NCBI GenBank assembly: GCA_048937405.1
Contig: JBHLNF010000001.1
Coordinates: 720,785 to 784,784 of the forward strand
Source of the DNA: Promethearchaeota archaeon
Lineage (GTDB): Archaea; Asgardarchaeota; Lokiarchaeia; Sigyniarchaeales; SOKP01
Direction of reading: 5' to 3'
Length of the DNA: 64,000 nt
The notes beneath the pieces were generated by a model. That model saw only the letters and a list, made by a program, of their open reading frames with translations, did no database searches and was not told the origin of the DNA. A program made the position numbers and the translations under genes. Position 1 is the first letter of the stretch, and every line of letters begins with the position of its first letter. Positions 1-64,000 of this stretch are shown one piece after another.

Positions 1-1434
1 ATTTCGAATCTATATGGTATTGATAAGGATCTTTTTTTAGCGAAGATAAGTAAATTATACTTAGAAATATTAAGTAATGGAAAATCAAATATATTTTGTG
101 AAGATTCATTAGATCCAAAAAGTTATAGATCTCCAGCAAAAAACTTAATAAAAAATGATAGTTTTGATTATATCTTTACTAATCCTCCATTTGGAGTTAA
201 AATTCCTATAACTTATAAAAATATCTTAAAAGACTACCAATTAGCGCATATTTGGAAAAACCTCGACGACAAGTGGGAAATGCAAAATAAAATATTAAAG
301 CAACAATCACCTCAAATTTTATTTATTGAAAGATGTGTCCAATTACTCAAGACAGGTGGTAAACTGGGGATTGTCTTACCAGAAGGAATATTTGGAAATG
401 TAACAGATCGCTATATATGGGAATTTTTAACCTCTCAAGGCAAAATTTTAGGTATCATTTCTTTAGATCAGAACACATTCCAACCATACACATGTAACAA
501 AGCAAGTATTCTATTCTTTCAAAAATTAAATGAACTTCCAGAAGATTATACAATTGATTTTGCACTTGTAGAAAATGTTGGTCATGATAAAGATGGAAAA
601 GTCTTATATAAATTGAATAAAAATGGGAGCAAAAAGCTAGATTCTAATGGAAATGAAATCGTCAATGATGATCTTACAGATTTACATTTAAGATTAAATG
701 AATCTGAAGAGTTTAACTATTTAAAGGAGCAAAAAGTATTTAAAATAAAATTTAGTCAAATTAAAAATAAGATTTTTATCCCTGTTTATTATATTGGTGT
801 AGAAAAAATATTAAAGAAGCTTGCGGATGATAATAATTTCACTCTTTTTACTATTAAAGATTTGATAAAAAAAAAAATAATTTATTCTAATAAAGGTGGT
901 TATCTCCCTCGAGGAGACGAGATTGGTTCAAAGCTATATGGATTGGGAGATATTCCTTTTATTCGAACTAGCGAATTAAACAACTGGGAAATAAATTTAT
1001 ATTCTTATAAAAAGACTAGTGAAGAGGTTTATCAACAGTATAAAGATAAGCAAAATATAGAAATTGGAGATATATTATTGGTTAAAGATGGAGGTCCAAA
1101 TTTAATTGGAAAGACGGCTTATATCACAGAATTGGACACTAAAATAATCATTCAAAGTCATATTTTCCAGATTAAGACCATAAAAAACGATGAAAATATT
1201 GATCCTTACCTTTTATTATATCTATTTAATTTAGATGTCGTTCAAAAACAGATTCAAGCAATTACATTCGTTCAAGGTACAATTGCCACTATTGGGAATC
1301 GAATTATGGAAGTTGTTCTGCCAATCCCCGTTGATATTAATAAAAGGAAGGATATTTCAAGCACTATTAAGAAAATCATTGAGCAAAAAACGGAGATAAG
1401 GAAAAAAATAAACAATTTGTCTTTAACCTTGTAA
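1..1434 (+). CDS. N6-adenine DNA methyltransferase fused to a C-terminal HsdS-like target-recognition domain (Type I/IIG-like R-M protein), 5'-truncated by the window edge
   Basis: Frame 1 is open from base 1 (ISNLYGIDKD...FDYIFTNPPFG, with NPPF motif IV at 181-192). It continues into LFIERCVQLLKTGGKLGIVLPEG and a TRD-like region (IPFIRTSEL...GDILLVKDG...IGKT...LPIP). Confidence 0.88.
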   Translation: MSNLYGIDKDLFLAKISKLYLEILSNGKSNIFCEDSLDPKSYRSPAKNLIKNDSFDYIFTNPPFGVKIPITYKNILKDYQLAHIWKNLDDKWEMQNKILKQQSPQILFIERCVQLLKTGGKLGIVLPEGIFGNVTDRYIWEFLTSQGKILGIISLDQNTFQPYTCNKASILFFQKLNELPEDYTIDFALVENVGHDKDGKVLYKLNKNGSKKLDSNGNEIVNDDLTDLHLRLNESEEFNYLKEQKVFKIKFSQIKNKIFIPVYYIGVEKILKKLADDNNFTLFTIKDLIKKKIIYSNKGGYLPRGDEIGSKLYGLGDIPFIRTSELNNWEINLYSYKKTSEEVYQQYKDKQNIEIGDILLVKDGGPNLIGKTAYITELDTKIIIQSHIFQIKTIKNDENIDPYLLLYLFNLDVVQKQIQAITFVQGTIATIGNRIMEVVLPIPVDINKRKDISSTIKKIIEQKTEIRKKINNLSLTL

Positions 1435-1521
1435 AAAAATATTTTTTACTTAGAGATATTTTATTAACTTCTCCTAAAAATTAACTTAGAAAATAAGAAT
1501 AAAAAAAAATTAGATTCAAAT

Positions 1522-1743
1522 TTAAACATATCGAACTTTTATTTCCACTGAAGATATATCATCTATTCGTATTATTGAATCATAATAAGATCTATTACCC
1601 TTTTGTTCCAGAATCAAACAAAATTGCCCAACTTCCTTAATAGTTCCCAAATATTCCTTCCCGGAGTTAAGTATAATATATACTTCCTTAGTCTGAAGCT
1701 TTGTTAAGTAATCCTTTATTGTGTAATTTTCATTATATTCCAT
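1522..1743 (-). CDS. Small Sm/Hfq-like fold protein
   Basis: 73 aa. Sm1-like LQTKEVYIILNSGKEYLGTIKEVGQFCLIL and Sm2-like IIRIDDISSVEI. AAGGAG SD upstream of the ATG. Confidence 0.6.
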   Translation of the reverse strand: MEYNENYTIKDYLTKLQTKEVYIILNSGKEYLGTIKEVGQFCLILEQKGNRSYYDSIIRIDDISSVEIKVRYV

Positions 1744-1801
1744 TTTAAATCTCCTTAATTTCTTTAACTTACACTTATATTATCAAAAGATAAAATTAAA
1801 T

Positions 1802-3991
1802 TTATTGTTGATGATTTCTATTTTCAAGTCTACTGATTCTTTCTCCTAAATTTTCTATTTTTCTAATTATACTGTCAAGTTTTTCATCTAACATAAGACG
1901 AAATCGTTCATATATGTCCGTAATACTCTTTTCACGTTCTTTTTTACCCATTAAATCAATTTCGCGTTTGAAATTTTCAATGTATTTATATACATCCTCA
2001 CACAATGTATCAAAATTTTCAGTATCATATTCCAAGCCTAGTTCTCTTGAAAGATTTCTTTCAGCTAAATCTGACCATTCTACATCTTTCCCTTTTAAAG
2101 GAATCACAGGAATTGAGAATTTATCCGCTAATTGTAATTCATTAGTGCAATCTACAGAATCAAAAACAGATTTGTTTGTTGCAATGAATAATACTAATTG
2201 ACATTTCTGTACTGTATCTAGCATCCATTCATCAATATTGCCCGCGAGATCTTCTTCACAGAAAAAAACTTCAGATATCTCTTTTTGTTTTTCCAGAAAA
2301 TCTACAAGAGTTCCTATCTGATATGGTTCAAAATCGATTACTGCATGAGATATAAAAACTCTTATTGTCGCTTTCTTTCTTAGATATTTTAATATTAGGT
2401 CAGGTACTTTTTGTGAAATCGTTATTTCTTCAGATTCAAATGGATTGTTGGTTAGATTCAATTCAGCAAGTTCTTTTAGAGCCCATAATTCAGTTGGTAT
2501 ATTAGTAAGTTTATTATTACTTAAATTTAGATTTTTGATGGCTGTCAAATTAATAAATGATTCTGGAAGTTCAGTTATTTGGTTATTTGAAAGGCTGACT
2601 TCCTCAAGTTTAGTGCAATTTCCAATTGAGCTTGGCAAAGATGTTATACTATTATCATTTAGGATTAAATGCCTTAAATCTTTCAATAATCCTAAATCCT
2701 CAGGCAATTGGGTTATAAATTGTCCTGTAGCACTAATTCCAATAATTTGATTTTCTTCGACTAATACCCAAAAACCATTTTGATCGGGCATTTCTCCCAT
2801 TCTTATCATAGGTTTTGCTCTTGAGGATATTTGTGGAAGCACTTTAATTAATGATTCTGGTATATCCATTAAATAAAACCAGAACATAGGCGGTAATCCA
2901 GTTATTCTTACTTTATTTGCTCTAATCTTTTTTATTGCATTAAGATTTGCTCTATAAAACTCTAAATCTTTATTTGCATATGTTAAATTCTGAAGAGTTT
3001 TTATTTCAGCTAAGAATTCTGGGATGGGATTGATATCATTACCATCTAAATTCAAATTTCTTAGCTTTTCAACATTTTTTAGTGTTTCTGGTAAAGATTT
3101 TAGGTTATTTTTTGGTAGATATAAACTTTCAAGTTTATTTAGATCTCCAATGATATCTGGTAAGGAACTTATTTGATTTTCATCAAGATATACTTCTTTT
3201 AAATTTTCTAATTTACCAAAACTATTAGGTAGAGTTGTAAGTTTATTTCTCTTTATAATTAATTGAACTAGATTTTTTAAATTACCAATATTCTCAGGTA
3301 AATATAATATTTGATTATTACTCATATCCAACCTTTTAAGATTTTTAAGGTTTCCAAAAGCCTCAGGTACAGATAATAGGGAATTCAAATTTAATTCTAA
3401 GGTTTCTAAATTTTCAAGTGTTCCAAAGTTATCTGGTAAGTATTTTAATTGATTTCTTTTCAATGTTAATCTTTTTAAACTTCTCAAATTCCCAAATGAT
3501 TCTGGCAGAGTTGTTAATTCATTGCCCCAAAGTTCAAGAACAACTAAATTTTCCAAATTTCCAAAACTATTAGGGAGCATATTTAATTTATTATTACTTA
3601 ATGTTGCAAATTTTAAATTTCTTAGATTTCCGAAACTTTCTGGTAAGGTAGCTAATTCTGTGTGCTGTATTACAAGTTCTTCTAAACTGAATAACTCCCC
3701 AAAGCTATCTGGCAAAGATTTTAATTTATAGGCTTCTAATGCAATTATTTCTCTTAGATTTTTCAAATTACCAACACTTTCTGGTAGACTTTCAAAAGCT
3801 GAAGAACTGATATTTAATTTATTTAAGGATTTTAATTCTCCAATAACATATGGAATGCTTGTTTTTTCAATACTTCCTAGATTAAGATCCACAGCATTAC
3901 TGTCATCATACTTAACTCGAGTTTCAAGAGATATACCTAACTCTTCTTCAATTTGTTTAATTATTTCTTTATCATCTGTCACTTTTTTCAA
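1802..3991 (-). CDS. LRR-TIR-coiled-coil protein
   Basis: Many 23-aa LxxLxLxxNxLxxLPxxFGxL repeats in two blocks. TIR domain RVFISH...DCTNEL...IPVIPL, then a C-terminal heptad coil. TTG start. Confidence 0.9.
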   Translation of the reverse strand: MKKVTDDKEIIKQIEEELGISLETRVKYDDSNAVDLNLGSIEKTSIPYVIGELKSLNKLNISSSAFESLPESVGNLKNLREIIALEAYKLKSLPDSFGELFSLEELVIQHTELATLPESFGNLRNLKFATLSNNKLNMLPNSFGNLENLVVLELWGNELTTLPESFGNLRSLKRLTLKRNQLKYLPDNFGTLENLETLELNLNSLLSVPEAFGNLKNLKRLDMSNNQILYLPENIGNLKNLVQLIIKRNKLTTLPNSFGKLENLKEVYLDENQISSLPDIIGDLNKLESLYLPKNNLKSLPETLKNVEKLRNLNLDGNDINPIPEFLAEIKTLQNLTYANKDLEFYRANLNAIKKIRANKVRITGLPPMFWFYLMDIPESLIKVLPQISSRAKPMIRMGEMPDQNGFWVLVEENQIIGISATGQFITQLPEDLGLLKDLRHLILNDNSITSLPSSIGNCTKLEEVSLSNNQITELPESFINLTAIKNLNLSNNKLTNIPTELWALKELAELNLTNNPFESEEITISQKVPDLILKYLRKKATIRVFISHAVIDFEPYQIGTLVDFLEKQKEISEVFFCEEDLAGNIDEWMLDTVQKCQLVLFIATNKSVFDSVDCTNELQLADKFSIPVIPLKGKDVEWSDLAERNLSRELGLEYDTENFDTLCEDVYKYIENFKREIDLMGKKEREKSITDIYERFRLMLDEKLDSIIRKIENLGERISRLENRNHQQ

Positions 3992-4092
3992 ACCATTTAT
4001 ATTTTTCTAATTTTGAAATAAAAAAAAGATATTTCTTAATCTAAATTATTAATTTTGTTTTTCATTGAAAATAAACTTTAAACATTAATTAT

Positions 4093-5787
4093 TTAACTTT
4101 TTTTTTCGAGGTTTTCGATTCTATCTGTAAGACTTTTCATATTACTAGTTAATCCATCTATTTTTCTGATTACTTCACTCAGTTTCTCATCTAACATAAG
4201 ACGAAACCGTTCATAAATGTCTATTATTCCTAATCGTCGTTCCTCCTTTTCCATTAAATTAATTTCTCGCTTGAAATTTTCAATGTATTTGTATACATCA
4301 GAGCAAAATTGGTCGAAGTTATCAATATTATATTCTAATCCTAATTCCCGAGAAAGGTTTATTTCCGCCAAATCTGGCCAACCTATATCTTTACCCTTTA
4401 TGGGAATGACTGGAATAGAGAACTTATCAGCGAGCTGCAGTTCATTGGCACAATCTACGGAATTAAAAACTGATTTATTAGTCCCAATAAATAAAATTAG
4501 TTGACTCTTTTGCACAGCATTTAGCATCCACTCATCAATATTACCAGCAAGATCTGACTCACAAAAAAATACTTGAGATATTTCTTTTTGTTTTTCCAAG
4601 TATTTTACAAGCTCTTCTATGCGATAAGGCTCAAAATCGATAACTGCGTGAGATATAAAAACTATTATTGTAGCTTTCACTCTAAGGTATTCTCTAATTA
4701 AATCTGGAACTTTTTGTGAAACAACCATCTCTTCAGGATTTAGAGGATTGTTGGATAAATCTAAATCAGTAAGCTCTTTAAGTCCCCATAATTGTGTAGG
4801 GATCTCACTAAATTGGTTATTGTTAAGATTAAGATTATTAATCGACGTTAAATTAACAAAAGATTCTGGCAAAGTAGTCAATTTATTACTAGATAAATCG
4901 AGAATTTCTAAATCCTTTAATTCTCCAAAAGACTCTGGCAACGCTTCGATTTGATTACGCGAAATTATCAATGATTTTAGATTATTAAAAATTCCAAAAT
5001 TCTCTGGTAAGGATTTAATGCCATACCCAACAAATTTCCACTCCGTGACTTTACCATCCTCTACTTTTATTGCTAACCTAGATATCCTACCCTTTTTTTC
5101 ATCTTGAATGGTATCTTTTTCAATTTCACGTATGATCTCAATCTTTTCTTTAGGGAGATCATGCATTGCTTGAAACTGAAGTATAGCTGGTGCGAGTATA
5201 GTACCTCCTCTTTTATAAACACTTTTTAATACATTGAGACTTATATCATTCCATTCAAGATTATTAAATACTACTTTCAAGGTTTTTAGATTATCTAAAT
5301 TTCCTAACCATTCTGGTAAAAAATTCAAATTATTATTCTGCACATTAAGATGAGATAGGTTGTTAAGTTCCTTCATCCAATCAGGTATAGATGCTAACTC
5401 ATTAGTCTCTAGATTAAGACGGTTCAAATTCTTAAGCTCTCTCATCCATTCAGGTAATGACTTTAAATGGTTGTCCGATAAGTTTAATGATTCTAAATCT
5501 TTGAAATTTCTAATAAAATCTGGAACTTTATCAACCACTTTATATTTTAGACTTAAACCTTTTAGAGATTTAAGATTGCTCACAGAGTCATATACTTTTT
5601 GTTGATCTTGCTCAGATAAATCTAAATAATAGAAATTAATACCTATATATATTACATTATCTCCTTTAAGATAATAAAAAAATTCAGCATTATCTAAATT
5701 TTGTTCATAATAATCGTCGTGAATTTTTTTTAATTCCTTTCCTGTAAGTTTTGAGATTTCTTTAATTACTTTTAAATCATCACTCAT
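4093..5787 (-). CDS. LRR-TIR-coiled-coil protein (paralog of 1802..3991)
   Basis: LRR repeats, TIR VFISH...DCANEL...IPVIPI, C-terminal coil. GGTGA SD before the ATG. Confidence 0.9.
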   Translation of the reverse strand: MSDDLKVIKEISKLTGKELKKIHDDYYEQNLDNAEFFYYLKGDNVIYIGINFYYLDLSEQDQQKVYDSVSNLKSLKGLSLKYKVVDKVPDFIRNFKDLESLNLSDNHLKSLPEWMRELKNLNRLNLETNELASIPDWMKELNNLSHLNVQNNNLNFLPEWLGNLDNLKTLKVVFNNLEWNDISLNVLKSVYKRGGTILAPAILQFQAMHDLPKEKIEIIREIEKDTIQDEKKGRISRLAIKVEDGKVTEWKFVGYGIKSLPENFGIFNNLKSLIISRNQIEALPESFGELKDLEILDLSSNKLTTLPESFVNLTSINNLNLNNNQFSEIPTQLWGLKELTDLDLSNNPLNPEEMVVSQKVPDLIREYLRVKATIIVFISHAVIDFEPYRIEELVKYLEKQKEISQVFFCESDLAGNIDEWMLNAVQKSQLILFIGTNKSVFNSVDCANELQLADKFSIPVIPIKGKDIGWPDLAEINLSRELGLEYNIDNFDQFCSDVYKYIENFKREINLMEKEERRLGIIDIYERFRLMLDEKLSEVIRKIDGLTSNMKSLTDRIENLEKKS

Positions 5788-5977
5788 TTATTTCACCAGT
5801 TTTTTTAAAAAAATTGTTATATTGTAAGGTAATTCAAGAAACTAATAAAGGTTGATTTTTTTTTTGGATGATTCTCTTATTTACCAAATATTTTGCGAAA
5901 AACTTTCTTTAAAATGTTTTAAATCATAAATTTAATATGATAAATTAACTGAAAACTAACACCTAACATTATTCAAA

Positions 5978-6415
5978 ATGAAGATTGAAAAATTTACTAT
6001 AGGTTATTATGAGGAAATTGTAGCACTCTGGAGAAAAGCTGGAATCAATGTAGGCTCTTCTGATACATTAGAAGAAATTAATAAAATGCTTCAACGAAAT
6101 CCAAATCTTTTCTTGATAGGTAAGATACAAAGAAAAATTGTTAGTGTTGTAATTGGAGCATTTGATGGGAGAAGAGGTTATGTTCATCATCTTGCGGTAG
6201 ACCCAGATTATCAAAAGCAAGGATATGGGAAATTCATAATGGATGAATTATTAAAAGAGTTTCATAAAATTGGTGTGCATAAAATTCATTTGTTCATTCA
6301 AAAAAATAATAAGAATGTTGTTAAATTTTATCAGAATTTAGGATGGGAAGTCCGAGATGATTTAATAATGATGAGTTATATTCCAGATAAAAATTTATAT
6401 AAAATGACGATTTAA
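5978..6415 (+). CDS. GNAT acetyltransferase (YpeA-like)
   Basis: FDGRRGYVHHLAVDPDYQKQGYG acetyl-CoA motif A and NxxxxxFYxxLGW. Confidence 0.88.
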   Translation: MKIEKFTIGYYEEIVALWRKAGINVGSSDTLEEINKMLQRNPNLFLIGKIQRKIVSVVIGAFDGRRGYVHHLAVDPDYQKQGYGKFIMDELLKEFHKIGVHKIHLFIQKNNKNVVKFYQNLGWEVRDDLIMMSYIPDKNLYKMTI

Positions 6416-6521
6416 GTTCAATTTTCATGTAATTCCCTGATTGAAATAAGGTTATATCTTATACAATTTTTTTTAAATTTAAAATCAAAATTTCTATTTC
6501 TAAAGTGATGAATAAAACAAT

Positions 6522-7544
6522 TTATATAATTTTTGAACATAAATTTTTTAATAACTCCTCCACTTTCTTTGAAAATCCACTTACAATATCATCAACATCA
6601 ATTATGGAATCGATTAATCCACATGTCTGTCCTACTGGTACGGCCCCATTAACTACATCCCCTTTCGTATAAACAATTTCATAAGCACTCAGCTCTTTTA
6701 AGTATTCATTTATATCATAAGCTAATTCTTGGGATATTTTTTCTTCTTTAGTTATAACTTTCCCATGTTCTAAACAAAACTTATTTTTTAATAATCTAAT
6801 TGGACCAAATCCACCAGTAGTAAGCATTGTATCGTGTGCTGAAGCTGGAGCAATAAGATCTTTATATTTTTGATCGAACTCACACTCATTTGAGGCAATA
6901 AAACGAGTTCCCATCGCAACGGCATCAGCACCCATTGCTAATCCTGCAGCAATTCCTTCAGGTGTAGCAAAACCTCCACACGCAATAAGATATTTATCAG
7001 GGTATTTTTGGGCTACTTGTTGAACTAAGACTAATGTGGTTACACCTTCATAACTTTGATGCCCACCACCTTCAGTTCCCGTTGCTACAATCCCATCACA
7101 ACCAGATTCTATAATTTTATCAACTAACCATAATGCTGGACCAACATGAAAATGGTATAAATCTGGAGCTTTCTCCTTCCATATTTTTCCTACCATACGG
7201 GGACTTCCAGCGCTAGTTAAACCGTAAATTAATTGTTCTCTAAGTTTTGGGTTTTCTTTTCGCCACTGTGGAATTTTTCTTATTAAAATTTTGTGATCTG
7301 TTTGGATTCGAGCAACACGTACATTTATACCAAAAGGCTTATCTGTATGTTCAACAACATAATCTAATTGTTTCTTAAAATCTTTAATCGAATTTTTTCC
7401 TTGTAATGTTGCATGACTTACCACCCCTAATCCACCTGCTTCAGAAACGGCAACGGCTAATTTTGTTGTGTAAAATGGCCCCATTGGAGCACTTATTATT
7501 GGATATTTTATTCCAAAATCCTCAGTTATTCTTGTTTTAATCAA
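6522..7544 (-). CDS. Nitronate monooxygenase / FabK-like FMN oxidoreductase
   Basis: YPIISAPM, AVSEAGGLG, GTEGGGH, ACGG, GADAVAMGTRF, GQTCGLI. TTG start. Confidence 0.88.
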   Translation of the reverse strand: MIKTRITEDFGIKYPIISAPMGPFYTTKLAVAVSEAGGLGVVSHATLQGKNSIKDFKKQLDYVVEHTDKPFGINVRVARIQTDHKILIRKIPQWRKENPKLREQLIYGLTSAGSPRMVGKIWKEKAPDLYHFHVGPALWLVDKIIESGCDGIVATGTEGGGHQSYEGVTTLVLVQQVAQKYPDKYLIACGGFATPEGIAAGLAMGADAVAMGTRFIASNECEFDQKYKDLIAPASAHDTMLTTGGFGPIRLLKNKFCLEHGKVITKEEKISQELAYDINEYLKELSAYEIVYTKGDVVNGAVPVGQTCGLIDSIIDVDDIVSGFSKKVEELLKNLCSKII

Positions 7545-7822
7545 GTTTTATGACACTAGAAAAATTGAATGATCTATAGTTTATTCTTGCTTTTTAGAAA
7601 TAAAAAAGTTAACGATATCAAACAAATGCCAATCAATTCTTGAAACAAATAACAAAAACTTTTTTAGGTTCTTTTCTATAAATAATATAATAAATTGATG
7701 TAAACATAATAAGTCTGTCTTTGATAAAAAGAACTCAATAAATGTGAATCTGGTATGGATTTTAATAGAAAAAATGTTCTTGACCAATATATTTCTATAT
7801 TGAGTTTCTTCATTTTAAATGA

Positions 7823-7848
7823 ATTTAATAACAATTTTGTTATTAAAT
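7823..7848. promoter_or_regulatory. Perfect 12-bp inverted repeat overlapping a TATA-like element upstream of the his leader (candidate operator)
   Basis: ATTTAATAACAA-tt-TTGTTATTAAAT. It contains TTTAATAA about 30 nt upstream of the GTG at 7857. Confidence 0.5.
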
Positions 7849-7856
7849 CGAATGAT

Positions 7857-7919
7857 GTGAGAGTTGATTGCTTAAAAAACATTAATTCATACTTGCATCA
7901 TTGGCTACATCATGAATAA
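7857..7919 (+). CDS. Putative His-rich leader peptide of the his operon (MRVDCLKNINSYLHHWLHHE; the frame extends to an ATG at 7755)
   Basis: CAT CAT TGG CTA CAT CAT GAA TAA gives 4 His in the last 7 sense codons, 81 nt upstream of hisIE. The start codon is uncertain (GTG 7857, TTG 7800 or ATG 7755). Confidence 0.7.
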   Translation: MRVDCLKNINSYLHHWLHHE

Positions 7920-7990
7920 TTCCGATGAATTAGTATAATATTTTATCATTTATTCATCGGAATAAAATCGAACTAAATTATTTTAGTTTG
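7919..7990 (+). promoter_or_regulatory. his leader RNA structures (attenuator-like)
   Basis: Perfect 12-bp stem ATTCCGATGAAT (7919-7930) / ATTCATCGGAAT (7952-7963) starting on the leader stop codon. A second stem CGAACTAAA-ttat-TTTAGTTTG (7969-7990) abuts the GGGGGA SD. Confidence 0.65.
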
Positions 7991-8000
7991 GGGGATAATT

Positions 8001-8909
8001 ATGATAATATTAAAAATTAATATGAAGGATATGGAAACGGTTGGAGGCTTAAAAGAGTTTATAGATGGAGTATTTACAAAACGAAATTGGGATTTGTTTA
8101 TAACTCTTGTTCTTGAAGCTAATAAGGAAAGCCTTATTACACTGATAAAGGATGATATGCTTAAGATGGTTTCTAATAAGGTTAAAATATGGATAAATTC
8201 AGAAAATAATCAAAAAGAATTAATTAATTTAATAACAGAAAAGGGAATGACGATATACAATTCAGAATCTCATAAAAATGATGAGGTTTTAAGTTTGGAT
8301 TCAATAAAAGATTATTCATCAATAGATAATATTTTGTTTAAGATTTTAGATTTTGATAAAGCTAATGGACTGATACCAACAATTGTACAAGACCTTAATG
8401 ACAATGTACTAATGCTTGCATATTCATCAAAAGAGTCCTTGAAGGTTACAATCAAATATAGAAAATCAACTTATTTTAGCAGATCGAGGAATCGCCTATG
8501 GACTAAAGGTGAAGAATCAGGAAATTATCAAATTGTAAAGAGCATTCTTTACGATTGTGATGCGGATACTTTATTATTTAGGGTAAAACAGAAAGGTTTT
8601 GCTTGTCATAAAGGTACTTATTCTTGTTTTCAGGATCGGAAATTTTCTATAGGATATCTCTATGATTTAATAGTTGATAGAATCAAAAATTATAGTGTAA
8701 ATGAATCCTATAGTAAAAGACTTGCTGAGGATAATGAATTATTAATGTCTAAAATTGAGGAAGAGTGTAACGAAGTGATAAATTACACCGATAGGGATAA
8801 CTTAATTTGGGAAATTGCAGATATTGCATATTTTATTCTTGTATTAATGGCTACCAAAAAAATTAAACCTGAAGAAATAATAAATGAATTAAAGAGGAGG
8901 AACAAATGA
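8001..8909 (+). CDS. hisIE: Bifunctional phosphoribosyl-AMP cyclohydrolase / phosphoribosyl-ATP pyrophosphatase with a ~105-aa N-terminal extension
   Basis: HisI motifs GLIPTIVQD, SRSRNRLWTKGEESG, DCDADTLL, ACHKGTYSCF. HisE motifs SYSKRL, KIEEE, EIAD. Confidence 0.92.
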   Translation: MIILKINMKDMETVGGLKEFIDGVFTKRNWDLFITLVLEANKESLITLIKDDMLKMVSNKVKIWINSENNQKELINLITEKGMTIYNSESHKNDEVLSLDSIKDYSSIDNILFKILDFDKANGLIPTIVQDLNDNVLMLAYSSKESLKVTIKYRKSTYFSRSRNRLWTKGEESGNYQIVKSILYDCDADTLLFRVKQKGFACHKGTYSCFQDRKFSIGYLYDLIVDRIKNYSVNESYSKRLAEDNELLMSKIEEECNEVINYTDRDNLIWEIADIAYFILVLMATKKIKPEEIINELKRRNK

Positions 8910-9925
8910 AAGAAGATCAACAAAATTTATTTCCAAAATATAGATCTCGTCAAGTGAGATTAGCACTTCCTTCGAAAGGAAGAATGGAAGTTGAAACTCA
9001 AGAATTTTTAAGAAATTGCGGCTTTAATATACAAAGAAATAATAGACAATATATTGGAACAATAAAAGGACCTATAAATCTTCAATTGGTCTATCAACGA
9101 CAAGTAGATATTGTTAGGGGCATATTGAATGGGTCTTTAGAAATGGGTATTGTCGGTTATGATCTAGTACATGAATATTCATCTTTAGATGAACACGAGT
9201 TAATCATTATGCACAATGCATTAAACTTTGGAAAATGCAGCCTTGAAATAGCAATTCCTGAAGGATGGTCAGAAAAATCAATTGAAGAGATTAAACAGAA
9301 GAAGAAGTCAATTCGAGTTGCGACTAAATTTGCAAAACTCACAGATCAATTTCTCAAATCATTTGATATTAACTATGAGTTAATTCAGGGTAATGGTTCT
9401 CTTGAGGTGTATCCTGAATTAGGGTATAGTGATATTATAGTCGATCTTGTATCAACAGGTCAAACTTTAAAGGATAATCGATTAAAAAGGATTAAAGGTG
9501 GGCAAATAATGACTTCTGAGGCGGTACTTATTGGAAATCGAACAGCTTTAAAAAATGAGACTGTTTTAAAAGTTGCTCGTCAGGTGATTGAGTTTATTGA
9601 AGCTACTTTGAGAGCTCAAAATTTTGTTTCAATTTTTGTAAACATGAGAGGAGAAAGCCCAGAGGATATTGCTAATAATATTTTTTCTAAAGAGGGTCTT
9701 GAAGGGCTTCAAGGGCCTACAATCTCACCCGTCTTTACAAAAAGTAGAGAAAAAATGTATGCCAGTCATGTCATTGTTGAGAAAGAGAAATTACAACAAG
9801 CAATAAGAATTTTAAGAGAAATTGGGGGTAGTGGTGTGGTTGTTGCACCTACACTTTATATTTTTGAAGAAGAACCATTAAGGTATATTAAATTATTAAA
9901 AAATTTGGGGATTTATGATGATTAA
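8906..9925 (+). CDS. hisG: ATP phosphoribosyltransferase, long form
   Basis: RLALPSKGRM, GIVGYD, RVATKF, IIVDLVSTGQTLKDNRL, C-terminal GLQGPTISPV. Confidence 0.95.
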   Translation: MKEDQQNLFPKYRSRQVRLALPSKGRMEVETQEFLRNCGFNIQRNNRQYIGTIKGPINLQLVYQRQVDIVRGILNGSLEMGIVGYDLVHEYSSLDEHELIIMHNALNFGKCSLEIAIPEGWSEKSIEEIKQKKKSIRVATKFAKLTDQFLKSFDINYELIQGNGSLEVYPELGYSDIIVDLVSTGQTLKDNRLKRIKGGQIMTSEAVLIGNRTALKNETVLKVARQVIEFIEATLRAQNFVSIFVNMRGESPEDIANNIFSKEGLEGLQGPTISPVFTKSREKMYASHVIVEKEKLQQAIRILREIGGSGVVVAPTLYIFEEEPLRYIKLLKNLGIYDD

Positions 9926-11249
9926 AACTTATACAGTAGATGAGGCAAGAAAATCAATATTAAAAAGAGAACTTAGTTCTTCAAATGGAAATCTCAGAAG
10001 TGAAGGTGTTACTCCAGAGGAAAGTGTAAAGGCTATTGTAAAAGATGTAAAAGAAAGAAAAGATGCTGCACTTAAAGATTGGACATTAAGGTTTGATAAA
10101 GTAGAAATTGATCAATTTGAATTATTAGATGTTGATTTTGAAAAATATCTGAGCTCTATCAATCCTAAGTTAAGAGAAGCTTTAGAAATAGCATGCGACA
10201 GAATTTATAATTTTCATGAATCTCAACCTATCATCTCTTGGATGAATCACAAACTTGGAGGTCAAATAGGTCAAATAATAAAACCTATTGAAACAATAGG
10301 GATATATATTCCGGGAGGAATAGCTCCTCTGTTTTCCTCAATTTTAATGGCAGCCATACCAGCCATTGTAGCAGGTGTTAAAAATATTATATTCAGTTCT
10401 CCTCCCAATAAGCAAGGTAATTTACCAAACATTATCCTCGCAACTTTTGGGTTAATCAAGAAGTATGATATTAATATGAGAATTTTTAGAATAGGTGGAG
10501 CTCAAGCTATTGCAGCTATGGCATTTGGAACGGAACAAGTTCCCAGAGTAGATAAAATCGTAGGACCTGGAAATATCTATGTAAATTTAGCAAAGAAAGA
10601 AGTTTATGGAATAGTAGGAATTGATGGGATATATGGACCTACTGAAGCATTGGTAATTGCTGATGAAACAGCAAATCCCTCATTAGTTGCTTCAGATCTA
10701 TTAGCACAGGCAGAACATGATATTTTAGCCATTCCAATCTTAGTTACTTCTTCTGAAAATCTAATTTCATCTGTGAAAAAAGAGTTGGAAAGGCAAATTA
10801 TAACTCTGAAAGGAAAAGCTATTATTAAAGAATCTATTCAAAGCAATGGTGGTATTATTTTAACAAATTCAATAGAACAATCGATATTAATTTCAAATGA
10901 ATTTGCACCCGAACATTTATCTCTTATGATTAAAGAGCCTATGAAAGTTTTAGACAAAATAGAAAATGCAGGAGGAATTTTTATTGGAGAAAATTCCTTT
11001 GAAGTTTTAGGTGACTATATTGCAGGACCTAGTCATGTGATGCCGACAAATGGCACAGCTCGTTTTTCATCTGCTTTATCAGTTTATGATTTTATTAAAA
11101 GGATTAGTTATGTTTATTTAAATGAAGAAACATCTTTTAACTTATCTAAACATGCTGAAATAATAGCAAATTCTGAAAATTTAACAGGACATGCAAAAGC
11201 AGCGGCTTTAAGAACAACTCTAAATAAAAATACAAAGGAGGGGAGTTAA
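9915..11249 (+). CDS. hisD: Histidinol dehydrogenase
   Basis: GIYIPGG, GGAQAIAAMAFGT, GPGNIYV, DLLAQAEHD, APEHL, LGDYIAGPSHVMPT. Confidence 0.97.
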   Translation: MMIKTYTVDEARKSILKRELSSSNGNLRSEGVTPEESVKAIVKDVKERKDAALKDWTLRFDKVEIDQFELLDVDFEKYLSSINPKLREALEIACDRIYNFHESQPIISWMNHKLGGQIGQIIKPIETIGIYIPGGIAPLFSSILMAAIPAIVAGVKNIIFSSPPNKQGNLPNIILATFGLIKKYDINMRIFRIGGAQAIAAMAFGTEQVPRVDKIVGPGNIYVNLAKKEVYGIVGIDGIYGPTEALVIADETANPSLVASDLLAQAEHDILAIPILVTSSENLISSVKKELERQIITLKGKAIIKESIQSNGGIILTNSIEQSILISNEFAPEHLSLMIKEPMKVLDKIENAGGIFIGENSFEVLGDYIAGPSHVMPTNGTARFSSALSVYDFIKRISYVYLNEETSFNLSKHAEIIANSENLTGHAKAAALRTTLNKNTKEGS

Positions 11250-12383
11250 TTGGATAAAAAAAATTATATTATTAAACCATCGAAAATCATTCGGAAGTTC
11301 TTAGATTCACAGAATTATGATTCACTTTCATATTTAGATAAATCAAGTCAGGAAAATGAGATGATTTTTTTAGATAAAAATGAAAGTCCTTTTGTACCGC
11401 CTTTAGGGGATTTAGTTAATTTAAAGTCATTAAATATCTTAAAAAATTATCCAGATTTGAATGCTAATACATTTTTGGATAAACTATCAAAGGATCTTAA
11501 AATTCCTATTTCATATTTTTTAGCAGGAACAGGCTCTAATGAAATAATAGGTCTGATCATTAAGATCTATGCCACTCCTAAAACTAAAATTTTAAGCATT
11601 AATCCAACCTTTTCAATGTATCAATTCTTTGCTAATATAAATGGTGCAAAATATGAATCGTTTCCCTTAAGATTATTAATAAATAAAGCAACGGGAATTG
11701 CGGAATATGATTTAGATCAATCTGGTTTTATGAAAAGGGCTAAATCATCAAATATTATAATCTTAGCGCGACCAAATAATCCAGATGGGATTATAATCTC
11801 TCTTGATTTTATTAAACAACTTCTAAAATTGAAAAAGTTAGTAATTATTGATGAAGCTTATATTGATTTCAGTGATGGTCCGAGTTTAATAGATTTCATC
11901 AAGTCTTATGATAATTTAATTATTTCTCGGTCATTTAGTAAGTCTTACTCTCTTGCAGGATTAAGATTAGGGTATACAATATCAGATCCTTCTATTAATG
12001 AGATATTAATTCGTATAAAAAGCCCCTTCAATGTGAATAATCTAGCTTTGCAGTATGGTTTATTATTACTAGATAAGAAGGATGAGATTTCAGCAAATAT
12101 TAATAAAATTAAATCAATTCGACAAGAATTTTTTAAGGATCTTCTTAGTTTAAGAGAAAAAAATAAAACTTTTTATATACATCCTAGTCAAACGAATTTT
12201 ATTTTATTAAGATTTGAATCTTCTAAAATATCAGATTCAGTTTATCAATACTTATTAAAAAATAAAATTAAAGTAAGAAATTATGGAGAAGAACTTTCAA
12301 ATTGTTTAAGATTTTCAATAGGTACAAGATTACAAATGAAAAAGGTAATAGAAATATTGAAATCATATTTTGAGGAGAATTAA
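11250..12383 (+). CDS. hisC: Histidinol-phosphate aminotransferase
   Basis: LDKNESP, GSNE, PNNPDG, IDEAY, RSFSKSYSLAGLRLGY. TTG start with a GGAGG SD. Confidence 0.92.
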   Translation: MDKKNYIIKPSKIIRKFLDSQNYDSLSYLDKSSQENEMIFLDKNESPFVPPLGDLVNLKSLNILKNYPDLNANTFLDKLSKDLKIPISYFLAGTGSNEIIGLIIKIYATPKTKILSINPTFSMYQFFANINGAKYESFPLRLLINKATGIAEYDLDQSGFMKRAKSSNIIILARPNNPDGIIISLDFIKQLLKLKKLVIIDEAYIDFSDGPSLIDFIKSYDNLIISRSFSKSYSLAGLRLGYTISDPSINEILIRIKSPFNVNNLALQYGLLLLDKKDEISANINKIKSIRQEFFKDLLSLREKNKTFYIHPSQTNFILLRFESSKISDSVYQYLLKNKIKVRNYGEELSNCLRFSIGTRLQMKKVIEILKSYFEEN

Positions 12384-12384
12384 T

Positions 12385-12990
12385 ATGGAAAGAAAAGCAA
12401 AATTAGAAAGAAAAACAAAAGAGACCAGTATTGAAATCGAAATGAATATTGATGGAAGTGGAGATACTAAGATTAATACCTCCATTGGTTTTTTTGATCA
12501 TCTTCTTACCCAGATTGCTGTTCATGGATCATTTGATATGAAAATTCTTGCAGAGGGTGATCTTAATGTTGATAATCATCATTTAATTGAGGATACTTCT
12601 ATTGTTTTAGGTAAAGTTTTCAACAAGGCTTTGGGAAATAAAATTGGCATTACACGAGTTGGACATTGCTTTTTTCCCATGGATGAGAGCCTTGCGTTTG
12701 TTGCTATAGATATTTCTTCAAGACCATTTTTTAAAAAAGAAATTAATTGGACAAATCCATTTTTAGGATCTAAGGAGGATAATTTAATCCCAGTCGATTT
12801 AATAGAGCATTTTTTATATACATTTTCAATTAATGCCCAAATAACACTTCATGTTAGAGTCCTCTATGGTCAAAATAACCATCATATTGCTGAAGCGATA
12901 TTTAAAGCTCTGGGCAAAGCATTGGATTATAGCTCTAGAATTGATTCAAAGGGGAATCGAAAACTTCCTTCAAGTAAAGGAATATTATAA
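12385..12990 (+). CDS. hisB: Imidazoleglycerol-phosphate dehydratase (monofunctional)
   Basis: RKTKET, FFDHLL, DNHHLIED, PMDESL, NNHHIAEAIFKA, PSSKG. Start placed at ATG 12385, after a GAGGAG SD. Confidence 0.95.
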   Translation: MERKAKLERKTKETSIEIEMNIDGSGDTKINTSIGFFDHLLTQIAVHGSFDMKILAEGDLNVDNHHLIEDTSIVLGKVFNKALGNKIGITRVGHCFFPMDESLAFVAIDISSRPFFKKEINWTNPFLGSKEDNLIPVDLIEHFLYTFSINAQITLHVRVLYGQNNHHIAEAIFKALGKALDYSSRIDSKGNRKLPSSKGIL

Positions 12991-13003
12991 GTTGGTTTTT
13001 AAC

Positions 13004-13597
13004 ATGATTACTATAATAGATTATGGAAGTGGCAATCTTCGGTCGATTCAAAAAAGTGTCCAAAGATTTTATCCGAAGGTAATTATTTCAAGAGATCTTG
13101 CTTTAATAGAGAAATCTAAAGGTTTAATTCTTCCTGGAGTAGGCGCATTTGGTGATGCTGTTAAAGAACTCGAACAATATGGGTTATTCTACCCATTAAA
13201 AGATATTATTGAAACAGTTCCAACAATGGGAATTTGCTTAGGCATGCAGCTATTATTTTCAAATTCTGAAGAATCTCCAGATGTTAACGGATTAGATATC
13301 ATCCCCGGAAAGGTGACTAAATTAGACTCATATCAATCAATCAGAATCCCTCATACTGGATGGAATAGACTAATTCCATCATCGAAACCATATTTTTATG
13401 GCTATGTATACTTTAATCATTCATATTATTGTGACCCTGATGATAAAAATTATATAATCTCTTATGTAAATCATGGGATTTCAATTCCAGTTATAATCTT
13501 AAAGGATCACATAATTGCTGCTCAATTTCATCCTGAGAAAAGTCAAAATGCTGGTGATAGAATTATCAATTATTTCATTTCCTTAATAAAGAGGTGA
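13004..13597 (+). CDS. hisH: Imidazole glycerol phosphate synthase, glutaminase subunit
   Basis: IIDYGSGNLRS, LPGVGAF, GICLGMQ, QFHPEKS. Start placed at ATG 13004. Confidence 0.95.
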   Translation: MITIIDYGSGNLRSIQKSVQRFYPKVIISRDLALIEKSKGLILPGVGAFGDAVKELEQYGLFYPLKDIIETVPTMGICLGMQLLFSNSEESPDVNGLDIIPGKVTKLDSYQSIRIPHTGWNRLIPSSKPYFYGYVYFNHSYYCDPDDKNYIISYVNHGISIPVIILKDHIIAAQFHPEKSQNAGDRIINYFISLIKR

Positions 13598-13604
13598 CTA
13601 TATT

Positions 13605-15107
13605 ATGAAAAAAATAATACCAGCTATGGATCTTTTAGATGGTAACGTGGTTAGGTTATATAAAGGGGATTTTGATAGAATTGATAATTATTATAAAAGA
13701 CCTGTTGAACTTCTTAAGCAATTTTTTAATCAAGGGATTGAGCAAATACACGTTATAAATCTAAATGGAGCAAAATCAGGTGAATTTGAGAATGGACCTA
13801 ATTATGATGTTATTCGATCTTTAATTCAAGAAAGTAAAAAATGGGGTTCTAAAATTCAATTAGGAGGGGGTATTAGAACAGAAAGAACTATTAGAGAATT
13901 ACTTGATCTAGGACTTTATAAGGTTATTATAGGTACTATTACTATTGAAAATCCAACTCTTTTTAGACATTTAATGAAAAAATACAAAGATGATATAATA
14001 GTTGCACTGGATGTTCTTAATGGTAATTTGAGAATAAAGGGTTGGCTCGAAGATTCTAATATCAATTTAGAATCTCATTTTAAAACTTTGGAAGAACAAG
14101 GAGTTTCAAACTTTATAATAACTGATGTTTCACGAGACGGAACGTTAGGAGGTCCTAATTTTCAGATCTACAAGAAAATCTCAAATCTCAGATATCCTGA
14201 CACTAGAATAATCGCTTCTGGAGGTATAAGTAATTTAAATGATATTAACCAAGTTCTAAATTATGCAGATGGTGTAATTATCGGAAAAGCTTATTATAGC
14301 AATAAAATAAGCAATAAAAATCTAAGAGATTTAACAAAGAAGTATGACCCCACTAATTTAGCAAAAAGAATAGTGCCATGCCTTGATATTAAAGATGGAA
14401 GAGTAGTAAAGGGTGTTCAATATATCAACTTACGAGATAGTGGAGATCCTGTAGAACTATCTAGATTCTATAATACAGAAGGCGCGGATGAATTAGTATT
14501 CCTAGACATTTCTGCAACTTTAGAAAAACGATCAATATTGTTTCAAACTTTAAGAAAAGTTTCTGAACAGGTATATATTCCTTTTACAGTAGGAGGTGGT
14601 ATTAGAAATTTGAATGATATAACAAATATCATTAATGCAGGGGCAGAAAAAGTAAGTATTAACACTGCTGCTGTAGATAATCCCAAAGTTATCACTGAAG
14701 GTGCTCAAAAGTTTGGAAGTCAGTCTATTGTGTGTGCAATTGATGTAAAAAAAAAAGGAGATGCTTGGGAAGTATATATAAAGGCGGGTACTGAATCAAC
14801 AGGATTAGATGCAATAGAATGGGCAAAAGAAGTTGTTGAAAGGGGAGCAGGGGAACTACTTGTTACTAGTATGGATCGAGATGGTACTCAAATAGGCTAC
14901 GACTTTAAATTAATTCAAAGTCTCACTAATGTGATATCTGTACCATTAATTGCTTCAGGTGGAGCAGGTAATTATGAACATTTTTATCAAGCTATTAAAG
15001 CTGGGGCAGAGGCGGTCTTAGCAGCATCTTTATTCCATACAAAGACAATAAAAATTAAGGATTTAAAATCTTATCTTCATAAGAGAGATATAAAAGTTAG
15101 ATTTTAG
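13605..15107 (+). CDS. hisA/hisF: HisA-HisF fusion protein
   Basis: N-terminal half: [43 protein letters not shown]-terminal half from ~14358: [37 protein letters not shown]. Confidence 0.95.
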
Positions 15108-15289
15108 TAAATCTCATACATAGCAGAGTTTTAAATAAATTCTAACTGAAATATAATTTTCTAGTTTTATTTAATAAAAAATCCTAAATTCTAACATTAT
15201 CTCGTATTAGACAAAAAAAATAAAAAAAGAAATTCTTTTTTATATATCTAACATATAGTTGCTATTATATGAGTTTAACTTTAAATAAA

Positions 15290-15943
15290 TTAAAACTTAT
15301 AACCACATTTCTTACATACGTTCACTTTTGCATAGAGAGGACTGTGACCAACGTAACTTAGAACCTTACTTTTATCTTCTTCAACTTTTAGATCCTTTCC
15401 TCTCGCACCACAACTTGGACAAACCAATCGTTCTTCACTTGAATAATCAACTGGTGGTACTGGCTGTAGAACAGATAATTCGGTTTCTACTTTTTCTAAT
15501 CTACTTTTTTGTTCATTAAGTGCATTTTCTTTTTCTGTTAAAGTATCTGTTAATTCCTTAATCTTGGATTCCTTTTCAGCAAGACTTTTATTTAACTCTT
15601 CATTGTTTTTGGTTAATTCTGCAACTTTAGGTTTGGATTCATCCATTTCAGTTTTTAATTTATTGATTTCTTCATCTTTTAAAGTAATTGTTTTCTTTAA
15701 ATCATATACTTCACTATTTAATTGTTCTAGGTTTGCTGATTTACTTTCTAAATCTGTAAGTTTTCCTCGAAATTCCTCTAATTCAGAATTCAAATTCTCT
15801 TTTGCTTTTGCTAAGTTTGCATATTCTTCATCTTTTTTTTCCAATATCTCTTTTAATTCTCTGATCTCTTTTTCATATGAATCTACCTTATTTTGTAAAG
15901 CCTTTACAACTTTATCATCTAGATTCGCTGTGAGATCTTCCAT
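15290..15943 (-). CDS. Coiled-coil protein with a C-terminal Zn ribbon
   Basis: Long heptad region followed by CPSCG...EDKSKVLSY...YAK...CKKCG. The start may be a non-canonical ATT at 15958. Confidence 0.8.
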   Translation of the reverse strand: MEDLTANLDDKVVKALQNKVDSYEKEIRELKEILEKKDEEYANLAKAKENLNSELEEFRGKLTDLESKSANLEQLNSEVYDLKKTITLKDEEINKLKTEMDESKPKVAELTKNNEELNKSLAEKESKIKELTDTLTEKENALNEQKSRLEKVETELSVLQPVPPVDYSSEERLVCPSCGARGKDLKVEEDKSKVLSYVGHSPLYAKVNVCKKCGYKF

Positions 15944-16302
15944 ATCATCTTGAGAAATAAATATTACACCTCTTTCCTTTCTCGTATTATTAAATTAATT
16001 AAATATAAATTCAGAAGTTAGTTAGTTTAAATTCTTTGACAATATATAACGAATTTTTACATCTACTTTATAATAGAAATTATATTTAAGCTTTTTTTTT
16101 ACGAACTTTTTTAACCTAAAAATAGGTGTCCAAAAATAAAGAACAAAATTTTAATAAATATTACATATTGAGAATTGTAAATAGAACTATTGAAAGAAGT
16201 TTGATTCCAATAGAGGCAAAAACTTTAAAGACTCAAAAAAAAAAAATAAAATTATATAATTAAATAGAGATTCGATTATAAACATAAAAAATATTTATAA
16301 TT

Positions 16303-17409
16303 ATGCTAGACGACTTATTTATAATTACCGACACAGGACAATTAATCTTTAGTTGGCACTGGGAGGAAAGTGATAGTGTTAAAGATGATGATCTTATTAG
16401 CGGTTTTCTTACCGCTCTAGATAGTTTTGCTAGTATAGAAAGAGGAGAAGATATAAAATCCTTACAATTAAAAGAAACTCATATAATTTTTGAGAAAAGT
16501 TCTAATCAAGTTCAGAAACTTACCTTTGTTGTCACTACTAAGAATGAAGAATTGATAGAATTATTACACTCAATTGTTCATGATATTATGGATACTTTTA
16601 CTACGACTTTTAAAGAACACCTGAATAGAGAATTTGATGGTGAAATTTCTAAATATAAAATATTTCATGATATCTTAAAAAATATTATTCATTCAAGGGG
16701 ACTAGATACTTTAAACGATTCTGTTAGGCAAATTAATGATGGAGGTGCACTTAAATCGATTGTATTCCTTGAACCAAAAGGAGGAAATATTTTTTTTATT
16801 CATGCAAGGCAATTTGTAAATAAAGATAAATTGAGTTTTCTTATCCCTTTAATTGTCAATTCTGCCCAATTATTATACAAAAATAATCTTGGAGAGAATG
16901 TACATTGGATATTATTAACGACTATTAGAAATGAAAATATCCTTGTAGAAATCAGAAGCAAAATTATTATAGTAAAACAATACCAATTGCCAGAAAACAT
17001 TGAAAAAGATTTCTTAGAATTAGAATTTTTTAAAAGTAAAGAAAAGTATGTTAAGAAACCAAAGAAAGTTATCGAAAAATTTGAAAATTTAATATGGGAT
17101 CCCAGAATTAAACAAATCTTTCTTGTTGATTTAGTTGGTAAAATTCTTTACTCTAAAATAATTGATGATAAATATGATTGTACGGAATATATTCCAGAAA
17201 CAATTAGTGTGCTTACTTCCTCAAAAAAAATAAGTGAAGAGACATATAATCGGATTTTATTCAATACATCTCTCGGTGGAGAGAATATAACTACTATCTG
17301 TATGAATTTTAATAATATAGCTTTAACTATGATAGGTAACATTAGAGATATAAATACATTTCAAACAATACAAGATATCTGCTATAAAATATTTCTTCAA
17401 GTTAAGTAG
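16303..17409 (+). CDS. Longin-domain protein with two further longin/roadblock-like modules
   Basis: N-terminal LFIITDTGQLIFS...DDLISGFLTALDSFA (typical Asgard longin). Similar beta-hairpin starts recur later (SIVFLEPKGGNIFF; QIFLVDLVGKILYS). Confidence 0.65.
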   Translation: MLDDLFIITDTGQLIFSWHWEESDSVKDDDLISGFLTALDSFASIERGEDIKSLQLKETHIIFEKSSNQVQKLTFVVTTKNEELIELLHSIVHDIMDTFTTTFKEHLNREFDGEISKYKIFHDILKNIIHSRGLDTLNDSVRQINDGGALKSIVFLEPKGGNIFFIHARQFVNKDKLSFLIPLIVNSAQLLYKNNLGENVHWILLTTIRNENILVEIRSKIIIVKQYQLPENIEKDFLELEFFKSKEKYVKKPKKVIEKFENLIWDPRIKQIFLVDLVGKILYSKIIDDKYDCTEYIPETISVLTSSKKISEETYNRILFNTSLGGENITTICMNFNNIALTMIGNIRDINTFQTIQDICYKIFLQVK

Positions 17410-17527
17410 TTTAACTTTACAATTTAAGCATTAGTTTTAAATACAATAATATTATAAAGGAAATTATTCTAAAATCTTAATTCACAAATCAAAAATAATA
17501 ATCTCAAAAAATTAAGGGGATCTTAAG

Positions 17528-18613
17528 ATGATATTACAAATGACATATGGTCAGATGATCTTTCTAAATCATTTTATGTTGTATCTTTCGACAATTGGTT
17601 TTGGATTAGCTTTAACTAATTGTTTTATTGGACTTTCACATATAAGGAATTTAAAAGAACTAACCTTGTTAGAAGTAAAAGCACATAAAAGGTTTGGATG
17701 GACTGCAGCATTAATTTTTTATTTATTGACAATACTTTGTATTTACTTTGCGGTAATACCGAGGTTAAATCCAAGTGATTTTGAAGAATTTTTTATTAAT
17801 ACTATATTTTGGCATACTTTTTTAGGTGGAATTATAGCATTCGTATTGTTTACAATCAAGTTTATTATTGCTAGATTCAAAAAAGATTTTATATATGATT
17901 ATGGAAAGATTATCGGTCCAATTGGATTTACTGGATGGGCATTAAGTTATTTTACTAGTAATATTGATTTCTATTTTTATGTAAATCCAACAGTTGGACT
18001 TGAAAATCCGTATATAATGCCAAATTATTTAGTATCAATAATTATTTCAATTTTGATTGGTTTATGTCTTTTGATCTTAGTGAAAGCATTTAAATATAAA
18101 ACTTATGGAGAACCCACACAAAGGACAAGCCTTCATGGTGTTGCTATGATTTTACACGGAATAACATTTGGTTATGAAGGAAGTGCAAAAGAACTTGTTG
18201 GAACTCCTGTTTTATATAAATACGTTTTTCCTAAAACTTATGAATTTTTAGAAAGATATTCTAAACAAATTGGACTTGATCTTAACGAATTAAGAAATTA
18301 TAATCTAAATGAAGCATTAGAAATTGCAATGAACAAATTTTCTGAAATTGGTATGGCTGAAAATCTTAAATTAGAGTGGATCTCTGAAAATGAATTTACA
18401 GTGGAATCTATTAATTGTTCCACAGCAATAGTTAGGTCTTATATGAACCCGGAGGAATTAACTAATTCAATTTGTCCTTGGGGAATATTAACAGCAACAA
18501 TTGTAAATGCCTTGACTGGAAAAGATATAGAAATCAGTCCTAGTGAATTCAATAAAATTGGAGCTAAAAGTAAATTAAAAATAATTGGAGATAAAAGAAT
18601 ATCTCAAATTTAA
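17528..18613 (+). CDS. Multi-pass membrane protein with a C-terminal V4R-like domain
   Basis: About 5 TM helices with His residues (AHKRFG, WHTFLGG). C-terminal FTVESINC...ICPWG...ALTGKDIEI. Confidence 0.6.
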   Translation: MILQMTYGQMIFLNHFMLYLSTIGFGLALTNCFIGLSHIRNLKELTLLEVKAHKRFGWTAALIFYLLTILCIYFAVIPRLNPSDFEEFFINTIFWHTFLGGIIAFVLFTIKFIIARFKKDFIYDYGKIIGPIGFTGWALSYFTSNIDFYFYVNPTVGLENPYIMPNYLVSIIISILIGLCLLILVKAFKYKTYGEPTQRTSLHGVAMILHGITFGYEGSAKELVGTPVLYKYVFPKTYEFLERYSKQIGLDLNELRNYNLNEALEIAMNKFSEIGMAENLKLEWISENEFTVESINCSTAIVRSYMNPEELTNSICPWGILTATIVNALTGKDIEISPSEFNKIGAKSKLKIIGDKRISQI

Positions 18614-18788
18614 AGAGTTTTACCTCTTTTATATTTATATAGTAAAAGATATAAAAAATATGTATTATAGTACCTTTTTGGGATTTTAAGAAAATGAGAT
18701 GTGAAGAACTTCAAAGAGAAAAATTACTTAATCTACTCATTGAAGAATCTATTCAGTATATTTTTATTAATAAAAGAGAAGATAATAA

Positions 18789-20123
18789 ATGACTGGAATT
18801 CTAGATGGTATAATTATATTAGATTTTTCTGAATATATTGCTGGTCCATATTGTGGGGGACTTCTTTCCGATTTGGGTGCAGAAGTAATAAAAATCGAAC
18901 CTCCTGATGGATCGGAAGAAAGAAGATGGGGAAATTCCAAAATATTTAAAGGAAGTACTAGATCTGCTTTAACAATGAATAGGAATAAGAAAAGTCTTTG
19001 TCTGGATATTAGAAAGGAAGAAGCCAAGAATATTATTTATCGGCTTGTTGAAAAGGCTGATGTTGTACTTCAAAATTACACCCCTGGAGTCGCTGAAAAA
19101 CTTGGGATTGATTATGACACTCTATCAACCATTAACAAAAAGTTGATTTTCATCTCAAGTACTGCATTTGGAGAAATTGGCCCCTATCAAAATCGTAGAG
19201 GTTTAGATCTTATTGCACATGCGGCTTCTGGCATTATGGCTTATTATGCTGATGAAGATGGTAACCCTAAGGGACCAGGAGGAATCCCATATATTGATAT
19301 CTGTACAGCTATGCTCAACGCTTTTAGTGTTGTGGCTGCTCTTTTTAACAGAATAAAGACTAGAGAGGGTCAAAAAATTGAAACCTCACTTTTTACCACT
19401 GCTTTGGCTTTACAACTTACTAGTGTTACAAACATCGAGAAATTGGAGAAGGAAAGATATAAAGAAGAATTGGATCTTTTAAGCAATGCTTTTCAAGAGG
19501 GAAAATCTCATACAGAGATTATCGATGAATTAATGTACTTGAAACGACGATATGATCGACCTGAAGCAACTAGAATAATTGATGTTCCAGATTGTAATCA
19601 TAGGCCAGCAGACAGATATTTTTTCCCTTATTATAGGATTTATGAAACAGCAAATGGTTTTATCAGTATTGCTGCGATAACCAGTCGACAGAGAAAAATT
19701 GTATGTGATGTGATAGATATTTACGATAAGGGAGCTGAGGTTGAATTTGGTGATATAACTGATGAGGTTATCAATCATCAACAAGAATTGACACATCAGA
19801 TTGAAAAGCGATTTCGTGAAAAGACAAAGGAAGAATGGATCGAAGCTCTGGAAAATGCTGGGATTCCATGTGGACAAGTAAATTATAGTGTGGATCTATT
19901 CTATGATCCTCAAGTGAAGGCTATGAATATGATATGGGATCTTGAAAATAGTGAACATGGTGCTTATAAAATGATCGGGCATCCAATTAAATTCTCAAAA
20001 ACTCCAGTTAAACCTAGAAAAGGCGCCCCAACTTTAGGCGAGGACTCGGTTTCTGTTCTGGAACAGTTTGGTTTCACTAAAAAAGAGATCACAGAGTTTA
20101 AAAAACAGTCTATTATAAAATGA
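18789..20123 (+). CDS. Family III CoA-transferase (CaiB/BaiF)
   Basis: AGPYCGGLLSDLGAEVIKIEPPDG, NRNKKSLCLD, ADVVLQNYTPG, APTLGED. Confidence 0.93.
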   Translation: MTGILDGIIILDFSEYIAGPYCGGLLSDLGAEVIKIEPPDGSEERRWGNSKIFKGSTRSALTMNRNKKSLCLDIRKEEAKNIIYRLVEKADVVLQNYTPGVAEKLGIDYDTLSTINKKLIFISSTAFGEIGPYQNRRGLDLIAHAASGIMAYYADEDGNPKGPGGIPYIDICTAMLNAFSVVAALFNRIKTREGQKIETSLFTTALALQLTSVTNIEKLEKERYKEELDLLSNAFQEGKSHTEIIDELMYLKRRYDRPEATRIIDVPDCNHRPADRYFFPYYRIYETANGFISIAAITSRQRKIVCDVIDIYDKGAEVEFGDITDEVINHQQELTHQIEKRFREKTKEEWIEALENAGIPCGQVNYSVDLFYDPQVKAMNMIWDLENSEHGAYKMIGHPIKFSKTPVKPRKGAPTLGEDSVSVLEQFGFTKKEITEFKKQSIIK

Positions 20124-20286
20124 CTGAATAGAAAAGCTTTTCTAATTTTTGTTAATATTTTGAAATGTTTTTTTATCGTTTTATCAAGTCTTTTTCAAAC
20201 TTAAAAAATTTTTTCTGAAACAAGATTGAGTGTTAGTATTGGTTTTTTTAATAAATTAGTATGATTTTAATGATAATTTAAAAAAA

Positions 20287-20625
20287 CTAACCGGGGTAAT
20301 CATTTTTTGATCCCATTAGAGTAGTTGTTTCTTCGATCCATTGAGATAAATCTTTATCAATTCTACAGAATGTAACAATTTTATCTAAATCTCTTAGTCT
20401 ACTAAATGAGCATTCTACCATAACATCCCATCCTCCATAAACAGGAGTAGCATATGTTATGTTCCAATCTTCTTTTGGATCTGTTGATTTTAAGCCCCTG
20501 AGTTTATCAACAACTTTCCATTCAGAACCAATTACTTTTAAGCGAATTAGTATATACCCTCTATAATACAATTTATGTGCATTGTTATTATTTTTGACAA
20601 CTTTATTATTCTTTTTTAGTTTCAT
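20287..20625 (-). CDS. Stand-alone Lrp/AsnC ligand-binding (RAM) domain protein
   Basis: GYILIRLKVIGSEWKVVDKL...VYGGWDVMVE...IEETTTL, with no HTH. Overlaps the argG 3' end and has a GGAGG SD. Confidence 0.7.
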   Translation of the reverse strand: MKLKKNNKVVKNNNNAHKLYYRGYILIRLKVIGSEWKVVDKLRGLKSTDPKEDWNITYATPVYGGWDVMVECSFSRLRDLDKIVTFCRIDKDLSQWIEETTTLMGSKNDYPG

Positions 20626-21907
20626 ATTTTATTACCTCCTCTATTTGATCTTTATTTGAATATCCTGTTATTGATTTAGCAATATTTCTTACTTGAAAAC
20701 CAATCTCACTTTGTAGTCCCCATATTGGAATGAATCCATAACTCAATTTTTGATTGAACGTACTCTTGGTATCATATGTAGCTAAATTTATATCATAAAG
20801 CCCATAAGGAGATTCTCTTGAAACCACGCTAGCGTTCCCCTTGAAAAGTTTCACTTTTACTTCTCCTGTAACCTTTTCATTTACAACATTAATAAATGCT
20901 TCTAAGGCGTCTCTTAACGGATCCACCCACAATCCTTCATAAATTAATTCTGTCCAACGTTGGTCTACTATCGTTTTAAATGAATTCTCATGTTTAGTAC
21001 AGACAAATTTTTCAAGATCTTTATGTGCCTTAATTAATATTAAAGCTGTTGGAACTTCATATACCTCCCTTGATTTTAATCCAATCGCTCGATCTTCCAT
21101 ATGATTTACTCTTCCAATTCCGTGTTTACAACCAATTTTATGTAATTCTCCAATTAAATCAACACCATTAATCTTTCTACCATTTAAACAGACTGGTATT
21201 CCTTTTTCAAAAGATATTTGGAGATATTTTGGTGTATCAGGCGCAGTTTCGGGTGAAGTTGTCCAAGAGAAACAATCTTCTGGGGGTTCAATTTCTGGGT
21301 TTTCTAAGACATCACATTCTGCACTTCTCCCGAAAAGATTCTCATCAACACTATATTTTTTATATTGTTGTTGAATAGGAATTCCATGGAGTTGAGCATA
21401 TTTAATTTCTTCATCTCTACCCATATTCCATTCTATTAAAGGTTGTAATATTTCAATATTAGGAGCATAAGCTCTCATTGTCACATTAAACCGTATTTGA
21501 TCATTTCCTTTTCCTGTACAACCATGAGCTATTGCCTCAATATTCTCTTGTTGTGCAATGTTTATAGCTTCAATAGCTATCAATGGTCTTCCTACTGCCG
21601 TGCTTAGGGGGTAAACTCCTTGATACAAACCGTTTGCTTTAATGGTAGGAAATAAATAATTATTTACAAACTTCTCTTTTAAATCTACGGTGTAGTGCTT
21701 AATCACCCCTAAATTATATGCCTTTTCCTCAATTTCCTTAAATCTGGATGGATCTGCGAATTCCTGACCGAGATCTGCTGTAAAAGTATAAATTTCAGAA
21801 CTATATTTATCTTGTAACCATTTTATCATGCAAGAAGTATCCAGACCACCAGAATACATCAATAAAATTTTATTATATTTATTTTTTTTAGGTCCTAACT
21901 GATTCAT
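20606..21907 (-). CDS. argG: Argininosuccinate synthase
   Basis: YSGGLDTS, HGCTGKGNDQIRF, YSVDENL, GLKSREVYE. Confidence 0.97.
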   Translation of the reverse strand: MNQLGPKKNKYNKILLMYSGGLDTSCMIKWLQDKYSSEIYTFTADLGQEFADPSRFKEIEEKAYNLGVIKHYTVDLKEKFVNNYLFPTIKANGLYQGVYPLSTAVGRPLIAIEAINIAQQENIEAIAHGCTGKGNDQIRFNVTMRAYAPNIEILQPLIEWNMGRDEEIKYAQLHGIPIQQQYKKYSVDENLFGRSAECDVLENPEIEPPEDCFSWTTSPETAPDTPKYLQISFEKGIPVCLNGRKINGVDLIGELHKIGCKHGIGRVNHMEDRAIGLKSREVYEVPTALILIKAHKDLEKFVCTKHENSFKTIVDQRWTELIYEGLWVDPLRDALEAFINVVNEKVTGEVKVKLFKGNASVVSRESPYGLYDINLATYDTKSTFNQKLSYGFIPIWGLQSEIGFQVRNIAKSITGYSNKDQIEEVIKYETKKE

Positions 21908-21955
21908 TAATCACTCACTTTCTTTTATTAATATCTATTATTTTATTATAATTTT

Positions 21956-23002
21956 TTATATAGGGAACATAGGAATTGATTTTAAACCTATATTCTCTTT
22001 TAAATTAAACATTAAATTCATATTTTGAACAGCTTGTCCTGCTCCACCCTTGACTAGATTATCAATTGCTCCAATTATAATTATTCTATTAGCTTTTTCA
22101 TCTAAACAAAATCCAATATCGCAATAATTTGATCCTTTAACCCATTTCGTTTCAGGGAATTCGTTTTTACCCATTAACCGAATAAAAAATTCATTACTAT
22201 AATTTTTTTCATATATTTTTTTGATATCTTCATAATTATATGACTTTTTGAGAATTCCATAGCAGGTACATAATATTCCTCTATTCATAGGGAGGAGATG
22301 CGGAGTAAAAATTACTGAAATTTCATTTCCTTTTAATTCACCTAATTCTTGTTCGATTTCTGGAGTATGTCGGTGAGATAATACTTTATATGCCTTAGTT
22401 GATTCATTACATTCTGAAAAATGGGTTCCAAGATTTAAAGATCTTCCAGCTCCTGATACTCCTGATTTTGCATCAATAATTATATTCCTTTCGTCCAAAA
22501 TCCCTTCTTTTATAAGAGGTAATAAACATAATAACGCACAAGTAGGATAGCAACCAGGATTAGCTACTAATTTTGAACTCTTTATTTGGTCTCTTTTCCA
22601 TTCTGAAAGACCGTAGACGGCTTTATTCAACAGACTAGCATTATTATGTTTAATACTATACCATAACTCGTATTCATCTACATTCTTTAATCGAAAATCT
22701 GCACTTAGATCAATAACTTTTACATTTTTTAAAATATCATCTGTTAATATCTCTGAAGTAACTCCATGAGGTAATGATAGAAATATGATATCAAGTTGGT
22801 TTATTGCAGAATTAAGATCATCCTCATCACAGATCATCTCACATATTTTATTGAAGTTTGAATAAACAGAATTATAACTTTGATTTTTATGATTTTTAGA
22901 TGTTAATAATTTTAATTCTACTTCAGGATGATTATATAAAATTCTGACTAATTCTGATCCTATATATCCAGTTGCTCCTATTATACCCGCTCTAATCATC
23001 AT
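21956..23002 (-). CDS. argC: N-acetyl-gamma-glutamyl-phosphate reductase
   Basis: IIGATGY, IDLSADFRL, ANPGCYPT, SGVSGAGR, HRHTPEI, DNLVKGGAGQAVQN. Confidence 0.97.
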   Translation of the reverse strand: MMIRAGIIGATGYIGSELVRILYNHPEVELKLLTSKNHKNQSYNSVYSNFNKICEMICDEDDLNSAINQLDIIFLSLPHGVTSEILTDDILKNVKVIDLSADFRLKNVDEYELWYSIKHNNASLLNKAVYGLSEWKRDQIKSSKLVANPGCYPTCALLCLLPLIKEGILDERNIIIDAKSGVSGAGRSLNLGTHFSECNESTKAYKVLSHRHTPEIEQELGELKGNEISVIFTPHLLPMNRGILCTCYGILKKSYNYEDIKKIYEKNYSNEFFIRLMGKNEFPETKWVKGSNYCDIGFCLDEKANRIIIIGAIDNLVKGGAGQAVQNMNLMFNLKENIGLKSIPMFPI

Positions 23003-24204
23003 TATAAGCCTTTATTATTTTTATTCTGTTGTAAAACATCATCAAGGATAGATATTCCTTCATCAATTTCATTTTTGCTAATAATCAGTGGTGGAACAAA
23101 TCTTATTACATTTTCTCCAGCACCTAATATAAGTAAACCTTGTTCCATAGATTTTTCTACTATATCCTTAACAGGAGTATTTAGTTCCAAACCAAGTATC
23201 AAACCATAACCTCTAACATCCTTAATCATAGCATATTTTTCCTTTAAAGTTGCTAGTTTCTCTTTTAGATATTCCCCTTGTTTTCGTACATTTTCAAGGA
23301 TTCCACCGTTTAACAATTTATTCAGTACTACTTTACCTGCTGTACATGCTAAATGATTACCTCCAAACGTTGATGCATGATCACCTGGTTGAAAAGCATC
23401 TGCTTTACTTTGAATTGCCAACATTGCTCCTATGGGAATACCTCCACCTAAACCTTTTGCTAATGAAACTACATCAGGTTTTACATCAAATATTTGATAT
23501 GCAAATAATTCACCAGTTCTTCCAATGCCACATTGAACTTCATCAAATACAAGTACAATATCTTTTTCATCACACAGAGCTCTTACTTTTTTTAAGTAAG
23601 ATTTCTCAGCAGGATGAATTCCTCCTTCACCTTGTATAGGCTCTATTATTATAGCACATGTGTCTTCATTAACTGCTCCTTTTAACTCATTAAAGTTATT
23701 TAATTCAACATAGGAAAATCCAGGCATTAGTGGATCAAATCCTTTTTGATATTTAGTCTGACCTGTAGCAGTGACAGTGGCCATTGTTCTTCCGTGAAAC
23801 GATCTCTTCATTGTGATAATTTTATGACAATTATCTCCATGGACTTTCTTTCCATATTTTTTACATAATTTTATTGCGGCTTCTACCGCCTCAGCTCCAC
23901 TATTACAATAAAAAATTTTATCGAAACAGCTATTTTTAATTAAAATCTCTCCTAACTCAATTGAGGGCATCATCCAGTACAAATTTGAACAATGTTGCAT
24001 TTTTTTTAATTGTGCAATAATTTCTTGGATATAATCAGGATCATTATAGCCTAAAGCATTTACAGCTATCCCAGCAACAAAATCTACATACTTTTTTCCA
24101 TCACTATCCCAGAGATAGATTCCATTTCCTTTTTCTAATACAATGGGAAACTGTTTATAAGTATTCATTATAACCTTAGTTCCCCTTTCAATCCAATCAC
24201 TCAT
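23002..24204 (-). CDS. argD: Acetylornithine aminotransferase
   Basis: DFVAGIAVNALG, NSGAEA, SFHGRT, EPIQGEGG, DEVQCG, AKGLGGG, HASTFGGN. Start placed at ATG 24204, after a GAGAGGA SD. Confidence 0.95.
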   Translation of the reverse strand: MSDWIERGTKVIMNTYKQFPIVLEKGNGIYLWDSDGKKYVDFVAGIAVNALGYNDPDYIQEIIAQLKKMQHCSNLYWMMPSIELGEILIKNSCFDKIFYCNSGAEAVEAAIKLCKKYGKKVHGDNCHKIITMKRSFHGRTMATVTATGQTKYQKGFDPLMPGFSYVELNNFNELKGAVNEDTCAIIIEPIQGEGGIHPAEKSYLKKVRALCDEKDIVLVFDEVQCGIGRTGELFAYQIFDVKPDVVSLAKGLGGGIPIGAMLAIQSKADAFQPGDHASTFGGNHLACTAGKVVLNKLLNGGILENVRKQGEYLKEKLATLKEKYAMIKDVRGYGLILGLELNTPVKDIVEKSMEQGLLILGAGENVIRFVPPLIISKNEIDEGISILDDVLQQNKNNKGL

Positions 24205-24247
24205 AATTAAATTCCTCTCTTTCATTTTTATATTTTTTTTTATAATA

Positions 24248-25108
24248 TTACTTTTTAAACATTGTACCAATCCCTTGAGGGGTAAAAATTTCAAGTAAAA
24301 GACTATGTTCAATTCTTCCATCAATAATATGAACTGCTTTTACATCATTATTTATTGCTTCTATACAACTTCTTACTTTTGGAATCATCCCTTCTGTAAT
24401 TTTACCTTCTCTAATATAAGATAAAGCTTGTTCAGTCTTCAATTCTGATATTAGTGAATTGTTATCATTTACATCTAGAAGTACTCCTAAAACGTCAGTT
24501 ATATAGATTAACTTTTCTACATTTAATGCTTTTGAAATAGCTAGTGCTACTTCATCAGCATTAATATTATATGTATTTCCTAAATTATCTGAGCCTATTG
24601 GTGCAATAACTGGAATTAAAGCATTTTTAAGTATCCCTTTCAAAAATTGAGTATTCACTTCAGTAACCTCTCCAACAAAACCTAAATCTTCTCCGTCAAC
24701 CATTTTTTTCTTTACTTTCAATAAATTACTATCTTTCCCACTCAGTCCTAATGCATTACTTCCTTGAGTCTGAATATCATTTACAATTCCTTTATTTATT
24801 TTTCCAGCTAATACCATTTCGACAACATCCATTGTTTCTTCATCAGTAATTCTAAGTCCATTAAAAAATTTTGACTCGATCTTTAATTTTCTTAATAAAA
24901 TATTAATTGAAGCTCCGCCCCCATGCACAACTATTATATTAATTCCTACGAAATCGAGGAAAACAAGATCTTCAATAAAACCCTTTTTAAGCTCAGGTTT
25001 TACCATTGCGCTACCACCATATTTTATAACAAAAGTTTTTCCATAAAATGCTCTAATGTATTTTATTGCTTCTATCAAAATTCTTGCTTTTCCAATATTT
25101 TCAATCAT
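24248..25108 (-). CDS. argB: Acetylglutamate kinase
   Basis: VIKYGGSAM, VVHGGG, GLRITD, YNINAD, GMIPKV, HSLLLEIFT. Start placed at ATG 25108, after an AAGGTGG SD. Confidence 0.96.
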   Translation of the reverse strand: MIENIGKARILIEAIKYIRAFYGKTFVIKYGGSAMVKPELKKGFIEDLVFLDFVGINIIVVHGGGASINILLRKLKIESKFFNGLRITDEETMDVVEMVLAGKINKGIVNDIQTQGSNALGLSGKDSNLLKVKKKMVDGEDLGFVGEVTEVNTQFLKGILKNALIPVIAPIGSDNLGNTYNINADEVALAISKALNVEKLIYITDVLGVLLDVNDNNSLISELKTEQALSYIREGKITEGMIPKVRSCIEAINNDVKAVHIIDGRIEHSLLLEIFTPQGIGTMFKK

Positions 25109-25121
25109 TTTTTCCACCTTT

Positions 25122-26363
25122 TCAGGTTCTATAAGATCCATTAATTCGAACATAATCATAACTTAAATCACATCCCCATGCGATTGCTTCACTTTCTCCA
25201 TCCTTTAAAAGCAATTCTACAATAATTTCATTTTCTTTTAATATTTTTAGTGCTAAATCTTCATCAAATTGTAAAGCACTTCCATCTTTCATAACCTCGA
25301 TTGAATTAACATCATTCAAAAATTTTATTGATACTTTTAATGGATCAAATTTTGCTCCAGAGTAGCCCATTGCAGCAATAATCCTACCCCAATTTGCGTC
25401 TTCTCCAAAAAAGGCTGTCTTTACTAAATTTGAGGTTATTACGGATTTACTTAAGATTTTTGCATCTTGTTTTGATGCAGCTCCTTTGACGTGAACTGCA
25501 ATAAATTTGCTAGCTCCTTCTCCATCTCTTACAATCTCTTGAGCTAAATATAAATTTACATAGTGAAGTGCGTTTTTAAAAATAAAATATTCTTCACTTT
25601 CATCAAAAATTTCTGAGTTATTACCCATTCCATTAGCCAAAAGAATTACTGAATCACTGGTACTTGTATCACCATCTACAGAGATCATATTATATGATTC
25701 TTCAATACTTTCTCTAAACGCTTTTTCTAATAATTCTTTTGAAATATTAATATCAGTTGAAATAAATGAAAGCATAGTAGCCATATTTGGATGAATCATT
25801 CCAGAACCCTTCGCCATCCCTCCTATTCTAATTTTCTTATTATCAATAATAAATTCAACCGAGATCTCTTTAGGATGTGTATCTGTCGTCATAACTGCTT
25901 CAGCAGCTAATCTTGCATCTTTATCTCTACTCCCTATGTTTTTATACGTATTTTTAATACCCTCAATTATAATTTCAATTGGAAGAGGCTTTCCAATAAC
26001 TCCTGTAGAAGCAACAATTACTTGATTTTTCTTTATTCCTAAACAAGAGGCTAACTCAGCTGCCATCATTTCATTATGTTTAATTCCCATTTCTCCTGTA
26101 CAAACATTCGCATTTCCACTATTAACGACTATGCCTTGTATCAAATTGTGATTTTGAATAAGATTTTGATTCCATAATACAGAAGGAGCTTTTACAATAT
26201 TTGTAGTAAAAACCCCTACTGCTTTAGCCGGAACTTCACTATATACTATAGCTAGGTCTTTCTTGCATTCTTTAATCCCTATATGGCAACCAGTAGCATG
26301 AAATCCTTTTGGACTTGTAATTCCTCCTTTTAATTTTGTTATATCAATATTTTTTTTTTCCAT
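25122..26363 (-). CDS. argJ: Ornithine acetyltransferase / N-acetylglutamate synthase
   Basis: NSGNAN, STGVIG, MTTDT, KGSGMIHPNMATML (autoproteolysis Thr), DGEGA, NWGRI, WGCDLSYDYVRINGSYRT. Confidence 0.97.
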   Translation of the reverse strand: MEKKNIDITKLKGGITSPKGFHATGCHIGIKECKKDLAIVYSEVPAKAVGVFTTNIVKAPSVLWNQNLIQNHNLIQGIVVNSGNANVCTGEMGIKHNEMMAAELASCLGIKKNQVIVASTGVIGKPLPIEIIIEGIKNTYKNIGSRDKDARLAAEAVMTTDTHPKEISVEFIIDNKKIRIGGMAKGSGMIHPNMATMLSFISTDINISKELLEKAFRESIEESYNMISVDGDTSTSDSVILLANGMGNNSEIFDESEEYFIFKNALHYVNLYLAQEIVRDGEGASKFIAVHVKGAASKQDAKILSKSVITSNLVKTAFFGEDANWGRIIAAMGYSGAKFDPLKVSIKFLNDVNSIEVMKDGSALQFDEDLALKILKENEIIVELLLKDGESEAIAWGCDLSYDYVRINGSYRT

Positions 26364-26436
26364 ATCTTAAAACATACCTTTTATTTCCATTTCTTGAACC
26401 TATTAAAATTTATATCTTGATTATTTTGTTTGAAAA

Positions 26437-26506
26437 ATTAATAAAAATAAAAAATTAGAAGAAGTGGAGAAAGAAGAATGACACTTCATTTCTTACTTTT
26501 ATTAAT
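26437..26506 (-). promoter_or_regulatory. arg leader long hairpin that sequesters a U-tract (attenuator-like)
   Basis: mRNA 5' arm AUUAAUAAAAGUAAGAAAU-GAAGUG pairs with CACUUC-(UUCUA)-AUUUUUUAUUUUUAUUAAU: 19 bp (2 GU) plus 6 bp. It begins 3 nt after the leader stop codon. Confidence 0.65.
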
Positions 26507-26509
26507 AAA

Positions 26510-26605
26510 TTAAAGACGGCGACGTGCCGAGTATAGATTGCGTAGTGCTTTTTGAAATTGTTTTCCTACAATTTCGTTATTCATATAAGAATCAAATAAA
26601 ATCAT
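26510..26605 (-). CDS. Putative Arg-rich leader peptide of the argJBDCG operon (MILFDSYMNNEIVGKQFQKALRNLYSARRRL; alternative start at 26584)
   Basis: ATG preceded by GGTG at 8 nt. The ORF ends GCA CGT CGC CGT CTT TAA, and all four Arg codons are CGY. It lies 146 nt upstream of argJ. Confidence 0.78.
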   Translation of the reverse strand: MILFDSYMNNEIVGKQFQKALRNLYSARRRL

Positions 26606-26655
26606 ACTTCAAACACCAACACAATATTAACAATAATTTAAAATAGGAACCTAAC

Positions 26656-26672
26656 TATAAAAATTTACCGTT
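26656..26672 (-). promoter_or_regulatory. Candidate BRE/TATA promoter for the arg leader and operon
   Basis: The minus strand reads AACGGTAAA-TTTTTATA about 50 nt upstream of the leader ATG at 26605. Confidence 0.45.
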
Positions 26673-26702
26673 TCTTCTTGATTATTTTTCAATAATCTGT
26701 TT

Positions 26703-28187
26703 TTATGAGATTAATTTCTCAATAAGTTCGTCTCTTTGAAGTTCAGCGTTTCTTATTTTTTCTATTCTGTTTAAAAACGATGTGTACAATGAATCTTTTC
26801 TTGTACTTAAATTATTAATATTAAGTTTGATCTCTTTTCCAGATGGAGAACCTTGACTAATTCTTCTTTCTAAACAAAGATCTAAATTCTTTAATGTTTG
26901 AATTATTTTATCTGATATATTTACTTCCTTCTTTATCACATCAAAAATCGATTTCTCAATTTTTTCTCTATTTAGCATATCTTCTGGCTTTTCTATATTA
27001 TTTACTAAACGAGCAACAACTTCATGTGATTGTCTAAAAGGAATTTTATAATCTTGTACTAACAGTTCTGCTAAATCCAATGCTAGAATATAACTCTCAC
27101 CAATAGCACTTCTCATTTTCTCTTTATTAATCGATATTGTTGAAAATATACCTTTAAACATAGTAATTACGGAAAGTATCGTATTAATCGAACTTATTAA
27201 TTTTTTCTTTATATCCTGAAAATCCATAAAATAGCCTGTTGGAATTGCTTTAATAATCATTGCTGCATTAAACAGGTTTGAAACAACTTTTGTACTTCTA
27301 CTTCTTATTAATTCTACAGTATCTGGATTTTTTTTTTGCGGCATAACACTTGAAACAGAACAATATTCATCTGCTAATTCTATAAAGTTAAATTCTTTAG
27401 TTGCCCATATTATTAAATCTTCGGCAATTCTCGAAAATTGAATAGCCAGTAAAGATAGTCCCATTAATGTTTCATAAAGATAATCTTTTGAACTAATCGC
27501 ATCAATAGAATTATAAATTATTCCATCAAAACCTAATAATTCTGCCGTTCTTTCTCTATTAATATTAATACTTGTTCCACCTATAGCACATGCTCCTAAG
27601 GGATTTTTATTAATTCTATTATAAATCTCTTCTAATCTTTCTAGAGATCTTAAAATTTGTGCAATGTAATTATTTATATAATGAGAAAAAGTCCCTAATT
27701 GACCTCTCTGTAAATGAGTATATAATGGCATATATGAATTTATGTTATTTTTAGAAATATTTAGCAAAATATCAACAAGAGCGAATAATTCTTCGGAAAT
27801 CTTGTTTAATTCTTTCCTGATTTTTAATCTTAAATCAAGTGATACTTGATCATTTCTAGATCTGCCAGTATGAATTTTACCCCCTATTTCAATCCCAATT
27901 GCATCTATAACACTTTTTTCTATAAATGGATGTATATCTTCAAAACTCTCATCAATTTCAATCTGATTATTCTTTAACTTTTTCATTATATCTTCAAGGA
28001 CAATTAAGATTTTCCTTATTTCACTTTCGTCAAGGATTTTTTGTTCAAATAGCATAATAGTATGAACTTGAGTACCAATAATATCTTCTTCAGCAATCCA
28101 AAAGTCTTCCTTTAAAGATGAGATAAACTTAAGTGCATTGTCGTTAAGAGGGATATCCAATCCTGTCCTATATAAATTTTTTCTCAT
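26703..28187 (-). CDS. argH: Argininosuccinate lyase
   Basis: EDIH, HTGRSRNDQ, MPLYTHLQ, SSVMPQKKNPD, PFRQSH. Confidence 0.97.
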   Translation of the reverse strand: MRKNLYRTGLDIPLNDNALKFISSLKEDFWIAEEDIIGTQVHTIMLFEQKILDESEIRKILIVLEDIMKKLKNNQIEIDESFEDIHPFIEKSVIDAIGIEIGGKIHTGRSRNDQVSLDLRLKIRKELNKISEELFALVDILLNISKNNINSYMPLYTHLQRGQLGTFSHYINNYIAQILRSLERLEEIYNRINKNPLGACAIGGTSININRERTAELLGFDGIIYNSIDAISSKDYLYETLMGLSLLAIQFSRIAEDLIIWATKEFNFIELADEYCSVSSVMPQKKNPDTVELIRSRSTKVVSNLFNAAMIIKAIPTGYFMDFQDIKKKLISSINTILSVITMFKGIFSTISINKEKMRSAIGESYILALDLAELLVQDYKIPFRQSHEVVARLVNNIEKPEDMLNREKIEKSIFDVIKKEVNISDKIIQTLKNLDLCLERRISQGSPSGKEIKLNINNLSTRKDSLYTSFLNRIEKIRNAELQRDELIEKLIS

Positions 28188-28347
28188 TTTAGATCTCTAA
28201 AATTTTATATTAAATTATTAAAATACGGTTAGATGTTAAAATTTTTTCCCTAAAAAAGATAAATGATACATTCAATTAAAATAAAAAATTCTATAACATG
28301 ATACCTAACATATCTTAAACTTATCATTTGAAATAAATTTCTTAATT

Positions 28348-29187
28348 ATGAAGACAAAAGTATATATACTTAAAAAAAAATCCGAAGAAACCACTCAGGT
28401 GGCAGTGGTACGTATCCTTAAAATGATTCCTTTAAAAAGAATCATCTCATCCTCAGAAACAAAAATCTTAATAAATCCCAATTGGGTAATTTCTGATCAT
28501 TACAATACAGGAAATATAACATCTACAGAAACGTTAGAAGGGATTGTTATATATCTCATTCAAGAAGTAAAAATAAGTCCTGAAAAAATTATTGTTGCTG
28601 ATGGAGGATCGTTCGGTTTAACTGAGAAATTTTTCAAATTAAATGATATTTTTCATTTAAAAAATTATGGAATTGAAATTATGAATTTAAATGATGATGA
28701 AATTGTGAAAGAAGTTAAAGTACCTAACTCATTGTCATTAAAAACTGTAAATCTAGCAAAAACAGCGTTAGAATCAAGTTGCATAATCTCTGTTCCTTCT
28801 TTAAAAACACATAATTTAGCAACAACAACATTAAGTATGAAGAATATGATGGGAACAATTATGCCTAAAAGTATTATGCATTCAAATATCCATAAAAAAA
28901 TTGCAGATTTAACTTCTGTATTGCGATCCAAAATGAAATTTCAAATTATTGATGGCATAGTTGGTTCAAATGGATCAGAATTAGGAGGCAAGCCCATTCA
29001 AATGGACGTGATTATTGCTGGAGAAGACCCCGTAGCCGTTGATAGGGTTGGAAGTGCAGTCATAGGATTTGGGCTAGATAAAGTAAAATATTTGAAATTT
29101 GGAGAACAAAAAGGACTTGGCACAGCAAACCTAAATGAAATTGAAATAGTAGGTAATTCAATAAACGAAGTATTTCACAAATTTTAA
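28348..29187 (+). CDS. DUF362 family protein
   Basis: ILINPNWV, IISVPSLKTH, TLSMKNMMG, IIDGIVG, DPVAVD. Confidence 0.85.
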   Translation: MKTKVYILKKKSEETTQVAVVRILKMIPLKRIISSSETKILINPNWVISDHYNTGNITSTETLEGIVIYLIQEVKISPEKIIVADGGSFGLTEKFFKLNDIFHLKNYGIEIMNLNDDEIVKEVKVPNSLSLKTVNLAKTALESSCIISVPSLKTHNLATTTLSMKNMMGTIMPKSIMHSNIHKKIADLTSVLRSKMKFQIIDGIVGSNGSELGGKPIQMDVIIAGEDPVAVDRVGSAVIGFGLDKVKYLKFGEQKGLGTANLNEIEIVGNSINEVFHKF

Positions 29188-29277
29188 ATTAATTTTAACC
29201 TGACCTTCTAGTTCTTATATGATATTATTTTAGTTTTATGAAATATTATAGAAATTTAGTTAATTATTAGAATAATC

Positions 29278-30333
29278 TTGATAAAATTGAGGATTGTAGA
29301 TTTACGTTCTGATACTGTTACAAAACCATCTCCTGAAATGTGGGAAGCATTACGATCACTTAATAATTCAAATTTAGGAGATGATGTTGAAGGAGAAGAT
29401 CCAACTGTAAATGAATTAGAAAAAAAAGCTGCTAAAATAATAGGAAAGGAAGCCGCATTATTAGTAACTTCCGGTACTCAAGGAAATCTTATTTCCTTGT
29501 TATCTCAGACTCAACCAGGAGATCAAATTATGGTGGAAGAACTTAGCCATATTTTTGGACATGAAGTTGGAAGTGCCGCTAGAATTGGAGGACTTCTTGT
29601 TTATGCTTTTCCTTCTAACAAGGGTATACCAGATTTAGTTAAACTCCAAGAAATGGTCACTAATCGAGAAGATATCCATGAAGCTCCTACAAGGTTACTC
29701 TGTGCTGAAAACACTCATAATTTTCATGGTGGTGTTATAATTTATCCAGATGAATTACTTAAAATGAGGGAGTTTGCTATTAAAAATGATTTAAAAATTC
29801 ATCTTGACGGTGCTAGAATTTTTAATGCTTCTGTAGGTGCTAATAAACCAGTTACAAGTTTCACTAAACATGTCGATAGTGTTATGTTTTGTTTATCAAA
29901 AGGTCTTTCATGTCCTATTGGCTCCATTGTTGCTGGTTCTTATGACTTTATTAGAAAAGCTAGAAAATTTCGTAAAATTTTAGGAGGTGCTATGCGACAA
30001 GCTGGAATTATTGCATCATTTGGCTTGGTCGCTCTAGAAACAAAGTGGATAAATCGTTTAGTCGAAGATCATAAAAATGCTAAAATGCTGGCAGAAGGAA
30101 TGAAAGGATATAATTTACCTATTGAAGTTCAAATTCCAGAGACAAATATTTTTTGGGTTAAGTTCCCAGAAAACGCTCCTATGGAAAAACTTATGGATAA
30201 TCTTTATGAAAATGGAATTAAAGTATTCAGTTTTAACTTTAAAATTCGATTTGTTACACATTATGGAATAAATGAGGATGATATTCAATTTAGTATAGAC
30301 ATTATTGAAAAAGTATTAAAGAAGTATTTATAG
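29278..30333 (+). CDS. ltaE: Low-specificity L-threonine aldolase
   Basis: DLRSDTVT, GDDV..EDPT, SGTQGN, ENTHN, HLDGARIFNA, CLSKGL, GGAMRQAG. Confidence 0.93.
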   Translation: MIKLRIVDLRSDTVTKPSPEMWEALRSLNNSNLGDDVEGEDPTVNELEKKAAKIIGKEAALLVTSGTQGNLISLLSQTQPGDQIMVEELSHIFGHEVGSAARIGGLLVYAFPSNKGIPDLVKLQEMVTNREDIHEAPTRLLCAENTHNFHGGVIIYPDELLKMREFAIKNDLKIHLDGARIFNASVGANKPVTSFTKHVDSVMFCLSKGLSCPIGSIVAGSYDFIRKARKFRKILGGAMRQAGIIASFGLVALETKWINRLVEDHKNAKMLAEGMKGYNLPIEVQIPETNIFWVKFPENAPMEKLMDNLYENGIKVFSFNFKIRFVTHYGINEDDIQFSIDIIEKVLKKYL

Positions 30334-30370
30334 CTCCTACTCTAAAAAAAAAATTAAAAAAAATATTCTA

Positions 30371-30901
30371 TTAATCTTTACGTGACTTTAGATCACTTGC
30401 ATCATTTTCAATCAAATCATAATATTCAATATCATTTAAATTTCCACTAAGATTTTCATTCCAATGAACCTTTACAGGCATACCAATATATGTATCTTTA
30501 AATTCAACATCAGGATTTAATTCAATCATGAATGTAGTATCTGCTCCATCTTGACGGATTAGAACCATTGGTTTTTCTTTTACTTCATCTGTTTCAGGAT
30601 CTTTTAAATAAGCTATAGCAAAGGTAGAGACTTCTCCAGTCTCTCTTAAATCAACCCATTGATCAGGTTTCATTAAACATTTGCCACAAATAGATTTAGG
30701 TGGAAAAAATACTCTATTACATCCTGAACATTTTAAACCTACTAATTTCTTTTCTTTTAATTTATTCAAAAATGGTTGTAAGTGTGTAATATCAAACTTA
30801 AATTTATAATTTGATATATACCAACTACCTGGCATTCTTCTCGTCTCGACATAATCTTTTTTAATATAATCCAAAGATTTTCTTTGTGTTCGTTTTGACA
30901 T
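30371..30901 (-). CDS. DUF35 (Zn-ribbon + OB-fold) acyl-CoA-binding protein
   Basis: GLKCSGCNRVFFPPKSICGKC, IGMPVKVHW. Confidence 0.88.
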   Translation of the reverse strand: MSKRTQRKSLDYIKKDYVETRRMPGSWYISNYKFKFDITHLQPFLNKLKEKKLVGLKCSGCNRVFFPPKSICGKCLMKPDQWVDLRETGEVSTFAIAYLKDPETDEVKEKPMVLIRQDGADTTFMIELNPDVEFKDTYIGMPVKVHWNENLSGNLNDIEYYDLIENDASDLKSRKD

Positions 30902-30907
30902 TTCAAC

Positions 30908-32155
30908 TCACCTCCATTTCCTTTGCGGTTCATCTGACATAACAAACATTGTACATAAATTAAGAATTCCACCCCATCCATGACCAATTGCTGTATGAAC
31001 TGTTTTTGGAACTTGGTTACTTGCTTTACCCATTATTTGGAGTGCTGCTTCAGCAGGTCTTTCTAAAGCGGAGGCGCCTATCGCATTTGTTGAATTTACT
31101 CCTCCAGAACAACAAATTGGCAATTCACCATTTAATGAGGTCACACCATTCTCATACATTTCTGGTGCTGTAGTTTCTTCAAATAAACCTAATTTTTCAA
31201 CCCACATGAGTTCTTGGTTAGGAAATGGAGAATAAACTTCTGCGTAATCAATTTCTTTCCTTGGAAAAGAAATTCCTGCTTGGTTATATGCTAATTCAGA
31301 TGATTTCATTGCTTCAAATTGTTCAGAAGGATCTATTTGACCTGAACCACCACCAGAAATCCCTAAAATCGCTGTTTCATGTGCTATACTAGCTACACCA
31401 TTTACATATACTGGAATATCACACAATTCTTTAGCTTCTTCTTCAGTAGTAAACAAAACAGCACATGCACCATCTGATGCTGGACATACCATGCCATATC
31501 GTAAAGGATATGAAATGTAAGGTGTATCTAAGACTTCCTCAATTGTAAGATCAGGCATCTTAAGGTGTGCCCACCATGTTTTTGCAGCATTTCTTCTATT
31601 TTGTACAACCACTCTTGCTAAATCTTCTTCTGTTATTTTAGATTTATTCATATAATTGGTTGCTTGATATGAAGCCACTCCAATTGCAGCTCCTGCTGAT
31701 AGAATACGGCTTATTCGTTCATATGGCATACCCAATGAGTTAATACAAGTAATTTCACCATATGCTACACTAGCTAATCCTGTAGCAGTATCACCTTGAC
31801 TTTGTTGTTCAAAGCCTATAGCGAGAACCATATCCATACCTGGAAGACCCGCAGCTACAGAATAATAACCTGCAATTCCAACAGTACCACCTGTTGTACC
31901 ACCTGTAGTAACACGTATTAATGGTTTATGTTTAGCACCTAACCAATCTGTCATCCAAAGCTCAGGAATGTTTGCCCCCTCGAAAGCAGGCATATTACCT
32001 GTGACAAAACTATCAATATCTTTAAAATCTATACTTGGTACTTTCTTTAAACAATCCTCTATTGCTTCTCTCACTAACTCTGGCATATTTACATCCGATC
32101 TTTTTGATGCATGTTCACTAAATCCTGCTGAAACTATTGCTACTTGTCGACCCAT
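30908..32155 (-). CDS. Thiolase-superfamily protein, Ltp3-like (Cys-less)
   Basis: KRSDVNMPELVREAI, FEGANIPELW, KPLIRVTTGGTTGG, CPASDGACA, SGGVNSTNAIGAS. Start placed at ATG 32155. Confidence 0.85.
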   Translation of the reverse strand: MGRQVAIVSAGFSEHASKRSDVNMPELVREAIEDCLKKVPSIDFKDIDSFVTGNMPAFEGANIPELWMTDWLGAKHKPLIRVTTGGTTGGTVGIAGYYSVAAGLPGMDMVLAIGFEQQSQGDTATGLASVAYGEITCINSLGMPYERISRILSAGAAIGVASYQATNYMNKSKITEEDLARVVVQNRRNAAKTWWAHLKMPDLTIEEVLDTPYISYPLRYGMVCPASDGACAVLFTTEEEAKELCDIPVYVNGVASIAHETAILGISGGGSGQIDPSEQFEAMKSSELAYNQAGISFPRKEIDYAEVYSPFPNQELMWVEKLGLFEETTAPEMYENGVTSLNGELPICCSGGVNSTNAIGASALERPAEAALQIMGKASNQVPKTVHTAIGHGWGGILNLCTMFVMSDEPQRKWR

Positions 32156-32156
32156 T

Positions 32157-33299
32157 TTAATTATTCCCCTCCAACACATATAATATATTGTTTTGTGCAC
32201 ACATTCCAATTTGACCAGAAGCAATAGCTTTCTTTGCATCATTAACCTGATACCCATCTGCCTTTCCTTTAAGTTGTTTAGCTGCTTCAATGATTCTAAT
32301 TAATCCTGTAGCAAAGGGAGGATTTCCACCTATAGCACCCCCAGAGGGATTTATAGGCAATTCTCCTTTTATACTTGTATCTAGATTTGGGCCCTTACCT
32401 TTTTCTGCGAGATTTAACGCTTCTGTAAATATAAGCTCTTCATGTGCGTATGACTCAAAAAACTCAACAACATCTATTTCTTTTCTAGGATTCTTAATTC
32501 CTGCAGAATCAAAAGCCATTTTCCCCGCTAATTCCATTGATTTGCTATATGATAGATCTCTCTCCCCCAGATAATATGTGTCTTGACTATACCCTACTCC
32601 AGTAATCCAAACAGGATCTTCAGTTATTTTTAAAGCTTGTTTCTCTGGTGCTAATAATATAGCAGCAATACCATCACAGGGTTGTGCAACCATTAACTCA
32701 GTGACAGGATCAGAATAAATGTCTGAATCTAGTATATCTTTAATTGTGATATTTTCATTCTGAGCTTCTTTTAGAGCTAAAGGATTTTTACATGCATTCT
32801 TTCTATTTTTAACAGCTACTTTAGCAATATTCTCGGCATCAATGCCATATTTTTCCATATATGCTCTCATTTGGAATCCACCGGCAGTGATATCATTTAC
32901 ATACGCCATAGGTCTTTCCCAAGTTGGGTCTGTTTCGTATAATCTTGCAGAATGATATGGAAAGCATGATGCCATACTCCCTCCCCAAACGACAGCTAAT
33001 TTATGATTTCCTGATAATATCCTCATTAAACCATACAAAACAGCATAAGCACCATCCATTTCTACCTTACTTTCATCAACCAAATAACCTCCACCAACTT
33101 CAACGGTAAAACAATTTGATATTGTTCGACCCTCATAATAATCATTCGTACTAGATATAACAGTGGTAATATCTTTTTTCTTTAAACCTGCGCTATCAAT
33201 TGCTCCTCTTACCGCTTCAAATATCATATCATAACGACCATAATTTGCATCAGAATGTAATTTCACTTGATTATATCCTACGATCCCTACTTTTTGCAT
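32157..33299 (-). CDS. Thiolase-superfamily protein, Ltp4-like (Cys-less)
   Basis: DYYEGRTIS, ESKVEMDGAYA, INPSGGAIGGNPPFATGLIRI, GMCAQNN. Start placed at ATG 33299, after GAGGTG. Confidence 0.85.
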   Translation of the reverse strand: MQKVGIVGYNQVKLHSDANYGRYDMIFEAVRGAIDSAGLKKKDITTVISSTNDYYEGRTISNCFTVEVGGGYLVDESKVEMDGAYAVLYGLMRILSGNHKLAVVWGGSMASCFPYHSARLYETDPTWERPMAYVNDITAGGFQMRAYMEKYGIDAENIAKVAVKNRKNACKNPLALKEAQNENITIKDILDSDIYSDPVTELMVAQPCDGIAAILLAPEKQALKITEDPVWITGVGYSQDTYYLGERDLSYSKSMELAGKMAFDSAGIKNPRKEIDVVEFFESYAHEELIFTEALNLAEKGKGPNLDTSIKGELPINPSGGAIGGNPPFATGLIRIIEAAKQLKGKADGYQVNDAKKAIASGQIGMCAQNNILYVLEGNN

Positions 33300-33314
33300 A
33301 ATTATTATCACCTC

Positions 33315-33779
33315 TCATAATTTTGAAAATCCTTTTATATCTGAAGGATCTCCCTTAGTTTTTTCTTGCCATACAATTTTTAATTTCATTCCTATCTTCA
33401 CATCTTTTGGTTCAAGATCAAGCAAACGATAAACTATTGCGCTGTTACTTCCATCAATTTGAACCATCCCTATTATTTGAGGTTTTTTTACCTTTCGACT
33501 AGATCTATCACTAACCTTGTAATTAGTGACTGTATAGTTTTTTAAAACTCCAATATCTGTCAAATCAATCCAATCATCATTTAGAGATAGTTTTTCATTG
33601 CATTCTCCACAAATTTTTCGTGGTGGAACGAAAACATTTCCACACTTGGGACATTTATTTCCAATAATTTTCTTATTTTCAAGAGCATCATAGAATTTAT
33701 CCATGTATTGACCAACCCAAAAAGCAAATTCCGCTCTTACAGGTCCCTTATTAGTAATAATTACTTTATCTTTACTCAT
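33315..33779 (-). CDS. DUF35 (Zn-ribbon + OB-fold) protein
   Basis: GNKCPKCGNVFVPPRKICGEC, VKIGMKLKIVW. Confidence 0.88.
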   Translation of the reverse strand: MSKDKVIITNKGPVRAEFAFWVGQYMDKFYDALENKKIIGNKCPKCGNVFVPPRKICGECNEKLSLNDDWIDLTDIGVLKNYTVTNYKVSDRSSRKVKKPQIIGMVQIDGSNSAIVYRLLDLEPKDVKIGMKLKIVWQEKTKGDPSDIKGFSKL

Positions 33780-33970
33780 ATCAATTTTTCTAATTATTAA
33801 TTTCGATAATATTTTATTATGAATGAATTATATAAATAATTTTAAAAAGAATAAATTCTCAATATTTCTGACCTTGTAGTTGTTTTTCTTGATTTATTAT
33901 CTCTAAGAAAGAATAAAAACTTGAGATTAAAATCTATAATTTTAAATTGAATCTGATAAAACTATTTTTT

Positions 33971-35524
33971 ATGAGTGAGAGTATTTATGATAAAAGTAGA
34001 ATTGTCGATAGTTATCCCTTAATTGTTATAGGAGCAGGTCTTGGAGGTCTTGGTGCGGCGTGTCAACTTGCGCTTGCAGGGAAAAAAGTATTATTATTAG
34101 AAAAGCAAAATGTTCCTGGTGGATTTGCAACATCCTTCATAAGAGGCAGGTTTGAATTTGAAGGATCTTTACATGTTTTAAGTGAAATTGGAACTAATGA
34201 AAATAAAGGTAATTTATATATATTCCTGGAAAGATTAGGAATAGTTCCTGATAAACTTCAGTTTAAACAAATTCCAGAGTTTTATAGAAGTATATTTTTT
34301 GATGGCTATGATGTAACCATACCAATCGGCATAGAAGAATATGCTGAAAAACTGATTGAATTATTTCCTTCTGAAAAAGAAGGAATTATAAAATTTGTAG
34401 ATATGTGTCAAAAGGTTTTAGATGGTATTGAATATGTAGCGAGAAGAAGAGGAAAATTTTCACCAGCAGAAATCCTTAAAGAGCATCCCTGGCTCATTCG
34501 TATTTCAGCTATAACATTACAGGAATTAATCGATAAATTCTTCACAAATAAACGTCTCATGTCAGTTATTGCTCAGTTATGGGGTGATTTAGGGTTACCT
34601 CCATCTAGAGTAAATGCGTATGCATACATAGCCATGCTAATTGGATTTTTAAAATGGGGTGCTGCTTTCCCAATAGGAAGATCGCATGCATTAACTACTG
34701 CTATGGTAAAAGCTCTTGAAGAATTAGGTGGGGAAATTAGATATAATGCTTTAGTTAATCGAATACTTGTTAAAAATAAAAGAATTTGTGGTGTAGAACT
34801 TTATAATGGTGATGTTTATCAATGTAATGCTGTAATTTCAAATGTCAATCCAATATGCACCACAATGAAAATGCTTCCCTCTGATCTTGTTCCTGATGAA
34901 TACAAAAAGCAAATATATGCTCCTGAAATCGGAACCTCAGCATTTTCAGTATATTTAGGATTAAATACATCCTATAAGGATTTGGGATTTAATACTCATG
35001 AGATATTTATAAATGGAACAGATGATTTAAATAAGGCGTATGAAGTATCAACTAAACTAGAACCTCCAAAATATATTATAGCTGCATGTTATAATCATGT
35101 TTATGAAGATATAAGCCCTCCAGGCACAACTCAACTTGTTCTTACTGCATTACAAATGGGAAAAATATGGCAAACAGTATCCCCTGATCAATATTTTAGC
35201 ATAAAAGACTATATTGCAGATAAAATGGTGGAATTAATCAAAAATACAATTTGTCCAAATATTCGTGAATATATAGAAGTAGCCGAAGTAGCGACACCAC
35301 TTACTTATTATCGATATTCAAAAAATATTGAAGGAGCTATACTTGGATATACCCAAGATTTATTAAATGGACCAACGCTTAGATTAAAAAGTCGAGGATC
35401 AATTCCTGGATTATATCAAAGTGGTGCTTGGACGAATTTTGGAGGTGGCTTTTCCACAAGTATTCTTAGCGGAAGGATTGCTGCAGGAATGTATTTAAAA
35501 GATGAAAAAGAAGGGAGGTGGTAA
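33971..35524 (+). CDS. Phytoene desaturase / retinol saturase-like FAD oxidoreductase
   Basis: IVIGAGLGGL, PGGFATSFIRGRFEFE, EVATPLT..RY, GLYQSGAW. Start placed at ATG 33971. Confidence 0.85.
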   Translation: MSESIYDKSRIVDSYPLIVIGAGLGGLGAACQLALAGKKVLLLEKQNVPGGFATSFIRGRFEFEGSLHVLSEIGTNENKGNLYIFLERLGIVPDKLQFKQIPEFYRSIFFDGYDVTIPIGIEEYAEKLIELFPSEKEGIIKFVDMCQKVLDGIEYVARRRGKFSPAEILKEHPWLIRISAITLQELIDKFFTNKRLMSVIAQLWGDLGLPPSRVNAYAYIAMLIGFLKWGAAFPIGRSHALTTAMVKALEELGGEIRYNALVNRILVKNKRICGVELYNGDVYQCNAVISNVNPICTTMKMLPSDLVPDEYKKQIYAPEIGTSAFSVYLGLNTSYKDLGFNTHEIFINGTDDLNKAYEVSTKLEPPKYIIAACYNHVYEDISPPGTTQLVLTALQMGKIWQTVSPDQYFSIKDYIADKMVELIKNTICPNIREYIEVAEVATPLTYYRYSKNIEGAILGYTQDLLNGPTLRLKSRGSIPGLYQSGAWTNFGGGFSTSILSGRIAAGMYLKDEKEGRW

Positions 35525-35542
35525 CAAATCGAAAATGAGATA

Positions 35543-36727
35543 ATGAATGATGTAAAGAAATATCAGAAGCTTGAAAAATTAAAAAAAATGCGAGATGAAA
35601 TTACCCAAATTCCTTGGTATTTTGATGGCCTTGAAAAATTATGTAATCGGATCCATCCCGAAATCCAATTATTACAGGTCACTGATATACAAAATCTTTC
35701 TAAGGATACTAAATTATTCCGTTTTGTTTCAGCTAGGCAACATACACCATTAGCACCATTTAGAGCAGGTCAATATATTGGTCTTACAGTGGAAATTAAT
35801 GGAGTAATAACATCTAGACCCTTTTCACTTGTTTCATCTCCTAATCAACTCGCATATTATGAAATAGGAGTAAAAAGAAAAAAGAATGGTTTTGTCAGTG
35901 TTTATTTATTTGACAATTTAAAAGTAGGAGATATATTAAAAGCAACAGAACCGTTAGGAGAATTGTATTATAATCGTATTTTTCATGGAAAAGATTTAGT
36001 TTTTATTGCTGGTGGTTCTGGAATTATGCCATTCATTTCTATATTGAGAGATATCTCTCAACGAAATGTAAGATTGAATATCTGGCTATTATTTGGTTGT
36101 GTATCTGAGGATGATATTTTATTTAAAGATGAACTTAAAGATTTAGTAAATAGACGATCTAATATCAAAGTTGAATATATTATTACAGAACCGAACCCAC
36201 ATTGGGAAGGAGAATGTGGATTTATTACTAGCGATAAAATTTTAAATCAGATAAAATCAATTGAAAATAAATTCTTTTATGTAGTTGGAAACCGTGCAAT
36301 GTATTCATTCATAAAAGAACAATTAAAAGAATTAAGAATCCTTCCACATCGAGTTTTATATGAATCCTATGGTGTGCCTGATGATGTTACAAAAATAATA
36401 GGATGGCCAAAAGATATTACTGCAGCAAATACTATAAAAATCACTATAGAATTCATGCAAAAAGGAGGGAAGGTTAAAAAGGTAATTGAAGCTCAATGTA
36501 TTGAACCTATATTAAATACCCTTGAAAGAGAAAAAGATCTAGATATACATATTAAAAATGGATGTCGTTCAGGAGTATGTGCTTGGTGTAGAACTAAGTT
36601 AGTCTCAGGGAATGTTTTTATGCTTCCAGAAGTTAAAATGAGGGAAATTGATCAAAACTATAGTTATATTCATCCATGTGTTTCATACCCATTAACTGAT
36701 ATTCATATTGATCTAACTTCAATCTAA
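35543..36727 (+). CDS. FNR-type FAD/NAD(P) reductase with a C-terminal 2Fe-2S ferredoxin domain
   Basis: FRAGQY, RPFSLVS, GFVS, FIAGGSGIMPF, CRSGVCAWC...HPC. Confidence 0.9.
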   Translation: MNDVKKYQKLEKLKKMRDEITQIPWYFDGLEKLCNRIHPEIQLLQVTDIQNLSKDTKLFRFVSARQHTPLAPFRAGQYIGLTVEINGVITSRPFSLVSSPNQLAYYEIGVKRKKNGFVSVYLFDNLKVGDILKATEPLGELYYNRIFHGKDLVFIAGGSGIMPFISILRDISQRNVRLNIWLLFGCVSEDDILFKDELKDLVNRRSNIKVEYIITEPNPHWEGECGFITSDKILNQIKSIENKFFYVVGNRAMYSFIKEQLKELRILPHRVLYESYGVPDDVTKIIGWPKDITAANTIKITIEFMQKGGKVKKVIEAQCIEPILNTLEREKDLDIHIKNGCRSGVCAWCRTKLVSGNVFMLPEVKMREIDQNYSYIHPCVSYPLTDIHIDLTSI

Positions 36728-36783
36728 TATCAAAAAATTGAAAAAAAAGAATTCAAAAGAATAATAAAAAAATTAGTTAAAAA

Positions 36784-37608
36784 TTACTTCCATTCCCATT
36801 TGGGTTCAGTTCTTTGTAAACGAGCAAGTCCAGCATTTTTTGTATCTTTTGTTTGAAATAATTGAGAACTTACCAAAGTTTCAAGTTCTAAACCAAACGA
36901 AGTATCTTTACCATAGCAATCATCGATTAATTTTTTAGAAAGCCCAACTGCCAAAGGAGCACTACTCATTATTTCATCAGAATACATTTCAATAATGGAA
37001 TCTAAATCATTCCGATCTTTTGCAACTCGATTAACTACTCCAAGTTTATAAGCCTCATTTCCATCAAATTGACGTGCTGTCAAAATAATATCTTTAGCAC
37101 TCTGGATACCAACAATTCTAGTTAATCTAATCGTACCACCTACGTCAGGATTAATACCCACCTTATTTTCTAACATTGAAAATTTTGTAGATTCAGTACA
37201 AAATCGGAAATCACACGCTAAAGCTAACTCAAATGCCATGCCAAAACAAAATCCATTAATTTTAGCAATTACAGGTTTTTCCATTTTTTCAATTTTAGTA
37301 AAAATTGGATGAATCCATGTATTAGCAAAATATCTGAAATTTCTGGGGATTCCGAAGTCAGGAATACGACCCTCAGGATCCTTTTCTTGCCCAGTTAAAA
37401 ATTTTAAATCAATGCCTGAACTAAAGAATTCATCTCCTCCAGTTACAATTACAACTCTAGCATTAGTTCGTTCAACTTTATCAATTGCAGTTTGAAGACC
37501 TCTCATTAACTCATAATTTAATGCATTTTTTTTCTCTAATCGATTCATTTTTATAGTAATTATACTCTTATCTTCATTTTCCTCTATTAAAACAATATTT
37601 TCAGACAA
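36784..37608 (-). CDS. Enoyl-CoA hydratase/isomerase (crotonase family)
   Basis: KNAL, FSSGIDL, KPVIAKINGFCFGMAFELALACDFR, LENKVGINPDVGG. TTG start. Confidence 0.93.
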   Translation of the reverse strand: MSENIVLIEENEDKSIITIKMNRLEKKNALNYELMRGLQTAIDKVERTNARVVIVTGGDEFFSSGIDLKFLTGQEKDPEGRIPDFGIPRNFRYFANTWIHPIFTKIEKMEKPVIAKINGFCFGMAFELALACDFRFCTESTKFSMLENKVGINPDVGGTIRLTRIVGIQSAKDIILTARQFDGNEAYKLGVVNRVAKDRNDLDSIIEMYSDEIMSSAPLAVGLSKKLIDDCYGKDTSFGLELETLVSSQLFQTKDTKNAGLARLQRTEPKWEWK

Positions 37609-37839
37609 TTTTTTTCACTTTTGAAATTTAATTTTTGAGTATTATAATTATATATTGATAAAAAAATTAATTTATTCTTAATTTTAAGCAAATAGTAAAT
37701 AAACTCTGTTTTCTATTCTCCAAAATTGCTGTCCTCTTTAAAAAAATGAATAAAGGTTGATACACGCTTTAAATTCTAAATAAATTTTAATAAATTACCA
37801 TTTTATACTTAATAAATGAGTATATAATGAGGATTAAAA

Positions 37840-39852
37840 TTGAAGTTCTTTAAACTGTTTACACCTTTTAAAATTAGGAATATGACTATCTCCAACCGTA
37901 TTGTCATGCCTGCTTTAAATCTTAATCTTGCCAATAATGGATTTATTACAAAAAAATTAATTGATTTTTATAGTGAAAGAGCAAAAGGAGGGGCAGGTAT
38001 GTTGATTATAGGGGGATGTTATGTAGATATCTATGGAAAAGGATTACCCCCCATGATCTCGATTGAGAGTGATGAATACCTTCCAAAATTAACAGAATTT
38101 GTTGAAACTATTCATAAAATTAGAGATGATATAAAGATAGTTTGTCAATTATACCATAGTGGAGCATATACACTACCTCAGATAATTGGAAAACTTCCAA
38201 TTGCACCCTCTGCTGTATATAACAACTTCAGTAAAACAACACCAAGAGAAATGACTATTGAAGATATCAAGCGAGAACAACAAGCTTTCGCTGATGCAAC
38301 TATACGAGCAAAAAAAGCAGGATTTGATGCTGTGGAAATTTGTGCTAATGCGGGGTATTTATTTACTCAATTTGTATCTCCAAAGACAAATATTCGAACT
38401 GATGAATATGGTGGTAGTTTTGAAAATCGCTTAAGATTTCCCATTGAAACAATTGAATTAATGAGATCAAGTGTAGGTGAGTTTCCCATTGGATATCGGA
38501 TATCAGGAGATGATTTTGTACCAGATAGTAATACGTATAAAGAGAAAGCTATAGTAGCAGAATGCCTAGCTAAAAACTTAGATTATATTAACGTTACTGG
38601 TGGTTGGCATGAGACTAAAGTTCCTCAAACAACCATGGATGTTCCAGAAGGATGCTATGCATATTTAGCTGAAAATATTAAGAACAATGTTTCAATACCC
38701 GTATTTGCTTCCAATCGGATAAATACCCCCGAATTAGCAGAACAAATTTTAATGGCAAGAAAGGCAGATGCCATTTGTATGGGTAGAGCATTGATAGCTG
38801 ATCCTTATTTGCCTAATAAAGCAAAAAAAGGGGAAATAAGAGACATTATGAGTTGTATTGGATGCAATCAAGGATGTTTTGATGCTATATTTAAAATGAA
38901 AGCAATCTCTTGTTTAAGGAACGCACGAGTAGCAAATGAATCAAGAACTGAATTAAATCCTCTTAAAGAAAAGAAAAAAATCATGGTAATTGGAGCTGGA
39001 CCAGGTGGTTTAGAAGCTGCAAGAATTGCCGCGATGAGAGGACATGAAGTTCATGTTTTTGAAAAGGATGACAAAATTGGAGGGTTATTAAACATTATCT
39101 GGATACCACCGGGAAGAAATGAATTCAAAAGAATGATTGACAATTATTCTTATTGGATTCAAAAGTATGGAATACAATTACATCTCGAACAAGAAGTCAC
39201 AATAGATACTGTTAAAAAATTTAATCCAAATGTAGTTTTTCTATCAACTGGATCAATTCCAATCACACCATCAATTCCAGGAATAGATAGAGAAAATGTT
39301 TATTGGGCGAACGATGTCTTTAGCGGAGAAGCTCCAATTGGAAAAAATAATGTAATCATTGGTGGAGGTGCTACAGGGATCGAACTCGCAATTTATTTAG
39401 CTAAATATGGGACTTTAAGCCTTGAAGCATTTGATTTTCTTACTCAATATAGAGCATTAGACCCAGAAACTGCTCTTGATATGCTACAGAGTGGGAGAAA
39501 TAAAGTAACTGTATTAGAACAATTACCAAAACTAGGTACTGCTCTTGGAAGAACAACAAAATGGGTACTTCTGGATAAGTGTGATGCTTTGGGAGTTAAG
39601 TTTCGAACTAGTGTTAAAATTAAAGAAATTGGAAAAAATTTTATAAGTTTTTTTGATGCAGGAGATAAAGAACAAATAATTAATGAGGTAGATATGGTAT
39701 ACTATGCTACTGGAGTAAAGCCAAATGATGCTCTCTTCAAGGAAATAAAACAACTAGGAAATATCAAAATCCAAAAAATTGGAGATGTTAAAAAACCAGA
39801 AACAGTTTTGGAAGCAATTCACAGGGCGTATAAACTAGCAAATAGCATATGA
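37840..39852 (+). CDS. FadH-like 2,4-dienoyl-CoA reductase / NADH:flavin oxidoreductase (OYE + 4Fe-4S + FAD)
   Basis: ERAKGGAG, AGFDAVEI, NIRTDEYGGS, CIGCNQGC...C, VIGAGPGGLEAA. TTG start. Confidence 0.9.
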   Translation: MKFFKLFTPFKIRNMTISNRIVMPALNLNLANNGFITKKLIDFYSERAKGGAGMLIIGGCYVDIYGKGLPPMISIESDEYLPKLTEFVETIHKIRDDIKIVCQLYHSGAYTLPQIIGKLPIAPSAVYNNFSKTTPREMTIEDIKREQQAFADATIRAKKAGFDAVEICANAGYLFTQFVSPKTNIRTDEYGGSFENRLRFPIETIELMRSSVGEFPIGYRISGDDFVPDSNTYKEKAIVAECLAKNLDYINVTGGWHETKVPQTTMDVPEGCYAYLAENIKNNVSIPVFASNRINTPELAEQILMARKADAICMGRALIADPYLPNKAKKGEIRDIMSCIGCNQGCFDAIFKMKAISCLRNARVANESRTELNPLKEKKKIMVIGAGPGGLEAARIAAMRGHEVHVFEKDDKIGGLLNIIWIPPGRNEFKRMIDNYSYWIQKYGIQLHLEQEVTIDTVKKFNPNVVFLSTGSIPITPSIPGIDRENVYWANDVFSGEAPIGKNNVIIGGGATGIELAIYLAKYGTLSLEAFDFLTQYRALDPETALDMLQSGRNKVTVLEQLPKLGTALGRTTKWVLLDKCDALGVKFRTSVKIKEIGKNFISFFDAGDKEQIINEVDMVYYATGVKPNDALFKEIKQLGNIKIQKIGDVKKPETVLEAIHRAYKLANSI

Positions 39853-39916
39853 TATAATAAATTCTTTTTAACTTCCTTTATGTGAAAATTAATATAAAAA
39901 TAAGAAAAAAAATTAA

Positions 39917-40792
39917 TTATCTTTTGTATTGAAGCATAAAATTTACTAACTCTGAATTTGATTTTAATACTTTATATTGATCTGATTTTATTTTTTCTTC
40001 AGATAATTTAACTAGTTCTTTAGGTTCTAGTTCCCTTTCCTTAAACTCATTCATTAAAGTTGGAAGAAAATCACAAATTGTATGTAATTCTATTATTTTC
40101 CCTTTGTATTTTTTCTTTGCTAAATCACTTGCAAGAAATACGTAAGCAGGGGAAATAAATTCTGGTGGAACAGTTACAGGCATTTGTTGACCCCATTTTC
40201 TTAGATCCTCTGCAAACTTAGTTTCAACGCCAGCTGGTGTTAAAACATTAATAATTATATTATATGGTTTTAATTCTAAATTCAAACATTTACCCATTGC
40301 AACAATAGCAGCCTTTGAAGCAGAATACGCAACCTTATTCGGAGGAAAATAAACATTCCCTTGTACAGAAGAAGTCATTACTATACTACCACTTTTTTGT
40401 TCAATCATTTTAGGTAATACTTCTTTTATCATCGCATAATAACTCATAAAATTGAGATTAATCATTTTCTGAGCCATTTCAATAGGATAATCAACAACTG
40501 AAGCTACTTGAGTCATTCCAGCATTATTAATAAGAATATCTATTTTTCCAAACTCATCAAAGTGAGTTTCAGCACAATTTTTAACGCCATCTAATGTCGA
40601 TAAATCGGCGGGAATTGCTAGACCCTTTACTCCAAACTTTTCAAGATCTTCTTTAGTTTTATTTAATTCTGCTTTAGTTCGAGCAGTTACGGCAACATCA
40701 GCACCATTTCTAGCAAGATCTAGAGCAACTTCCCTACCAATACCACGTCCTCCTCCAGTTACTAATGCAATTTTCCCTTCTAATAAATTCAT
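39917..40792 (-). CDS. Short-chain dehydrogenase/reductase
   Basis: TGGGRGIG, NNAG, S...YSASK. Confidence 0.93.
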   Translation of the reverse strand: MNLLEGKIALVTGGGRGIGREVALDLARNGADVAVTARTKAELNKTKEDLEKFGVKGLAIPADLSTLDGVKNCAETHFDEFGKIDILINNAGMTQVASVVDYPIEMAQKMINLNFMSYYAMIKEVLPKMIEQKSGSIVMTSSVQGNVYFPPNKVAYSASKAAIVAMGKCLNLELKPYNIIINVLTPAGVETKFAEDLRKWGQQMPVTVPPEFISPAYVFLASDLAKKKYKGKIIELHTICDFLPTLMNEFKERELEPKELVKLSEEKIKSDQYKVLKSNSELVNFMLQYKR

Positions 40793-40973
40793 AAATCCTC
40801 ACTATTTAGTGTTTAAGTGAATATGATTTCAAATTAATTAAATTAATTGATCTTTATGTACTAAGATAATTTAAAAATTTTTTTTCATAGCTTTTAATTA
40901 GAAAAATTTTGAATTGGTCTTTTTAATTGAATTACAATTATAAATTAAAAAAAAAAGAAAATTATAGAAAATA

Positions 40974-41576
40974 TTAAAAAGTAAAACCATCAGGTAGTTC
41001 CGATTCTGTTATACCTTCAACAACAAACATTAAATCCATAATTGTATAAGTTGGGCTTTTTGTTCGAAAAATTGGTATTACTCTTTTTCCAATTTCAGGT
41101 TCTCCTACAGCTAAAATGCTCATAAGAATTGTAACTACTTCTTCATCAAATTCGACATTTATAAATTTAATTGGTTTTGGTAATATATTAAAAGCTCCAG
41201 AACGATGAGTAATGATAAATGAGTGGATTTTAGCAATTTTTTGAGCTTTTTCAGTTATATCTACAACAGTATTTTTTCTTAGGCAGTCTGGACAAAAAAT
41301 TCGAAATGGTTCATATACCGAACCTTTAGTTTCACATTTTTCATTATCACACCTTGAAGCCATAAGTTTTCCTTTGCCAAGAGAATCGAAAAATATAGCC
41401 TCTCCACCATATGAGTGGATATATGTCATATCTCTAGGATTTGTTACACCCGCTAATTTTCCAGTTTCCTTATTATAAATAGGTTGATTTGCTTCAATTA
41501 TATGAAATATTCCACGAGGTTTATATCTACCATTAATTATATCTACAAAACCTTTTTCTTCTTCTGTTTTAGGCAT
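40974..41576 (-). CDS. DUF35-like Zn-ribbon/OB-fold protein
   Basis: CDNEKC...CPDC, IGKRVIPIF. Directly downstream of a thiolase-like gene. Confidence 0.8.
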   Translation of the reverse strand: MPKTEEEKGFVDIINGRYKPRGIFHIIEANQPIYNKETGKLAGVTNPRDMTYIHSYGGEAIFFDSLGKGKLMASRCDNEKCETKGSVYEPFRIFCPDCLRKNTVVDITEKAQKIAKIHSFIITHRSGAFNILPKPIKFINVEFDEEVVTILMSILAVGEPEIGKRVIPIFRTKSPTYTIMDLMFVVEGITESELPDGFTF

Positions 41577-41580
41577 TTTT

Positions 41581-43002
41581 CTAATCCTCCTTTAGTAAAT
41601 TATTTGGATCCATTAAAATTGTACATGTCACGTGAGAGCCTACACCTGCGTGAGAAATTGCAAGTCCTCTTTTAGCACCTTTAACTTGGAGACTGGTCCA
41701 ATCTTCTGGTTTTTCTCTTCCAAACGCTTTCCATTTCTCCTCAGACTCATGAATTTCATCCCATCGATTCCATATATGATAGCCAATCTCAGCAATTTGC
41801 ATTAATCCTGTTGCCCCTACAGCATGCATACATCCTATTAAACCACCACATGGATTACTCGGTAATTTTCCAGGTTTTTTAGTATGTGGATTAATAACAT
41901 ATGCATCTCCACTTTCAATATAATCTCGTCCTTCTCCGTAAGGTCTAATTCCAATGTCTTCATACGTCTGTATATCGCTAATTGTAAATGCATCGTGTAG
42001 TTCAACTAAATCAAGATCCTCCATTGGATCGGTTACACCTGACATATGATAAGCATAATAAGCAGACATTCTCGCTGCTAAAAAGCTTGTAAAGCCCGGA
42101 TAACGATCCCCACCTGGAAATTTTTTTCCCAAATCATCATATTGATTTGGTTTTTCATTTGGTAATAAAGGGATTTTCATGTCTCTTCTGTCTGCTACTC
42201 TTAAGGTATGACTGCCTGCAGCAATATATATTCTAAGTGGTTTGTTTGTAATTTCATATGCTGTTTTTTCATCGCATACAATTCCACAGGCAGAACCAAC
42301 ACTCATTAAGCAACAATCTAAAGCACGTAGAGGATAGGCAACTATAGGGGAATTAAGAACATCTTCAACTGTAATTTTCATAGGTCCTTGAGCGTGAGGA
42401 TTCATTCTAGCATACCCTCGATTTTTTACAGCGATTTCTGCCATAGTATTTCGAAATGAATCTTCTTCTTTACCAAATATTTTCCAATATCTTTGAGCCA
42501 TTACTGCATAATACCCCGTATATATATGTCCTAGAGGTGTTTCCCAATCTTTATCTGCCGCACAAGAAATAAGATGATTCCCTTCATCAGTTGGGACTTC
42601 ATCCATTCTCTCCCATCCTAGTGCTAGAGCACAATCACTATAACCTGAAGCTACAGCTTTTACAGCCTCCCACATAGCAGAACCACCTGTAGCACCACCT
42701 GTTTTTACTCCAATATTACCTAATGGATCCAATCCAAGTTTATCGTGAATTACAGCTTCTCCAAGTAATTGATCTCCGAAATGATCAGCAAAATGACCAT
42801 AGTAACAAGTATGAATATATTGTTTCAACTCAGTAGGAGTCATTTTAACAAAGTTAGCGGCAGCAGTTAAAGCGTCTATACATAATTCTTCAGTACGAGT
42901 TTCTGGGAAGGCTCTATCAAATTTTGACATTCCAACAGTAACCAAATAGACTGGGCGCATTAATCTCGGTATTTTTAGCTGTCTATTACTAAATTTTATC
43001 AT
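41581..43002 (-). CDS. Thiolase-superfamily protein lacking the nucleophilic Cys
   Basis: KTGGATGG at the usual ExACASG position, AVKAVASG, ELHDAF, GGLIGCMHAVGATG. Confidence 0.88.
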   Translation of the reverse strand: MIKFSNRQLKIPRLMRPVYLVTVGMSKFDRAFPETRTEELCIDALTAAANFVKMTPTELKQYIHTCYYGHFADHFGDQLLGEAVIHDKLGLDPLGNIGVKTGGATGGSAMWEAVKAVASGYSDCALALGWERMDEVPTDEGNHLISCAADKDWETPLGHIYTGYYAVMAQRYWKIFGKEEDSFRNTMAEIAVKNRGYARMNPHAQGPMKITVEDVLNSPIVAYPLRALDCCLMSVGSACGIVCDEKTAYEITNKPLRIYIAAGSHTLRVADRRDMKIPLLPNEKPNQYDDLGKKFPGGDRYPGFTSFLAARMSAYYAYHMSGVTDPMEDLDLVELHDAFTISDIQTYEDIGIRPYGEGRDYIESGDAYVINPHTKKPGKLPSNPCGGLIGCMHAVGATGLMQIAEIGYHIWNRWDEIHESEEKWKAFGREKPEDWTSLQVKGAKRGLAISHAGVGSHVTCTILMDPNNLLKED

Positions 43003-43191
43003 AAAGACTTCACTTTTAAGATATTCAATTTTATTATTTATTGTTTTTATTGTTTTCAGATTGAATTAATATTTAATTCTTATGATTTATTTTGATTAAA
43101 ATCTTTCTAATTAAGCGTTAGATTATAATGGGAATTATTTCCTACATTATTTTGACGAAAATTTAAATTATTGGAACTTGTCTAATTTATT

Positions 43192-44523
43192 ATGGATATT
43201 AGAGTCCCAGAATTTCCAAAAATAGAAATTAGCAGAAAAATACCCGAATTTGACTTAATCAATAACCCATTACTTAATACAGAAGAAAAGACATTTCTGT
43301 CTATATTTTATGATTATATGGAAGAATATCTTGAAAAGGATTTAAATGCTTTAGAAGAATTGAACTATTCGGCAGAAATACCAATACAAGATAAGAAACG
43401 TGAAATAGTTGTTAACTTTATGAAAAAGTTAGCAGAAAAAGGATACTATAGTACAATAATAGATTTTGAAGATTATAAAGTAGGACGTATAACAAGAAAT
43501 GCTCTTATTGCATTAACATTATGTGGTGGTTTTTGGTCTAAAAATAGTGAAAGATATATAAATGGTAACTGGAGTATTGAGATGGGTAGATTGGCAGGGG
43601 GAACACTTTATTGTAACCCTCTGAATTATAAAGCTAATAAATTTCAAAGAGATGAATTTCTTATCCCTGTAGTTAAAAACGGTTTGATGGCAGCTTCGGC
43701 TATGACTGAATTTAAAATAGGCAGTGATATTGTTAAAATTGAGTTAACACTAGATGAAAAAGGCGATTTAATTATTGCGAATGGGAAAAAACTCTTTATA
43801 ACGAATGGGATGTTAGCAGATTATATTATCCTCTATGGTAGGCTAAATAATGGAAAATTAGGGGCTATAATTGTCGATACTGAACACCAAAAATTGAAAA
43901 ATTTCGAATCTTCCAGAGTTAGAACTTATGGAATGAATGATGCTTTTGTCAGTCGTTTAGTATTTAATAATGTAGAAATCCCCAAAGAAAATCTACTCGA
44001 AGCTGATGGTTTAGATCTTATGTTTCATCAATTAAATGAGGAAAGATTAATTATTAGTGCTGAGGCAATAGGTGACTGTATTAAAAAACTATTTTTTTCC
44101 CATAGTTTTGCCCTTCAACGTGAGCAATTTGAACATAAATTACACCATTATCAGATTATTAGATTTCCAATTGCTGAAAATATACGTCAAACTAATTTAC
44201 TTCTATCAGCATTAATAAATTATACCAGAGAGATTGATAAACATCCTCAACCATCTAATTCTAAAATGATCGCTTCTCAAGCAATGGGATTGAAAATTCA
44301 ATCTGCTGAATTAGCATTTCAATGTTCAATTGATTTGTTTAGAACTATGGGAGGACGTGCCTTTACTGAACAATATTGTAATCAAGTAGGACTTCTTGAT
44401 TCGTATTGCATGATTCATGGTGGAGGGAGTCATTATGTACTGGAAGATGCAGAATCGAGAAGATTTTTTAAAATTAAAAATGATCAATTAAAAGATCACA
44501 CAATTACAAAAGAGATATTTTAG
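43192..44523 (+). CDS. Acyl-CoA dehydrogenase family protein
   Basis: AMTEFKIGSD, NGKKLFITNG, LNEERL, REQF, MGGRAF. Confidence 0.88.
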   Translation: MDIRVPEFPKIEISRKIPEFDLINNPLLNTEEKTFLSIFYDYMEEYLEKDLNALEELNYSAEIPIQDKKREIVVNFMKKLAEKGYYSTIIDFEDYKVGRITRNALIALTLCGGFWSKNSERYINGNWSIEMGRLAGGTLYCNPLNYKANKFQRDEFLIPVVKNGLMAASAMTEFKIGSDIVKIELTLDEKGDLIIANGKKLFITNGMLADYIILYGRLNNGKLGAIIVDTEHQKLKNFESSRVRTYGMNDAFVSRLVFNNVEIPKENLLEADGLDLMFHQLNEERLIISAEAIGDCIKKLFFSHSFALQREQFEHKLHHYQIIRFPIAENIRQTNLLLSALINYTREIDKHPQPSNSKMIASQAMGLKIQSAELAFQCSIDLFRTMGGRAFTEQYCNQVGLLDSYCMIHGGGSHYVLEDAESRRFFKIKNDQLKDHTITKEIF

Positions 44524-44634
44524 TTTTTTTTTTAAAAATATAAATACAAATATTCATCGATCTTGCACTTTAATTTTATTATAAATCTATAGAGGATATA
44601 ATATTAAATAAAATCTCTTAATTTATTATAGATA

Positions 44635-45606
44635 ATGGATAGCTACAATTTCGAAAGCTTTAATATTACACCATTAGTAGAACAATATCAAGGTAAACGA
44701 TTAGAAGATTTATATCAAAATTATGATATCATTAAAAATAAGATGGGTGAATTCATTGAATTCTTTTGGGAAGAAAAAGAAATTCCAAATGAAATAAATT
44801 TAATTAAAACTCAGAAAAAATTGTTAAATAACCTTAAAACTGTAAATTATATTGGAGAATTTATCGAAAGAAAATTGAATTCGAGAGGTATCTATACTCT
44901 AAGAGATTTAAGATATAATTTACATTTTAGTAGTTCAGCAAATCAGATTTTAAATTTGATAAAAAAAAAGAATTATAAGACTCTTTCAAAAAATAGATAT
45001 ATTAATGACTTGGATGTAAGTTTCTGTTTTAAAATTGAAGAGCTCCTGTTTTTAGACATTGAGACTTTAGGGATAATCGATAGTCCAGTTATTATTGTAG
45101 GAATTGGCTTCTTTAAACAAAATTCATTTAGAATATGCATTTATTTTACAAGAAAACGCGAAGAAGAAATTGCTATTTATGAACATCTTAAAACTAAGAT
45201 ATTTCCAAATCATAAATGCTTTGTAACTTATAATGGAAAAACTTTTGATATCCCCTATTTAGCAAATCGATTTTTATACTTTTTTGATGAAAATCCTATG
45301 ATATCACAGAAAGATCAACCATATGAGAAACATAACACTAAATTTCATCATATTGATTTGTTCCATCATTGTCGTCGTATTTATAATGGAAAGTATAACA
45401 ATTTTGCTTTAACAAATATGGAAAAAAAACTATTAAATAGGTCAAGAGAAAATACTTTACCAAGTAGCCTTGTAGGACTTTGTTATCGTAAATATAAAGA
45501 AAATCCCAAAAGGTATATTGGCTTAATTAAAGAAGTAATTGAACATAACTATTATGATATTTATTCTATGCCATTGATTCTAAAAACAATCTTAACAGAT
45601 TTTTAG
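44635..45606 (+). CDS. RNase H-like (YprB/RNase_H_2) DEDD exonuclease
   Basis: FLDIETLG, VTYNGKTFDIPYL, HIDL, HNYYD. Confidence 0.88.
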   Translation: MDSYNFESFNITPLVEQYQGKRLEDLYQNYDIIKNKMGEFIEFFWEEKEIPNEINLIKTQKKLLNNLKTVNYIGEFIERKLNSRGIYTLRDLRYNLHFSSSANQILNLIKKKNYKTLSKNRYINDLDVSFCFKIEELLFLDIETLGIIDSPVIIVGIGFFKQNSFRICIYFTRKREEEIAIYEHLKTKIFPNHKCFVTYNGKTFDIPYLANRFLYFFDENPMISQKDQPYEKHNTKFHHIDLFHHCRRIYNGKYNNFALTNMEKKLLNRSRENTLPSSLVGLCYRKYKENPKRYIGLIKEVIEHNYYDIYSMPLILKTILTDF

Positions 45607-45629
45607 AAAGAATTTAATATTTACTTAGG

Positions 45630-46016
45630 TTAGGATTTTAAAAATCGTTCTAGTGTTCGAAAAATTTGTTCTTCTTTAAAAGGTTTTTTAATGTAATCTT
45701 TTGCACCCTTTTCCGTTGCTTCGAGTATGGATAATTCTTGTCCCATTGCACTTACTACAACAATTTTAGCTTTCTTATCAAATTTCATAATTTCTTCAAT
45801 AGCTTTAATTCCATCTGTCTCTGGCATAACAAGATCCATTGTAACTAGATCTGGTTTTAATTTTTTGTACAATGATATTGCATCCTTTCCATTCGAGGCT
45901 TCACCAATAACTTCTGCAAAATCCATCTTTTCTATTACTTTTTTAATTCTATTTCTTACGAATTGAGCATCATCTACAATTAAAACTTTTTTTTTTTCTG
46001 ATTTTGACATTTTCAT
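45630..46016 (-). CDS. Stand-alone CheY-like response regulator
   Basis: VLIVDDA, PDLVTMDLVMP..DG, VSAMGQ, GAKDYIKKPF. Confidence 0.92.
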   Translation of the reverse strand: MKMSKSEKKKVLIVDDAQFVRNRIKKVIEKMDFAEVIGEASNGKDAISLYKKLKPDLVTMDLVMPETDGIKAIEEIMKFDKKAKIVVVSAMGQELSILEATEKGAKDYIKKPFKEEQIFRTLERFLKS

Positions 46017-46215
46017 TCATCCATACTTGTTTCAAAAAATAGTTTTACTTATATATGAACTAAATTCATTATTTTAAATCTTTTGATTTCGCAAAGATTT
46101 GTATTATTAAAACGAAAAACTATATTATCAAATTTAAGAAGTAATGATAAAATGATTAATATCAATCTTTCAAGAAAGATTAATTTAGATTTGAAAATTT
46201 TGCTAATTGATATAA

Positions 46216-47901
46216 ATGAAGGATTTAGAAAAGAAATTATTTGATCAGTCGTGGAATTATAAGAATAGGGATAAAATAATTAGAAGGCTAAAAGAAGTTG
46301 ATTTTGATTTAGTGATTATTGGAGCAGGGATAACCGGGGCGGGTATTGCGAGAGAAGCAACAATGAGAGGACTTACAGTTGCTTGCATCGATATGCAGGA
46401 TTTTTCAGCAGGAACTTCTTCAAGAAGTTCAAAAATGGCTCATGGAGGGCTAAGATATATCACTCATGGAGAGATGGATTTAGTTAAAGAAGCTACAAGA
46501 GAAAGAAATTGGATGCGAATACATATTCCTCATTTAGTTAGACCAGTACCATTTTATTTACCAGCAATAGAAGGGGGAAAATATAAAAAACGAGCTTTAA
46601 CTGCGGCTGTAAAACTTTATGATTTTTTAAGTGATGATAATTCAGAGTTTATAAATTTTAAGAAACACCAATGGCATTCTCCAGAAGAAATTTTTGAATT
46701 AGAACCTGAATTTTTAAGAATTGGAAATTTAGGAGGTGCAGTATATTATGACAATAATATTGATGATGCCAGATTAACAATTGAGATATTAAAAGAAGCT
46801 GTTATAAGAGGTGCTGATATAGTAAATTACTGCAAGGTAATTGGATATATAAAAGAAAATAATAAAATAATGGGAGTTAAATGTCGGGATTTGGAAAAAA
46901 ACGATCTATTTGAAATAAAAGGAAAATTAGTTGTAAATGCAACAGGAATCTGGACAGATAATTTACTTGAACTATATCCTGATGATGTTCCAAAACCTTT
47001 GATTAGACCAACTAAAGGAGTTCATCTACAATATAGACGAAAGCATATTAAAAATAATATGGCAAATGCTCTATATTCTCCAATTGATAATCGAATCTTT
47101 TTTGTTATACCTCGAGATAAAAAATATACAATTTTAGGTACAACTGATACTGATTATGATGGGGATTTAATTAATCCCTTTTGTTCTAAAGATGATGCTG
47201 ATTACTTAATTACATCAACAAAAAAGTATTATCCAAATGCTGAATTAGAATATAAAAATATTTTATCAACATATGCTGGAATAAGACCATTAGTAATGCA
47301 AAAGGGGAAATCTGAAAGTGAAGTATCGCGAACTCATACAATTTTTTTCTCTGATGATGATTTATTAACAATTACAGGAGGTAAATTAACAGAATGGCGT
47401 GCTATGGCGGAAGATTTATTCAATAGAATAGAAGAAAAAGAAATATTTCCAAATATTAAAAGAGATAAGCATTTTAGTAGACAGCCTTTTTTAATCGGAC
47501 TTTCCAGGGAAGATTGGTTAAAAGAGTCAAAAAAAAATCATCATAGTATAGATCCTGATGTTTTAAATCATTTATATCAGCAATACGGTAAAGGTGTTAT
47601 TAAAATTCTTGAAATAATAAATAATGATGAATCTTTAAAAGAAAAAATAATTGAAGATAATACTTTCATAAAAGCAGAAATTCTTTATTGTCTAAGATAT
47701 GAGCATACGCCTCATTTAATTGATGTATTTTGCAGAAGGACAGAAATGTCTCTTTGGATTGATCATAGAATAGCCTCAAAAGCAGCAGAAAAAGTTGCTG
47801 AAATAATGGCCGATGAATATTCTTGGGATGAAAATAAAAAAAGACAAGAAATTGAAATATATATGGATTACATTAAAAAAACAGTCTCTTTTATTACTTA
47901 A
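46216..47901 (+). CDS. glpD: FAD-dependent glycerol-3-phosphate dehydrogenase
   Basis: IIGAGITGAG, GTSSRSSKMAHGGLRY, DDARL, GTTD, YAGIRPL, GGKLT. Confidence 0.92.
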   Translation: MKDLEKKLFDQSWNYKNRDKIIRRLKEVDFDLVIIGAGITGAGIAREATMRGLTVACIDMQDFSAGTSSRSSKMAHGGLRYITHGEMDLVKEATRERNWMRIHIPHLVRPVPFYLPAIEGGKYKKRALTAAVKLYDFLSDDNSEFINFKKHQWHSPEEIFELEPEFLRIGNLGGAVYYDNNIDDARLTIEILKEAVIRGADIVNYCKVIGYIKENNKIMGVKCRDLEKNDLFEIKGKLVVNATGIWTDNLLELYPDDVPKPLIRPTKGVHLQYRRKHIKNNMANALYSPIDNRIFFVIPRDKKYTILGTTDTDYDGDLINPFCSKDDADYLITSTKKYYPNAELEYKNILSTYAGIRPLVMQKGKSESEVSRTHTIFFSDDDLLTITGGKLTEWRAMAEDLFNRIEEKEIFPNIKRDKHFSRQPFLIGLSREDWLKESKKNHHSIDPDVLNHLYQQYGKGVIKILEIINNDESLKEKIIEDNTFIKAEILYCLRYEHTPHLIDVFCRRTEMSLWIDHRIASKAAEKVAEIMADEYSWDENKKRQEIEIYMDYIKKTVSFIT

Positions 47902-48010
47902 TCCTTTCCAACTTTATTTTTTAATTATTGGACTCCATTAGAATTATATTTTTAAAAAATAATATACAATATAATAACAAATCAAAAATTACATCGATGT
48001 GTGAAAATAC

Positions 48011-48673
48011 TTGATTTTCGCGTGGGATTTTACAGAAAATTTTTTACGACCTCTATCACAATGGGGAGGTTTTTTCTTTTTAATCCTTGGAATTATGTGG
48101 CTTATCTATGCTGCTTATGAGACAATGAGGAGAGGTTCTTTCAAAAAACGAAAAGTGGAGTCTTGGGATTTTGATATTACTAAATTTCTTAAAATATTGA
48201 CTTATCTGGGATTTATTGTTGGAATCTTTAGTATGTTGGTTGGAATAGGTGAATTAATATTGAAGGAACCACCAAGTGTAGCCTATGCAAATAATTACGG
48301 AGATGAGAGGAGTTTTTTTTCCGCTATTCTACTGATTGTTTTTGGAGTTTTTACATTTTTGAAACCTTTAAATGATCTGCCAATTGCTAGCATTGTTGCG
48401 TTGGTCATAGCTATTGCGGTTGGTCTTCTAGTATGCATACTGATTCCAGATACTTTAGTTGAACATATTGCCATTCATATTAATCCAAAGATTTTTTTCA
48501 TAGTAATATTTATCATTACTCTAGCAATTGTAGCTCTCATTGTTAAATTTTATATTGCAGGAATAATGGGTATTTCAAAAGTACTATCATGGCCTCCTTT
48601 CGCATTTATCGTAGCTATCGTGTGTGTAATCCAAGGATTTTTATTACTAGTGCTTGGCATTAGTATTTTGTGA
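48011..48673 (+). CDS. Hypothetical multi-pass membrane protein
   Basis: About 6 hydrophobic helices. TTG start. Confidence 0.75.
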   Translation: MIFAWDFTENFLRPLSQWGGFFFLILGIMWLIYAAYETMRRGSFKKRKVESWDFDITKFLKILTYLGFIVGIFSMLVGIGELILKEPPSVAYANNYGDERSFFSAILLIVFGVFTFLKPLNDLPIASIVALVIAIAVGLLVCILIPDTLVEHIAIHINPKIFFIVIFIITLAIVALIVKFYIAGIMGISKVLSWPPFAFIVAIVCVIQGFLLLVLGISIL

Positions 48674-48791
48674 TATTTCTAAATTTCTAAAATTTTTTTT
48701 ATCTTTTATTAAACAAATAGAAATGATATCTAAATTATTATGGATATAATAAGAATAAAGTTTTTTTTATAAATATTATTTCTTTAAAATT

Positions 48792-49277
48792 ATGAAAAGT
48801 CTTATAGTATACTTCACAATGGGAGGAAGAACGAAGAAAACTGCCGAAGCTATTGCAAGTTCTCTCTCTAATTATGAAGTGAGTTATTTTCCAATAGAAT
48901 TAAAAGGGAAATTTATCGAAAAGATAAAAAAATTAGATAAATTCATGAATAATGATTTTTCTGAGATTGAAACTGAATTAAATACTCTTAGTATCTCTGA
49001 GTATGACTTAATACTTATTGGTATGCCTACATATGGAAATTTTCCACCTAAAGTATTTGATGAAATTTTAGTTAGAATGGGATATCTTAGTGGAAAAAGA
49101 GTTATTGTTTTCAATACAGCTCGATTTACTGGTGGAAAAGCACTTGAATATATGAAAAAAAAAGTAGAGGAACTAGGCGCTCTTGTAATTGATCAAGCAA
49201 AATTTAGAAAAGTATTTTGGATTGGAGTAAAAAACGCCATAAAATTCGGTAAAAAAATCAATGAAAGAAAAGAATGA
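48792..49277 (+). CDS. Flavodoxin family protein
   Basis: IVYFTMGGRTKKTAEAIA, YDLILIGMPTYG. Confidence 0.85.
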   Translation: MKSLIVYFTMGGRTKKTAEAIASSLSNYEVSYFPIELKGKFIEKIKKLDKFMNNDFSEIETELNTLSISEYDLILIGMPTYGNFPPKVFDEILVRMGYLSGKRVIVFNTARFTGGKALEYMKKKVEELGALVIDQAKFRKVFWIGVKNAIKFGKKINERKE

Positions 49278-49339
49278 CTAGATATAAGTTAGATATTAAA
49301 GATACTAAAATATTTTTCAAAATTTTTAGAATATAAATG

Positions 49340-50452
49340 CTAAAAGAAACTAAATCTATGTAATGGTTTCTTATTTATTTCTCCAATAATGTCATTATTC
49401 AGATCATATGAACAATTTGGACATTTCTTTTCATCAGTCACATCAATATTTTTGAAACTATAACCTCTTCTTCCTATTAATAAAAAATTACAGTTTGGAC
49501 AATATGTATTTCCACCCTTCTCATGATTTATATTTCCAACATAAGGAAAATGAATTCCTGATTCTATTGCAATATTATAAGCCATATCTAACGTTTCATA
49601 AGGAGTTCGTTTCATTGAAGGCATTTTAAAATCAGGATGATAAGCAGAGAAATGAGTAGGAGTATCTTTCCCTAGATTTTCTACAATCCAAACACAGAGT
49701 TTTTTAATATCTTCCTTCCTATCATTTAAATCAGGGATAATCAAATTGGTAATTTCAATGTGAATTCCATTCGATTTAAATTTTTTTGCGGTATCTAAAA
49801 CAGGTTGAACAGATTTAACTCCACATATCTTTTTATAGAATTCATCAGACATTGCTTTAATATCGATATTTGCGGCATCAATTCCTACTTCAATCAGCTC
49901 TTTTGTAGCTTCTGGAGTTGAAAAACCATTTGTTACTAAAATCGTTTTAATATCATATTTCTTCAGAAGAGGAACTGTATCTATAATCCATTCATGCCAT
50001 ATTAATGGTTCATTATAAGTATAAGCGATAGTTTTTGCTCCACTCTTAACAACTTTTTTTTCTAATTGCTCAGGAGTCATTTCCACTAATGTCATACTTT
50101 GACCTTCATAACCTTGAATGTCATAAAATCCATTTTTTCCGTTGTCCGTTGGATTTGCTTGTGATATATTCCAATTTTGGCAATTCTGGCATTTAAAAGA
50201 ACAACCAATCGAGGCAATTGAATATGCTATGGCACCTGGATAGAAATTATACAGTGGCTTCTTTTCAATTGGGTCTAAACTTCCCGAAGAAATAAGTGAT
50301 CCATAAATAAGGGTGTAGAGTTCTCCTCGAAAATTTTTTCTTGTTCTACATATTCCCACTTTATCAGGTAAGATTATACATTCGTTAGCACATACATGAC
50401 ATTTCACTTTATTTTCTTCAAGAGTATCAAATAGTCTCGCTTTTAATTTCAT
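49340..50452 (-). CDS. amrS: AmmeMemoRadiSam-type radical SAM enzyme (PFL-activating enzyme family)
   Basis: CHVCANEC, DPIEKKPLYNFYPG, CSFKCQNC (CxxxCxxC), AYTYNEP, TYCPNC. Confidence 0.9.
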   Translation of the reverse strand: MKLKARLFDTLEENKVKCHVCANECIILPDKVGICRTRKNFRGELYTLIYGSLISSGSLDPIEKKPLYNFYPGAIAYSIASIGCSFKCQNCQNWNISQANPTDNGKNGFYDIQGYEGQSMTLVEMTPEQLEKKVVKSGAKTIAYTYNEPLIWHEWIIDTVPLLKKYDIKTILVTNGFSTPEATKELIEVGIDAANIDIKAMSDEFYKKICGVKSVQPVLDTAKKFKSNGIHIEITNLIIPDLNDRKEDIKKLCVWIVENLGKDTPTHFSAYHPDFKMPSMKRTPYETLDMAYNIAIESGIHFPYVGNINHEKGGNTYCPNCNFLLIGRRGYSFKNIDVTDEKKCPNCSYDLNNDIIGEINKKPLHRFSFF

Positions 50453-50569
50453 ATAGTTAACCTTTTTTAGATAATAATTTACATATTTTATCTCTAAATA
50501 TATAATAGATATGAAATTTTATAATTCTTATAGATACAAATCATATCTTTAAAAAAAAGAAAAATAGAA

Positions 50570-51004
50570 ATGTCAAGAATAGAAAAAGCAATCTCAAATT
50601 TTGAGGGAAATTGTAATTGTGCTCAATCAATATTGAGTGCTTTCAGCACTGACTTTGGATTAAATAGAGAAATAGCATTAAAAATTGCAACTGGTTTTGG
50701 AGGTGGAATGGCTCGATTTGGTCGAACTTGTGGTGCAGTTAGTGGGGCGTATATGGTTATAGGACTAAGATATGGAATGGGTTTAAATGAGGATGTGGAA
50801 ATGAAAGAGAAAACGTATGAAGTTATAAAAGAATTTTCCAAACGATTTCAAAAATTATATGGTTCCGAACTTTGTAAAGAATTAATCGGTTGTGATCTTG
50901 ACACGCCTGAAGGTAGAGAATATTTTTATCAGAATAAGTTATTTGAAAAAAAATGTTACCATTATGTTAAAAATGTTGCTGAGATTTTAGAAGAACTATT
51001 ATAA
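50570..51004 (+). CDS. C_GCAxxG_C_C family redox protein
   Basis: NCAQS, GFGGGM, TCGAVSG, LCKEL, KC. Confidence 0.9.
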   Translation: MSRIEKAISNFEGNCNCAQSILSAFSTDFGLNREIALKIATGFGGGMARFGRTCGAVSGAYMVIGLRYGMGLNEDVEMKEKTYEVIKEFSKRFQKLYGSELCKELIGCDLDTPEGREYFYQNKLFEKKCYHYVKNVAEILEELL

Positions 51005-51045
51005 GAGGATTATCGAAACACAATTATACTCAAGTAAAAATCTTT

Positions 51046-51966
51046 ATGACAGAGAATGAAACGGAATCTGCAAAAAAAGAATTAATTAAAGTATTAAATG
51101 AAAAATTGGAAAATCTAAAAAGACTAGAAGAAGTTGGTAAAGGTTCTAATTACATTCAAGAATTAAGTGATATTGCTTTAATTCAGCTTCAACTAGGAAA
51201 TTTTATCGAGTCAGAAGAAAATTATTTTATATGTTTAAAGCATTTCAAAAAACAAAAAGATAGACTAGGACAAGCAGCGGTTTATGGGTTATTAGCTACT
51301 CTATATTTTAAAAAAGGCAATTATCAGAAAACGATAGAATTCTATGAAAGCGCATTTGATATTTATAAAAATTTAAATCAGTTCCAAGAGCAAATTATTT
51401 GTTTAAAAGGAATTGGAAAGGCATACATAAAATTAAACCAATTTGATGAAGCTTGTGATTTTTTTTTAGATTGTAGTACTGTTTGTTCAGATAATAATGA
51501 TATCTATAATTTATTGGATTGTTTAGAAAGCTTAATCTATATCCATGAGATTAATAAAAAATGGGATATTGTTTTTGAATTATACAAGAAAACTCTAAAA
51601 GCCTTTAAAGAAATTAAGGATATTAAAGGTATTATAATAACTTATTTCAATTTAGGAATTCTTAAAAAAAAAAATAAAGATTTTGAAGAATCACTCAGAT
51701 ATTTTAAAAAAGGAACTAATGTAGCGATTGATGCAAATTATGTAGAACTAATTATAAGAGGTCTTGGTTATGTTGGTGAAATGTTATTTTATCGTGGAAA
51801 AATAAAAGAAGCAAAAGACCAATTCATACGAGCATTGCACATAGCTAAAAAAAATAATGCTAAAAATGCAATAATTCAAATTAGGATTCTCTTACAATCA
51901 CTTGGCATGCAAGATAAAAATATTATAGAAGAATTAAAAAAGATGGAAAAGAAAAAAATTTTTTAA
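51046..51966 (+). CDS. TPR-repeat protein
   Basis: Repeated ~40-aa helical units (LATLYFKKGNYQKTIEFYESA; LGILKKKNKDFEESLRYFKKG). Confidence 0.85.
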   Translation: MTENETESAKKELIKVLNEKLENLKRLEEVGKGSNYIQELSDIALIQLQLGNFIESEENYFICLKHFKKQKDRLGQAAVYGLLATLYFKKGNYQKTIEFYESAFDIYKNLNQFQEQIICLKGIGKAYIKLNQFDEACDFFLDCSTVCSDNNDIYNLLDCLESLIYIHEINKKWDIVFELYKKTLKAFKEIKDIKGIIITYFNLGILKKKNKDFEESLRYFKKGTNVAIDANYVELIIRGLGYVGEMLFYRGKIKEAKDQFIRALHIAKKNNAKNAIIQIRILLQSLGMQDKNIIEELKKMEKKKIF

Positions 51967-51999
51967 TACAAAGAAAAAATACCTAACTTTCCAATATTC

Positions 52000-52155
52000 T
52001 TATTTCGAGTTTTTTTGATTCTTGTAATCTTCCTTATTAGCTTTTCTTAAGCCTTCCGCACCACATTTATCACAATATTCATGATTTGTGTGAGCAAATT
52101 CTCCACATTTATCACATATGAATGGAAAGGTTTTTTTAAATAATTTGACATCCAT
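52000..52155 (-). CDS. Small 51-aa Zn-finger protein (below the ORF-track cutoff)
   Basis: MDVKLFKKTFPFICDKCGEFAHTNHEYCDKCGAEGLRKANKEDYKNQKNSK. Two CDKCG motifs; AGTGA SD-like sequence upstream. Confidence 0.75.
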   Translation of the reverse strand: MDVKLFKKTFPFICDKCGEFAHTNHEYCDKCGAEGLRKANKEDYKNQKNSK

Positions 52156-52481
52156 AGTTTTTCACTTTTAAAAAAATCGAAGCTTTTCTTAATGAAAAAT
52201 TTTATCCCTTTTATTAGTTTTTAAAAAATTATATATCTGTCAAGGTATCCCAAAATATTTATAAATTCATTTCTAACTATGGATATTATGTTAAATATCT
52301 TAATTTGTAAAAAAATTAAGATCTCAACTTAATCCTATTTTTATAAAATTATATAAATAGGATTTTTAAATTTCTATATATATCTTGTAATAGTATTTAG
52401 GAGATATAATTACTTAATTATAAATAAAACCGTTTGTATTTTTATTTTAGGAGTTTTCACTTCATATAAATTAATTCAATT

Positions 52482-53930
52482 ATGCTTATGAAGATATGTC
52501 CTTATTGTAAAAGTCCAATTGAGAATAATTGGTCTTACTGTAGAAATTGTAACAAACCTTTGATCACAAATCTAGATGATGCTTTAGAGAGAGATATGAG
52601 ATTTACTTATGATGATCCTGGAAGCTATCACTTCAATCTTGAAGAAAACAGTGATATTTATGATGATGTAGGTACTAAAGACGAAGAAATTGATCAAAAA
52701 ATAAAAAAAATAGATTCAGTATTAGAAGATAAAGAAGTTCTAGGAGAGCCAATTCCAGGATCATTATTATTAGAGAAATCAAGTTTATATTATAAGAAAA
52801 GAGATATACCAAAAGCATTGAAAATCCTTGAATTGGCACTTAATAATTTTAAAGAACAAGAGGATTTACTTAATGTAGCTATTTGTCATAATGAATTAGG
52901 AATTATTCAAGAAGATAATGGATATTATGATCAAGCAATCTATCATTTTAATATGTCTCTTGAAATTCTAAATAAATTGAATGATAAATCCAAAATAATC
53001 AAAATTTTCAATAATTTAGGGAATGTTTACTTCTTAATTAAAGATTTAGAACAATCTTATAATTATTATCAAGAAGCATATAACCTTTCTCAACAAGAAA
53101 ATCTTATTTTTGAAGAAGTTAAGTCTTCTAGTAATTTGGTTGAGGTTCTTTTTTTATTAAAGGATTATGTTCAGATTAAAAGAATTTTAGAAAATAATCT
53201 TGCCTATTTTGAAGATAATGAGGATGCATATGGAATTATTACAACAGAGATAAAATATGGAAAATTATATTATTTTATAGGTGAGGACTATAATGAATCT
53301 CATCAACACTTAACTAAAGCCTTAGAGATTATTGAAAAAGTAAAAGAGAATATCACGGTTTATGTAAAAGCAAAATTGGAATGGGAATGTTTTTTCTATC
53401 TTGGACAAATTTATCGTTTGTGGGATAATCTTACTAAAGCTGAAAATTTGTTTCTCCAAAGCTTAGAAGCAGTACGTATTTATGAATTTGGAGATAACAT
53501 TAAAGAAGGAGATATCTTAGAAAATTTAGCAGAATTAAATATATTCAAGGGGGATGTTAGGAGAGCTTTAGATTATTATGATTTAGCATGTGAAATATTT
53601 TATAAATTTGGAGAAAAAAAAAAAAATGCTGATCTAAAATATAAAATGGGAGAAATTCATTTAGAATATATGGAAAATACTTTAAAAGCAATAAACTATA
53701 TTGAAGTAGCATTGAATATTTATGAAGATCTAGAATATACTAAAGAGTGTGCAATAGGTTATCATAAATTAGGTGATATTTACCTTCTTAGAGGTATGAT
53801 TGACATTGCAATATTAAATTTCGAAAATGCAAAAGATTATTATCAAAATATCGAAGATGGTTATAATATGAATTTACTCGAAGAAAAAATAAACTCATTA
53901 AAAAATCAAAATAATATTAATATTCTTTAG
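52482..53930 (+). CDS. Zn-ribbon + TPR-repeat protein
   Basis: N-terminal CPYC...CRNC, an acidic linker, then many TPRs. Confidence 0.85.
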   Translation: MLMKICPYCKSPIENNWSYCRNCNKPLITNLDDALERDMRFTYDDPGSYHFNLEENSDIYDDVGTKDEEIDQKIKKIDSVLEDKEVLGEPIPGSLLLEKSSLYYKKRDIPKALKILELALNNFKEQEDLLNVAICHNELGIIQEDNGYYDQAIYHFNMSLEILNKLNDKSKIIKIFNNLGNVYFLIKDLEQSYNYYQEAYNLSQQENLIFEEVKSSSNLVEVLFLLKDYVQIKRILENNLAYFEDNEDAYGIITTEIKYGKLYYFIGEDYNESHQHLTKALEIIEKVKENITVYVKAKLEWECFFYLGQIYRLWDNLTKAENLFLQSLEAVRIYEFGDNIKEGDILENLAELNIFKGDVRRALDYYDLACEIFYKFGEKKKNADLKYKMGEIHLEYMENTLKAINYIEVALNIYEDLEYTKECAIGYHKLGDIYLLRGMIDIAILNFENAKDYYQNIEDGYNMNLLEEKINSLKNQNNINIL

Positions 53931-53960
53931 AAATAGAAAAATTTTGATTGATTTTGTTTT

Positions 53961-54644
53961 TTAATTATCAGTTATTTCAAAATCTTGTATTCTATAAATC
54001 TTTTTACCGTATTCTTCAAATCCCATTCCTTTTATAAATAATAATGATACAATATTATCTTTATAAACTTCACATCGAATCTCTTTAACGTTAGGATGCT
54101 TTTCTTTAAGATATTGCCAACTTGCCATACCTAACATCGATCCAAGACCTTTTCGTTGAAATCTTGGGATTACTCCTAGAGCCGCTATTATCGCAAATTC
54201 ATTATTTTCTCCTTCAAAGTCAAGAAGGAGAAAACCAGCATCTGTTCCATATACTTTTGCAATAAGGAACACAGTTTCAGAATATTCAAGTATTTTTTGA
54301 AGATCAGTTTTTGTTATGGGACGATAAGGAGTATTAGAGGTTAACCAAGAGCGATTATATATATATTTTAAAGTATCAAGATCTGTTTTAGTTGCTTCTC
54401 GGATTTTAGCATGAATAATACCATGATCAATATGTTCCCTCAATTCTTCTCCAAATTCGCCACTGATTTTCTCAACAGGAAGTCTCATTTGAATGTAAAC
54501 CATACCATCTCGATAGAGTTCATCTGCAGATTTGTCAACGTCTATCTTTTGCTTTTTTTTTATTTCAATAGAGGAAAAAAAAGCTCTGATCTTTCTCTTT
54601 TTGAGATCTAATTTTTTCTTGATTTCTAGTTTTGATTTTGCCAT
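53961..54644 (-). CDS. GNAT acetyltransferase
   Basis: IREAT, LGVIPRFQRKGLG, N..SLLFIKGMGF. Confidence 0.85.
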   Translation of the reverse strand: MAKSKLEIKKKLDLKKRKIRAFFSSIEIKKKQKIDVDKSADELYRDGMVYIQMRLPVEKISGEFGEELREHIDHGIIHAKIREATKTDLDTLKYIYNRSWLTSNTPYRPITKTDLQKILEYSETVFLIAKVYGTDAGFLLLDFEGENNEFAIIAALGVIPRFQRKGLGSMLGMASWQYLKEKHPNVKEIRCEVYKDNIVSLLFIKGMGFEEYGKKIYRIQDFEITDN

Positions 54645-54665
54645 AATATATGATAAAATATTGAT

Positions 54666-56300
54666 TTAGGCAATATAATTCAAATTTTCACGAATAATTC
54701 TTTCAATATCATCATTAAGTAGCAATTTTTCTTTTAATTTCGATATACCTAATTGAATCCTCTTTTTAAAGTTAAGATCTTTGATTAAATTTTTATGTTC
54801 GCAAGAAAATTCAAAATTTGATCGTGTAGCCATGTCTGTTTCTATTCTTTCATTTACTATATTTTTCAAACTAACAAATGCATCTGAAATATTTTCATAT
54901 ATTAATTCTGGGTTATCAGTTATGAATCCAGGAAAGATGATATTCATATATTCTTCCATATTATCTTCATCTTCAATAAACATCGAGTATATTGGCATAT
55001 AAATCCACTGTATAGGTCTAGAAAACAAATCTGATTGATTATCTTTGAGAGACCATTCAATTAATTTTTGAGCTTCTTGTAAACAAGCATTGTGTTTACT
55101 TTGGATAATATTCTTAATGTTAGCTATTAAGTTTTCTATCTGAGACTTTGCATTATTTAACACAGAAATTTTTCCTTCCTTTTCAGTTTCGAATTCAGCT
55201 AATTGTTTATTTCTATCATTAAGTTGTAAATGTAGAGAATCTTGTATTTGTTTCAATTTTTTTTTTGCTTCAATATCGATTTTGGTTCCTTGTTCTTTCA
55301 TTTCAATAAATTTATGATGAAGGGAATCAAGAGAATCTAAAAACCTTTTTGTTTCCTCTTCTAAATAATTAAATTGATTTTCAAAATGAGGAATAATATC
55401 TTTGAAAACTCGACTCTTTAGTGAATCCCCACTAGTATAAAATTTATTTTTCTTTACTATTTCTTCAAGATGCCTTTCAAAAGTTTTAAAAAGAGTAGTG
55501 ATGCTTTCAATAATTTTTTTCTTCTCATTAACAACCCATTGGTCAATTCTATCCCGTTCTATTTTTGTCTGTTCGTCTACTTGAGAGGTATCTATTGATA
55601 TTGAGGCTTTAGTAATTTGACTTGAATATCGAGAATCAATATCTTTCAATTGAACATTTAGATCAATCAACCATTTATTAACATCTTTACTAATCAATTC
55701 AATTTGAGTTTTCCATCTTAACGCATTCCCCTTCATAGTATTAATTATTTGGCGATATTCCTCAGAAATAGTTAAAGCAATTTCAGTTGAAATACTAGTA
55801 TCTAATACCGTGTATTCTCCTATTGGTTTATATTCAATAAGAGGAATTATTTTTAGTAAAGAGTTAAGAAACACAGGATTAATTAAACCATCAATTTTTA
55901 GCGTGTGAAATTCAGATTCTTCTCCTTCTCCAATTTCTTCAGCTTCTTTATCTTTATATGTTAAAATATTTATAATGGTTTGTAAAAGCTCAATATTAGA
56001 TCTACTATCAATATTTCTTAGAATATGGCCAATTAGAGGTTGGCGAGGTGGGTTTGTATACCGATCTTTTTTACTAAAAATATTTAATCCGTCTAACATA
56101 ATATGAGTACTAATAACACCCTGTATGCTTAATATTGGCCAGAGAAGTCTCGAAAAAGAGAGAATTTTTTTATCTTTGCCTAATTCCTTAGTTAGAAGAT
56201 AAAATGCTAAAGTTATTTCATCATTTCCTTGAATCAAAAGAGGACGAGAATCCTTTCTGATAAATAACGGTAATAAATATTGATTTCCGTGTACAGTCAT
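54666..56300 (-). CDS. Hypothetical protein: a globular N/C-terminal domain interrupted by a long coiled coil
   Basis: 544-aa ORF with a central heptad-rich region. Beta-rich ends (RLLWPILSI; WIYMPIY...IIFPG). Confidence 0.75.
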   Translation of the reverse strand: MTVHGNQYLLPLFIRKDSRPLLIQGNDEITLAFYLLTKELGKDKKILSFSRLLWPILSIQGVISTHIMLDGLNIFSKKDRYTNPPRQPLIGHILRNIDSRSNIELLQTIINILTYKDKEAEEIGEGEESEFHTLKIDGLINPVFLNSLLKIIPLIEYKPIGEYTVLDTSISTEIALTISEEYRQIINTMKGNALRWKTQIELISKDVNKWLIDLNVQLKDIDSRYSSQITKASISIDTSQVDEQTKIERDRIDQWVVNEKKKIIESITTLFKTFERHLEEIVKKNKFYTSGDSLKSRVFKDIIPHFENQFNYLEEETKRFLDSLDSLHHKFIEMKEQGTKIDIEAKKKLKQIQDSLHLQLNDRNKQLAEFETEKEGKISVLNNAKSQIENLIANIKNIIQSKHNACLQEAQKLIEWSLKDNQSDLFSRPIQWIYMPIYSMFIEDEDNMEEYMNIIFPGFITDNPELIYENISDAFVSLKNIVNERIETDMATRSNFEFSCEHKNLIKDLNFKKRIQLGISKLKEKLLLNDDIERIIRENLNYIA

Positions 56301-56491
56301 ATATTTTAACTTGAATTTATAATTTAAATCTTTAATAGAAATATCTTATATATTAAATTTAAATAGGTTCAATCTTAAATTTTTATTCTTTTTTATTTTA
56401 ATCAATTTATTTAAAGAATATTTCTTTGCAAATATTCAAAGGGCATTATTAAAAGAATATTATAATAATAAAAATAAAAAGGAAAATTATT

Positions 56492-57349
56492 TTACTTGAG
56501 CTGTTCATAATTATTTGCAATTACTAAAATAAGAAGTGCAAGTAATATTAGCAATGGGGGCATTATTGCTCTTACATGAGGTAAAGTAGCTACATCCAGA
56601 GCACCTTGTAATACTCTTCCTCCACCAAAATAAAGAACAAACCCAATAGCATTTAAAGCATACGATCTTCTTAACACTCCAAATGTTTTCCAAGCTAAAT
56701 ATAAAAAGATAAAAGGAATTAAGACAAGGAACAATGGCATAAAAATAAAATTTAATAGAAATCTTCCAAGAGGATATTCCCATGAACCAAATCTTATCAG
56801 AACTAACTCAACACTAATACCTGGATATTCCGTTTCAAAATCAGGATCCATAAATAAGCCATCTGGCAATGTTAAAGCTAAAATTCCTATAATAACTGGA
56901 AGCGCAAATAATCCCACTCGAATAATTAATTCTATATTTTTCCTGTCCTTAAACCATTCTATAAATGATTTTTTTCTTTTATTTACCTCTTGTGTTTCAG
57001 GTGGAAATAAGAGAATTCCTAAAACACCGACCATACATGCTACCCCTATCCAAGTAAAAAATGTAGCAAGACGAAAATTTAGCATTAAAAAATTGACTAC
57101 ATCTGTACTATTCGTTCCATCATATAATTCTGGACCGAAAAAATAATAAACTATGAAAAATATTCTAGCTATACCAAAACAAAGAAAAAACAAACTAAAA
57201 AATAACCAATAAAACTTCCTAGAAGTTCTATATCTCATAAATAGGAAATAGAAAAATAAGAGAAAAAAATAGCCAACTATAACAAAGTAAAAGCCCATTT
57301 CAAGGGCATCCCAAAATCCAAAATATTGAAAAATATCTTGAAACAACAT
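56492..57349 (-). CDS. Seven-TM membrane protein of unknown function
   Basis: Seven hydrophobic segments and no soluble output domain. Confidence 0.75.
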   Translation of the reverse strand: MLFQDIFQYFGFWDALEMGFYFVIVGYFFLLFFYFLFMRYRTSRKFYWLFFSLFFLCFGIARIFFIVYYFFGPELYDGTNSTDVVNFLMLNFRLATFFTWIGVACMVGVLGILLFPPETQEVNKRKKSFIEWFKDRKNIELIIRVGLFALPVIIGILALTLPDGLFMDPDFETEYPGISVELVLIRFGSWEYPLGRFLLNFIFMPLFLVLIPFIFLYLAWKTFGVLRRSYALNAIGFVLYFGGGRVLQGALDVATLPHVRAIMPPLLILLALLILVIANNYEQLK

Positions 57350-57475
57350 GATGAGTCAATTTTTTTTAAACTTTTAAGAAATAATAATATTATTATATTT
57401 CTCTTTTAAAAATTTATTTTAATTTTTTATTAAATTCTTAAAATACAAATAGAATCAAAGACTTTTTAAAACCAT

Positions 57476-58969
57476 ATGAAGATTGAAGATAACATAGAAA
57501 CCTTTAATTCATTGCTTAAGAGAAGAGGATTTATATGGGGACCTTCTCCAGAAATTTATGGAGGATTTGCAGGTTTTTATTCTTATGGTCCAGCAGGGAT
57601 GGCTCTTAAAAATAATGTTTTAGATATTTTTAGGAGAGAATGTCGTTATTTTGGATTTGGAGAGGTTGAATGTCCAACAATTATGCCTAGTATTGTTTGG
57701 GAAGCGTCAGGACACTTAGAAAGATTTATTGATCCTGTAATAAGATGTGACGAGTGTAAAACAATCTATAGGGCGGATAAATTTCTTCAAGAAAAAATAC
57801 CAGATCATGTAAGAGATGGATTATCATTTAAAGAAATGGAAGATTTAATTGAGCAATTTAATCTAACTTGCCCAAAATGTGATAAACCATTTGAAAGAAT
57901 AGAAGAATATAACTTAATGTTACAAACTTCTGTAGGAAATAACATAATTGCTTATTTACGTCCAGAGACAGCTACAACTACTTACTTATTATTTAATCGA
58001 TTAAATCAAGATGCTCGACGGCAATATCCAATTAAAATTTTCCAATTTGGTAAAGCTTATCGTAATGAAATTTCACCACGACAAGGAGTTCTCAGAATGA
58101 GAGCTTTTGATCAATTTGAACTTCAAATTTTTATAAGTAAGGAATTAGAAATGCACTTTGAAGAATTTAATGAAATTAAAGAAGAAAAATTACCCCTTTT
58201 AGATTGGAAATTACAAGAAAAAAATAATAGCAAAATAAATTTAATAACACTTGATAATGCAATAAAAAAAGGAATTCTTAAAAAACCAGCTTATGCCTAT
58301 TGTCTTTATATTGGATATCACTTGACCAGAATTTTAGGTATTCCAGAACCATTGATACGATTTAGACAACATTCCCCAAATGAACGTGCTCATTATGCAG
58401 ATGATGCATGGGATTTAGAAATTAATACAAGACAATTTGGGTGGGTAGAAATTTGTGGGATACATGATAGGACTGATTATGATTTAAAAAAACATGCTGA
58501 ATACTCAAAACAAAATTTCGAAATTAGCATGGGTTCTAATCCAAAAATTAAAGAGGTTCCACAAGTTCTTGAAATTGCGTTTGGAATTGATAGAATAATA
58601 TATACTTTACTAGAAACTAATTTTACAATAGATCAAGGAAGAATTATTTTAAAGATAGATCATAAATTGGCTCCAAATACTGTATCTGTTTTTCCCCTTG
58701 TTAAAAATAAAGAAAATATAAAAAATTTAGCATTAAATATTCATCGAGATTTATTAGAAAATCGTATTAATTCATTTTTTGACGCAGCGGGTTCTATAGG
58801 AAAAAGATATAGAAGACAAGATGAATTAGGGACAAAATGGTGTATAACTATAGATTATGAATCATTGGATAATAATACAGTAACCATCAGAGAACGTGAT
58901 TCAATGGAGCAATCAAGAGTAAACATCTCAGATCTTGCTAATATTATAAAAAAAAAGCAAGAAAAGTAA
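57476..58969 (+). CDS. glyS: Glycyl-tRNA synthetase (alpha2, archaeal/eukaryotic type)
   Basis: RRGF, EIYGG, ASGH, YLRPETA, RNEISPRQG, AHYA, FGIDR, SIGKRYRRQDELGT. Confidence 0.96.
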   Translation: MKIEDNIETFNSLLKRRGFIWGPSPEIYGGFAGFYSYGPAGMALKNNVLDIFRRECRYFGFGEVECPTIMPSIVWEASGHLERFIDPVIRCDECKTIYRADKFLQEKIPDHVRDGLSFKEMEDLIEQFNLTCPKCDKPFERIEEYNLMLQTSVGNNIIAYLRPETATTTYLLFNRLNQDARRQYPIKIFQFGKAYRNEISPRQGVLRMRAFDQFELQIFISKELEMHFEEFNEIKEEKLPLLDWKLQEKNNSKINLITLDNAIKKGILKKPAYAYCLYIGYHLTRILGIPEPLIRFRQHSPNERAHYADDAWDLEINTRQFGWVEICGIHDRTDYDLKKHAEYSKQNFEISMGSNPKIKEVPQVLEIAFGIDRIIYTLLETNFTIDQGRIILKIDHKLAPNTVSVFPLVKNKENIKNLALNIHRDLLENRINSFFDAAGSIGKRYRRQDELGTKWCITIDYESLDNNTVTIRERDSMEQSRVNISDLANIIKKKQEK

Positions 58970-59105
58970 ACACTTATACTTTTGCTAAATATTATGATCT
59001 ATTCTATATGTTCAGAAAAAATTTTAAAGAGAAGGATTTTTTACAAATATAATTCAAAAAGTAAACATTGGGAAATACTTATTTAGTAGCTCTAAGAGAA
59101 TAAAA

Positions 59106-61910
59106 ATGAGTTTTTTGTATTTTTTTACCAGTGGAAAAAGAAATAAGCAGAAAAATCAAGGCTTAAAGACCCTTGTATGCATATTCTTAGTATCAATAAT
59201 TCTCTTAAGTTTTGTATATATTAAAAAAAATAATTTTAGTGTTGGATCTTCTGAAGATTCATTCAATAACAATAATAAAGATTCTGATAAGAGATTTAAC
59301 AATTTACAAACAACATCTATAACTTCCATGCTTACAGATCCATTTACTAATAATTTTGAACAGTTACGTGACTTTTTTGAGATCAATTATCAATCCAGTT
59401 TAGATTTTGATATACCTGTCTATTTTAGAGAAGGTGATAATAAAGGTGATATTACTAATGATACAATTTTCTCAGAAGACCAATTGTTATACTACAATTC
59501 ATTAATGAAAATGGAATTAAATGATCTTGAAACATTTAATTTATATTTAGAGTTGAAAAACACTACTTTATGGCAAGATAATAAAACAAATGAATTTGAC
59601 TATGGTTTTGTTCAATCTATCAATGGTACAACTGGACAAATTTATAAAGATGAGAGATATCTTATTGATAATGTATTGCCAATTTTTTTATTAATTGAGA
59701 ATATTGGGGCGGATATTAGGACTATCTCTATAAATGGAGAAAAACCAACAAAATTTATTGATGAAATGTTCTTATTAATAAATTCCTCAGAATTTTGGGA
59801 TGAACAACCAACTTATAATGGATTTTTCAATTCTAATTCTTCAAGTAAAAAATATACAGAAAGTAACTTATATGCTATACTAGCAAATCTCTTAATTCAT
59901 CGAACTTATTATGATATTGGTATAAATCCAATGATAAGGGATAAATCGATAAGGGATAGAGCAATGGAATTAGCAAATCTCACAATGATAGATTTAGTAG
60001 ATGAAATGTGGGATACGGATGATTATGGTTTTTGGTATAATGCGGATGAAAACTGGACAATAACAGGATTGGGGGATAATTTACATTTAAGTACTAATGC
60101 TCTTGGAATAATTACTTTATTAGAGTTTTGGATAGCCTCAGGGATGCAAAATGATTCTAATTACCTGCAAATGGCCAAAGATCTATATAAAAGTATAAAC
60201 GCCATTTTATATAATTCTACATATAACCTTTATATGAATGTTGCCCAACCAGATTGGATTGATGTATATGATGATCATATTTACCTCGATAGTAATGCAA
60301 TGATGATGAGAGCTTGTTTGAAATTATTTGAGGTTTCAGGAAATATTTCCTATTATGACAGAGCTATAAATATTTCAAAATCTATAGAATCTAATCTATA
60401 TGATTCAAGTTATAACGCATATAATTCATCAATATCTGATATTGATAAATCTTTTAATTCCAATCTAAAGTTAAGCAACGCATATTTAGATGCTTTTGAA
60501 ATTTATAATAGTACAATCTTAAATTGTAAATATAATATATCAGCAGAAGTACCAGATTTTATTTTCAATCAAGATATTATGAATTTGACATCAATTTATT
60601 CATTCAAAAAGAGTGGAAAATATTTTAATTCAAGTGAACAATCTTATATTCCTTTTACAGTTAAATATGACATTTCCAATGCGAATGTTAGTTATATAAT
60701 TAAAAAACCAGATAATTCTTTTCTTAAGGAAGGTAATCTTAAAATTAACAGAACAACTGCCTCGTATTCTCTCATTTATCCAATTAAAGAAGATTTACCC
60801 TTAGAAGATGGATATTATATCTATATATGGGCCAATACATCATACTTTAAATTGACGAACTCAACAATGTGTTTTAATGTAATATCTGGATTAATTAATA
60901 AATCAATGGAAGGATTAGTAAGTAAATTAATTCAAGGGGCAGTAATAAATGTGTCCTTATTGGTCAATTCTATACGTTCTGAGGATATAATTTTAACAGC
61001 TTCTTTAGAAGGAGATCAATTACTTGAATATCCTTCTCAGCAAATAAATTTTACAGCTTCTGAAGACACTCGGATAAATTTTAATCTTACTGCTAAACCT
61101 GATGCTACACCCGGGGATAGTGATATTTATTTTAGAATTAAAAAAGATGATGTAATTTATTTGGAGATCAAAAAATCAATAGAAATTGGATATCCTTTTG
61201 AGTATAGTAATCTAATATATCAAGGTAAAGTAGTTAGTGGTGATTCGATAAGTGTATCTATGAATATAAAGAACAATCTCCCTGATACAACTCAAAACTT
61301 AAATATAAGTTTCAGTGGAATTGGAGATGGTTTCATTGAAGATTTCATTCAAGAAGAAATATTAGAAGGAGATGAAATAAAAACAGTCTCCTATTCTTTA
61401 GAATCAGTAGATAATATTTATAATGAGACAATTAGTATTAAAATGAGCATTTTAGTATATAACACAGAATTTTATTCTGAATCTTTCAGGGTAGAAATCA
61501 TCCCAAAATTTGAATTAATCAGTGTTTCATTTCCAGAAAAAGTACCTCAAGGAGCTCCCGCTTATTTGATACTTATACTTAAAAATAATCAAGAAAATTC
61601 TGAAGAATTTTCTTTAAATTTAAATGGAAAACCAATATCAACAAATTTAAAAGAGCTAAGTACGGGAGAAAATAGAATTGTCGCAAAAATAGTACCAAGT
61701 ATAAATCCCTATGAATTTGGGTCAAAAAATTACAGATTTGTTTTAAGAGATGGTTCCAATAATGAGATTGAAAGATTTTATTTTAAAACTAGTTTGGAAC
61801 TCTCTGTTTTGAATTTAGTTCTATTCTATATCTTACCAATTATAGTTCCTATAGGGTTAGTATTATTTTTTAAGAATAGAGATATAAAGCATAAGAAATT
61901 AATAAGATGA
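59106..61910 (+). CDS. Large membrane-anchored surface protein: (alpha/alpha)6-barrel-like region, Ig-like domains, C-terminal TM
   Basis: N-terminal signal/TM, repeats such as YLQMAKDLY and YYDRAINIS, a beta-rich C-terminal half, many N-x-S/T sequons, and a C-terminal TM with a basic tail. Confidence 0.7.
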   Translation: MSFLYFFTSGKRNKQKNQGLKTLVCIFLVSIILLSFVYIKKNNFSVGSSEDSFNNNNKDSDKRFNNLQTTSITSMLTDPFTNNFEQLRDFFEINYQSSLDFDIPVYFREGDNKGDITNDTIFSEDQLLYYNSLMKMELNDLETFNLYLELKNTTLWQDNKTNEFDYGFVQSINGTTGQIYKDERYLIDNVLPIFLLIENIGADIRTISINGEKPTKFIDEMFLLINSSEFWDEQPTYNGFFNSNSSSKKYTESNLYAILANLLIHRTYYDIGINPMIRDKSIRDRAMELANLTMIDLVDEMWDTDDYGFWYNADENWTITGLGDNLHLSTNALGIITLLEFWIASGMQNDSNYLQMAKDLYKSINAILYNSTYNLYMNVAQPDWIDVYDDHIYLDSNAMMMRACLKLFEVSGNISYYDRAINISKSIESNLYDSSYNAYNSSISDIDKSFNSNLKLSNAYLDAFEIYNSTILNCKYNISAEVPDFIFNQDIMNLTSIYSFKKSGKYFNSSEQSYIPFTVKYDISNANVSYIIKKPDNSFLKEGNLKINRTTASYSLIYPIKEDLPLEDGYYIYIWANTSYFKLTNSTMCFNVISGLINKSMEGLVSKLIQGAVINVSLLVNSIRSEDIILTASLEGDQLLEYPSQQINFTASEDTRINFNLTAKPDATPGDSDIYFRIKKDDVIYLEIKKSIEIGYPFEYSNLIYQGKVVSGDSISVSMNIKNNLPDTTQNLNISFSGIGDGFIEDFIQEEILEGDEIKTVSYSLESVDNIYNETISIKMSILVYNTEFYSESFRVEIIPKFELISVSFPEKVPQGAPAYLILILKNNQENSEEFSLNLNGKPISTNLKELSTGENRIVAKIVPSINPYEFGSKNYRFVLRDGSNNEIERFYFKTSLELSVLNLVLFYILPIIVPIGLVLFFKNRDIKHKKLIR

Positions 61911-61917
61911 GATCCTA

Positions 61918-63633
61918 TTGATAAAGAAACGAAACCAAATTTTAGTCATTTTTTCATTAATTTTTCTTGGATTTAGTTTACATTCAATGCTTTTTTCTGT
62001 AAATAATTTTCAAACATTTGATGAAGAGAAATATGAACTAGAAGAAGGTATTGATCCCAAAATGTCAACAACTCCCCTAAAATATTCTGATATACATCGA
62101 AATGCCTCTAAAATATATCGATTATTTGAATCAGTAAATTTTACAATCAATACAACAAATGTTTCTCCTTATGCTAATTATGCACTTATGGAGATAAAAT
62201 TTCCCAATAGTACTATTAGAAATTATAATATGACTTCTATGGGTAATGGAAATTTTACATATGAATTCAAACCACATTATAATACTCCGCTTGGATTTCA
62301 TAACGTCAGTTTTTTAATCTACAATGATACTAATGTTCTATTGAATAATCACACAACTTATTCAAACTTCACAATTGATTCGAATTGCAATGCGGTCTTT
62401 AAATTGAATAATGAACCTAGTCTTGAATACCATATTAACGAAACACTAATAGCAGAAGTGGATGTAGATAATTTCAAAAGTTATGAATTTGAATGGGATC
62501 TTACGATTGTTGATAGTATGGATGAAGCTACGCAAAATAAATTATTAAATCTTCAAAGTAATGTCAATTATTTATCATTTCTAATTGAAAATGAGACTTT
62601 CCAACAATTAAATACTATATATTATTTAGAAGTAAATATGACTGATACTACTCTTGAAAAAAATGCAGCAGCTTATTTTCCTTTTTACGTTAAAAATTCT
62701 AATCCAAGAATTACTTCCGAGATTATTCTTTCTCCACAGGAAATTTTCAGAACAGAGGCTTTTACAATTTTAGTAAATGTTACAGACCTTGAAACTGCTA
62801 ATGATGATCTCACTGTTTCTGCAGATGTTTACGATTCTAAGGGTACTCTTGTTTCTAGCCGAGAATTGAACTATATAGGGAATGAGACTTTTACAACTTC
62901 AATTTCGATTTCTTCAAGCAATCCAATGGGGAGCTATAAAGTTGAAGTTACAGCTGAGGATGAAAATGATGGAAGTGATTCAAAATTGGCTTATCTGGAA
63001 GTTAAAAATAATTATCCTGAAATACATAGTTATCAGATCAATGGAATGTCAATGAATAAGAGTATTTCTGTTTTTTATGGTAAAAATCTTGTATTTAAAT
63101 TCAATGTATCAGACGATGTGGGTGTTTATGCTGTTACGGTTGCTCTTTTAAACGAACATGATGAATGGTATAACATCACAAGAGAATATATCGGAGAAGA
63201 AACAGAAATTACCATCAGAACACAAGATTTAATAAGTGGATTATGGTTAGTTTATATTTATGTGATAGATACTGATGGAGCAGTTACAAGTCTTATTGAT
63301 GATTATAATATGGCCCCTCAAGGAATAAGAATTATTCCAGATGTTATAAGTAATTATATCCCATGGATTATTTTATTTACTGGAATGAGTATAGGAGTGT
63401 TAATTGGCATTGGGATAGTATACAAATATTTTAAAACGAAATTTATTGGACAAAAACCAATATCTGCTGATAAAAAGACAATTAAATCTAAGAAATCGGT
63501 TAAACAGAAAAAGTTAAAAACCAAATTAGCCGATGAAGGATTTAAGGAAAAGGAAGTTGAAAAAAAAACGGATAAAAAGGAAGAGGAACAAGAGGAGGAA
63601 GTAACTACACGAAAAATAAAAAGAAAATTATAA
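61918..63633 (+). CDS. Membrane-anchored surface protein with Ig-like repeats and a charged cytoplasmic tail
   Basis: Signal peptide, NxxPxI/VxD Ig-like repeats, N-x-S/T sequons, a TM, and a K/E-rich tail. TTG start. Confidence 0.72.
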   Translation: MIKKRNQILVIFSLIFLGFSLHSMLFSVNNFQTFDEEKYELEEGIDPKMSTTPLKYSDIHRNASKIYRLFESVNFTINTTNVSPYANYALMEIKFPNSTIRNYNMTSMGNGNFTYEFKPHYNTPLGFHNVSFLIYNDTNVLLNNHTTYSNFTIDSNCNAVFKLNNEPSLEYHINETLIAEVDVDNFKSYEFEWDLTIVDSMDEATQNKLLNLQSNVNYLSFLIENETFQQLNTIYYLEVNMTDTTLEKNAAAYFPFYVKNSNPRITSEIILSPQEIFRTEAFTILVNVTDLETANDDLTVSADVYDSKGTLVSSRELNYIGNETFTTSISISSSNPMGSYKVEVTAEDENDGSDSKLAYLEVKNNYPEIHSYQINGMSMNKSISVFYGKNLVFKFNVSDDVGVYAVTVALLNEHDEWYNITREYIGEETEITIRTQDLISGLWLVYIYVIDTDGAVTSLIDDYNMAPQGIRIIPDVISNYIPWIILFTGMSIGVLIGIGIVYKYFKTKFIGQKPISADKKTIKSKKSVKQKKLKTKLADEGFKEKEVEKKTDKKEEEQEEEVTTRKIKRKL

Positions 63634-63681
63634 TTAAAGAAAAAATTTCATTCTTTTTACTTACTTAATAATTTTACATTT

Positions 63682-64000
63682 TTAGCTTAGAATATCATTT
63701 AATTTATATTGAAATTTACCAAGATTTCCTCCATAATTACCTGCAGATATACGATTTATGCCTTGAACTTTAACTGCTGCTTCAATTCCCAATTTCATTG
63801 CATTTCTAATTGCTTCTTCTGTAGCACCATCAAGAACAATTTCATAAACGCAATTATCTTCCTCTTTTAATTCTGAATCTTCTATTCTGGATTTTAAAGT
63901 TGGACAATATTTTTCATTAGTAGAAGCTCGCATAAAATTATACTTAGATCCAACTTTTGATCCTGATCTTACAATACCACCTGGAAAGGGTGCAATTACA
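63682..64000 (-). CDS. ftr: Formylmethanofuran:tetrahydromethanopterin formyltransferase, 3' part (5' end outside the window)
   Basis: The frame is open to the window edge: [30 protein letters not shown]...VYEIVLDG...[11 protein letters not shown]. Confidence 0.93.

Follow-up and report, generated by a model that had tools for sequence, protein, structure and literature searches.

TIR domains belong to the small set of immune modules that bacteria, plants and animals have in common. Among the closest described systems, NLR and STAND receptors (TIR-NLR, Avs, bNACHT) need a central NTPase, and the self-association element beside the TIR is a SAM octamer in SARM1 and an NB-ARC resistosome in plants. 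Here we describe two neighbouring genes, A and B, of a Promethearchaeota archaeon, which belong to a family that joins an LRR array, its putative sensor, straight to a catalytic-looking TIR, without an NLR-type NTPase switch or the membrane topology of a TLR, and in which the element beside the TIR is a coiled coil. The family bears on how sensors became wired to TIR and on what Asgard archaea contribute; no paper in the literature searched describes it, and it looks like an undescribed family of LRR-TIR-coiled-coil sensors. The window analysed is a stretch of 64,000 nt of assembly GCA_048937405.1 (contig JBHLNF010000001.1, positions 720,785 to 784,784 of the forward strand), to which all coordinates below refer.

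Gene A, of the long A-type lineage (1802–3991, 729 aa), and gene B, of the short B-type lineage (4093–5787, 564 aa; orthologs with 87–92% identity), lie on the minus strand, as do all of their features given here, and both ORFs are open without internal stops; the true start of A is probably the GTG at 3982, three codons downstream of the listed start, which gives 726 aa. Both products are laid out as a first LRR block, a spacer, a second LRR block, a TIR and a coiled coil, and the Pfam matches, the AF2 model and the heptad register agree on the order of LRR array, TIR and coiled coil that the original prediction had read from the sequence. In A, the first block (residues about 46–335; 2987–3856) holds 12 repeats of 23 aa with an LPxSFGNL signature, and the second (about 426–521; 2429–2716) holds 4 repeats, both by Pfam; the TIR (542–680; 1952–2368) and a coiled-coil tail (681–729; 1805–1951), the latter delimited by heptad analysis and alignment, follow. 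In B, Pfam and repeat inspection place 4–5 repeats of 23 aa with an LPEWM-type signature in the first block (about 56–185; 5233–5622) and Pfam places 4 repeats in the second (about 256–352; 4732–5022), followed by the TIR (373–510; 4258–4671) and the coiled coil (511–564; 4096–4257). In both proteins the repeats recur at exactly 23 residues, spanning 56–332 and 416–521 in A and 75–185 and 247–352 in B, and Pfam LRR_14 matches both strongly (178 bits in A, 93 bits in B). The difference in first-block consensus, LPxxFG in A versus LPxWM in B, proved genuine and extends to the repeat number, and the strings DLAGNIDEWML, ELQLADKFSIPVIP, YIENFKREI and DIYERFRLMLDEKL, quoted earlier as C-terminal likenesses, were all found in both proteins. 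The predicted coiled coil is seen in B as a long AF2 helix at model positions 159–208 with heptad periodicity, one register having 67% LIVMF at the a/d positions. Likewise in line with the prediction, a TM helix is absent, the top 19-residue Kyte-Doolittle mean being 0.99 in A and 1.35 in B, compared with about 3.0 in genuine membrane TIR paralogs of the same genome, and Pfam and NCBIfam scans found no NB-ARC, NACHT or STAND NTPase in either protein; the extra domains of longer relatives are only LRR, TPR or WD40. Since signal peptide, ectodomain and TM helix are all absent, LRRs and TIR would both be cytosolic, and A and B are predicted to be soluble, cytosolic proteins.

At the profile level the TIR match is marginal: Pfam TIR_2 (PF13676) scored 28.1 bits in A and 29.5 bits in B, passing its cut-off of 28 bits only when the C-terminal 200 aa were scanned alone. 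A precomputed PF13676 match is present in many relatives; a profile search of PDB sequences recovered no TIR, which counts against the function favoured below. The TIR fold itself, as originally proposed, was supported by an AF2 model built from the alignment (pLDDT 80.8) with the flavodoxin-like, five-stranded beta-alpha order A to E, for which the best Foldseek matches were SARM1, RPS4, SPARTA, MyD88, Roq1 and AbTir. Supportively, the independent aligner VIA-align returned RPS4/RRS1 (Z 14.3), RPP1 (13.4), TIR-1 (13.4), Hydra TRR-2 (13.2) and ThsB (12.3), with the non-TIR folds of MilB and deoxyribosyltransferases close behind (Z 12–12.5). The closest ESM Atlas clusters carry TIR_2, and the nearest predicted structures beyond the Promethearchaeota cluster are bacterial TPR-TIR, WD40-TIR, FGE-sulfatase-TIR and STAND-TIR clusters. 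The family pattern FISHA...FxCEEDLxGxxI...LxxFxxTxxSxxSxDCxxEL runs parallel to that of plant and bacterial TIRs. Alignment and motif scan showed that the predicted catalytic position is kept in DCxNEL, the counterpart of plant WCxxEL, as Glu618 of A (DCTNEL, 613–618; Glu codon 2138–2140) and Glu449 of B (DCANEL, 444–449; Glu codon 4441–4443), the assignment being made from motif and secondary structure (start of helix alpha-C, after strand beta-C) rather than from residue-level superposition. This Glu is invariant in 38/38 aligned relatives and in 120/120 relatives of the motif scan, and the loop after strand beta-B is equally invariant in all family members checked. From sequence and model, it is plausible that the TIRs of A and B are of the NAD-cleaving type, that is, putative enzymes.

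A and B share 50% identity across 510 aa, distributed as a gradient from 29% in the first LRR block, 14% in the spacer and 52% in the second LRR block to 70% in the pre-TIR helix, 80% in the TIR and 54% in the coiled coil. The dN/dS ratio is 0.05–0.15 in the TIR versus 0.2–0.57 in the first LRR block and spacer, and the LRR concave face is the most variable (1.67–1.93 bits versus 1.16–1.47 at convex positions), so that the pattern of a conserved effector and divergent sensors holds. Positive selection on the LRRs, raised with the same prediction, was not found, as dN/dS exceeded 1 in no region over a meaningful number of codons. Three observations count against the function favoured below: all regions of A and B are under purifying selection, the TIR-coiled-coil half has an unusually high mean column identity of 71%, and A- and B-type orthologs are 86–92% identical over their full length, LRRs included, a divergence slower than that of many arms-race receptors. 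The family TIR also forms a distinct subfamily, with 370–380 bits among members, whereas the remaining TIR_2 proteins of this genome score 34–56 bits.

The protein collection contains more than 1100 members. Among 201 sampled Asgard genomes the family is present in 21, confined to two related families of the 27 sampled, so it looks lineage-restricted, to Lokiarchaeia only, within this sample. Distribution is patchy even within one family (18/40 genomes; 2/10 of the same genus), individual genomes encode several paralogs, often arranged in tandem, B is found alone in many genomes, and at the otherwise syntenic locus L029 A is missing together with the small gene downstream of it; the patchiness, the loss of A and the paralog number represent accessory behaviour. 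This small gene (1522–1743, minus strand) lies 58 nt downstream of A and encodes a 73-aa putative Sm-like protein; AAGGAG precedes the ATG by 8 nt, and the stop is followed by a T9 run. It is the sole copy in the genome and adjoins a family member in 10/10 informative occurrences, including L028, L031, L015, L016, L014, L033, L034 and two Logan contigs; it accompanies a subset of the family, the A-type branch. Its Pfam LSM score of 22.9 bits falls short of the 23.4-bit cut-off, and weak matches to Sm D1, LSm6 and Hfq (E 0.1–2) fall on one common segment. This conserved gene is absent from the earlier sequence-only reading.

The other neighbours of A and B are GNAT, NMO and a type II N6-adenine DNA methyltransferase with a fused specificity (TRD) domain, of whose 691-aa gene the 3′ two thirds lie in the window (1–1434, plus strand). 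The methyltransferase is convergent with A and is the same neighbour in L028 and L029; it stands alone, with no nuclease beside it and in a locus that has his-operon, Alba and CODH genes on its flanks, so the adjacent restriction-modification gene invoked earlier is not one, and this syntenic neighbour is a candidate link only. Family neighbourhoods consist mostly of housekeeping genes, no defence island was evident at the family loci inspected, and PADLOC gave no match with whole proteins or C-terminal halves; the housekeeping setting and the PADLOC result count against an immune function. HEPN/MNT pairs adjoin family members in two independent loci, which counts in its favour, as does the methyltransferase beside A. 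The same genome attaches TIR to a wide variety of sensor domains, in at least 17 proteins that include WD40-TIR, PCI-like-TIR and ectodomain-TM-TIR fusions, some on solute-binding ectodomains, which fits the TIR as a common output module; it also encodes seven SIR2_2 proteins, whose genes sit elsewhere than the A/B locus.

These data make a role in immunity or in NAD signalling plausible. The explanation that we favour, at about even confidence, is that A and B are cytosolic LRR-TIR sensor-effectors that cleave NAD+ when oligomerised, most likely where the cell is in conflict with mobile elements, viruses among them. The data show which domains are present, the TIR fold, the invariance of the Glu, the periodicity of the coiled coil, the gradient of conservation, the distribution among genomes and the linkage of A to the small gene; we infer that the TIR is an active enzyme, that assembly activates it, that the LRRs bind a ligand and that the setting is immune. 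The two LRR solenoids would be the ligand-binding part, with variation concentrated on the concave face, and the TIR would be an NAD+-cleaving enzyme activated by oligomerisation, of the SARM1, plant TIR, AbTir and ThsB kind. The C-terminal coiled coil would keep two or more chains joined, so that a ligand on the LRRs could bring pre-paired TIRs into a higher-order arrangement in which the active site is formed. Activity would end either in NAD+ depletion, leading to growth arrest or to abortive infection, or in a signal derived from ADP-ribose that a further protein reads, and A may act with the co-transcribed Sm-like protein as regulator, guarded target or signal reader. The TIR fold and motifs, the selection pattern, the variable concave face, the TIR repertoire of the genome and the accessory distribution count for this explanation, and circumstantially so does an Asgard virus that encodes a homolog of Tad2, a sponge of TIR signals, while Thoeris is undetected in its hosts (PMC13700489).

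The most serious alternative, which we hold to be possible and rather unlikely, is a non-immune cellular signalling device, part of the expanded LRR, small-GTPase and receptor apparatus of Lokiarchaeia, in which the LRRs would bind an endogenous protein or a cue from a partner organism and the TIR would make an NAD-derived second messenger or regulate NAD+ levels. The strong conservation of full-length orthologs, the purifying selection in every region, the housekeeping neighbours and the lack of a PADLOC match all speak for it, and the extreme conservation of the TIR-coiled-coil half would be expected, too, of a housekeeping signalling protein whose partner in the cell does not change. Moreover, this genome joins TIR through a TM helix to solute-binding and other ectodomains, which resembles environmental rather than virus sensing. 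Against it stand the patchiness of the family down to the genus level, the presence or absence of A as a single gene within a syntenic locus and the variable LRR concave face, and all characterised prokaryotic enzymatic TIRs act in defence (review PMC11249213).

It is improbable that the TIR is instead a non-enzymatic assembly scaffold in the style of animal TLR/MyD88, with surfaces for paralog co-assembly and a structural Glu. Such a role would suit a conservation that goes beyond the needs of catalysis and takes in the entire surface of the TIR together with the coiled coil, as well as the multiple, often tandem paralogs, the presence of MyD88, TIRAP and IL-1R-family TIRs among the structural matches (Z 11–12.4) and a degenerate TIR without the Glu in C16, another tandem pair that this genome encodes; however, the invariant Glu and loop after beta-B are the signature of enzymatic TIRs, the best structural matches are enzymatic TIRs, and neither a death-domain nor a kinase partner was found beside the genes. 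That recent duplication or gene conversion produced the C-terminal likeness as an artefact, in a pair without joint function, as the tandem arrangement in one orientation and the near-identical peptide strings might suggest, is hardly credible, since dS between the two TIRs is saturated at about 2, only two DNA-level 20-mers are held in common, and A and B have their own orthologs in different subclades. The saturated synonymous sites indicate that the likeness is due to purifying selection and not to gene conversion. The original description of tandem paralogs stands as to adjacency, orientation and homology, but the pair did not arise by recent duplication; A-type and B-type are old, separate paralog lineages.

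If A and B are active NAD+-cleaving sensor-effectors, they would add to the Asgard defence repertoire an NAD-linked system that current defence-finding tools, PADLOC as run here, miss, and could explain TIR-signal sponges in Asgard viruses whose hosts have no detectable Thoeris (PMC13700489). A broader and speculative proposal, which we consider doubtful, is that Lokiarchaeia possess an NTPase-free, soluble LRR-TIR mode of innate sensing in which paralogs with different LRR surfaces co-assemble through a shared, near-invariant TIR-coiled-coil hub and fire an NAD-derived signal; the 71% column identity would then reflect the hub, and in the A-type branch the Sm-like ring protein would couple RNA to the system as a guarded target, trigger or reader. 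Taken with the ectodomain-TM-TIR receptors, this proposal, if true, would mean that receptors in general use TIR as their output in the prokaryotes most closely related to eukaryotes.

Compared with known systems, the Toll-like character proposed originally is retained for domain order only: the LRR-then-TIR order is that of TLRs, and the Hydra TRR-2 TIR (PDB 4w8h; 23% identity) is among the best structural matches, but the TLR topology is lacking, the LRRs are of the 23-residue intracellular LPxxhGxL type found in ROCO proteins and bacterial effectors, and the putative catalytic Glu is kept, in contrast to the scaffolding TIRs of TLRs (PMC11249213). Confinement to two Lokiarchaeial families speaks indirectly against an ancestral trait, and the family is no evidence for TLR descent from Asgard proteins. 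With Thoeris ThsB, the likeness is one of fold (8% identity), A and B match no PADLOC model, and no ThsA-type effector (SIR2-SLOG or Macro/TM) is adjacent. More generally, the enzymatic TIRs (SARM1/TIR-1, RPS4, RPP1, RUN1, Roq1, AbTir, SPARTA TIR-APAZ and ThsB) have the fold in common with A and B (Z 12–14.3), as well as the FISH-type start of beta-A, the loop after beta-B and the CxxEL Glu at the start of alpha-C, at 13–23% identity apart from ThsB and with a sequence match only at the Pfam threshold; A and B differ in having LRRs directly N-terminal to the TIR, without NTPase, SAM/ARM, Argonaute or a separate ThsA. Like the paired plant TIR-NLRs RPS4/RRS1 and CSA1/CHS3, A and B are two TIR receptor paralogs side by side, and the RPS4/RRS1 TIR heterodimer is the best structural match of the model; the plant pairs differ in their head-to-head arrangement, as opposed to head-to-tail here, and in their NB-ARC, B occurs alone in many genomes, and since both TIRs are intact, the pair appears to have no sensor/helper asymmetry. 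Finally, prokaryotic fusions of a repeat sensor to TIR (TPR-, WD40-, FGE-sulfatase- and STAND-TIR) follow the same design of a superstructure-forming repeat or a ligand-binding domain plus TIR, from which A and B are set apart by a double LRR module, a distinct conserved TIR subfamily, a conserved coiled coil and, in a subset, the accompanying Sm-like gene.

The two LRR-TIR-coiled-coil paralogs are encoded on contig C7 of a 4.47-Mb Asgard genome, where gene B (window 4093–5787, minus strand, 564 aa) is followed 101 nt downstream, on the same strand, by gene A (window 1802–3991, 729 aa). The A start codon is probably GTG 3982, because the A orthologs open with MT(D/N)D..., a start that aligns with residue 4. 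Pfam matched LRRs strongly in both proteins, with a repeat period of exactly 23 residues, and the repeats fall into two blocks, at residues 56–332 (12 repeats, LPxSFGNL signature) and 416–521 (4 repeats) of A, and at residues 75–185 (4–5 repeats, LPEWM) and 247–352 (4 repeats) of B. The spacer of 70–90 residues between the blocks matched no Pfam family in either protein, and the two spacers were homologous to one another (BLAST E 6e-6). A spacer arising as a repeat of the N-terminal cap received no BLAST support (E 0.4–8.7), and the NCBIfam matches, to the LRR effector types XopAC, XopL, SspH2 and LIC_11051, were all sub-threshold and mirror the LRR type rather than membership. Neither a hydrophobic segment nor, by Pfam and NCBIfam, an NTPase domain was found in A or B, in agreement with the original prediction that TM helix and NB-ARC/NACHT domain are both lacking. 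Two 95-codon antisense ORFs (window 1914–2201 and 4217–4504, plus strand) occupy equivalent positions opposite the TIR/coiled-coil coding parts, and are most likely by-products of conserved AT-rich sense frames rather than genes.

The nature of the C-terminal half was examined by sequence and structure searches. TIR_2 of Pfam was missed on the whole proteins and reached 28.1 bits (A) and 29.5 bits (B), against a cut-off of 28, when the last 200 residues were searched alone, while a profile of 38 relatives (alignment A1, covering the TIR-coiled-coil half) recovered no TIR among PDB sequences, only chance matches; the sequence evidence alone was therefore thin. Single-sequence AF2 of this half was unusable (pLDDT 54), and the AlphaFold model built with A1 was used instead, which was confident (pLDDT 80.8, pTM 0.71) and displayed the TIR order from beta-A to alpha-E followed by a 50-residue helix. 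Foldseek placed SARM1, RPS4, SPARTA TIR-APAZ, MyD88, Roq1 and AbTir at its top ranks. Supportively, an independent second aligner gave the highest Z scores to RPS4/RRS1 (14.3), RPP1 (13.4), C. elegans TIR-1 (13.4), Hydra TRR-2 (13.2), SARM1 (13.2), TIRAP (12.4) and ThsB (12.3), with the related non-TIR folds MilB and deoxyribosyltransferases just behind at about 12, and the closest ESM Atlas clusters carried TIR_2. The C-terminal half of A and B is thus a TIR domain and then a coiled coil, as had been proposed, and in the tail one heptad register alone was seen, its a/d positions being 67% L/I/V/M/F. The family motif string, VFISHA ... FFCEEDLAGNID ... LILFIxTxKSVFxSxDCxNEL, mirrors the pattern of classical TIRs. 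Its putative catalytic glutamate (B E449, A E618) stands at the start of the helix after strand beta-C, the place predicted to correspond to that of the catalytic glutamates of enzymatic TIRs. The FISH start, the DCxNEL glutamate and the 69-residue spacing between them were kept in all 120 relatives listed, so the earlier claim of a retained catalytic position held.

Next, conservation was compared along the chain. Between A and B, identity was 29% in the first LRR block, 14% in the spacer, 52% in the second LRR block, 70% in the pre-TIR helix, 80% in the TIR and 54% in the tail. Gene conversion as the cause of the common C-terminus was ruled out by the saturated dS of the TIR (about 2), and since only two 20-mers are shared as well, it is purifying selection that keeps the two TIRs alike. 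Across the 38 diverse relatives the TIR-coiled-coil half had 71% mean column identity, and in 30 full-length members the majority-residue frequency was 0.85 in the TIR versus 0.42–0.57 in the front part. In ortholog comparisons dN/dS was 0.05–0.15 for the TIR and 0.2–0.57 for the first LRR block plus spacer, reaching ≥1 only in the tiny N-terminal cap, on very few changes. Within the LRRs, variability was highest at the concave-face x positions (1.67–1.93 bits), followed by the convex (1.16–1.47) and scaffold (0.45) positions. The proposed conserved effector with a diversified sensor therefore survives as a gradient in identity and dN/dS along the chain. Positive selection was not detected in these comparisons: the concave face, suggested as the place to look for it, is the most variable, yet selection is uniformly purifying. 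In a comparison of B with its 92% identical ortholog at locus L029, dS was 0.02–0.17 over most of the gene and leapt to 1.3 in the coiled-coil tail (window 4096–4257), where identity was 70%; B may thus have a breakpoint, from recombination or of a mosaic gene, close to its 3′ end.

More than 1100 relatives of A and B were found, and their source labels, wherever given, were all Asgard MAG or marine-sediment metagenome, with Promethearchaeota and Lokiarchaeia MAGs among the source names. Full-length orthologs exist for both A (90%, 86% and 79% identity) and B (92% and 87%). A quick ML tree gathered 15 of the 16 long, A-type forms into one clade (SH-aLRT 92), nested among the short forms and apart from the subclade of B. 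Because each gene has its own orthologs and the two are placed separately, the A–B tandem is old. When 201 sampled Asgard genomes were surveyed with the TIR-coiled-coil profile (E ≤ 1e-30), 21 matched, the genome of the window included; that genome excluded, matches occurred in 18 of 40 genomes of its own taxonomic family and two of three of a sister family, and none in the 25 other Asgard families sampled. Within the genus, two of ten genomes matched.

The surroundings of the genes were then inspected. Syntenic locus L028 carries both B and A together with a 73-aa gene, a methyltransferase in convergent orientation and Alba, whereas L029, otherwise syntenic, runs his operon, GNAT, B, methyltransferase and Alba, without A and without the small gene. 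Elsewhere, some family members stand alone amid metabolic genes and others beside HEPN/MNT pairs. The methyltransferase, conserved in synteny at both loci, is a type II N6-adenine enzyme of 691 aa (window 1–1434; full gene L030:12144–14219) with a fused, type-I-like specificity domain at residues 483–687. The adjacent R-M gene described earlier is this methyltransferase alone, with no nuclease gene adjoining it, and could be either an orphan methylase or an incomplete R-M system. Two independent loci (L014:11721–12340 and L015:8153–8978) carry HEPN/HepT plus MNT (Polbeta) toxin–antitoxin pairs adjoining or close to LRR-TIR genes, and the MNT proteins matched the PADLOC candidate system PDC-S09. 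A close HisIE (E ≤ 1e-40; query hisIE, window 8001–8909) was present in only one of the 12 other genomes of the genus; the genus-wide synteny test was therefore uninformative, and the his operon beside the locus appears patchy or very divergent within the genus.

The small gene (window 1522–1743, minus strand, 73 codons) begins 58 nt after A, with AAGGAG 8 nt 5′ of its ATG and a T9 run after its stop, and co-transcription with A would fit this layout. It is the sole copy in the genome, and its relatives (30–87% identity) lie on the same strand directly downstream of LRR-TIR genes at L028, L031, L015, L016, L033, L034 and on two Logan contigs; at L014 it is divergent, upstream of a tandem LRR-TIR pair. 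It adjoined a family member in all ten informative occurrences and was absent from 20 species-representative genomes that have the LRR-TIR family; it therefore accompanies part of the family as an accessory gene, chiefly the A-type members. Its product scored 22.9 bits against LSM of Pfam (threshold 23.4) and matched Sm D1, LSm6 and Hfq weakly, all on one segment; judged from these matches, it is likely an Sm-like barrel. A complex prediction with full-length A scored 0.00, which counts neither for nor against binding, and PADLOC returned no match for the 73-aa protein.

At least 17 TIR proteins were found in the genome, among them further LRR-TIR-coiled-coil paralogs, PCI-like-TIR and WD40-TIR proteins. 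In a second tandem LRR-TIR pair (L017, G000:C16:87682–92450; 789 and 800 aa), FISHA and DCAHEL are preserved in the downstream gene, and the upstream gene reads MLIY, lacks the loop that follows strand beta-B and carries QIL instead of NEL, so that a degenerate TIR with its glutamate lost stands beside an intact one. A tandem PCI-like-TIR pair (L019, G000:C19:164764–166827; 333 and 347 aa) combines a weak PCI-like (winged-helix) N-terminal domain with a canonical TIR_2. Five further proteins of 1028–1638 aa (L022, C13:247457–250828; L024, C28:304170–308897; L025, C13:195642–200558; L026, C9:22470–25691; L027, C17:157313–160399) have large ectodomains of the SBP_bac_5, Peripla_BP_6, NosD beta-helix and WD40/fn3 types, a clear N-terminal hydrophobic anchor in four of the five, a single strong TM helix and, at the C-terminus, a TIR_2 domain with the glutamate kept. 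Their topology is that of a true outside-in receptor whose tail is a TIR. Apart from the LRR-TIR-coiled-coil paralogs, the TIR proteins of the genome belong to a more canonical TIR_2 subfamily, scoring 34–56 bits with the A1 profile versus 370–380 for A and B. Seven SIR2_2 proteins (715–1891 aa), none adjoining window genes, are possible NAD-consuming effectors or readers. With at least 17 TIR proteins on varied partner domains, this organism seems to use the TIR as a general output module.

For A and B themselves, the reading with the best support, which we regard as an even prospect, is that they are cytosolic sensor-effectors, in which the LRRs would bind a ligand, the coiled coil would pre-pair the chains, and ligand-driven assembly would switch on a Glu-dependent NAD+-cleaving TIR, giving NAD+ depletion or signal production. 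The setting is likely conflict with viruses or mobile elements, on indirect evidence: the distribution is patchy, paralogs are many, A is present or absent at one locus, the concave face is variable, some neighbours are methyltransferases or toxin–antitoxins, and an Asgard virus carries a Tad2 homolog although Thoeris is not detectable in its host (PMC13700489). Against a defence setting stand the blank PADLOC result for A, B and their C-terminal halves, the mostly housekeeping neighbours, the purifying selection throughout and the unusually conserved TIR surface. Co-assembly of the paralogs would account equally well for that surface. So would a TIR serving a fixed cellular partner, which is on balance improbable.

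The sensor-effector reading was finally set against known systems. No description of Asgard LRR-TIR proteins was found in the literature searched, and the Asgard defence surveys consulted name TIRs solely within other systems. Of the likeness to animal Toll-like receptors originally noted, the LRR-then-TIR domain order alone stands, whereas the topology, the LRR type and the catalytic residue retained in A and B differ. Collectively, A and B belong to the repeat-sensor plus TIR-effector kind, itself known. What is new about their family is its double LRR, together with the conserved coiled coil, the Sm-like companion gene and the restriction to one lineage.

Follow-up and report, generated by a model that had tools for sequence, protein, structure and literature searches.

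Putative amino-acid-sensing leader ORFs upstream of the histidine and arginine operons of a Promethearchaeota archaeon

Introduction

In the 64,000-nucleotide stretch of Promethearchaeota DNA analysed here (the window), the histidine and arginine biosynthesis operons are each preceded by a short ORF that ends in codons for the amino acid made by the pathway. This raises the question of whether the ribosome translating these ORFs serves as a sensor of the cognate amino acid. The initial annotation had proposed such cognate-codon ORFs ahead of both operons, and they are confirmed at 7755-7919 on the + strand (His) and at 26605-26510 on the - strand (Arg). We consider it probable, from sequence and its conservation, that both are translated leader peptides and members of a group of ribosome-mediated amino-acid sensors (attenuators) in this archaeal family, and the amino acid is very likely sensed via leader translation. 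The closest named relative, a Promethearchaeota MAG, agrees with the Asgard assignment. No report of such His or Arg leader elements in archaea was found in the literature.

The histidine leader

The elements of the His locus are the following.

7657..7667, + strand: T-rich element of 11 nt, AACTTTTTTAG, conserved and some 90 nt 5' of the His leader start
7732..7806, + strand: predicted helix P0, in which 7732-7740 pairs with 7798-7806, surrounding the SD-like GTGA and the leader start codon
7755..7919, + strand: His leader ORF of 54 codons; stop at 7917-7919, His codons at 7896-7901 and 7908-7913
7824..7847, + strand: helix P1, a hairpin within the His ORF (RNAalifold)
7851..7902, + strand: helix P2, formed by 7851-7858 in the middle of the ORF and 7895-7902 at the first two His codons
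7917..7966, + strand: stop-adjacent hairpin 1, with a 14-bp consensus stem and the leader stop codon in its foot
7968..7991, + strand: hairpin 2, with an 8-bp stem, adjoining the hisIE SD (7990-7995)
8001..15107, + strand: his operon, comprising hisIE, hisG, hisD, hisC, hisB, hisH and a hisA-hisF fusion (Pfam)

Four His codons are found among the last seven sense codons of the ORF (7896-7913), and an SD-like GTGA at 7744-7747 lies ahead of its start codon at 7755; in both leaders the SD-like site (GTGA for His, GGTG for Arg) stands 7-9 nt 5' of the start. The frame is open in 13/13 orthologues, with 0 stops in 649 codons versus 51 and 103 in the other two frames, and indels in the alignment are multiples of three. 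Leader length among orthologues ranges from 36 to 54 codons; all 13 carry 4-6 His within the last 6-9 codons, and the spacing between the leader stop and the hisIE ATG (at 8001 here) is nearly constant across His loci (75-87 nt). The upstream element AACTTTTTTAG, which may be a promoter element (BRE/TATA-like), recurs exactly or with 1-2 changes at 12/12 orthologous loci having sufficient upstream DNA. The 11-mer is not specific on its own, since the genome contains 27 occurrences where about 17 are expected.

Taken together, the five helices of the His leader are 94.9% paired, and 12 pairs show compensatory change, compared with 4.5 +/- 1.4 for shuffled and 1-4 for slid controls. P0 (9 pairs, 94.9% of cells paired) contributes compensatory change at 2 pairs and P1 at 4 of its 9 pairs; the presence of P1 within the ORF explains the conserved motif of the leader peptide. 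In P2 (8 pairs, 89% paired) one pair alternates between A-U and G-C, each in 5 sequences. Hairpin 2 is 100% paired, one pair being G-C (10 sequences) or A-U (3 sequences), and it lies next to the SD in 13/13 sequences. Hairpin 1, which in the sequence of this window folds at 7919-7963 into an outer stem of 12 bp and an inner stem, is 95.9% paired with 3 compensatory pairs. The region 7900-8003 folds with -25.5 kcal/mol (z = -4.15; 1/200 shuffles as good). A covariance model built on hairpins 1 and 2 (R1) finds a single copy per genome, only before hisIE, in 13/150 genomes of the order.

Could hairpin 1 instead be a DNA palindrome that serves as a transcription-factor operator at a hisIE promoter and to which the ORF is unrelated? 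Its arms do flank an A/T-rich, TATA-like loop some 40-60 nt 5' of the SD. However, several of its G-U pairs suit only the sense-strand RNA: in five sequences, and likewise at other positions, the stem is kept through G-U pairs that break the palindrome. The loop sequence (U4 and U3 here) is not conserved, and the position of the leader stop codon within the stem foot does not vary. All this makes an operator highly improbable.

The arginine leader

The Arg locus is organized as follows.

26703..28187: argH, upstream of the Arg leader
26650..26669, - strand: TATA-like box, after argH and about 45 nt 5' of the Arg leader start
26537..26626, - strand: predicted long-range helix, in which 26626-26613 pairs with 26550-26537 inside the ORF (RNAalifold)
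26510..26605, - strand: Arg leader ORF of 31 codons; CGT CGC CGT at 26524-26516, then Leu; stop at 26512-26510
26439..26504, - strand: post-stop hairpin, whose A-rich foot (26504-26498) pairs with U-rich RNA; upper stem GAAGTG/CACTTC
26433..26457, - strand: U-tract array (U6, U5, U5 here; U3-5 and U7-8 in orthologues), the last run outside the hairpin
20287..26363, - strand: arg operon, comprising argJ, argB, argD, argC, argG and a 112-codon ORF (Pfam)

An A/T block with a TATA-like core is conserved in the orthologues, and the box at 26650..26669 is a probable promoter of the leader. For both leaders, translation of the ORF and the position of transcription start are predictions. The Arg frame is open in 9/9 orthologues (0 stops in 284 codons versus 26 and 27 in the other frames), with 2-6 Arg within the last ten codons and only two or three in some of them. 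The clusters are written in CGY/CGG, whereas the genes use AGA for 55% of their Arg and CGT plus CGC for 15%. A local GC-rich hairpin could account for part of the clustering.

As in the His leader, the start region is held in a helix, the SD GGTG (26617-26614) sitting in the 5' strand of the long-range pairing (12 pairs, 96.9% paired, 2 compensatory). An in-ORF hairpin enclosed by this helix (26575-26554, 8 bp) is 100% paired with 1 compensatory pair, and the leader as a whole is 96.6% paired with 3 compensatory pairs against 0.6. The post-stop hairpin is 96% paired and shows zero compensatory changes, so that it is backed by conservation only; its fold is also weaker than that of the His leader (z = -2.38; 5/200 shuffles as good).

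The initial annotation placed a long hairpin 0-3 nt after each stop codon, with a U-rich tract in its loop or 3' side. For His the distance holds, the gap being 0 nt because the hairpin foot includes the stop codon, but the loop has only U4 and U3. The Arg hairpin begins 4-5 nt 3' of the stop; its 3' side is indeed U-rich (U6, U5), with another U5 after the hairpin.

Chance, conservation and related leaders

How easily such codon clusters arise was assessed by counting them at frame ends in 2342 upstream regions of the genome, with the antisense strand as control. At least 4 His in 8 end codons occurred in 4 sense and 7 antisense frames, and at least 3 Arg at the frame end in 170 sense versus 158 antisense, which corresponds to a background of about 0.2-0.3% of upstream regions for His and about 7% for Arg. 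The His cluster is thus rare, and the Arg cluster, for which three consecutive Arg codons are ordinary, is not significant within this genome. For both leaders the case is carried by conservation in relatives. The predicted conservation was borne out. The His-ended ORF occurs together with hairpins 1 and 2 at each of the 13 short-form hisIE loci of the family, and the Arg-ended ORF at each of its 9 argJ loci, counts that overstate independence since the relatives are close kin. An SD-like site precedes the ORF at all of these loci. A His-ended ORF is likewise present at 3/14 long-form hisIE loci, with eight consecutive His in one.

Similar leaders are present at other amino acid genes of the same genome. 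Trp-rich ORFs precede trpD and a TrpB2-like gene, conserved in about 17/24 and 27/30 relatives, respectively, with the last Trp codon in the 5' arm of a hairpin; a Leu run is found in an ORF before leuA, and Ile runs before cimA-like and ileS-like genes.

A sceptical reading would take the ORFs for ordinary small proteins or untranslated frames, the conserved RNA for a stability or protein-binding element and the cognate codons for a by-product of its helices. The RNA helices do account for much of the peptide conservation, and a small hairpin can form in the GC-rich stretch that holds the Arg codons. Nevertheless, the cognate codons differ in number (4-8 His, 2-6 Arg, 3-5 Trp) but stay beside the stop, amino acid and pathway match at seven loci of one genome, non-cognate matches in the upstream-region scan occur only at the background rate, and the leader peptides match no protein family. 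We judge this reading improbable. No known RNA family was recognized in the leaders: cmscan of 7400-8100 and 26300-26760 against Rfam, with E up to 10, returned only chance-level matches to unrelated families and none to RF00514 His_leader or to other Rfam leader and T-box families.

Ribosome position and hairpin state

In the mechanism that we favour, the first ribosome would read the leader co-transcriptionally. If charged tRNA-His, or the tRNA-Arg reading CGY, were scarce, it would stall on the codon cluster; with plentiful charged tRNA it would get to the leader stop. Its position would set the stop-adjacent hairpin closed or open, and thereby the amount of polymerase or translation that reaches the operon.

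Constrained folding with a ribosome placed on 13 His and 8 Arg leaders illustrates the predicted states. The 5' arm of the His hairpin retains 10.7 pairs when the ribosome occupies the first His codons, 5.0 when it is on the last, where hairpin 1 is half open, and 0.85 when it is at the stop. In the Arg leaders, a ribosome stalled on the cluster falls short of the post-stop hairpin, and exposure of the U-tract array is 0.53 and 0.52 in the stalled states versus 0.68 at the stop, rising in 8/8 orthologues. The proposal that a terminating ribosome opens the hairpin foot and an upstream stall leaves it closed is thus reproduced in the model for a stall on the first cognate codons. Downstream, neither the His nor the Arg leaders showed a conserved alternative (antiterminator-type) pairing; once freed, the 3' arm of hairpin 1 lacks a conserved partner, its duplex energies being those of shuffled controls. 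Pairing between the His codons and the 5' arm of hairpin 1 is possible in 87% of cells, with no support over controls.

In these models, the geometry in which the ribosome at the stop codon opens the hairpin fits a logic inverted relative to the bacterial one better than the bacterial logic itself. Opened by a terminating ribosome, the hairpin would expose U-rich RNA to the cleavage-type factor aCPSF1/FttA, so that transcription would end when the amino acid is plentiful; with the ribosome stalled upstream, the hairpin would stay closed and the operon would be read. Granted that the ORFs are sensors, we hold this sign (closed hairpin on, opened hairpin off) only tentatively, at somewhat below an even chance.

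U tracts and the nature of the read-out

In the Arg leader, transcription would end prematurely at the U-tract array in the off state. This array resembles those at the operon ends 15108-15200 and 20124-20200, and the genuine operon ends in the window are U-tract arrays without strong hairpins. An FttA/aCPSF1 orthologue is encoded at G000:C16:29816-31726 (KH_TffA, KH, MBL, Beta-Casp, RMMBL). The idea that the hairpin hides the U tract holds in part: the proximal Arg tracts pair with the A-rich hairpin foot, and array exposure changes as described (0.52 to 0.68, 8/8), but the longest run, U7 in 7/8 leaders, lies outside the hairpin and is free in all ribosome states. For His the idea is not supported: hairpin 1 has no conserved U tract, and 4/13 sequences lack any run of three U.

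The U run after the Arg hairpin (U5-U8 in 8/8 leaders) invites the classical bacterial reading. The post-stop hairpin, with the U run in the case of Arg, would then be a terminator or some other negative element; if the ribosome stalled on the last of the cognate codons, it would keep the 5' arm blocked for the time needed for read-through, whereas a terminating ribosome would leave fast, the hairpin would form and expression would drop. A long hairpin directly followed by U7 in 7/8 Arg leaders has the shape of an intrinsic terminator, the His codons extend to within one codon of the stop such that half of hairpin 1 is lost when the ribosome is on the last of them, and the Trp leaders have their last Trp codon within the 5' arm. 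Yet the stalled ribosome does not reach the Arg hairpin, no antiterminator pairing was found, no U run follows His hairpin 1, a stall on the first His codons would keep the operon off, and real operon ends in the window do without strong hairpins. On balance we regard this reading as rather unlikely.

In the His leaders, neither hairpin is followed by a U run of at least 5, and hairpin 2 by no more than U3-U4. Above all for His, the read-out may not be termination at all: the leader ribosome could alter how translation of hisIE is initiated, or how stable the mRNA is or how it is processed, much as in erm/cat-type translational attenuation or the mycobacterial poly-Cys leaders. Besides the lack of a conserved U tract, the position of hairpin 2 against the SD in every sequence and the near-fixed stop-to-ATG distance speak in favour of this. 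But the hisIE SD is predicted to be equally accessible whatever the ribosome state (0.39, 0.37, 0.31, 0.35), and the freed arm of hairpin 1 has nothing conserved to pair with. We judge such a read-out to be unlikely.

Comparison with known systems

The enterobacterial hisL attenuator (RF00514) is similar in having a short His-clustered ORF directly before the his operon on the same strand, followed by conserved hairpins, and in that the His codons are themselves part of a helix. The present His leaders differ in their archaeal host, their length (36-54 codons versus 16) and the lack of any sequence or structure match in cmscan; moreover, the archaeal His leader is without a hairpin-plus-U-run terminator, its stop codon lies in the hairpin foot and its second hairpin adjoins the SD. 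With E. coli trpL and its 1:2 / 2:3 / 3:4 model they share a sensor consisting of the position of the translating ribosome relative to competing RNA helices, a start region within a helix, and cognate codons near the stop. Unlike in trpL, however, the cognate codons are in the second strand of a helix, beside the stop, no supported 2:3-type antiterminator was found, and the geometry speaks for the terminating ribosome acting on the hairpin.

The Rho-dependent tna leader TnaC, where a ribosome at or near the stop governs access of a termination factor just downstream, is the nearest analogue of a read-out dependent on FttA/aCPSF1. TnaC, however, senses free tryptophan via the nascent peptide and not the supply of charged tRNA, and Rho is an ATP-driven translocase while FttA is a nuclease bound through Spt5 (PMC13675443). 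In mycobacteria, poly-Cys leaderless short ORFs tune operon expression by amino-acid supply (bioRxiv 10.1101/834739). They are likewise cognate-codon-rich upstream ORFs outside the classical enterobacterial terminator scheme, but bacterial, leaderless and Cys-specific, whereas the archaeal ORFs have SD-like sites and long conserved structures.

Like the Arg leader, the fungal arginine attenuator peptide (arg-2/CPA1 uORF) is encoded by an upstream ORF that controls an arginine-synthesis gene, but the two are unrelated in sequence. The fungal nascent peptide senses free arginine at the stop codon and has no Arg-codon cluster. The parallel is worth noting since, among prokaryotes, Asgard archaea are the closest relatives of eukaryotes.

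Implications

A genome-wide Asgard set of such leaders (at least His, Arg, two Trp, Leu and two Ile), all working by a logic inverted with respect to bacteria and read out by aCPSF1/FttA, would be the broadest form of the proposal, and as a whole it must be called doubtful. As for the leaders themselves, they look like the ribosome-based amino-acid sensors familiar from bacteria, here in an Asgard (Promethearchaeota) archaeon and its relatives.

Operons and probable leader ORFs

The window (G000:C7:720785-784784) has a G+C content of about 29 %. By its his locus the window is closest, among named relatives, to a Promethearchaeota MAG whose HisIE is 84 % identical, which makes an Asgard origin of the Loki type sound. 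The two short ORFs described by the initial annotation upstream of the his and arg operons are found as reported, and the genes concerned are as follows.

7755-7919, plus strand: His leader ORF
8001-15107, plus strand: his operon (hisIE, G, D, C, B, H and a hisA-hisF fusion)
26703-28187, minus strand: argH, upstream of a 339-nt gap that is followed by argJ
26605-26510, minus strand: Arg leader ORF
26363-20287, minus strand: arg operon after this gap (argJ, B, D, C, G)

Several features of these loci are peculiar in their own right. hisA and hisF form a single gene of 500 codons (13605-15107, plus strand) with two His_biosynth stretches, and the N-terminus of HisIE is extended by about 135 residues (8001-8410, plus strand) that have no Pfam match. 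The extension is common to the 13 genomes that possess this type of His leader; in 14 other relatives HisIE has about 400 residues and its N-terminal part is different. A 7-codon mini-ORF (26367-26390, minus strand) lies directly upstream of the argJ start at 26363. In the alignment, the start of this mini-ORF coincides with the argJ start of all orthologues, and a region of about 27 nt around the start of argJ seems, from the sequence, to have been duplicated in this genome. Elsewhere in the window, a 368-codon ORF (16303-17409, plus strand) weakly matches the first longin domain of FUZ/MON1/HPS1, a eukaryote-like signature that is typical for Asgard genomes.

Conservation of the leaders beyond chance

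How often such ORFs arise by chance was estimated on a crude map of the genes in the complete genome, where 2342 upstream regions were scanned for frames ending in a cluster of one amino acid, with the opposite strand as control. Frames with at least three Arg in eight codons are common (170 sense versus 158 antisense) while those with at least four His are rare (4 versus 7), so that the evidence from this single genome is weak for the Arg leader and moderate for the His leader. The other His-rich frames precede an FtsZ-like gene and two unnamed genes; they are non-cognate, lie far from their genes and were taken as background.

At the level of sequence comparison, it is conservation in relatives that settles that the leaders exceed chance. 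The short form of hisIE is present in 13 of 134 genomes of the family, and each of the 13 loci has a homologous ORF of 36-54 codons with 4-6 His among its last 6-9 codons. A His-ended ORF is also found at 3 of the 14 long-form hisIE loci, one of them terminating in eight consecutive His. All nine argJ loci of the family are preceded by an ORF of 30-35 codons ending with 2-6 Arg. Moreover, the His leader frame is free of stops over 649 codons and the Arg leader frame over 284, compared to 51 and 103 stops in the remaining two frames of the former and 26 and 27 in those of the latter. Differences in leader length between homologues are multiples of three, and an SD-like GTGA or GGTG motif lies 7-9 nt upstream of every leader start; the 3' end of the 16S rRNA was looked for in the genome and not found. 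The clustered Arg codons are CGY/CGG, and in the genome's genes AGA accounts for 55 % of Arg codons and CGT plus CGC for 15 %. An aragorn search detected only 7 tRNAs in this genome.

The leaders travel together with their operons. Among the 134 genomes the operons themselves are patchy (his loci in 27, arg in 9, trpD in 24), and a TrpB2-like gene is almost universal (113). Three further argJ loci in other families of the class all lack an Arg leader, which among the genomes searched was seen in this family only. A metagenome scan with a loose pattern for more Arg leaders gave no true homologue among the 120 matches listed.

Further candidate cognate leaders in the genome

The scan of upstream regions also uncovered Trp-rich ORFs ahead of two genes: trpD, where three of the last seven codons are Trp, and a PALP gene of the TrpB2-like type, with four Trp in seven codons.

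G000:C7:22178-23593 (L049:5744-5794), minus strand: Trp leader before the TrpB2-like gene, 16 codons, four Trp
G000:C11:1149-2213 (L050:2400-2453), minus strand: Trp leader before trpD, 17 codons, three Trp

Both have a GC-rich hairpin across the stop codon and both are kept in relatives, at about 17 of 24 trpD loci and 27 of 30 loci of the TrpB2-like gene. A run of Leu codons occurs 87 nt upstream of a LeuA-type gene, and Ile runs precede a second gene of the LeuA/CimA type and a class I (IleS-like) tRNA synthetase; the downstream genes are annotated in these three stretches (L114, G000:C7:560528-562600; L115, G000:C20:77000-79067; L116, G000:C28:234351-237600). Non-cognate matches of the scan, before an HsdM methylase, a phosphorylase and the FtsZ-like gene, fit the background rate.

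RNA structure of the leaders

The hairpin next to the His leader stop (7919-7963) folds strongly (z = -4.15), and the alignment of the 13 homologues (A1) contains five helices.

P0: encloses the SD and start codon of the leader
P1: a hairpin formed within the ORF
P2: formed between a segment in the middle of the ORF and the first His codons
Hairpin 1: its foot contains the stop codon
Hairpin 2: adjoins the hisIE SD

In these helices 94.9 % of the cells are paired, and 12 pairs show compensatory change; shuffled controls give 4.5 +/- 1.4 and controls with slid partners 1-4. Several of the G-U pairs can form in the sense-strand RNA alone, which speaks against a DNA operator. Judged from the alignment, most of the apparent conservation of the His peptide is explained by P0 and P1. 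Run against 150 genomes of the order, a covariance model built on hairpins 1 and 2 retrieves the 13 known loci and no others, one copy each. A sequence resembling the 5' element occurs at C17:248578, where it falls within a gene and matches by chance. A repeat or mobile element can be dismissed since the hairpin arms and Arg motifs each occur only once in the genome. The same holds for frameshifting from the His codons into hisIE, as a stop follows within 6-14 codons in both other frames.

The Arg hairpin folds less strongly (z = -2.38) and begins 4-5 nt after the stop codon, not within the 0-3 nt initially assigned to it. Its alignment (A2) contains three elements.

Long-range helix: formed by the SD region and codons of the ORF itself
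In-ORF hairpin: 8 bp
Post-stop hairpin: 17 bp, interrupted, starting 5 nt after the stop

Here 96.6 % of the cells are paired, with three compensatory pairs, none of them in the post-stop hairpin. The A-rich foot of the latter is paired with U-rich RNA, and a U7 tract follows directly 3' of the hairpin in 7 of 8 sequences.

Ribosome position and read-out

To follow the leader RNA during translation, the ribosome was represented by a stretch kept unpaired, reaching from 15 nt upstream to 12 nt downstream of the first nucleotide of the A-site codon. In this constrained model the 5' arm of hairpin 1 forms 10.6 pairs without ribosome and 10.7 with the ribosome on the first His codon, 5.0 with the ribosome on the last His codon and 0.85 with it on the stop codon. 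In the Arg model a stalled ribosome never reaches the post-stop hairpin while a terminating one opens its A-rich foot, and the unpaired fraction of the U-tract array (26457-26433) rises from 0.52 to 0.68, an increase predicted for all eight sequences. Taken together, it is very probable that the leaders are translated and sensed by the ribosome through their cognate codons.

The consequence for transcription is less certain. Stop codon and hairpin foot are separated by a fixed, tight distance, and the simplest explanation is that the hairpin is placed so as to be opened by the terminating ribosome; this opening would then switch the operon off, the inverse of bacterial logic, as initially suggested. 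Spacing and modelled opening speak for this proposal; the associated idea that the hairpin hides the U tract fails for the terminal U7, which is never hidden. True operon ends in the window show U4-U7 tract arrays without strong hairpins, which may be the usual terminator form of this organism, and an orthologue of the termination factor FttA/aCPSF1 is encoded in the genome. In Methanococcus maripaludis, according to the review PMC13675443, which cites Yue et al. 2020, aCPSF1 from a Lokiarchaeon can substitute for the factor of the host. Such arrays are seen at 15108-15200 (end of the his operon) and 20124-20200 (end of a convergent CoA-transferase gene). For the His leader, two observations speak against the details initially proposed: its hairpin holds no conserved U tract, and the His codons extend to the stop so that late stalls would open the hairpin as well. 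Overall, the inverted sign may be entertained as a tentative reading of the models.

Among known systems, the enterobacterial hisL and trpL attenuators come nearest, and the present leaders resemble them at the sensing step. The leaders differ from them in lacking a supported antiterminator and an Rfam match and, in the case of the His leader, also a terminator of the hairpin-plus-U-run type. Pairing of the His codons with an arm of hairpin 1 could act as antiterminator but is no better than in controls, and the 3' arm of hairpin 1, once freed, finds no downstream partner (shuffled arms give the same duplex energies). Control with the same sign as in bacteria is rather doubtful. A read-out other than termination, mainly for the His leader, where hairpin 2 adjoins the hisIE SD, appears unlikely; when masking of this SD was modelled, its predicted accessibility did not change consistently across ribosome positions.

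Novelty and significance

Ribosome-mediated attenuation is a textbook bacterial mechanism that needs translation alongside transcription. The synthesis of arginine is classically controlled by repressors and not by leader peptides, which makes the Arg leader unusual in itself. Searches of Rfam and NCBIfam matched the leaders to no known family. No description of leader-peptide attenuation in archaea was found in the literature searched, and archaeal ribosome-mediated attenuation is absent from a cross-domain review of termination signals published in 2026.

If true, a conserved set of cognate-codon leaders on multiple operons would mean that the prokaryotes most closely related to eukaryotes control genes through coupled translation. 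It would provide a natural and compact object on which to test the response of archaeal termination (U tracts, FttA/aCPSF1, Spt5) to a leading ribosome, and would permit a comparison with the way in which upstream ORFs control amino-acid genes in eukaryotes.

What the first reader, a model, noticed from the sequence alone, without database searches (positions are those of the whole stretch)
7755..7919. His-rich leader ORF upstream of the his operon
The plus-strand frame ends TTG CAT CAT TGG CTA CAT CAT GAA TAA (LHHWLHHE*) 81 nt before hisIE. All four His codons of the 54-codon frame from ATG 7755 lie in its last seven sense codons. Possible starts are ATG 7755, TTG 7800 and GTG 7857. GTG 7857 lies about 30 nt downstream of a TATA-like TTTAATAA and would fit a leaderless transcript. 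The Trp codon between the His pairs might add a second input (speculative). The ORF track misses this ORF.
Basis: partly seen in the sequence, partly recalled or inferred. Interest (0 to 1): 0.88.

Follow-up and report, generated by a model that had tools for sequence, protein, structure and literature searches.

The report
Histidine-sensing leader peptide, Asgard archaeon
A small, conserved upstream reading frame that ends in a cluster of histidine codons and runs straight into conserved RNA hairpins precedes the histidine-synthesis operon of this Asgard (Loki-type) archaeon; it has the hallmarks of the ribosome-based amino-acid gauges known from bacteria, which I found no paper describing in archaea.

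Summary
The ORF 7755-7919 (+) ends HHWLHHE-stop, 81 nt before hisIE, the first gene of a seven-gene his operon. It is not chance. The same frame, with a conserved start codon, an SD-like motif and 4-6 His codons in its last 5-9 codons, stands before hisIE in all 13 of 134 family genomes that carry this hisIE type, and in 6 metagenome contigs. Three further relatives have variant leaders, one with eight consecutive His codons. Across the 13 species the frame has 0 stops, against 51 and 103 in the other two frames. Its substitutions are spread evenly over codon positions, so translation is conserved but the peptide is not. Five RNA helices are conserved. One holds the first His pair, and one (H1) begins inside the stop codon. 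No intrinsic terminator and no clear SD-masking alternative was found, so the output step is unresolved. I favour this model: H1 folds only when ribosomes stall before the stop, and that keeps the operon on. The GTG 7857 leaderless start and the Trp "second input" are not supported. Rfam's His_leader and T-box models do not match. This scan has already noted similar leaders in other Asgard genomes. No paper on this in archaea was found.

The parts
7657..7667 (+). Conserved upstream motif (AAC, T6, AG), about 10 nt before a TATA-like box at 7677-7684. It may be a regulator site or part of the promoter.
   Evidence: Invariant in the 5- and 12-species alignments and also present in G047. It is not the general promoter word of this genome. 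Its function was not tested.
7733..7805 (+). Helix P0: 7733-7740 pairs with 7798-7805. It encloses the leader's SD-like motif (7744-7749) and its start codon.
   Evidence: Predicted in every species' minimum-energy fold. Duplex z-scores run from -1.4 to -5.2 in 12 of 13 species. 95% of cells are paired, against 12-41% with slid partners, but the helix is almost invariant, so there is no covariation.
7755..7919 (+). Leader ORF of 54 codons. His codons are at 7896-7901 and 7908-7913, and the stop is at 7917-7919.
   Evidence: The start and an SD-like motif are conserved in 13 of 13 genomes. The frame has 0 stops, against 51 and 103 in the other frames. Indels are multiples of three. Substitutions are even over codon positions.
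7824..7847 (+). Hairpin P2 inside the ORF: 7824-7832 pairs with 7839-7847.
   Evidence: 93.9% of cells paired, and 2 pairs with changes on both sides, including C-G to G-C in G109. Present in all minimum-energy folds.
7851..7902 (+). Helix P1: 7851-7860 pairs with 7893-7902, which is the codon before the first His pair plus that pair.
   Evidence: 87.5% of cells paired. The flanking pairs covary: A-U in 5 versus G-C in 4, and A-U in 3 versus C-G in 3. Slid controls give 26-54%. Duplexes appear in each species. The G047 variant keeps an 8-bp version.
7917..7964 (+). Hairpin H1: 12 perfect bp (7919-7930 with 7952-7963), extended in relatives to the whole stop codon, with a loop of about 21 nt.
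   Evidence: Fold z-score -3.4. RNAalifold and a covariance model both recover it. 96% of cells are paired, and 4 pairs have changes on both sides. H1 plus H2 show 18 G-U cells against 1 A-C cell, so this is RNA of the + strand.
7970..7989 (+). Hairpin H2: 7970-7977 pairs with 7982-7989. It ends directly at the hisIE Shine-Dalgarno.
   Evidence: 100% of cells paired, with one A-U to G-C double change in 3 species.
7990..8003 (+). hisIE ribosome-binding site: a G5 run at 7990-7994 and the ATG at 8001.
   Evidence: Conserved in all relatives. GGAGG- and GGTGA-type motifs peak 1-20 nt before starts in this genome.
8001..15107 (+). The his operon: hisIE, hisG, hisD, hisC, hisB, hisH and a hisA-hisF fusion. 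Most stop and start codons overlap or abut.
   Evidence: ORF list and Pfam.

Best explanation
The ORF 7755-7919 is a translated leader peptide gene, analogous to hisL. Its only conserved coding content is a cluster of His codons at its 3' end, and it serves as a ribosome-read gauge of charged tRNA-His for the his operon.

Shown here:
- The frame, its start and its His cluster are under selection, while the peptide sequence is not.
- The transcript folds into five conserved helices: P0, P2, P1, H1 and H2.
- P1 holds the first His pair.
- H1 starts inside the stop codon.
- H2 ends at the hisIE SD.

Inferred mechanism: a ribosome that passes the His codons and reaches the stop covers the 5' arm of H1. 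H1 then cannot fold while the polymerase makes its 3' arm. A ribosome held up at hungry His codons leaves that arm free, so H1 and then H2 fold. I propose that the folded spacer is the ON state. It leaves almost no naked RNA between leader and hisIE, which protects against factor-dependent termination or cleavage (for example by aCPSF1/FttA) and keeps the SD free. The unfolded spacer is the OFF state. Expression would then spread down the operon through the overlapping stop and start codons.

My odds: about 0.8 that the ORF is a His-sensing regulatory leader, and about 0.3 for this particular output step.
For: - Position and chance.
- Organism: an Asgard (Promethearchaeota) archaeon, from the record titles of the nearest relatives.
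- Distribution: exactly one covariance-model hit in each of 13 of 134 family genomes. These are exactly the 13 that carry the 302-aa hisIE type.
- Start and His cluster: a conserved start and SD-like motif, an ORF of 36-54 codons, and 4-6 His codons in the last 5-9 codons.
- Open frame: 0 stops in the leader frame against 51 and 103 in the others.
- Substitutions: roughly equal over codon positions (for example 6:5:4), about 4 non-synonymous per synonymous, while hisIE shows a third-position excess.
- Variant leaders: G047 has eight consecutive His codons mixing CAT and CAC. G137 and G078 are further variants. The amino acid or tRNA identity is kept, not the RNA string.
- Metagenomes: six contigs carry the leader.
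- Helices: H1 and H2 are 97.5% paired with 5 doubly changed pairs (1 of 500 shuffles reach this) and slid controls of 21-56%. P1 and P2 are 90.6% paired on a plain MAFFT alignment.
- Strand: 18 G-U cells against 1 A-C cell in H1 plus H2.
- Geometry: H1 starts at the stop codon in both the 302-aa type and the longer type, although the His codons sit 0-10 codons before the stop.
- Factor: an aCPSF1/FttA ortholog is present (882.8 bits against a cut-off of 580).
Against: - No expression data could be obtained: no TSS, no 3' ends, no response to histidine.
- The spacer has no oligo-T run longer than T4, whereas T6 or longer follows 34% of gene ends in this genome. The terminator scan found none. 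Classical intrinsic termination is therefore not supported.
- Folds constrained for ribosome position change neither H2 nor hisIE SD accessibility consistently.
- No conserved strong alternative partner for the H1 3' arm was found.
- The proposed role of a termination or cleavage factor is inference only.
- All carriers are close kin (two genera plus a few others), so the counts are not independent.
- P0 is invariant, so it may be a DNA-level signal rather than an RNA helix.
Confidence: 0.6

Rival explanations
1. The sensor is the same but the logic is opposite, and the output is purely translational, as in ermC or the mycobacterial Cys attenuators. A ribosome stalled on the last His codons holds H1 partly open. 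This exposes single-stranded RNA as a standby platform, or frees a masked site, and so raises initiation at hisIE.
For: In the 302-aa type the last His codons lie 1-3 codons before the stop. A ribosome there would reach 5-7 bp into H1 (geometry). The hisIE SD sits directly behind H2. A published terminator-less precedent exists in bacteria (10.1101/834739).
Against: In G137 and G078 the His codons lie 6-10 codons before the stop, while H1 still starts at the stop, so a stalled ribosome would not touch it. Constrained folds show no consistent gain in SD accessibility. The SD is already largely unpaired in all states.
Confidence: 0.15
2. This is an RNA-only cis-regulatory element (binding a protein, a ligand or a tRNA), and the open frame is a by-product of the conserved structure.
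For: Five conserved helices cover most of the 350 nt. The conserved stretches of the peptide coincide with helix arms, and the peptide itself evolves neutrally.
Against: The leader frame has 0 stops in 649 codons, against 51 and 103 in the other frames. The start codon and SD-like motif are conserved. Indels are multiples of three. The His cluster is always in that frame. CAT/CAC synonymous mixing keeps His in the variants. There is no Rfam match, T-box included.
Confidence: 0.1
3. The H1 arms are a DNA palindrome for a transcription factor that flanks a TATA-like hisIE promoter in the 'loop'. The upstream ORF would then be a separate matter.
For: The H1 loop is AT-rich and TATA-like, and lies 56-68 nt before the hisIE ATG, a usual distance in this genome. 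Repressors that flank the TATA box are common in archaea (my own knowledge).
Against: Departures from Watson-Crick pairing in H1 and H2 are 18 G-U against 1 A-C, which fits RNA of the + strand and not DNA symmetry. One pair shows the stepwise path G-C, G-U, A-U. G109 and G142 keep the hairpin with different arm sequences.
Confidence: 0.05
4. The ORF encodes a functional small protein with a metal-binding His-rich tail.
For: It has a conserved open frame of 36-54 codons with a C-terminal HHxxHH-like motif.
Against: There is no third-position excess, and non-synonymous to synonymous changes are about 4:1, as expected without protein-level selection, in contrast to the neighbouring hisIE. Length and sequence vary freely outside the helix arms.
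Confidence: 0.04

Closest known systems
Enterobacterial his operon leader (hisL; Rfam His_leader RF00514), a ribosome-mediated transcription attenuator
   Same: A short translated ORF lies directly upstream of the his operon on the same strand, with clustered His codons (4-8 here, 7 in E. coli by my own knowledge). The His codons lie within a helix. Only the act of translation appears to be under selection.
   Different: The host is an archaeon. The ORF is longer (36-54 codons) and the His cluster sits at its very end. No intrinsic terminator (hairpin plus U-run) is present. There is no sequence or structure match to RF00514. No conserved mutually exclusive pairing was found.
Mycobacterial polycysteine short-ORF attenuators (Canestrari et al., bioRxiv 10.1101/834739)
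   Same: Cognate-codon-rich upstream ORFs act without a terminator, and ribosome position decides an RNA structure next to the downstream gene's ribosome-binding site (abstract).
   Different: There, stalled ribosomes block a duplex that sequesters the RBS. Here the hisIE SD is not sequestered in any modelled state. Those ORFs are leaderless, while this one has an SD-like motif and a 5' UTR helix.
Factor-dependent attenuation gated by a leader ribosome (E. coli tnaC with Rho; my own knowledge)
   Same: A ribosome at or near the leader stop codon decides whether the RNA just downstream is open to a termination factor. No intrinsic terminator is needed.
   Different: Archaea lack Rho. The candidate factor, aCPSF1/FttA, is present but its role here is untested. 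The signal is tRNA charging, not a free amino acid sensed in the exit tunnel.
T-box riboswitches of his genes in Firmicutes and Actinobacteria (PMC9413887)
   Same: Both are cis-acting RNA in front of his genes that would report tRNA-His charging.
   Different: There is no T-box match. The signal here is an open, start-codon-bearing frame with several His codons, not one specifier codon in a loop.

Membership tests
Leader-peptide (ribosome-mediated) attenuators as a class | A short ORF with its own start signal, upstream of and co-oriented with the operon for the cognate amino acid | tested here: met
   The start and an SD-like motif are conserved in 13 of 13 genomes.
Leader-peptide (ribosome-mediated) attenuators as a class | A cluster of codons for the regulating amino acid, conserved among relatives | tested here: met
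   4-6 His codons in the last 5-9 codons in 13 genomes. Variants have 8, 4 and 4 His. Six metagenome contigs carry the cluster.
Leader-peptide (ribosome-mediated) attenuators as a class | The frame is kept open while the peptide sequence is free to vary | tested here: met
   0 stops against 51 and 103 in the other frames. Substitutions are even over codon positions.
Leader-peptide (ribosome-mediated) attenuators as a class | Mutually exclusive RNA structures selected by ribosome position | tested here: inconclusive
   Conserved helices P1, H1 and H2 are shown. H1 starts in the stop codon, so ribosome position must affect it. No conserved alternative partner was found.
Leader-peptide (ribosome-mediated) attenuators as a class | An intrinsic terminator (or another defined output element) between leader and first gene | tested here: not met
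   No terminator-like site. The longest T run is 4, whereas gene ends in this genome are enriched for T6 or longer.
Leader-peptide (ribosome-mediated) attenuators as a class | Operon expression responds to the amino acid through the leader codons | not testable with these tools
   No cultured carrier is known to me.
Rfam His_leader (RF00514) | Match to the family covariance model | tested here: not met
   No hit at the gathering score in the window. None up to E = 10 in 7400-8200.
T-box leader (Rfam RF00230) | Match to the family covariance model | tested here: not met
Translational attenuators (ermC type, mycobacterial Cys sORFs) | The downstream RBS is sequestered in a structure that a stalled ribosome relieves | tested here: not met
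   The probability that the SD and ATG are unpaired is about the same with no ribosome, a ribosome at the His codons, or a ribosome at the stop, across 13 species. The duplex between the H1 3' arm and the SD is weak and not significant.

The most novel reading that the evidence does not exclude
Ribosome-mediated amino-acid attenuation is native to Asgard archaea and works without an intrinsic terminator. A hairpin that starts in the leader's stop codon is allowed to fold only when the ribosome lags at hungry His codons. The folded spacer shields the nascent RNA from a factor such as aCPSF1/FttA. This would imply tight, regulatory transcription-translation coupling in the closest prokaryotic relatives of eukaryotes.
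Probability: 0.3. Interest if true: 0.9.

Novelty: new variant of a known kind. Interest (0 to 1): 0.8.

Why it matters
Leader-peptide attenuation is a textbook example of regulation that depends on ribosomes translating an RNA while it is still being made. To my knowledge, and in six full-text searches, it has been described only in bacteria. A conserved, codon-specific leader before an archaeal his operon suggests that the same sensing principle operates in Archaea, and in the Asgard lineage in particular.

Archaeal polymerases terminate differently from bacterial ones, and no terminator is present here. The output step must therefore differ from the bacterial model, which makes this a tractable entry point to how translation talks to transcription or RNA stability in these organisms. 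It also shows that such leaders are missed by gene callers and by Rfam.

Tried and rejected
- Intrinsic terminator in the spacer: none found.
- SD masking controlled by ribosome position: no consistent effect in constrained partition-function folds of 13 species.
- Conserved alternative helices (a dot-plot of paired columns on 11 species): this gave only H1, H2, P2 and short AU-only matches. That pairing is absent in the G138, G139 and G120 group, so I treat it as chance.
- H1 3' arm against the downstream region: the best duplex falls on the SD in 10 of 13 species, but at -6 to -9 kcal/mol with z-scores of -1.6 to +0.6.
- Stop-codon region as an anti-SD: read by eye, 8 of 9 bases pair in the window but only 5 bp in most relatives, and it is always outcompeted by H1.
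- GTG 7857 as a leaderless start, and Trp as a second signal: rejected on conservation.
- Class-wide search for five His codons followed by a stop: 26 hits, of which only the G047 one precedes his genes. The rest are His tails of long proteins or frames with no gene behind them.
- Other hits of the genome-wide leader filter (Ile, Tyr, Met, Val, Gly, Ser): none lies before an amino-acid biosynthesis gene.
- Trp-rich short-frame scan: too noisy to use. The trp genes sit at a contig edge.
- hisIE N-terminal extension as a decayed HisA: no profile similarity. No Atlas lead.
- A third hisIE type (about 403 aa; G118, G113, G020): no His-rich upstream frame seen.

Full report
OBSERVATION

The window is AT-rich, about 29% G+C. 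Reading 7400-8400 and translating 7755-7919 confirms every factual point of the finding:
- The ORF has 54 codons and starts at ATG 7755.
- Its last eight sense codons are L-H-H-W-L-H-H-E, followed by TAA at 7917-7919.
- The four His codons (7896-7901 and 7908-7913, all CAT) are the only ones in the frame.
- 81 nt separate the stop from the ATG of the next gene at 8001.

Pfam identifies that gene as hisIE. It is followed by hisG, hisD, hisC, hisB, hisH and a hisA-hisF fusion up to 15107, mostly with overlapping or abutting stop and start codons. The upstream gene (6522-7544) is divergent. The record titles of the nearest relatives name an Asgard archaeon, 'Promethearchaeota archaeon'. The genome is 4.47 Mb in 29 contigs.

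IS IT MORE THAN CHANCE?

In all six frames of the genome there are 261 places with at least 4 His in 7 codons. Only 66 of them lie near the stop of a short frame. One of these falling within 100 nt upstream of the his operon on the right strand has a probability of roughly 7e-4.

A second, independent filter asked for a codon cluster near the stop, a stem of at least 9 bp starting at the stop, and a gene within 200 nt. It returned 94 frames, nearly all Leu, Ile or Phe noise as expected at this base composition. The single His hit was this ORF, and the Arg-Arg-Arg hit lies before argJ. Ten other hits that I annotated are not before amino-acid genes.

CONSERVATION

A BLAST of 7650-8003 against the 134 genomes of the family found the region in relatives. 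A covariance model built from the His codons through the hisIE ATG found exactly one site in each of 13 genomes, from two genera. A protein search shows that exactly these 13 carry the 302-residue hisIE form with a roughly 110-residue N-terminal extension. Co-occurrence is therefore 13 of 13.

In all 13 genomes:
- A start codon (ATG in 11, TTG in 2) stands at the homologous place, 5-8 nt after a GTGA-like motif. This fits the GGTGA and GGAGG motifs that peak before starts in this genome.
- The ORF has 36-54 codons.
- 4-6 His codons lie in the last 5-9 codons.
- The distance from the stop to hisIE is 81-87 nt. It is 75 nt in G142 after correcting its ATG.

Across the 13 species the leader frame has 0 stops in 649 codons, while the other two frames have 51 and 103. 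Indels inside the ORF (12, 6, 9 and 42 nt) are multiples of three.

Between close pairs, substitutions fall equally on the three codon positions (6:5:4, 7:7:8, 6:5:6), with about four non-synonymous changes per synonymous one. The adjacent hisIE shows the usual third-position excess, for example 25:25:54. The frame and its His cluster are therefore kept while the peptide is not, which is the signature of a regulatory leader and not of a functional small protein.

Six metagenome contigs from several samples carry the same arrangement.

Three genomes with a longer hisIE form have variant leaders:
- G047 ends in eight consecutive His codons that mix CAT and CAC.
- G137 has HHLHH followed by five more codons.
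- G078 has four His in nine codons.

The synonymous mixing shows that His codons are conserved, not an RNA string. A third hisIE form showed no such frame.

RNA ANATOMY

Every species' minimum-energy fold shows the same five helices.

- H1 is a 12-bp perfect stem in the window (7919-7930 with 7952-7963). In most relatives it extends over the whole stop codon.
- H2 (7970-7977 with 7982-7989) ends at the G5 Shine-Dalgarno of hisIE.
- On the model-fitted alignment of 13 sequences, 97.5% of H1 and H2 cells pair. Five pairs have changes on both sides (1 of 500 shuffles reach this). Sliding the partners drops pairing to 21-56%. G109 and G142 keep H1 with different arm sequences.
- Departures from Watson-Crick pairing are 18 G-U against 1 A-C. 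This fits RNA of the + strand and argues against a DNA palindrome.
- P2 (7824-7832 with 7839-7847) and P1 (7851-7860 with 7893-7902) were tested on a plain MAFFT alignment. 90.6% of cells pair, against 26-54% with slid partners. Eleven cells have double changes (0 of 500 shuffles reach this), including A-U to G-C at both ends of P1 and C-G to G-C in P2.
- P1 contains the first His pair.
- The conserved 'peptide' stretches (I-L-S, N-N, V-I-K-S, N-D-V) coincide with the helix arms.
- P0 (7733-7740 with 7798-7805) encloses the leader's SD and start. It is 95% paired but invariant, so it is unproven as RNA.

No Rfam family, including His_leader and T-box, matches the region.

HOW IT MAY WORK

The sensing step follows from established knowledge of leader peptides: translation speed over a run of cognate codons reports the charging of that tRNA. 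The output step is not settled.

- There is no intrinsic terminator. The scan finds none. The spacer's longest T run is 4, whereas in this genome T6 or longer occurs within 80 nt after 34% of gene ends and in only 8% of internal stretches.
- Partition-function folds with the ribosome footprint masked at the first His codon, at the last His codon or at the stop do not change H2 or the accessibility of the hisIE SD in any consistent way.
- A search for conserved alternative pairings gave nothing convincing.

One feature is constant. H1 begins at the stop codon in both hisIE types, while the His codons lie 0 to 10 codons upstream. Only a ribosome that has got past the His codons can therefore cover the 5' arm of H1. 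A ribosome held at hungry codons leaves it free.

I therefore favour a model in which folded H1 and H2 are the ON state. With both folded, the spacer has almost no naked RNA and the SD is free. A ribosome arriving at the stop in step with the polymerase prevents H1 from folding. This exposes about 45 nt of unstructured RNA to a termination or cleavage factor. An aCPSF1/FttA ortholog is encoded in the genome.

This resembles Rho-dependent leader control in bacteria in logic, but it is inference. I give it about 0.3. The reverse logic, in which a stalled ribosome opens H1 and helps initiation, fits the window but not the longer-type variants.

COMPARISON AND NOVELTY

The element works like the enterobacterial his leader at the sensing step. 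It is not a member of Rfam His_leader, lacks the terminator, sits in an archaeon and has a longer ORF with the codon cluster at its end. The nearest published terminator-less analogue that I read is the mycobacterial polycysteine short ORFs.

Six full-text searches found no paper on leader-peptide attenuation in archaea or Asgard archaea. The library does not cover subscription journals, so this is not proof of absence.

Earlier notes of this scan report similar His, Trp, Arg and Leu leaders in other Asgard genomes, and an Arg leader in this same window. Apart from reading the Arg locus I did not test them.

VERDICT

- The interpretation as a His leader is supported.
- The proposed leaderless GTG start and the Trp input are not supported.
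- This is a new variant of a known kind, of high interest, with the output mechanism open.

Noticed in passing
window 26510-26605 (- strand), argJ start near 26362: A 24-codon frame ends in three Arg codons, a Leu codon and a stop. A long hairpin starts 6 nt after the stop, and its 3' arm carries T6, T5 and T5 runs. argJ follows 146 nt later. A TATA-like stretch lies between the hairpin and argJ, so it is uncertain whether they share one transcript.
   Followed up: partly
window 7657-7667 and 7677-7684: An 11-nt motif (AAC, T6, AG) is invariant in all carriers, G047 included. It stands about 10 nt before a TATA-like box and is not the genome's general promoter word. It may be a site for a his-specific regulator.
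   Followed up: partly
window 8001-8330: hisIE carries a roughly 110-residue N-terminal extension with no Pfam, Atlas or HisA-profile match. It is found only in the leader-bearing genomes. A longer version, with about 90-100 extra residues, occurs in G137, G078 and G047.
   Followed up: partly
L075:964-1290 (G047): This variant leader ends in eight consecutive His codons. Those codons can pair with a complementary stretch right after the stop, and a P1-like 8-bp helix lies upstream. The layout is closer to the classical bacterial one.
   Followed up: partly
window 13605-15107: hisA and hisF are fused in one 500-residue frame, with two His_biosynth domains.
   Followed up: no
window 7711-7722 and the same place in relatives: A small hairpin lies just upstream of P0. 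Its sequence differs between species (for example in G018, G001 and G075), which suggests this stretch is already part of the transcript.
   Followed up: no
L076 and L077 (G041, G043): In another genus of the family, hisIE is fused behind a hisA-like domain in a 420-residue frame inside the operon, after hisF. The family thus has at least four hisI gene layouts.
   Followed up: no

Follow-up and report, generated by a model that had tools for sequence, protein, structure and literature searches.

Leader-peptide attenuation is a textbook mode of control in Bacteria, and the hisL leader of enterobacteria consists of 16 codons, seven of which encode histidine. We describe here a leader upstream of the his operon of an Asgard archaeon that shares with hisL a cluster of His codons in a short ORF ahead of the his operon, control codons that at 11 of 17 loci can pair with a segment behind the stop codon (1:2 pairing), and a post-stop hairpin predicted to form only while the ribosome is short of the stop codon, like the 2:3 anti-terminator. 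It differs from hisL in its 54 codons with four His, in the archaeal polymerase, in a predicted ribosome-free fold that is the ON hairpin, and in the absence of a region 4, of a hairpin-plus-U-run terminator and of an Rfam match. Because the 3:4 terminator and its U run are absent, the Asgard leader falls outside the hisL family.

The mycobacterial poly-Cys leaders (Ms5788A; bioRxiv 10.1101/834739) likewise carry cognate codons at the end of an upstream ORF, have no intrinsic terminator and show structure that extends to the downstream Shine-Dalgarno (SD) sequence. However, they are leaderless, whereas the Asgard leader has its own SD, and in mycobacteria a stable duplex hides the downstream SD until stalling frees it, whereas we found no conserved SD-hiding duplex for the Asgard leader. 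Among 17 homologous loci a duplex hiding SD or AUG was predicted in one subclade and not in the others, and its register was uncompensated. Bacterial leaders in which RNA structure or translation of an upstream ORF gates Rho, such as those of Salmonella corA and of thiM (reviewed in PMC13675443), follow the logic that we propose below, in which structure and ribosome position control the access of a termination factor. They differ in that the Asgard factor would be the nuclease aCPSF1/FttA and the signal His-tRNA, and the Asgard leader has no conserved U4 loading sequence.

No report of an archaeal leader-peptide attenuator was found in the literature searched, which covers few subscription journals. 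In a review of archaeal coupling the word attenuation is absent and competition between ribosome and aCPSF1 is treated as speculation (PMC8116511), and direct functional evidence of archaeal coupling is still scarce (PMC13681488). Since its control codons are defined and its hairpin shows compensation, this small, conserved element brings the question of coupling within reach of a reporter test. Asgard archaea are the lineage closest to eukaryotes, and whichever of the outputs considered below is right, the wiring of this element would be unlike that of E. coli hisL.

The his operon and its leader ORF

The window (the whole stretch of DNA analysed, 64,000 nt) is AT-rich with about 29% GC, and its hisIE gene is 84% identical to hisIE in a Promethearchaeota record (Asgard, Lokiarchaeia type). 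The following features were assigned:

8001-15107, forward strand: his operon, seven genes (ORFs) in the order hisIE-hisG-hisD-hisC-hisB-hisH-hisA/hisF fusion
8001-8909, forward strand: hisIE, NCBIfam match HisIE
8906-9925, forward strand: hisG, NCBIfam match HisG
9915-11249, forward strand: hisD, named by sequence motifs and operon position
11250-12383, forward strand: hisC, named by sequence motifs and operon position
12370-12990, forward strand: hisB, named by sequence motifs and operon position
to 13597, forward strand: hisH, named by sequence motifs and operon position
13605-15107, forward strand: hisA-hisF fusion, NCBIfam matches HisA/HisF
7990-7994, forward strand: SD-like GGGGG of hisIE, 6 nt upstream of the ATG
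7755-7919, forward strand: leader ORF of 54 codons, ATG at 7755 to TAA at 7917-7919, C-terminus YLHHWLHHE
7654-7667, forward strand: candidate archaeal BRE/TATA-type promoter, an A-run, a C and then TTTTTTAG

The four His codons of the leader (7896, 7899, 7908 and 7911) lie within its last seven codons. An unbiased scan of the window genome yielded 4170 candidate upstream ORFs, among which the hisIE leader was the only one with four His in the last nine codons and also the only one combining a helix of at least 12 bp at the stop codon with an energy of -22.3 kcal/mol or lower. A His-rich ORF directly 5' of hisIE was found at 17 homologous loci (16 genomes and one metagenome contig), which represent about 7-8 sub-lineages and are not independent samples. 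The leader frame was open over 38-77 codons in all 17, and length differences among the homologous leaders were whole codons. In 16 of the 17 loci the His cluster ended 1-3 codons upstream of the stop codon, and the distance from leader stop to hisIE ATG was 75-87 nt in the 16 loci where it was measured. The leader starts aligned as ATG or TTG, each following an SD-like word (GTGA/GGTG-like), which is GTGA at 7744-7747 in the window. A GTG at 7857 was rejected as start codon; it is not conserved and reads GTA in most homologs, while the ATG at 7755 aligns. From these features, the element very probably senses histidine as a gauge read by the ribosome.

At the hisIE SD position every homolog carried GGGG or GAGG, and the SD consensus of the window genome is GGAGG/GAGGT/GGTGA. 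The candidate promoter was kept at the same place in most homologs with a hisIE leader, including G112 and G128 despite upstream DNA unlike that of the window, and we infer that it is the promoter, with a putative start site near 7690.

The leader peptide was poorly conserved apart from the words LS and I-R/K-S-x-D-V, which were semi-conserved. In the +1 frame, 12 of the 17 loci had a stop codon (TAA, TAG or TGA) 19-22 nt past the leader stop (7936-7938 in the window), and at 11 of the 17 a -1-frame stop overlapped the last His codon. These stops may reflect pairing in the upper stem of the hairpin described below, or may trap slipped ribosomes. The HisIE protein of the window has an N-terminal extension of 110 aa, and its type of HisG is patchily distributed (32 of 160 class genomes at E <= 1e-50). 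Further upstream, on the reverse strand (1802-5787), two genes in tandem encode proteins with leucine-rich repeats and a TIR-like domain at the C-terminus.

Two conserved hairpins behind the leader stop codon

7919-7963, forward strand: hairpin H1, a 12-bp stem (7919-7930/7952-7963) with an irregular upper stem, the proposed switch element
7969-7990, forward strand: hairpin H2, 9 bp (7969-7977/7982-7990), its last base being the first G of the hisIE SD

Both stems had been proposed in a first-pass annotation of this DNA, and both proved real and conserved in homologs with compensatory change. Segments 7919-7930 and 7952-7963 are exact reverse complements, the former beginning on the last base of the TAA, and H2 includes one G-U pair (7970:7989). 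Region 7915-7995 folded into the two adjacent hairpins at -25.5 kcal/mol (z -5.8), with none of 200 shuffles as good, and H1 alone reached -16.3 kcal/mol (z -5.3). H1 was part of the ground-state fold in the absence of a ribosome, and H2 was present in every modelled ribosome state. H1 was 96-98% paired with two-sided changes at three pairs, the eight core pairs of H2 were 100% paired and included a G-C/A-U swap, and both together were 98.6% paired in 14 sequences with two-sided changes at four pairs; these change counts are inflated by relatedness, the alignment spanning 7-8 sub-lineages. Sliding the partners as a control lowered pairing to 17-59%.

Across homologs H1 started within about 2 nt of the leader stop, and it was retained with different sequence in G145, G030 and G150. 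In G145, G030 and G067 a different small hairpin over the SD takes the place of H2. We regard the 12-bp stem as a genuine, conserved component of what is probably a ribosome-based histidine gauge in this Asgard archaeon.

A covariance model of the element recovered only its 13 input his leaders, one per genome, and no copies before other genes in 134 family genomes, while missing the diverged leaders of G145, G030 and G067. The earlier view that H1 is not a bacterial intrinsic terminator was correct: no hairpin-plus-U-run was found in the leader region, where H2 is separate from H1 and is followed by G's. In the homolog alignment there was no conserved downstream partner ("region 4") for the 3' arm of H1. 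The Rfam search, which included His_leader, gave no match at gathering score and three weak unrelated matches (E 0.77-3.7), and candidates for a bacterial-type terminator, a sigma-70 promoter, a tRNA or an Rfam family were rejected as not above chance. Each H1 arm (7917-7932 and 7950-7965) is itself a 6-4-6 palindrome, so that a freed 3' arm could fold into a small hairpin of its own; as DNA the pair of arms resembles two operator sites.

Competing pairings and helices within the leader

The first-pass annotation had further claimed three pairings as mutually exclusive competitors of these stems. All five claimed pairings are present in the sequence (the 9-bp stem with its G-U pair): 7883-7890 with 7925-7932 and 7912-7919 with 7950-7957 are perfect 8-bp complements, and 7937-7949 in the H1 loop forms 11 bp plus a 2-nt bulge with the hisIE start at 8001-8011. 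Conservation extended to H1 and H2 and not to the three competitors. Covariation analysis showed compensation in H1 and H2 and in none of the competitors, and all three were missing from the 25 lowest-energy folds.

Only the two closest genomes keep the 7883-7890/7925-7932 pairing intact. It had 62.5% of cells paired and no compensation, and we rejected it as a lineage-restricted chance match. The 7912-7919/7950-7957 pairing, with 83.7% of cells paired, no two-sided change and the central pair broken in 9 of 13 sequences, was rejected as a by-product: the last His-Glu-stop bases repeat the 5' arm of H1, and the segment would be under the ribosome in both translating states. The pairing of the loop with the hisIE start was 71.3% paired and uncompensated; in the window genome (G000) the loop had a z of 0.7 against shuffled loops, and outside one subclade (G146, G001, G147) it was no better than shuffled loops. 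As the three competitors are AU-rich, uncompensated and absent from the best folds, they are probably chance matches, and most of the network of mutually exclusive pairings that had been proposed is due to chance. The suggested role as "anti-terminator or anti-sequestrator" does cover two live hypotheses, but its specific exclusive partners are unsupported.

Features missing from the earlier annotation were three conserved helices inside the leader ORF and a pairing of His codons with the 5' arm of H1:

7733-7740 with 7798-7805, forward strand: helix P0, surrounding the leader SD and start codon, able to form only once codon 17 is transcribed
7827-7832 with 7839-7844, forward strand: hairpin P1, inside the leader ORF
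7851-7861 with 7892-7902 (first two His codons), forward strand: helix P2, 11 bp in G000
7898-7904 (His/Trp codons) with 7922-7928 (5' arm of H1), forward strand: alternative 1:2 pairing, excluding H1 and P2

In this AT-rich leader, for which the alignment search lists 36 "conserved" helices of at least 5 bp, P0 was paired in 98% of cells (13 sequences) with one G-U variant and no two-sided change, and P1 in 96% with one two-sided change, an extension of P1 adding further compensatory pairs. P2 was paired in 76% of cells with two-sided changes at three pairs and is deleted in G128; its duplex was better than shuffles (z < -1.5) in 12 of 17 loci. The 1:2 pairing was paired in 87% of cells with one two-sided change (G117), reached z < -1.5 in 11 of 17 loci and was missing from G150, G145 and G030.

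A possible histidine gauge with termination as output

For the his leader we place just short of an even chance on a histidine gauge that is read by the ribosome and has co-transcriptional termination by aCPSF1/FttA as its output. In the first step, which is well supported by sequence conservation, a ribosome on the 54-codon leader would slow at the four His codons when His-tRNA is scarce. The second step we infer from ribosome geometry. A ribosome covers about 9-12 nt beyond its A-site codon. Stalling at the His codons would leave 7919-7930 free, and H1 would form during transcription; H1 and H2 would then hold nearly the whole untranslated spacer of 81-87 nt double-stranded, the polymerase would reach the hisIE SD, and the operon would be ON. 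With ample histidine, a ribosome at the stop codon would cover about 9-12 nt beyond it and block H1, leaving about 36 nt of nascent RNA (7931-7967) single-stranded and untranslated. In the third and least certain step, aCPSF1/FttA, the archaeal homolog of eukaryotic CPSF73/INTS11, would cut the exposed stretch and end transcription (OFF). P0 may restrict repeated loading of the leader, leaving the decision to the first ribosome.

It had been suggested before that a ribosome at the stop codon opens the stem, and the position of H1 fits this, while a ribosome on the first His codons would be expected to leave H1 intact. H1 would thus be the ON state, and its competitor would be the ribosome itself rather than a downstream RNA partner. 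Since H1 is the ground state without a ribosome, a passing ribosome would open it only briefly, which would favour an irreversible, co-transcriptional outcome.

The window genome encodes a protein of family TIGR03675, presumably aCPSF1, above cut-off at G000:C16:29825-31705. The modelled unpaired fraction of an FttA-sized window was 0.39 for a stall at the first His codon, 0.50 at the last His codon and 0.59 at the stop codon, and it rose toward the stop in 16 of 17 loci, a rise that is partly built in by masking. In nascent RNA an FttA terminator extends over nt -1 to -36 (PMC11616081), a span equal to the freed stretch of about 36 nt in the window. Lokiarchaeal aCPSF1 terminates in vivo and works in Methanococcus maripaludis, and 79% of units without a U4 tract are still aCPSF1-dependent; best binding occurs with two U4 tracts (PMC8716108). 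In the hisIE-type family we found no pyrimidine excess after the leader stop (0.40-0.57 versus a background of 0.48). A U4 tract at +18 to +58 after the stop was present in 3 of 16 hisIE-type homologs and two tracts in none; G000 has a single U4 at 7941-7944.

Other points weigh against a termination output. When the stall is at the last His codon, the ribosome is predicted to clip H1 at its base, and a stalled ribosome uncouples transcription, which should itself favour FttA.

Alternative interpretations

A translational attenuator, with the same His-codon sensor and access to the hisIE SD and AUG as output, seems possible but rather unlikely; transcription polarity could then be secondary. 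In one variant a ribosome at the stop codon would free the loop and 3' arm of H1, which would pair with the SD/AUG (the anti-sequestrator idea). In the other, 7909-7915 (last His codon and stop region) would pair with 7999-8005 around the AUG at rest, and a stalled ribosome would open this closure. Control of translation makes a U tract unnecessary and has a precedent in the mycobacterial poly-Cys leaders (bioRxiv 10.1101/834739), and the fixed short spacing, with a nearly constant stop-to-ATG distance and H2 adjoining the SD, fits it at least as well as termination. Opening of SD-AUG was predicted to be costlier with the ribosome at the stop than with a first-His stall by 1.7-5.0 kcal/mol in G146, G001, G147, G112, G128 and G150, and in G000 the opening energy at the stop was 1.4 above that at the last His codon; the mean difference between states, however, was about 1 kcal/mol, and it was near zero in 8 of 17 loci. 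The loops of G146, G001 and G147 outdid shuffled loops (z 1.6-4.0 with the 5' arm of H1 masked), but the mean z was 0.36 and only these three related genomes exceeded 1.5, G000 reaching its 0.7. Similarly, the closure of the AUG by His codons is part of the minimum-energy fold of G000 but outdid shuffles in no genomes beyond the three closest, and codon identity dictates its core, CAU:AUG. In the homologs no register of pairing with SD or AUG was conserved or compensated, and no conserved anti-SD was found.

We regard as improbable a different output, in which H1 and H2 serve as processing or stability elements or as protein sites and ribosome position alters mRNA decay, or in which the nascent peptide causes arrest. 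In H1, H2 and P0 not only the pairing but also the sequence of both strands is almost invariant, and at 36-54 codons, including the LS and I-R/K-S-x-D-V words, the leader is long if it only gauges codons. These words, however, coincide with arms of P0, P1 and P2, G128 lacks their DV part, conservation of the remaining peptide is poor, and no candidate protein was identified.

Still less probable is the absence of any ribosome switch, with hairpins that are constitutive or act as DNA inverted repeats for a regulator and a His-rich ORF that is incidental or a relic. Ten relatives (L049-L058) have hisIE-hisG(-hisD) without such a leader, the self-complementary H1 arms could be read as DNA sites, and leader translation is read from sequence features. 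Against this, G-U pairs are allowed at several positions, which indicates pairing at the RNA level, and the open frame is kept with whole-codon indels and SD-led starts. Clusters of cognate codons also precede five biosynthetic operons in one genome, and in another genus and family, where the gene order differs, His leaders are again found upstream of hisC. Most of the ten leaderless relatives share their upstream neighbourhood with the leader-bearing G128, which suggests gain or loss of the leader at one locus; their HisIE is roughly 400 aa long.

Hungry-codon frameshifting into hisIE was rejected (an open +1 frame extends to the ATG region at a single locus of the 17, G101, and an open -1 frame at none), as was reinitiation or coupling from the leader stop, which has the wrong sign for a biosynthetic operon and is at odds with the varying frame of hisIE relative to the leader.

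Similar leaders in this and related genomes

For Asgard amino-acid operons in general, leader-peptide attenuation in which a ribosome-gated hairpin shields nascent RNA from aCPSF1/FttA is a tentative proposal, which we consider somewhat more likely to fail than to hold. In the scan of 4170 upstream ORFs, ranks 3, 4, 10 and 11 were a Trp leader of trpB2, a Leu leader of leuA, the His leader of hisIE and a Trp leader of trpD, and an Arg-rich leader was found upstream of argJ in the same genome. Three more distant genomes encode a His-rich ORF upstream of hisC, the first gene of an operon with the order hisC-B-H-F-A-IE-G-D (L076, L077, L078); one of them is the cultured Lokiarchaeum ossiferum B35 (G055; L078, about 5250-5490). 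Unlike the hisIE-type leader, these hisC-type leaders combine pairing between His codons and the post-stop region with a pyrimidine tract. Pyrimidine-rich tracts (0.65-0.72 versus a background of 0.48) were found 18-58 nt past the stop of the sister leaders (trpB2, trpD, argJ and hisC-type His), and those of the trpB2, trpD and argJ leaders lie 146-186 nt from the start codon; these tracts speak for termination as the output.

The same leader as in the window occurs in L062 (G101, of the window's genus), whose hisIE is 84% identical and whose label "Candidatus Odinarchaeota" may be a mislabel. The Leu leader (L070, C7, leuA) is like the His leader in having a hairpin directly past the stop, with an 87 nt spacer. 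The Trp leaders of trpB2 (L069, G000:C7) and trpD (L071, C11) have a small hairpin across the stop, and their pyrimidine tracts lie at a distance of 149-186 nt from the gene. Another Trp-rich ORF (L072, G000:C28, upstream of 5609), ending in WFWVLHWHV, lies 212 nt upstream of a gene for a GNAT-methyltransferase fusion, which has no evident connection with tryptophan. Within the window, the argJ leader (26510-26605, reverse strand) has 31 codons with the C-terminus ARRRL and precedes argJ at 25122-26363. Behind it lies a long hairpin; the 3' arm of this hairpin, a tract rich in U and C that contains three U5-U6 runs, is 146 nt from argJ.
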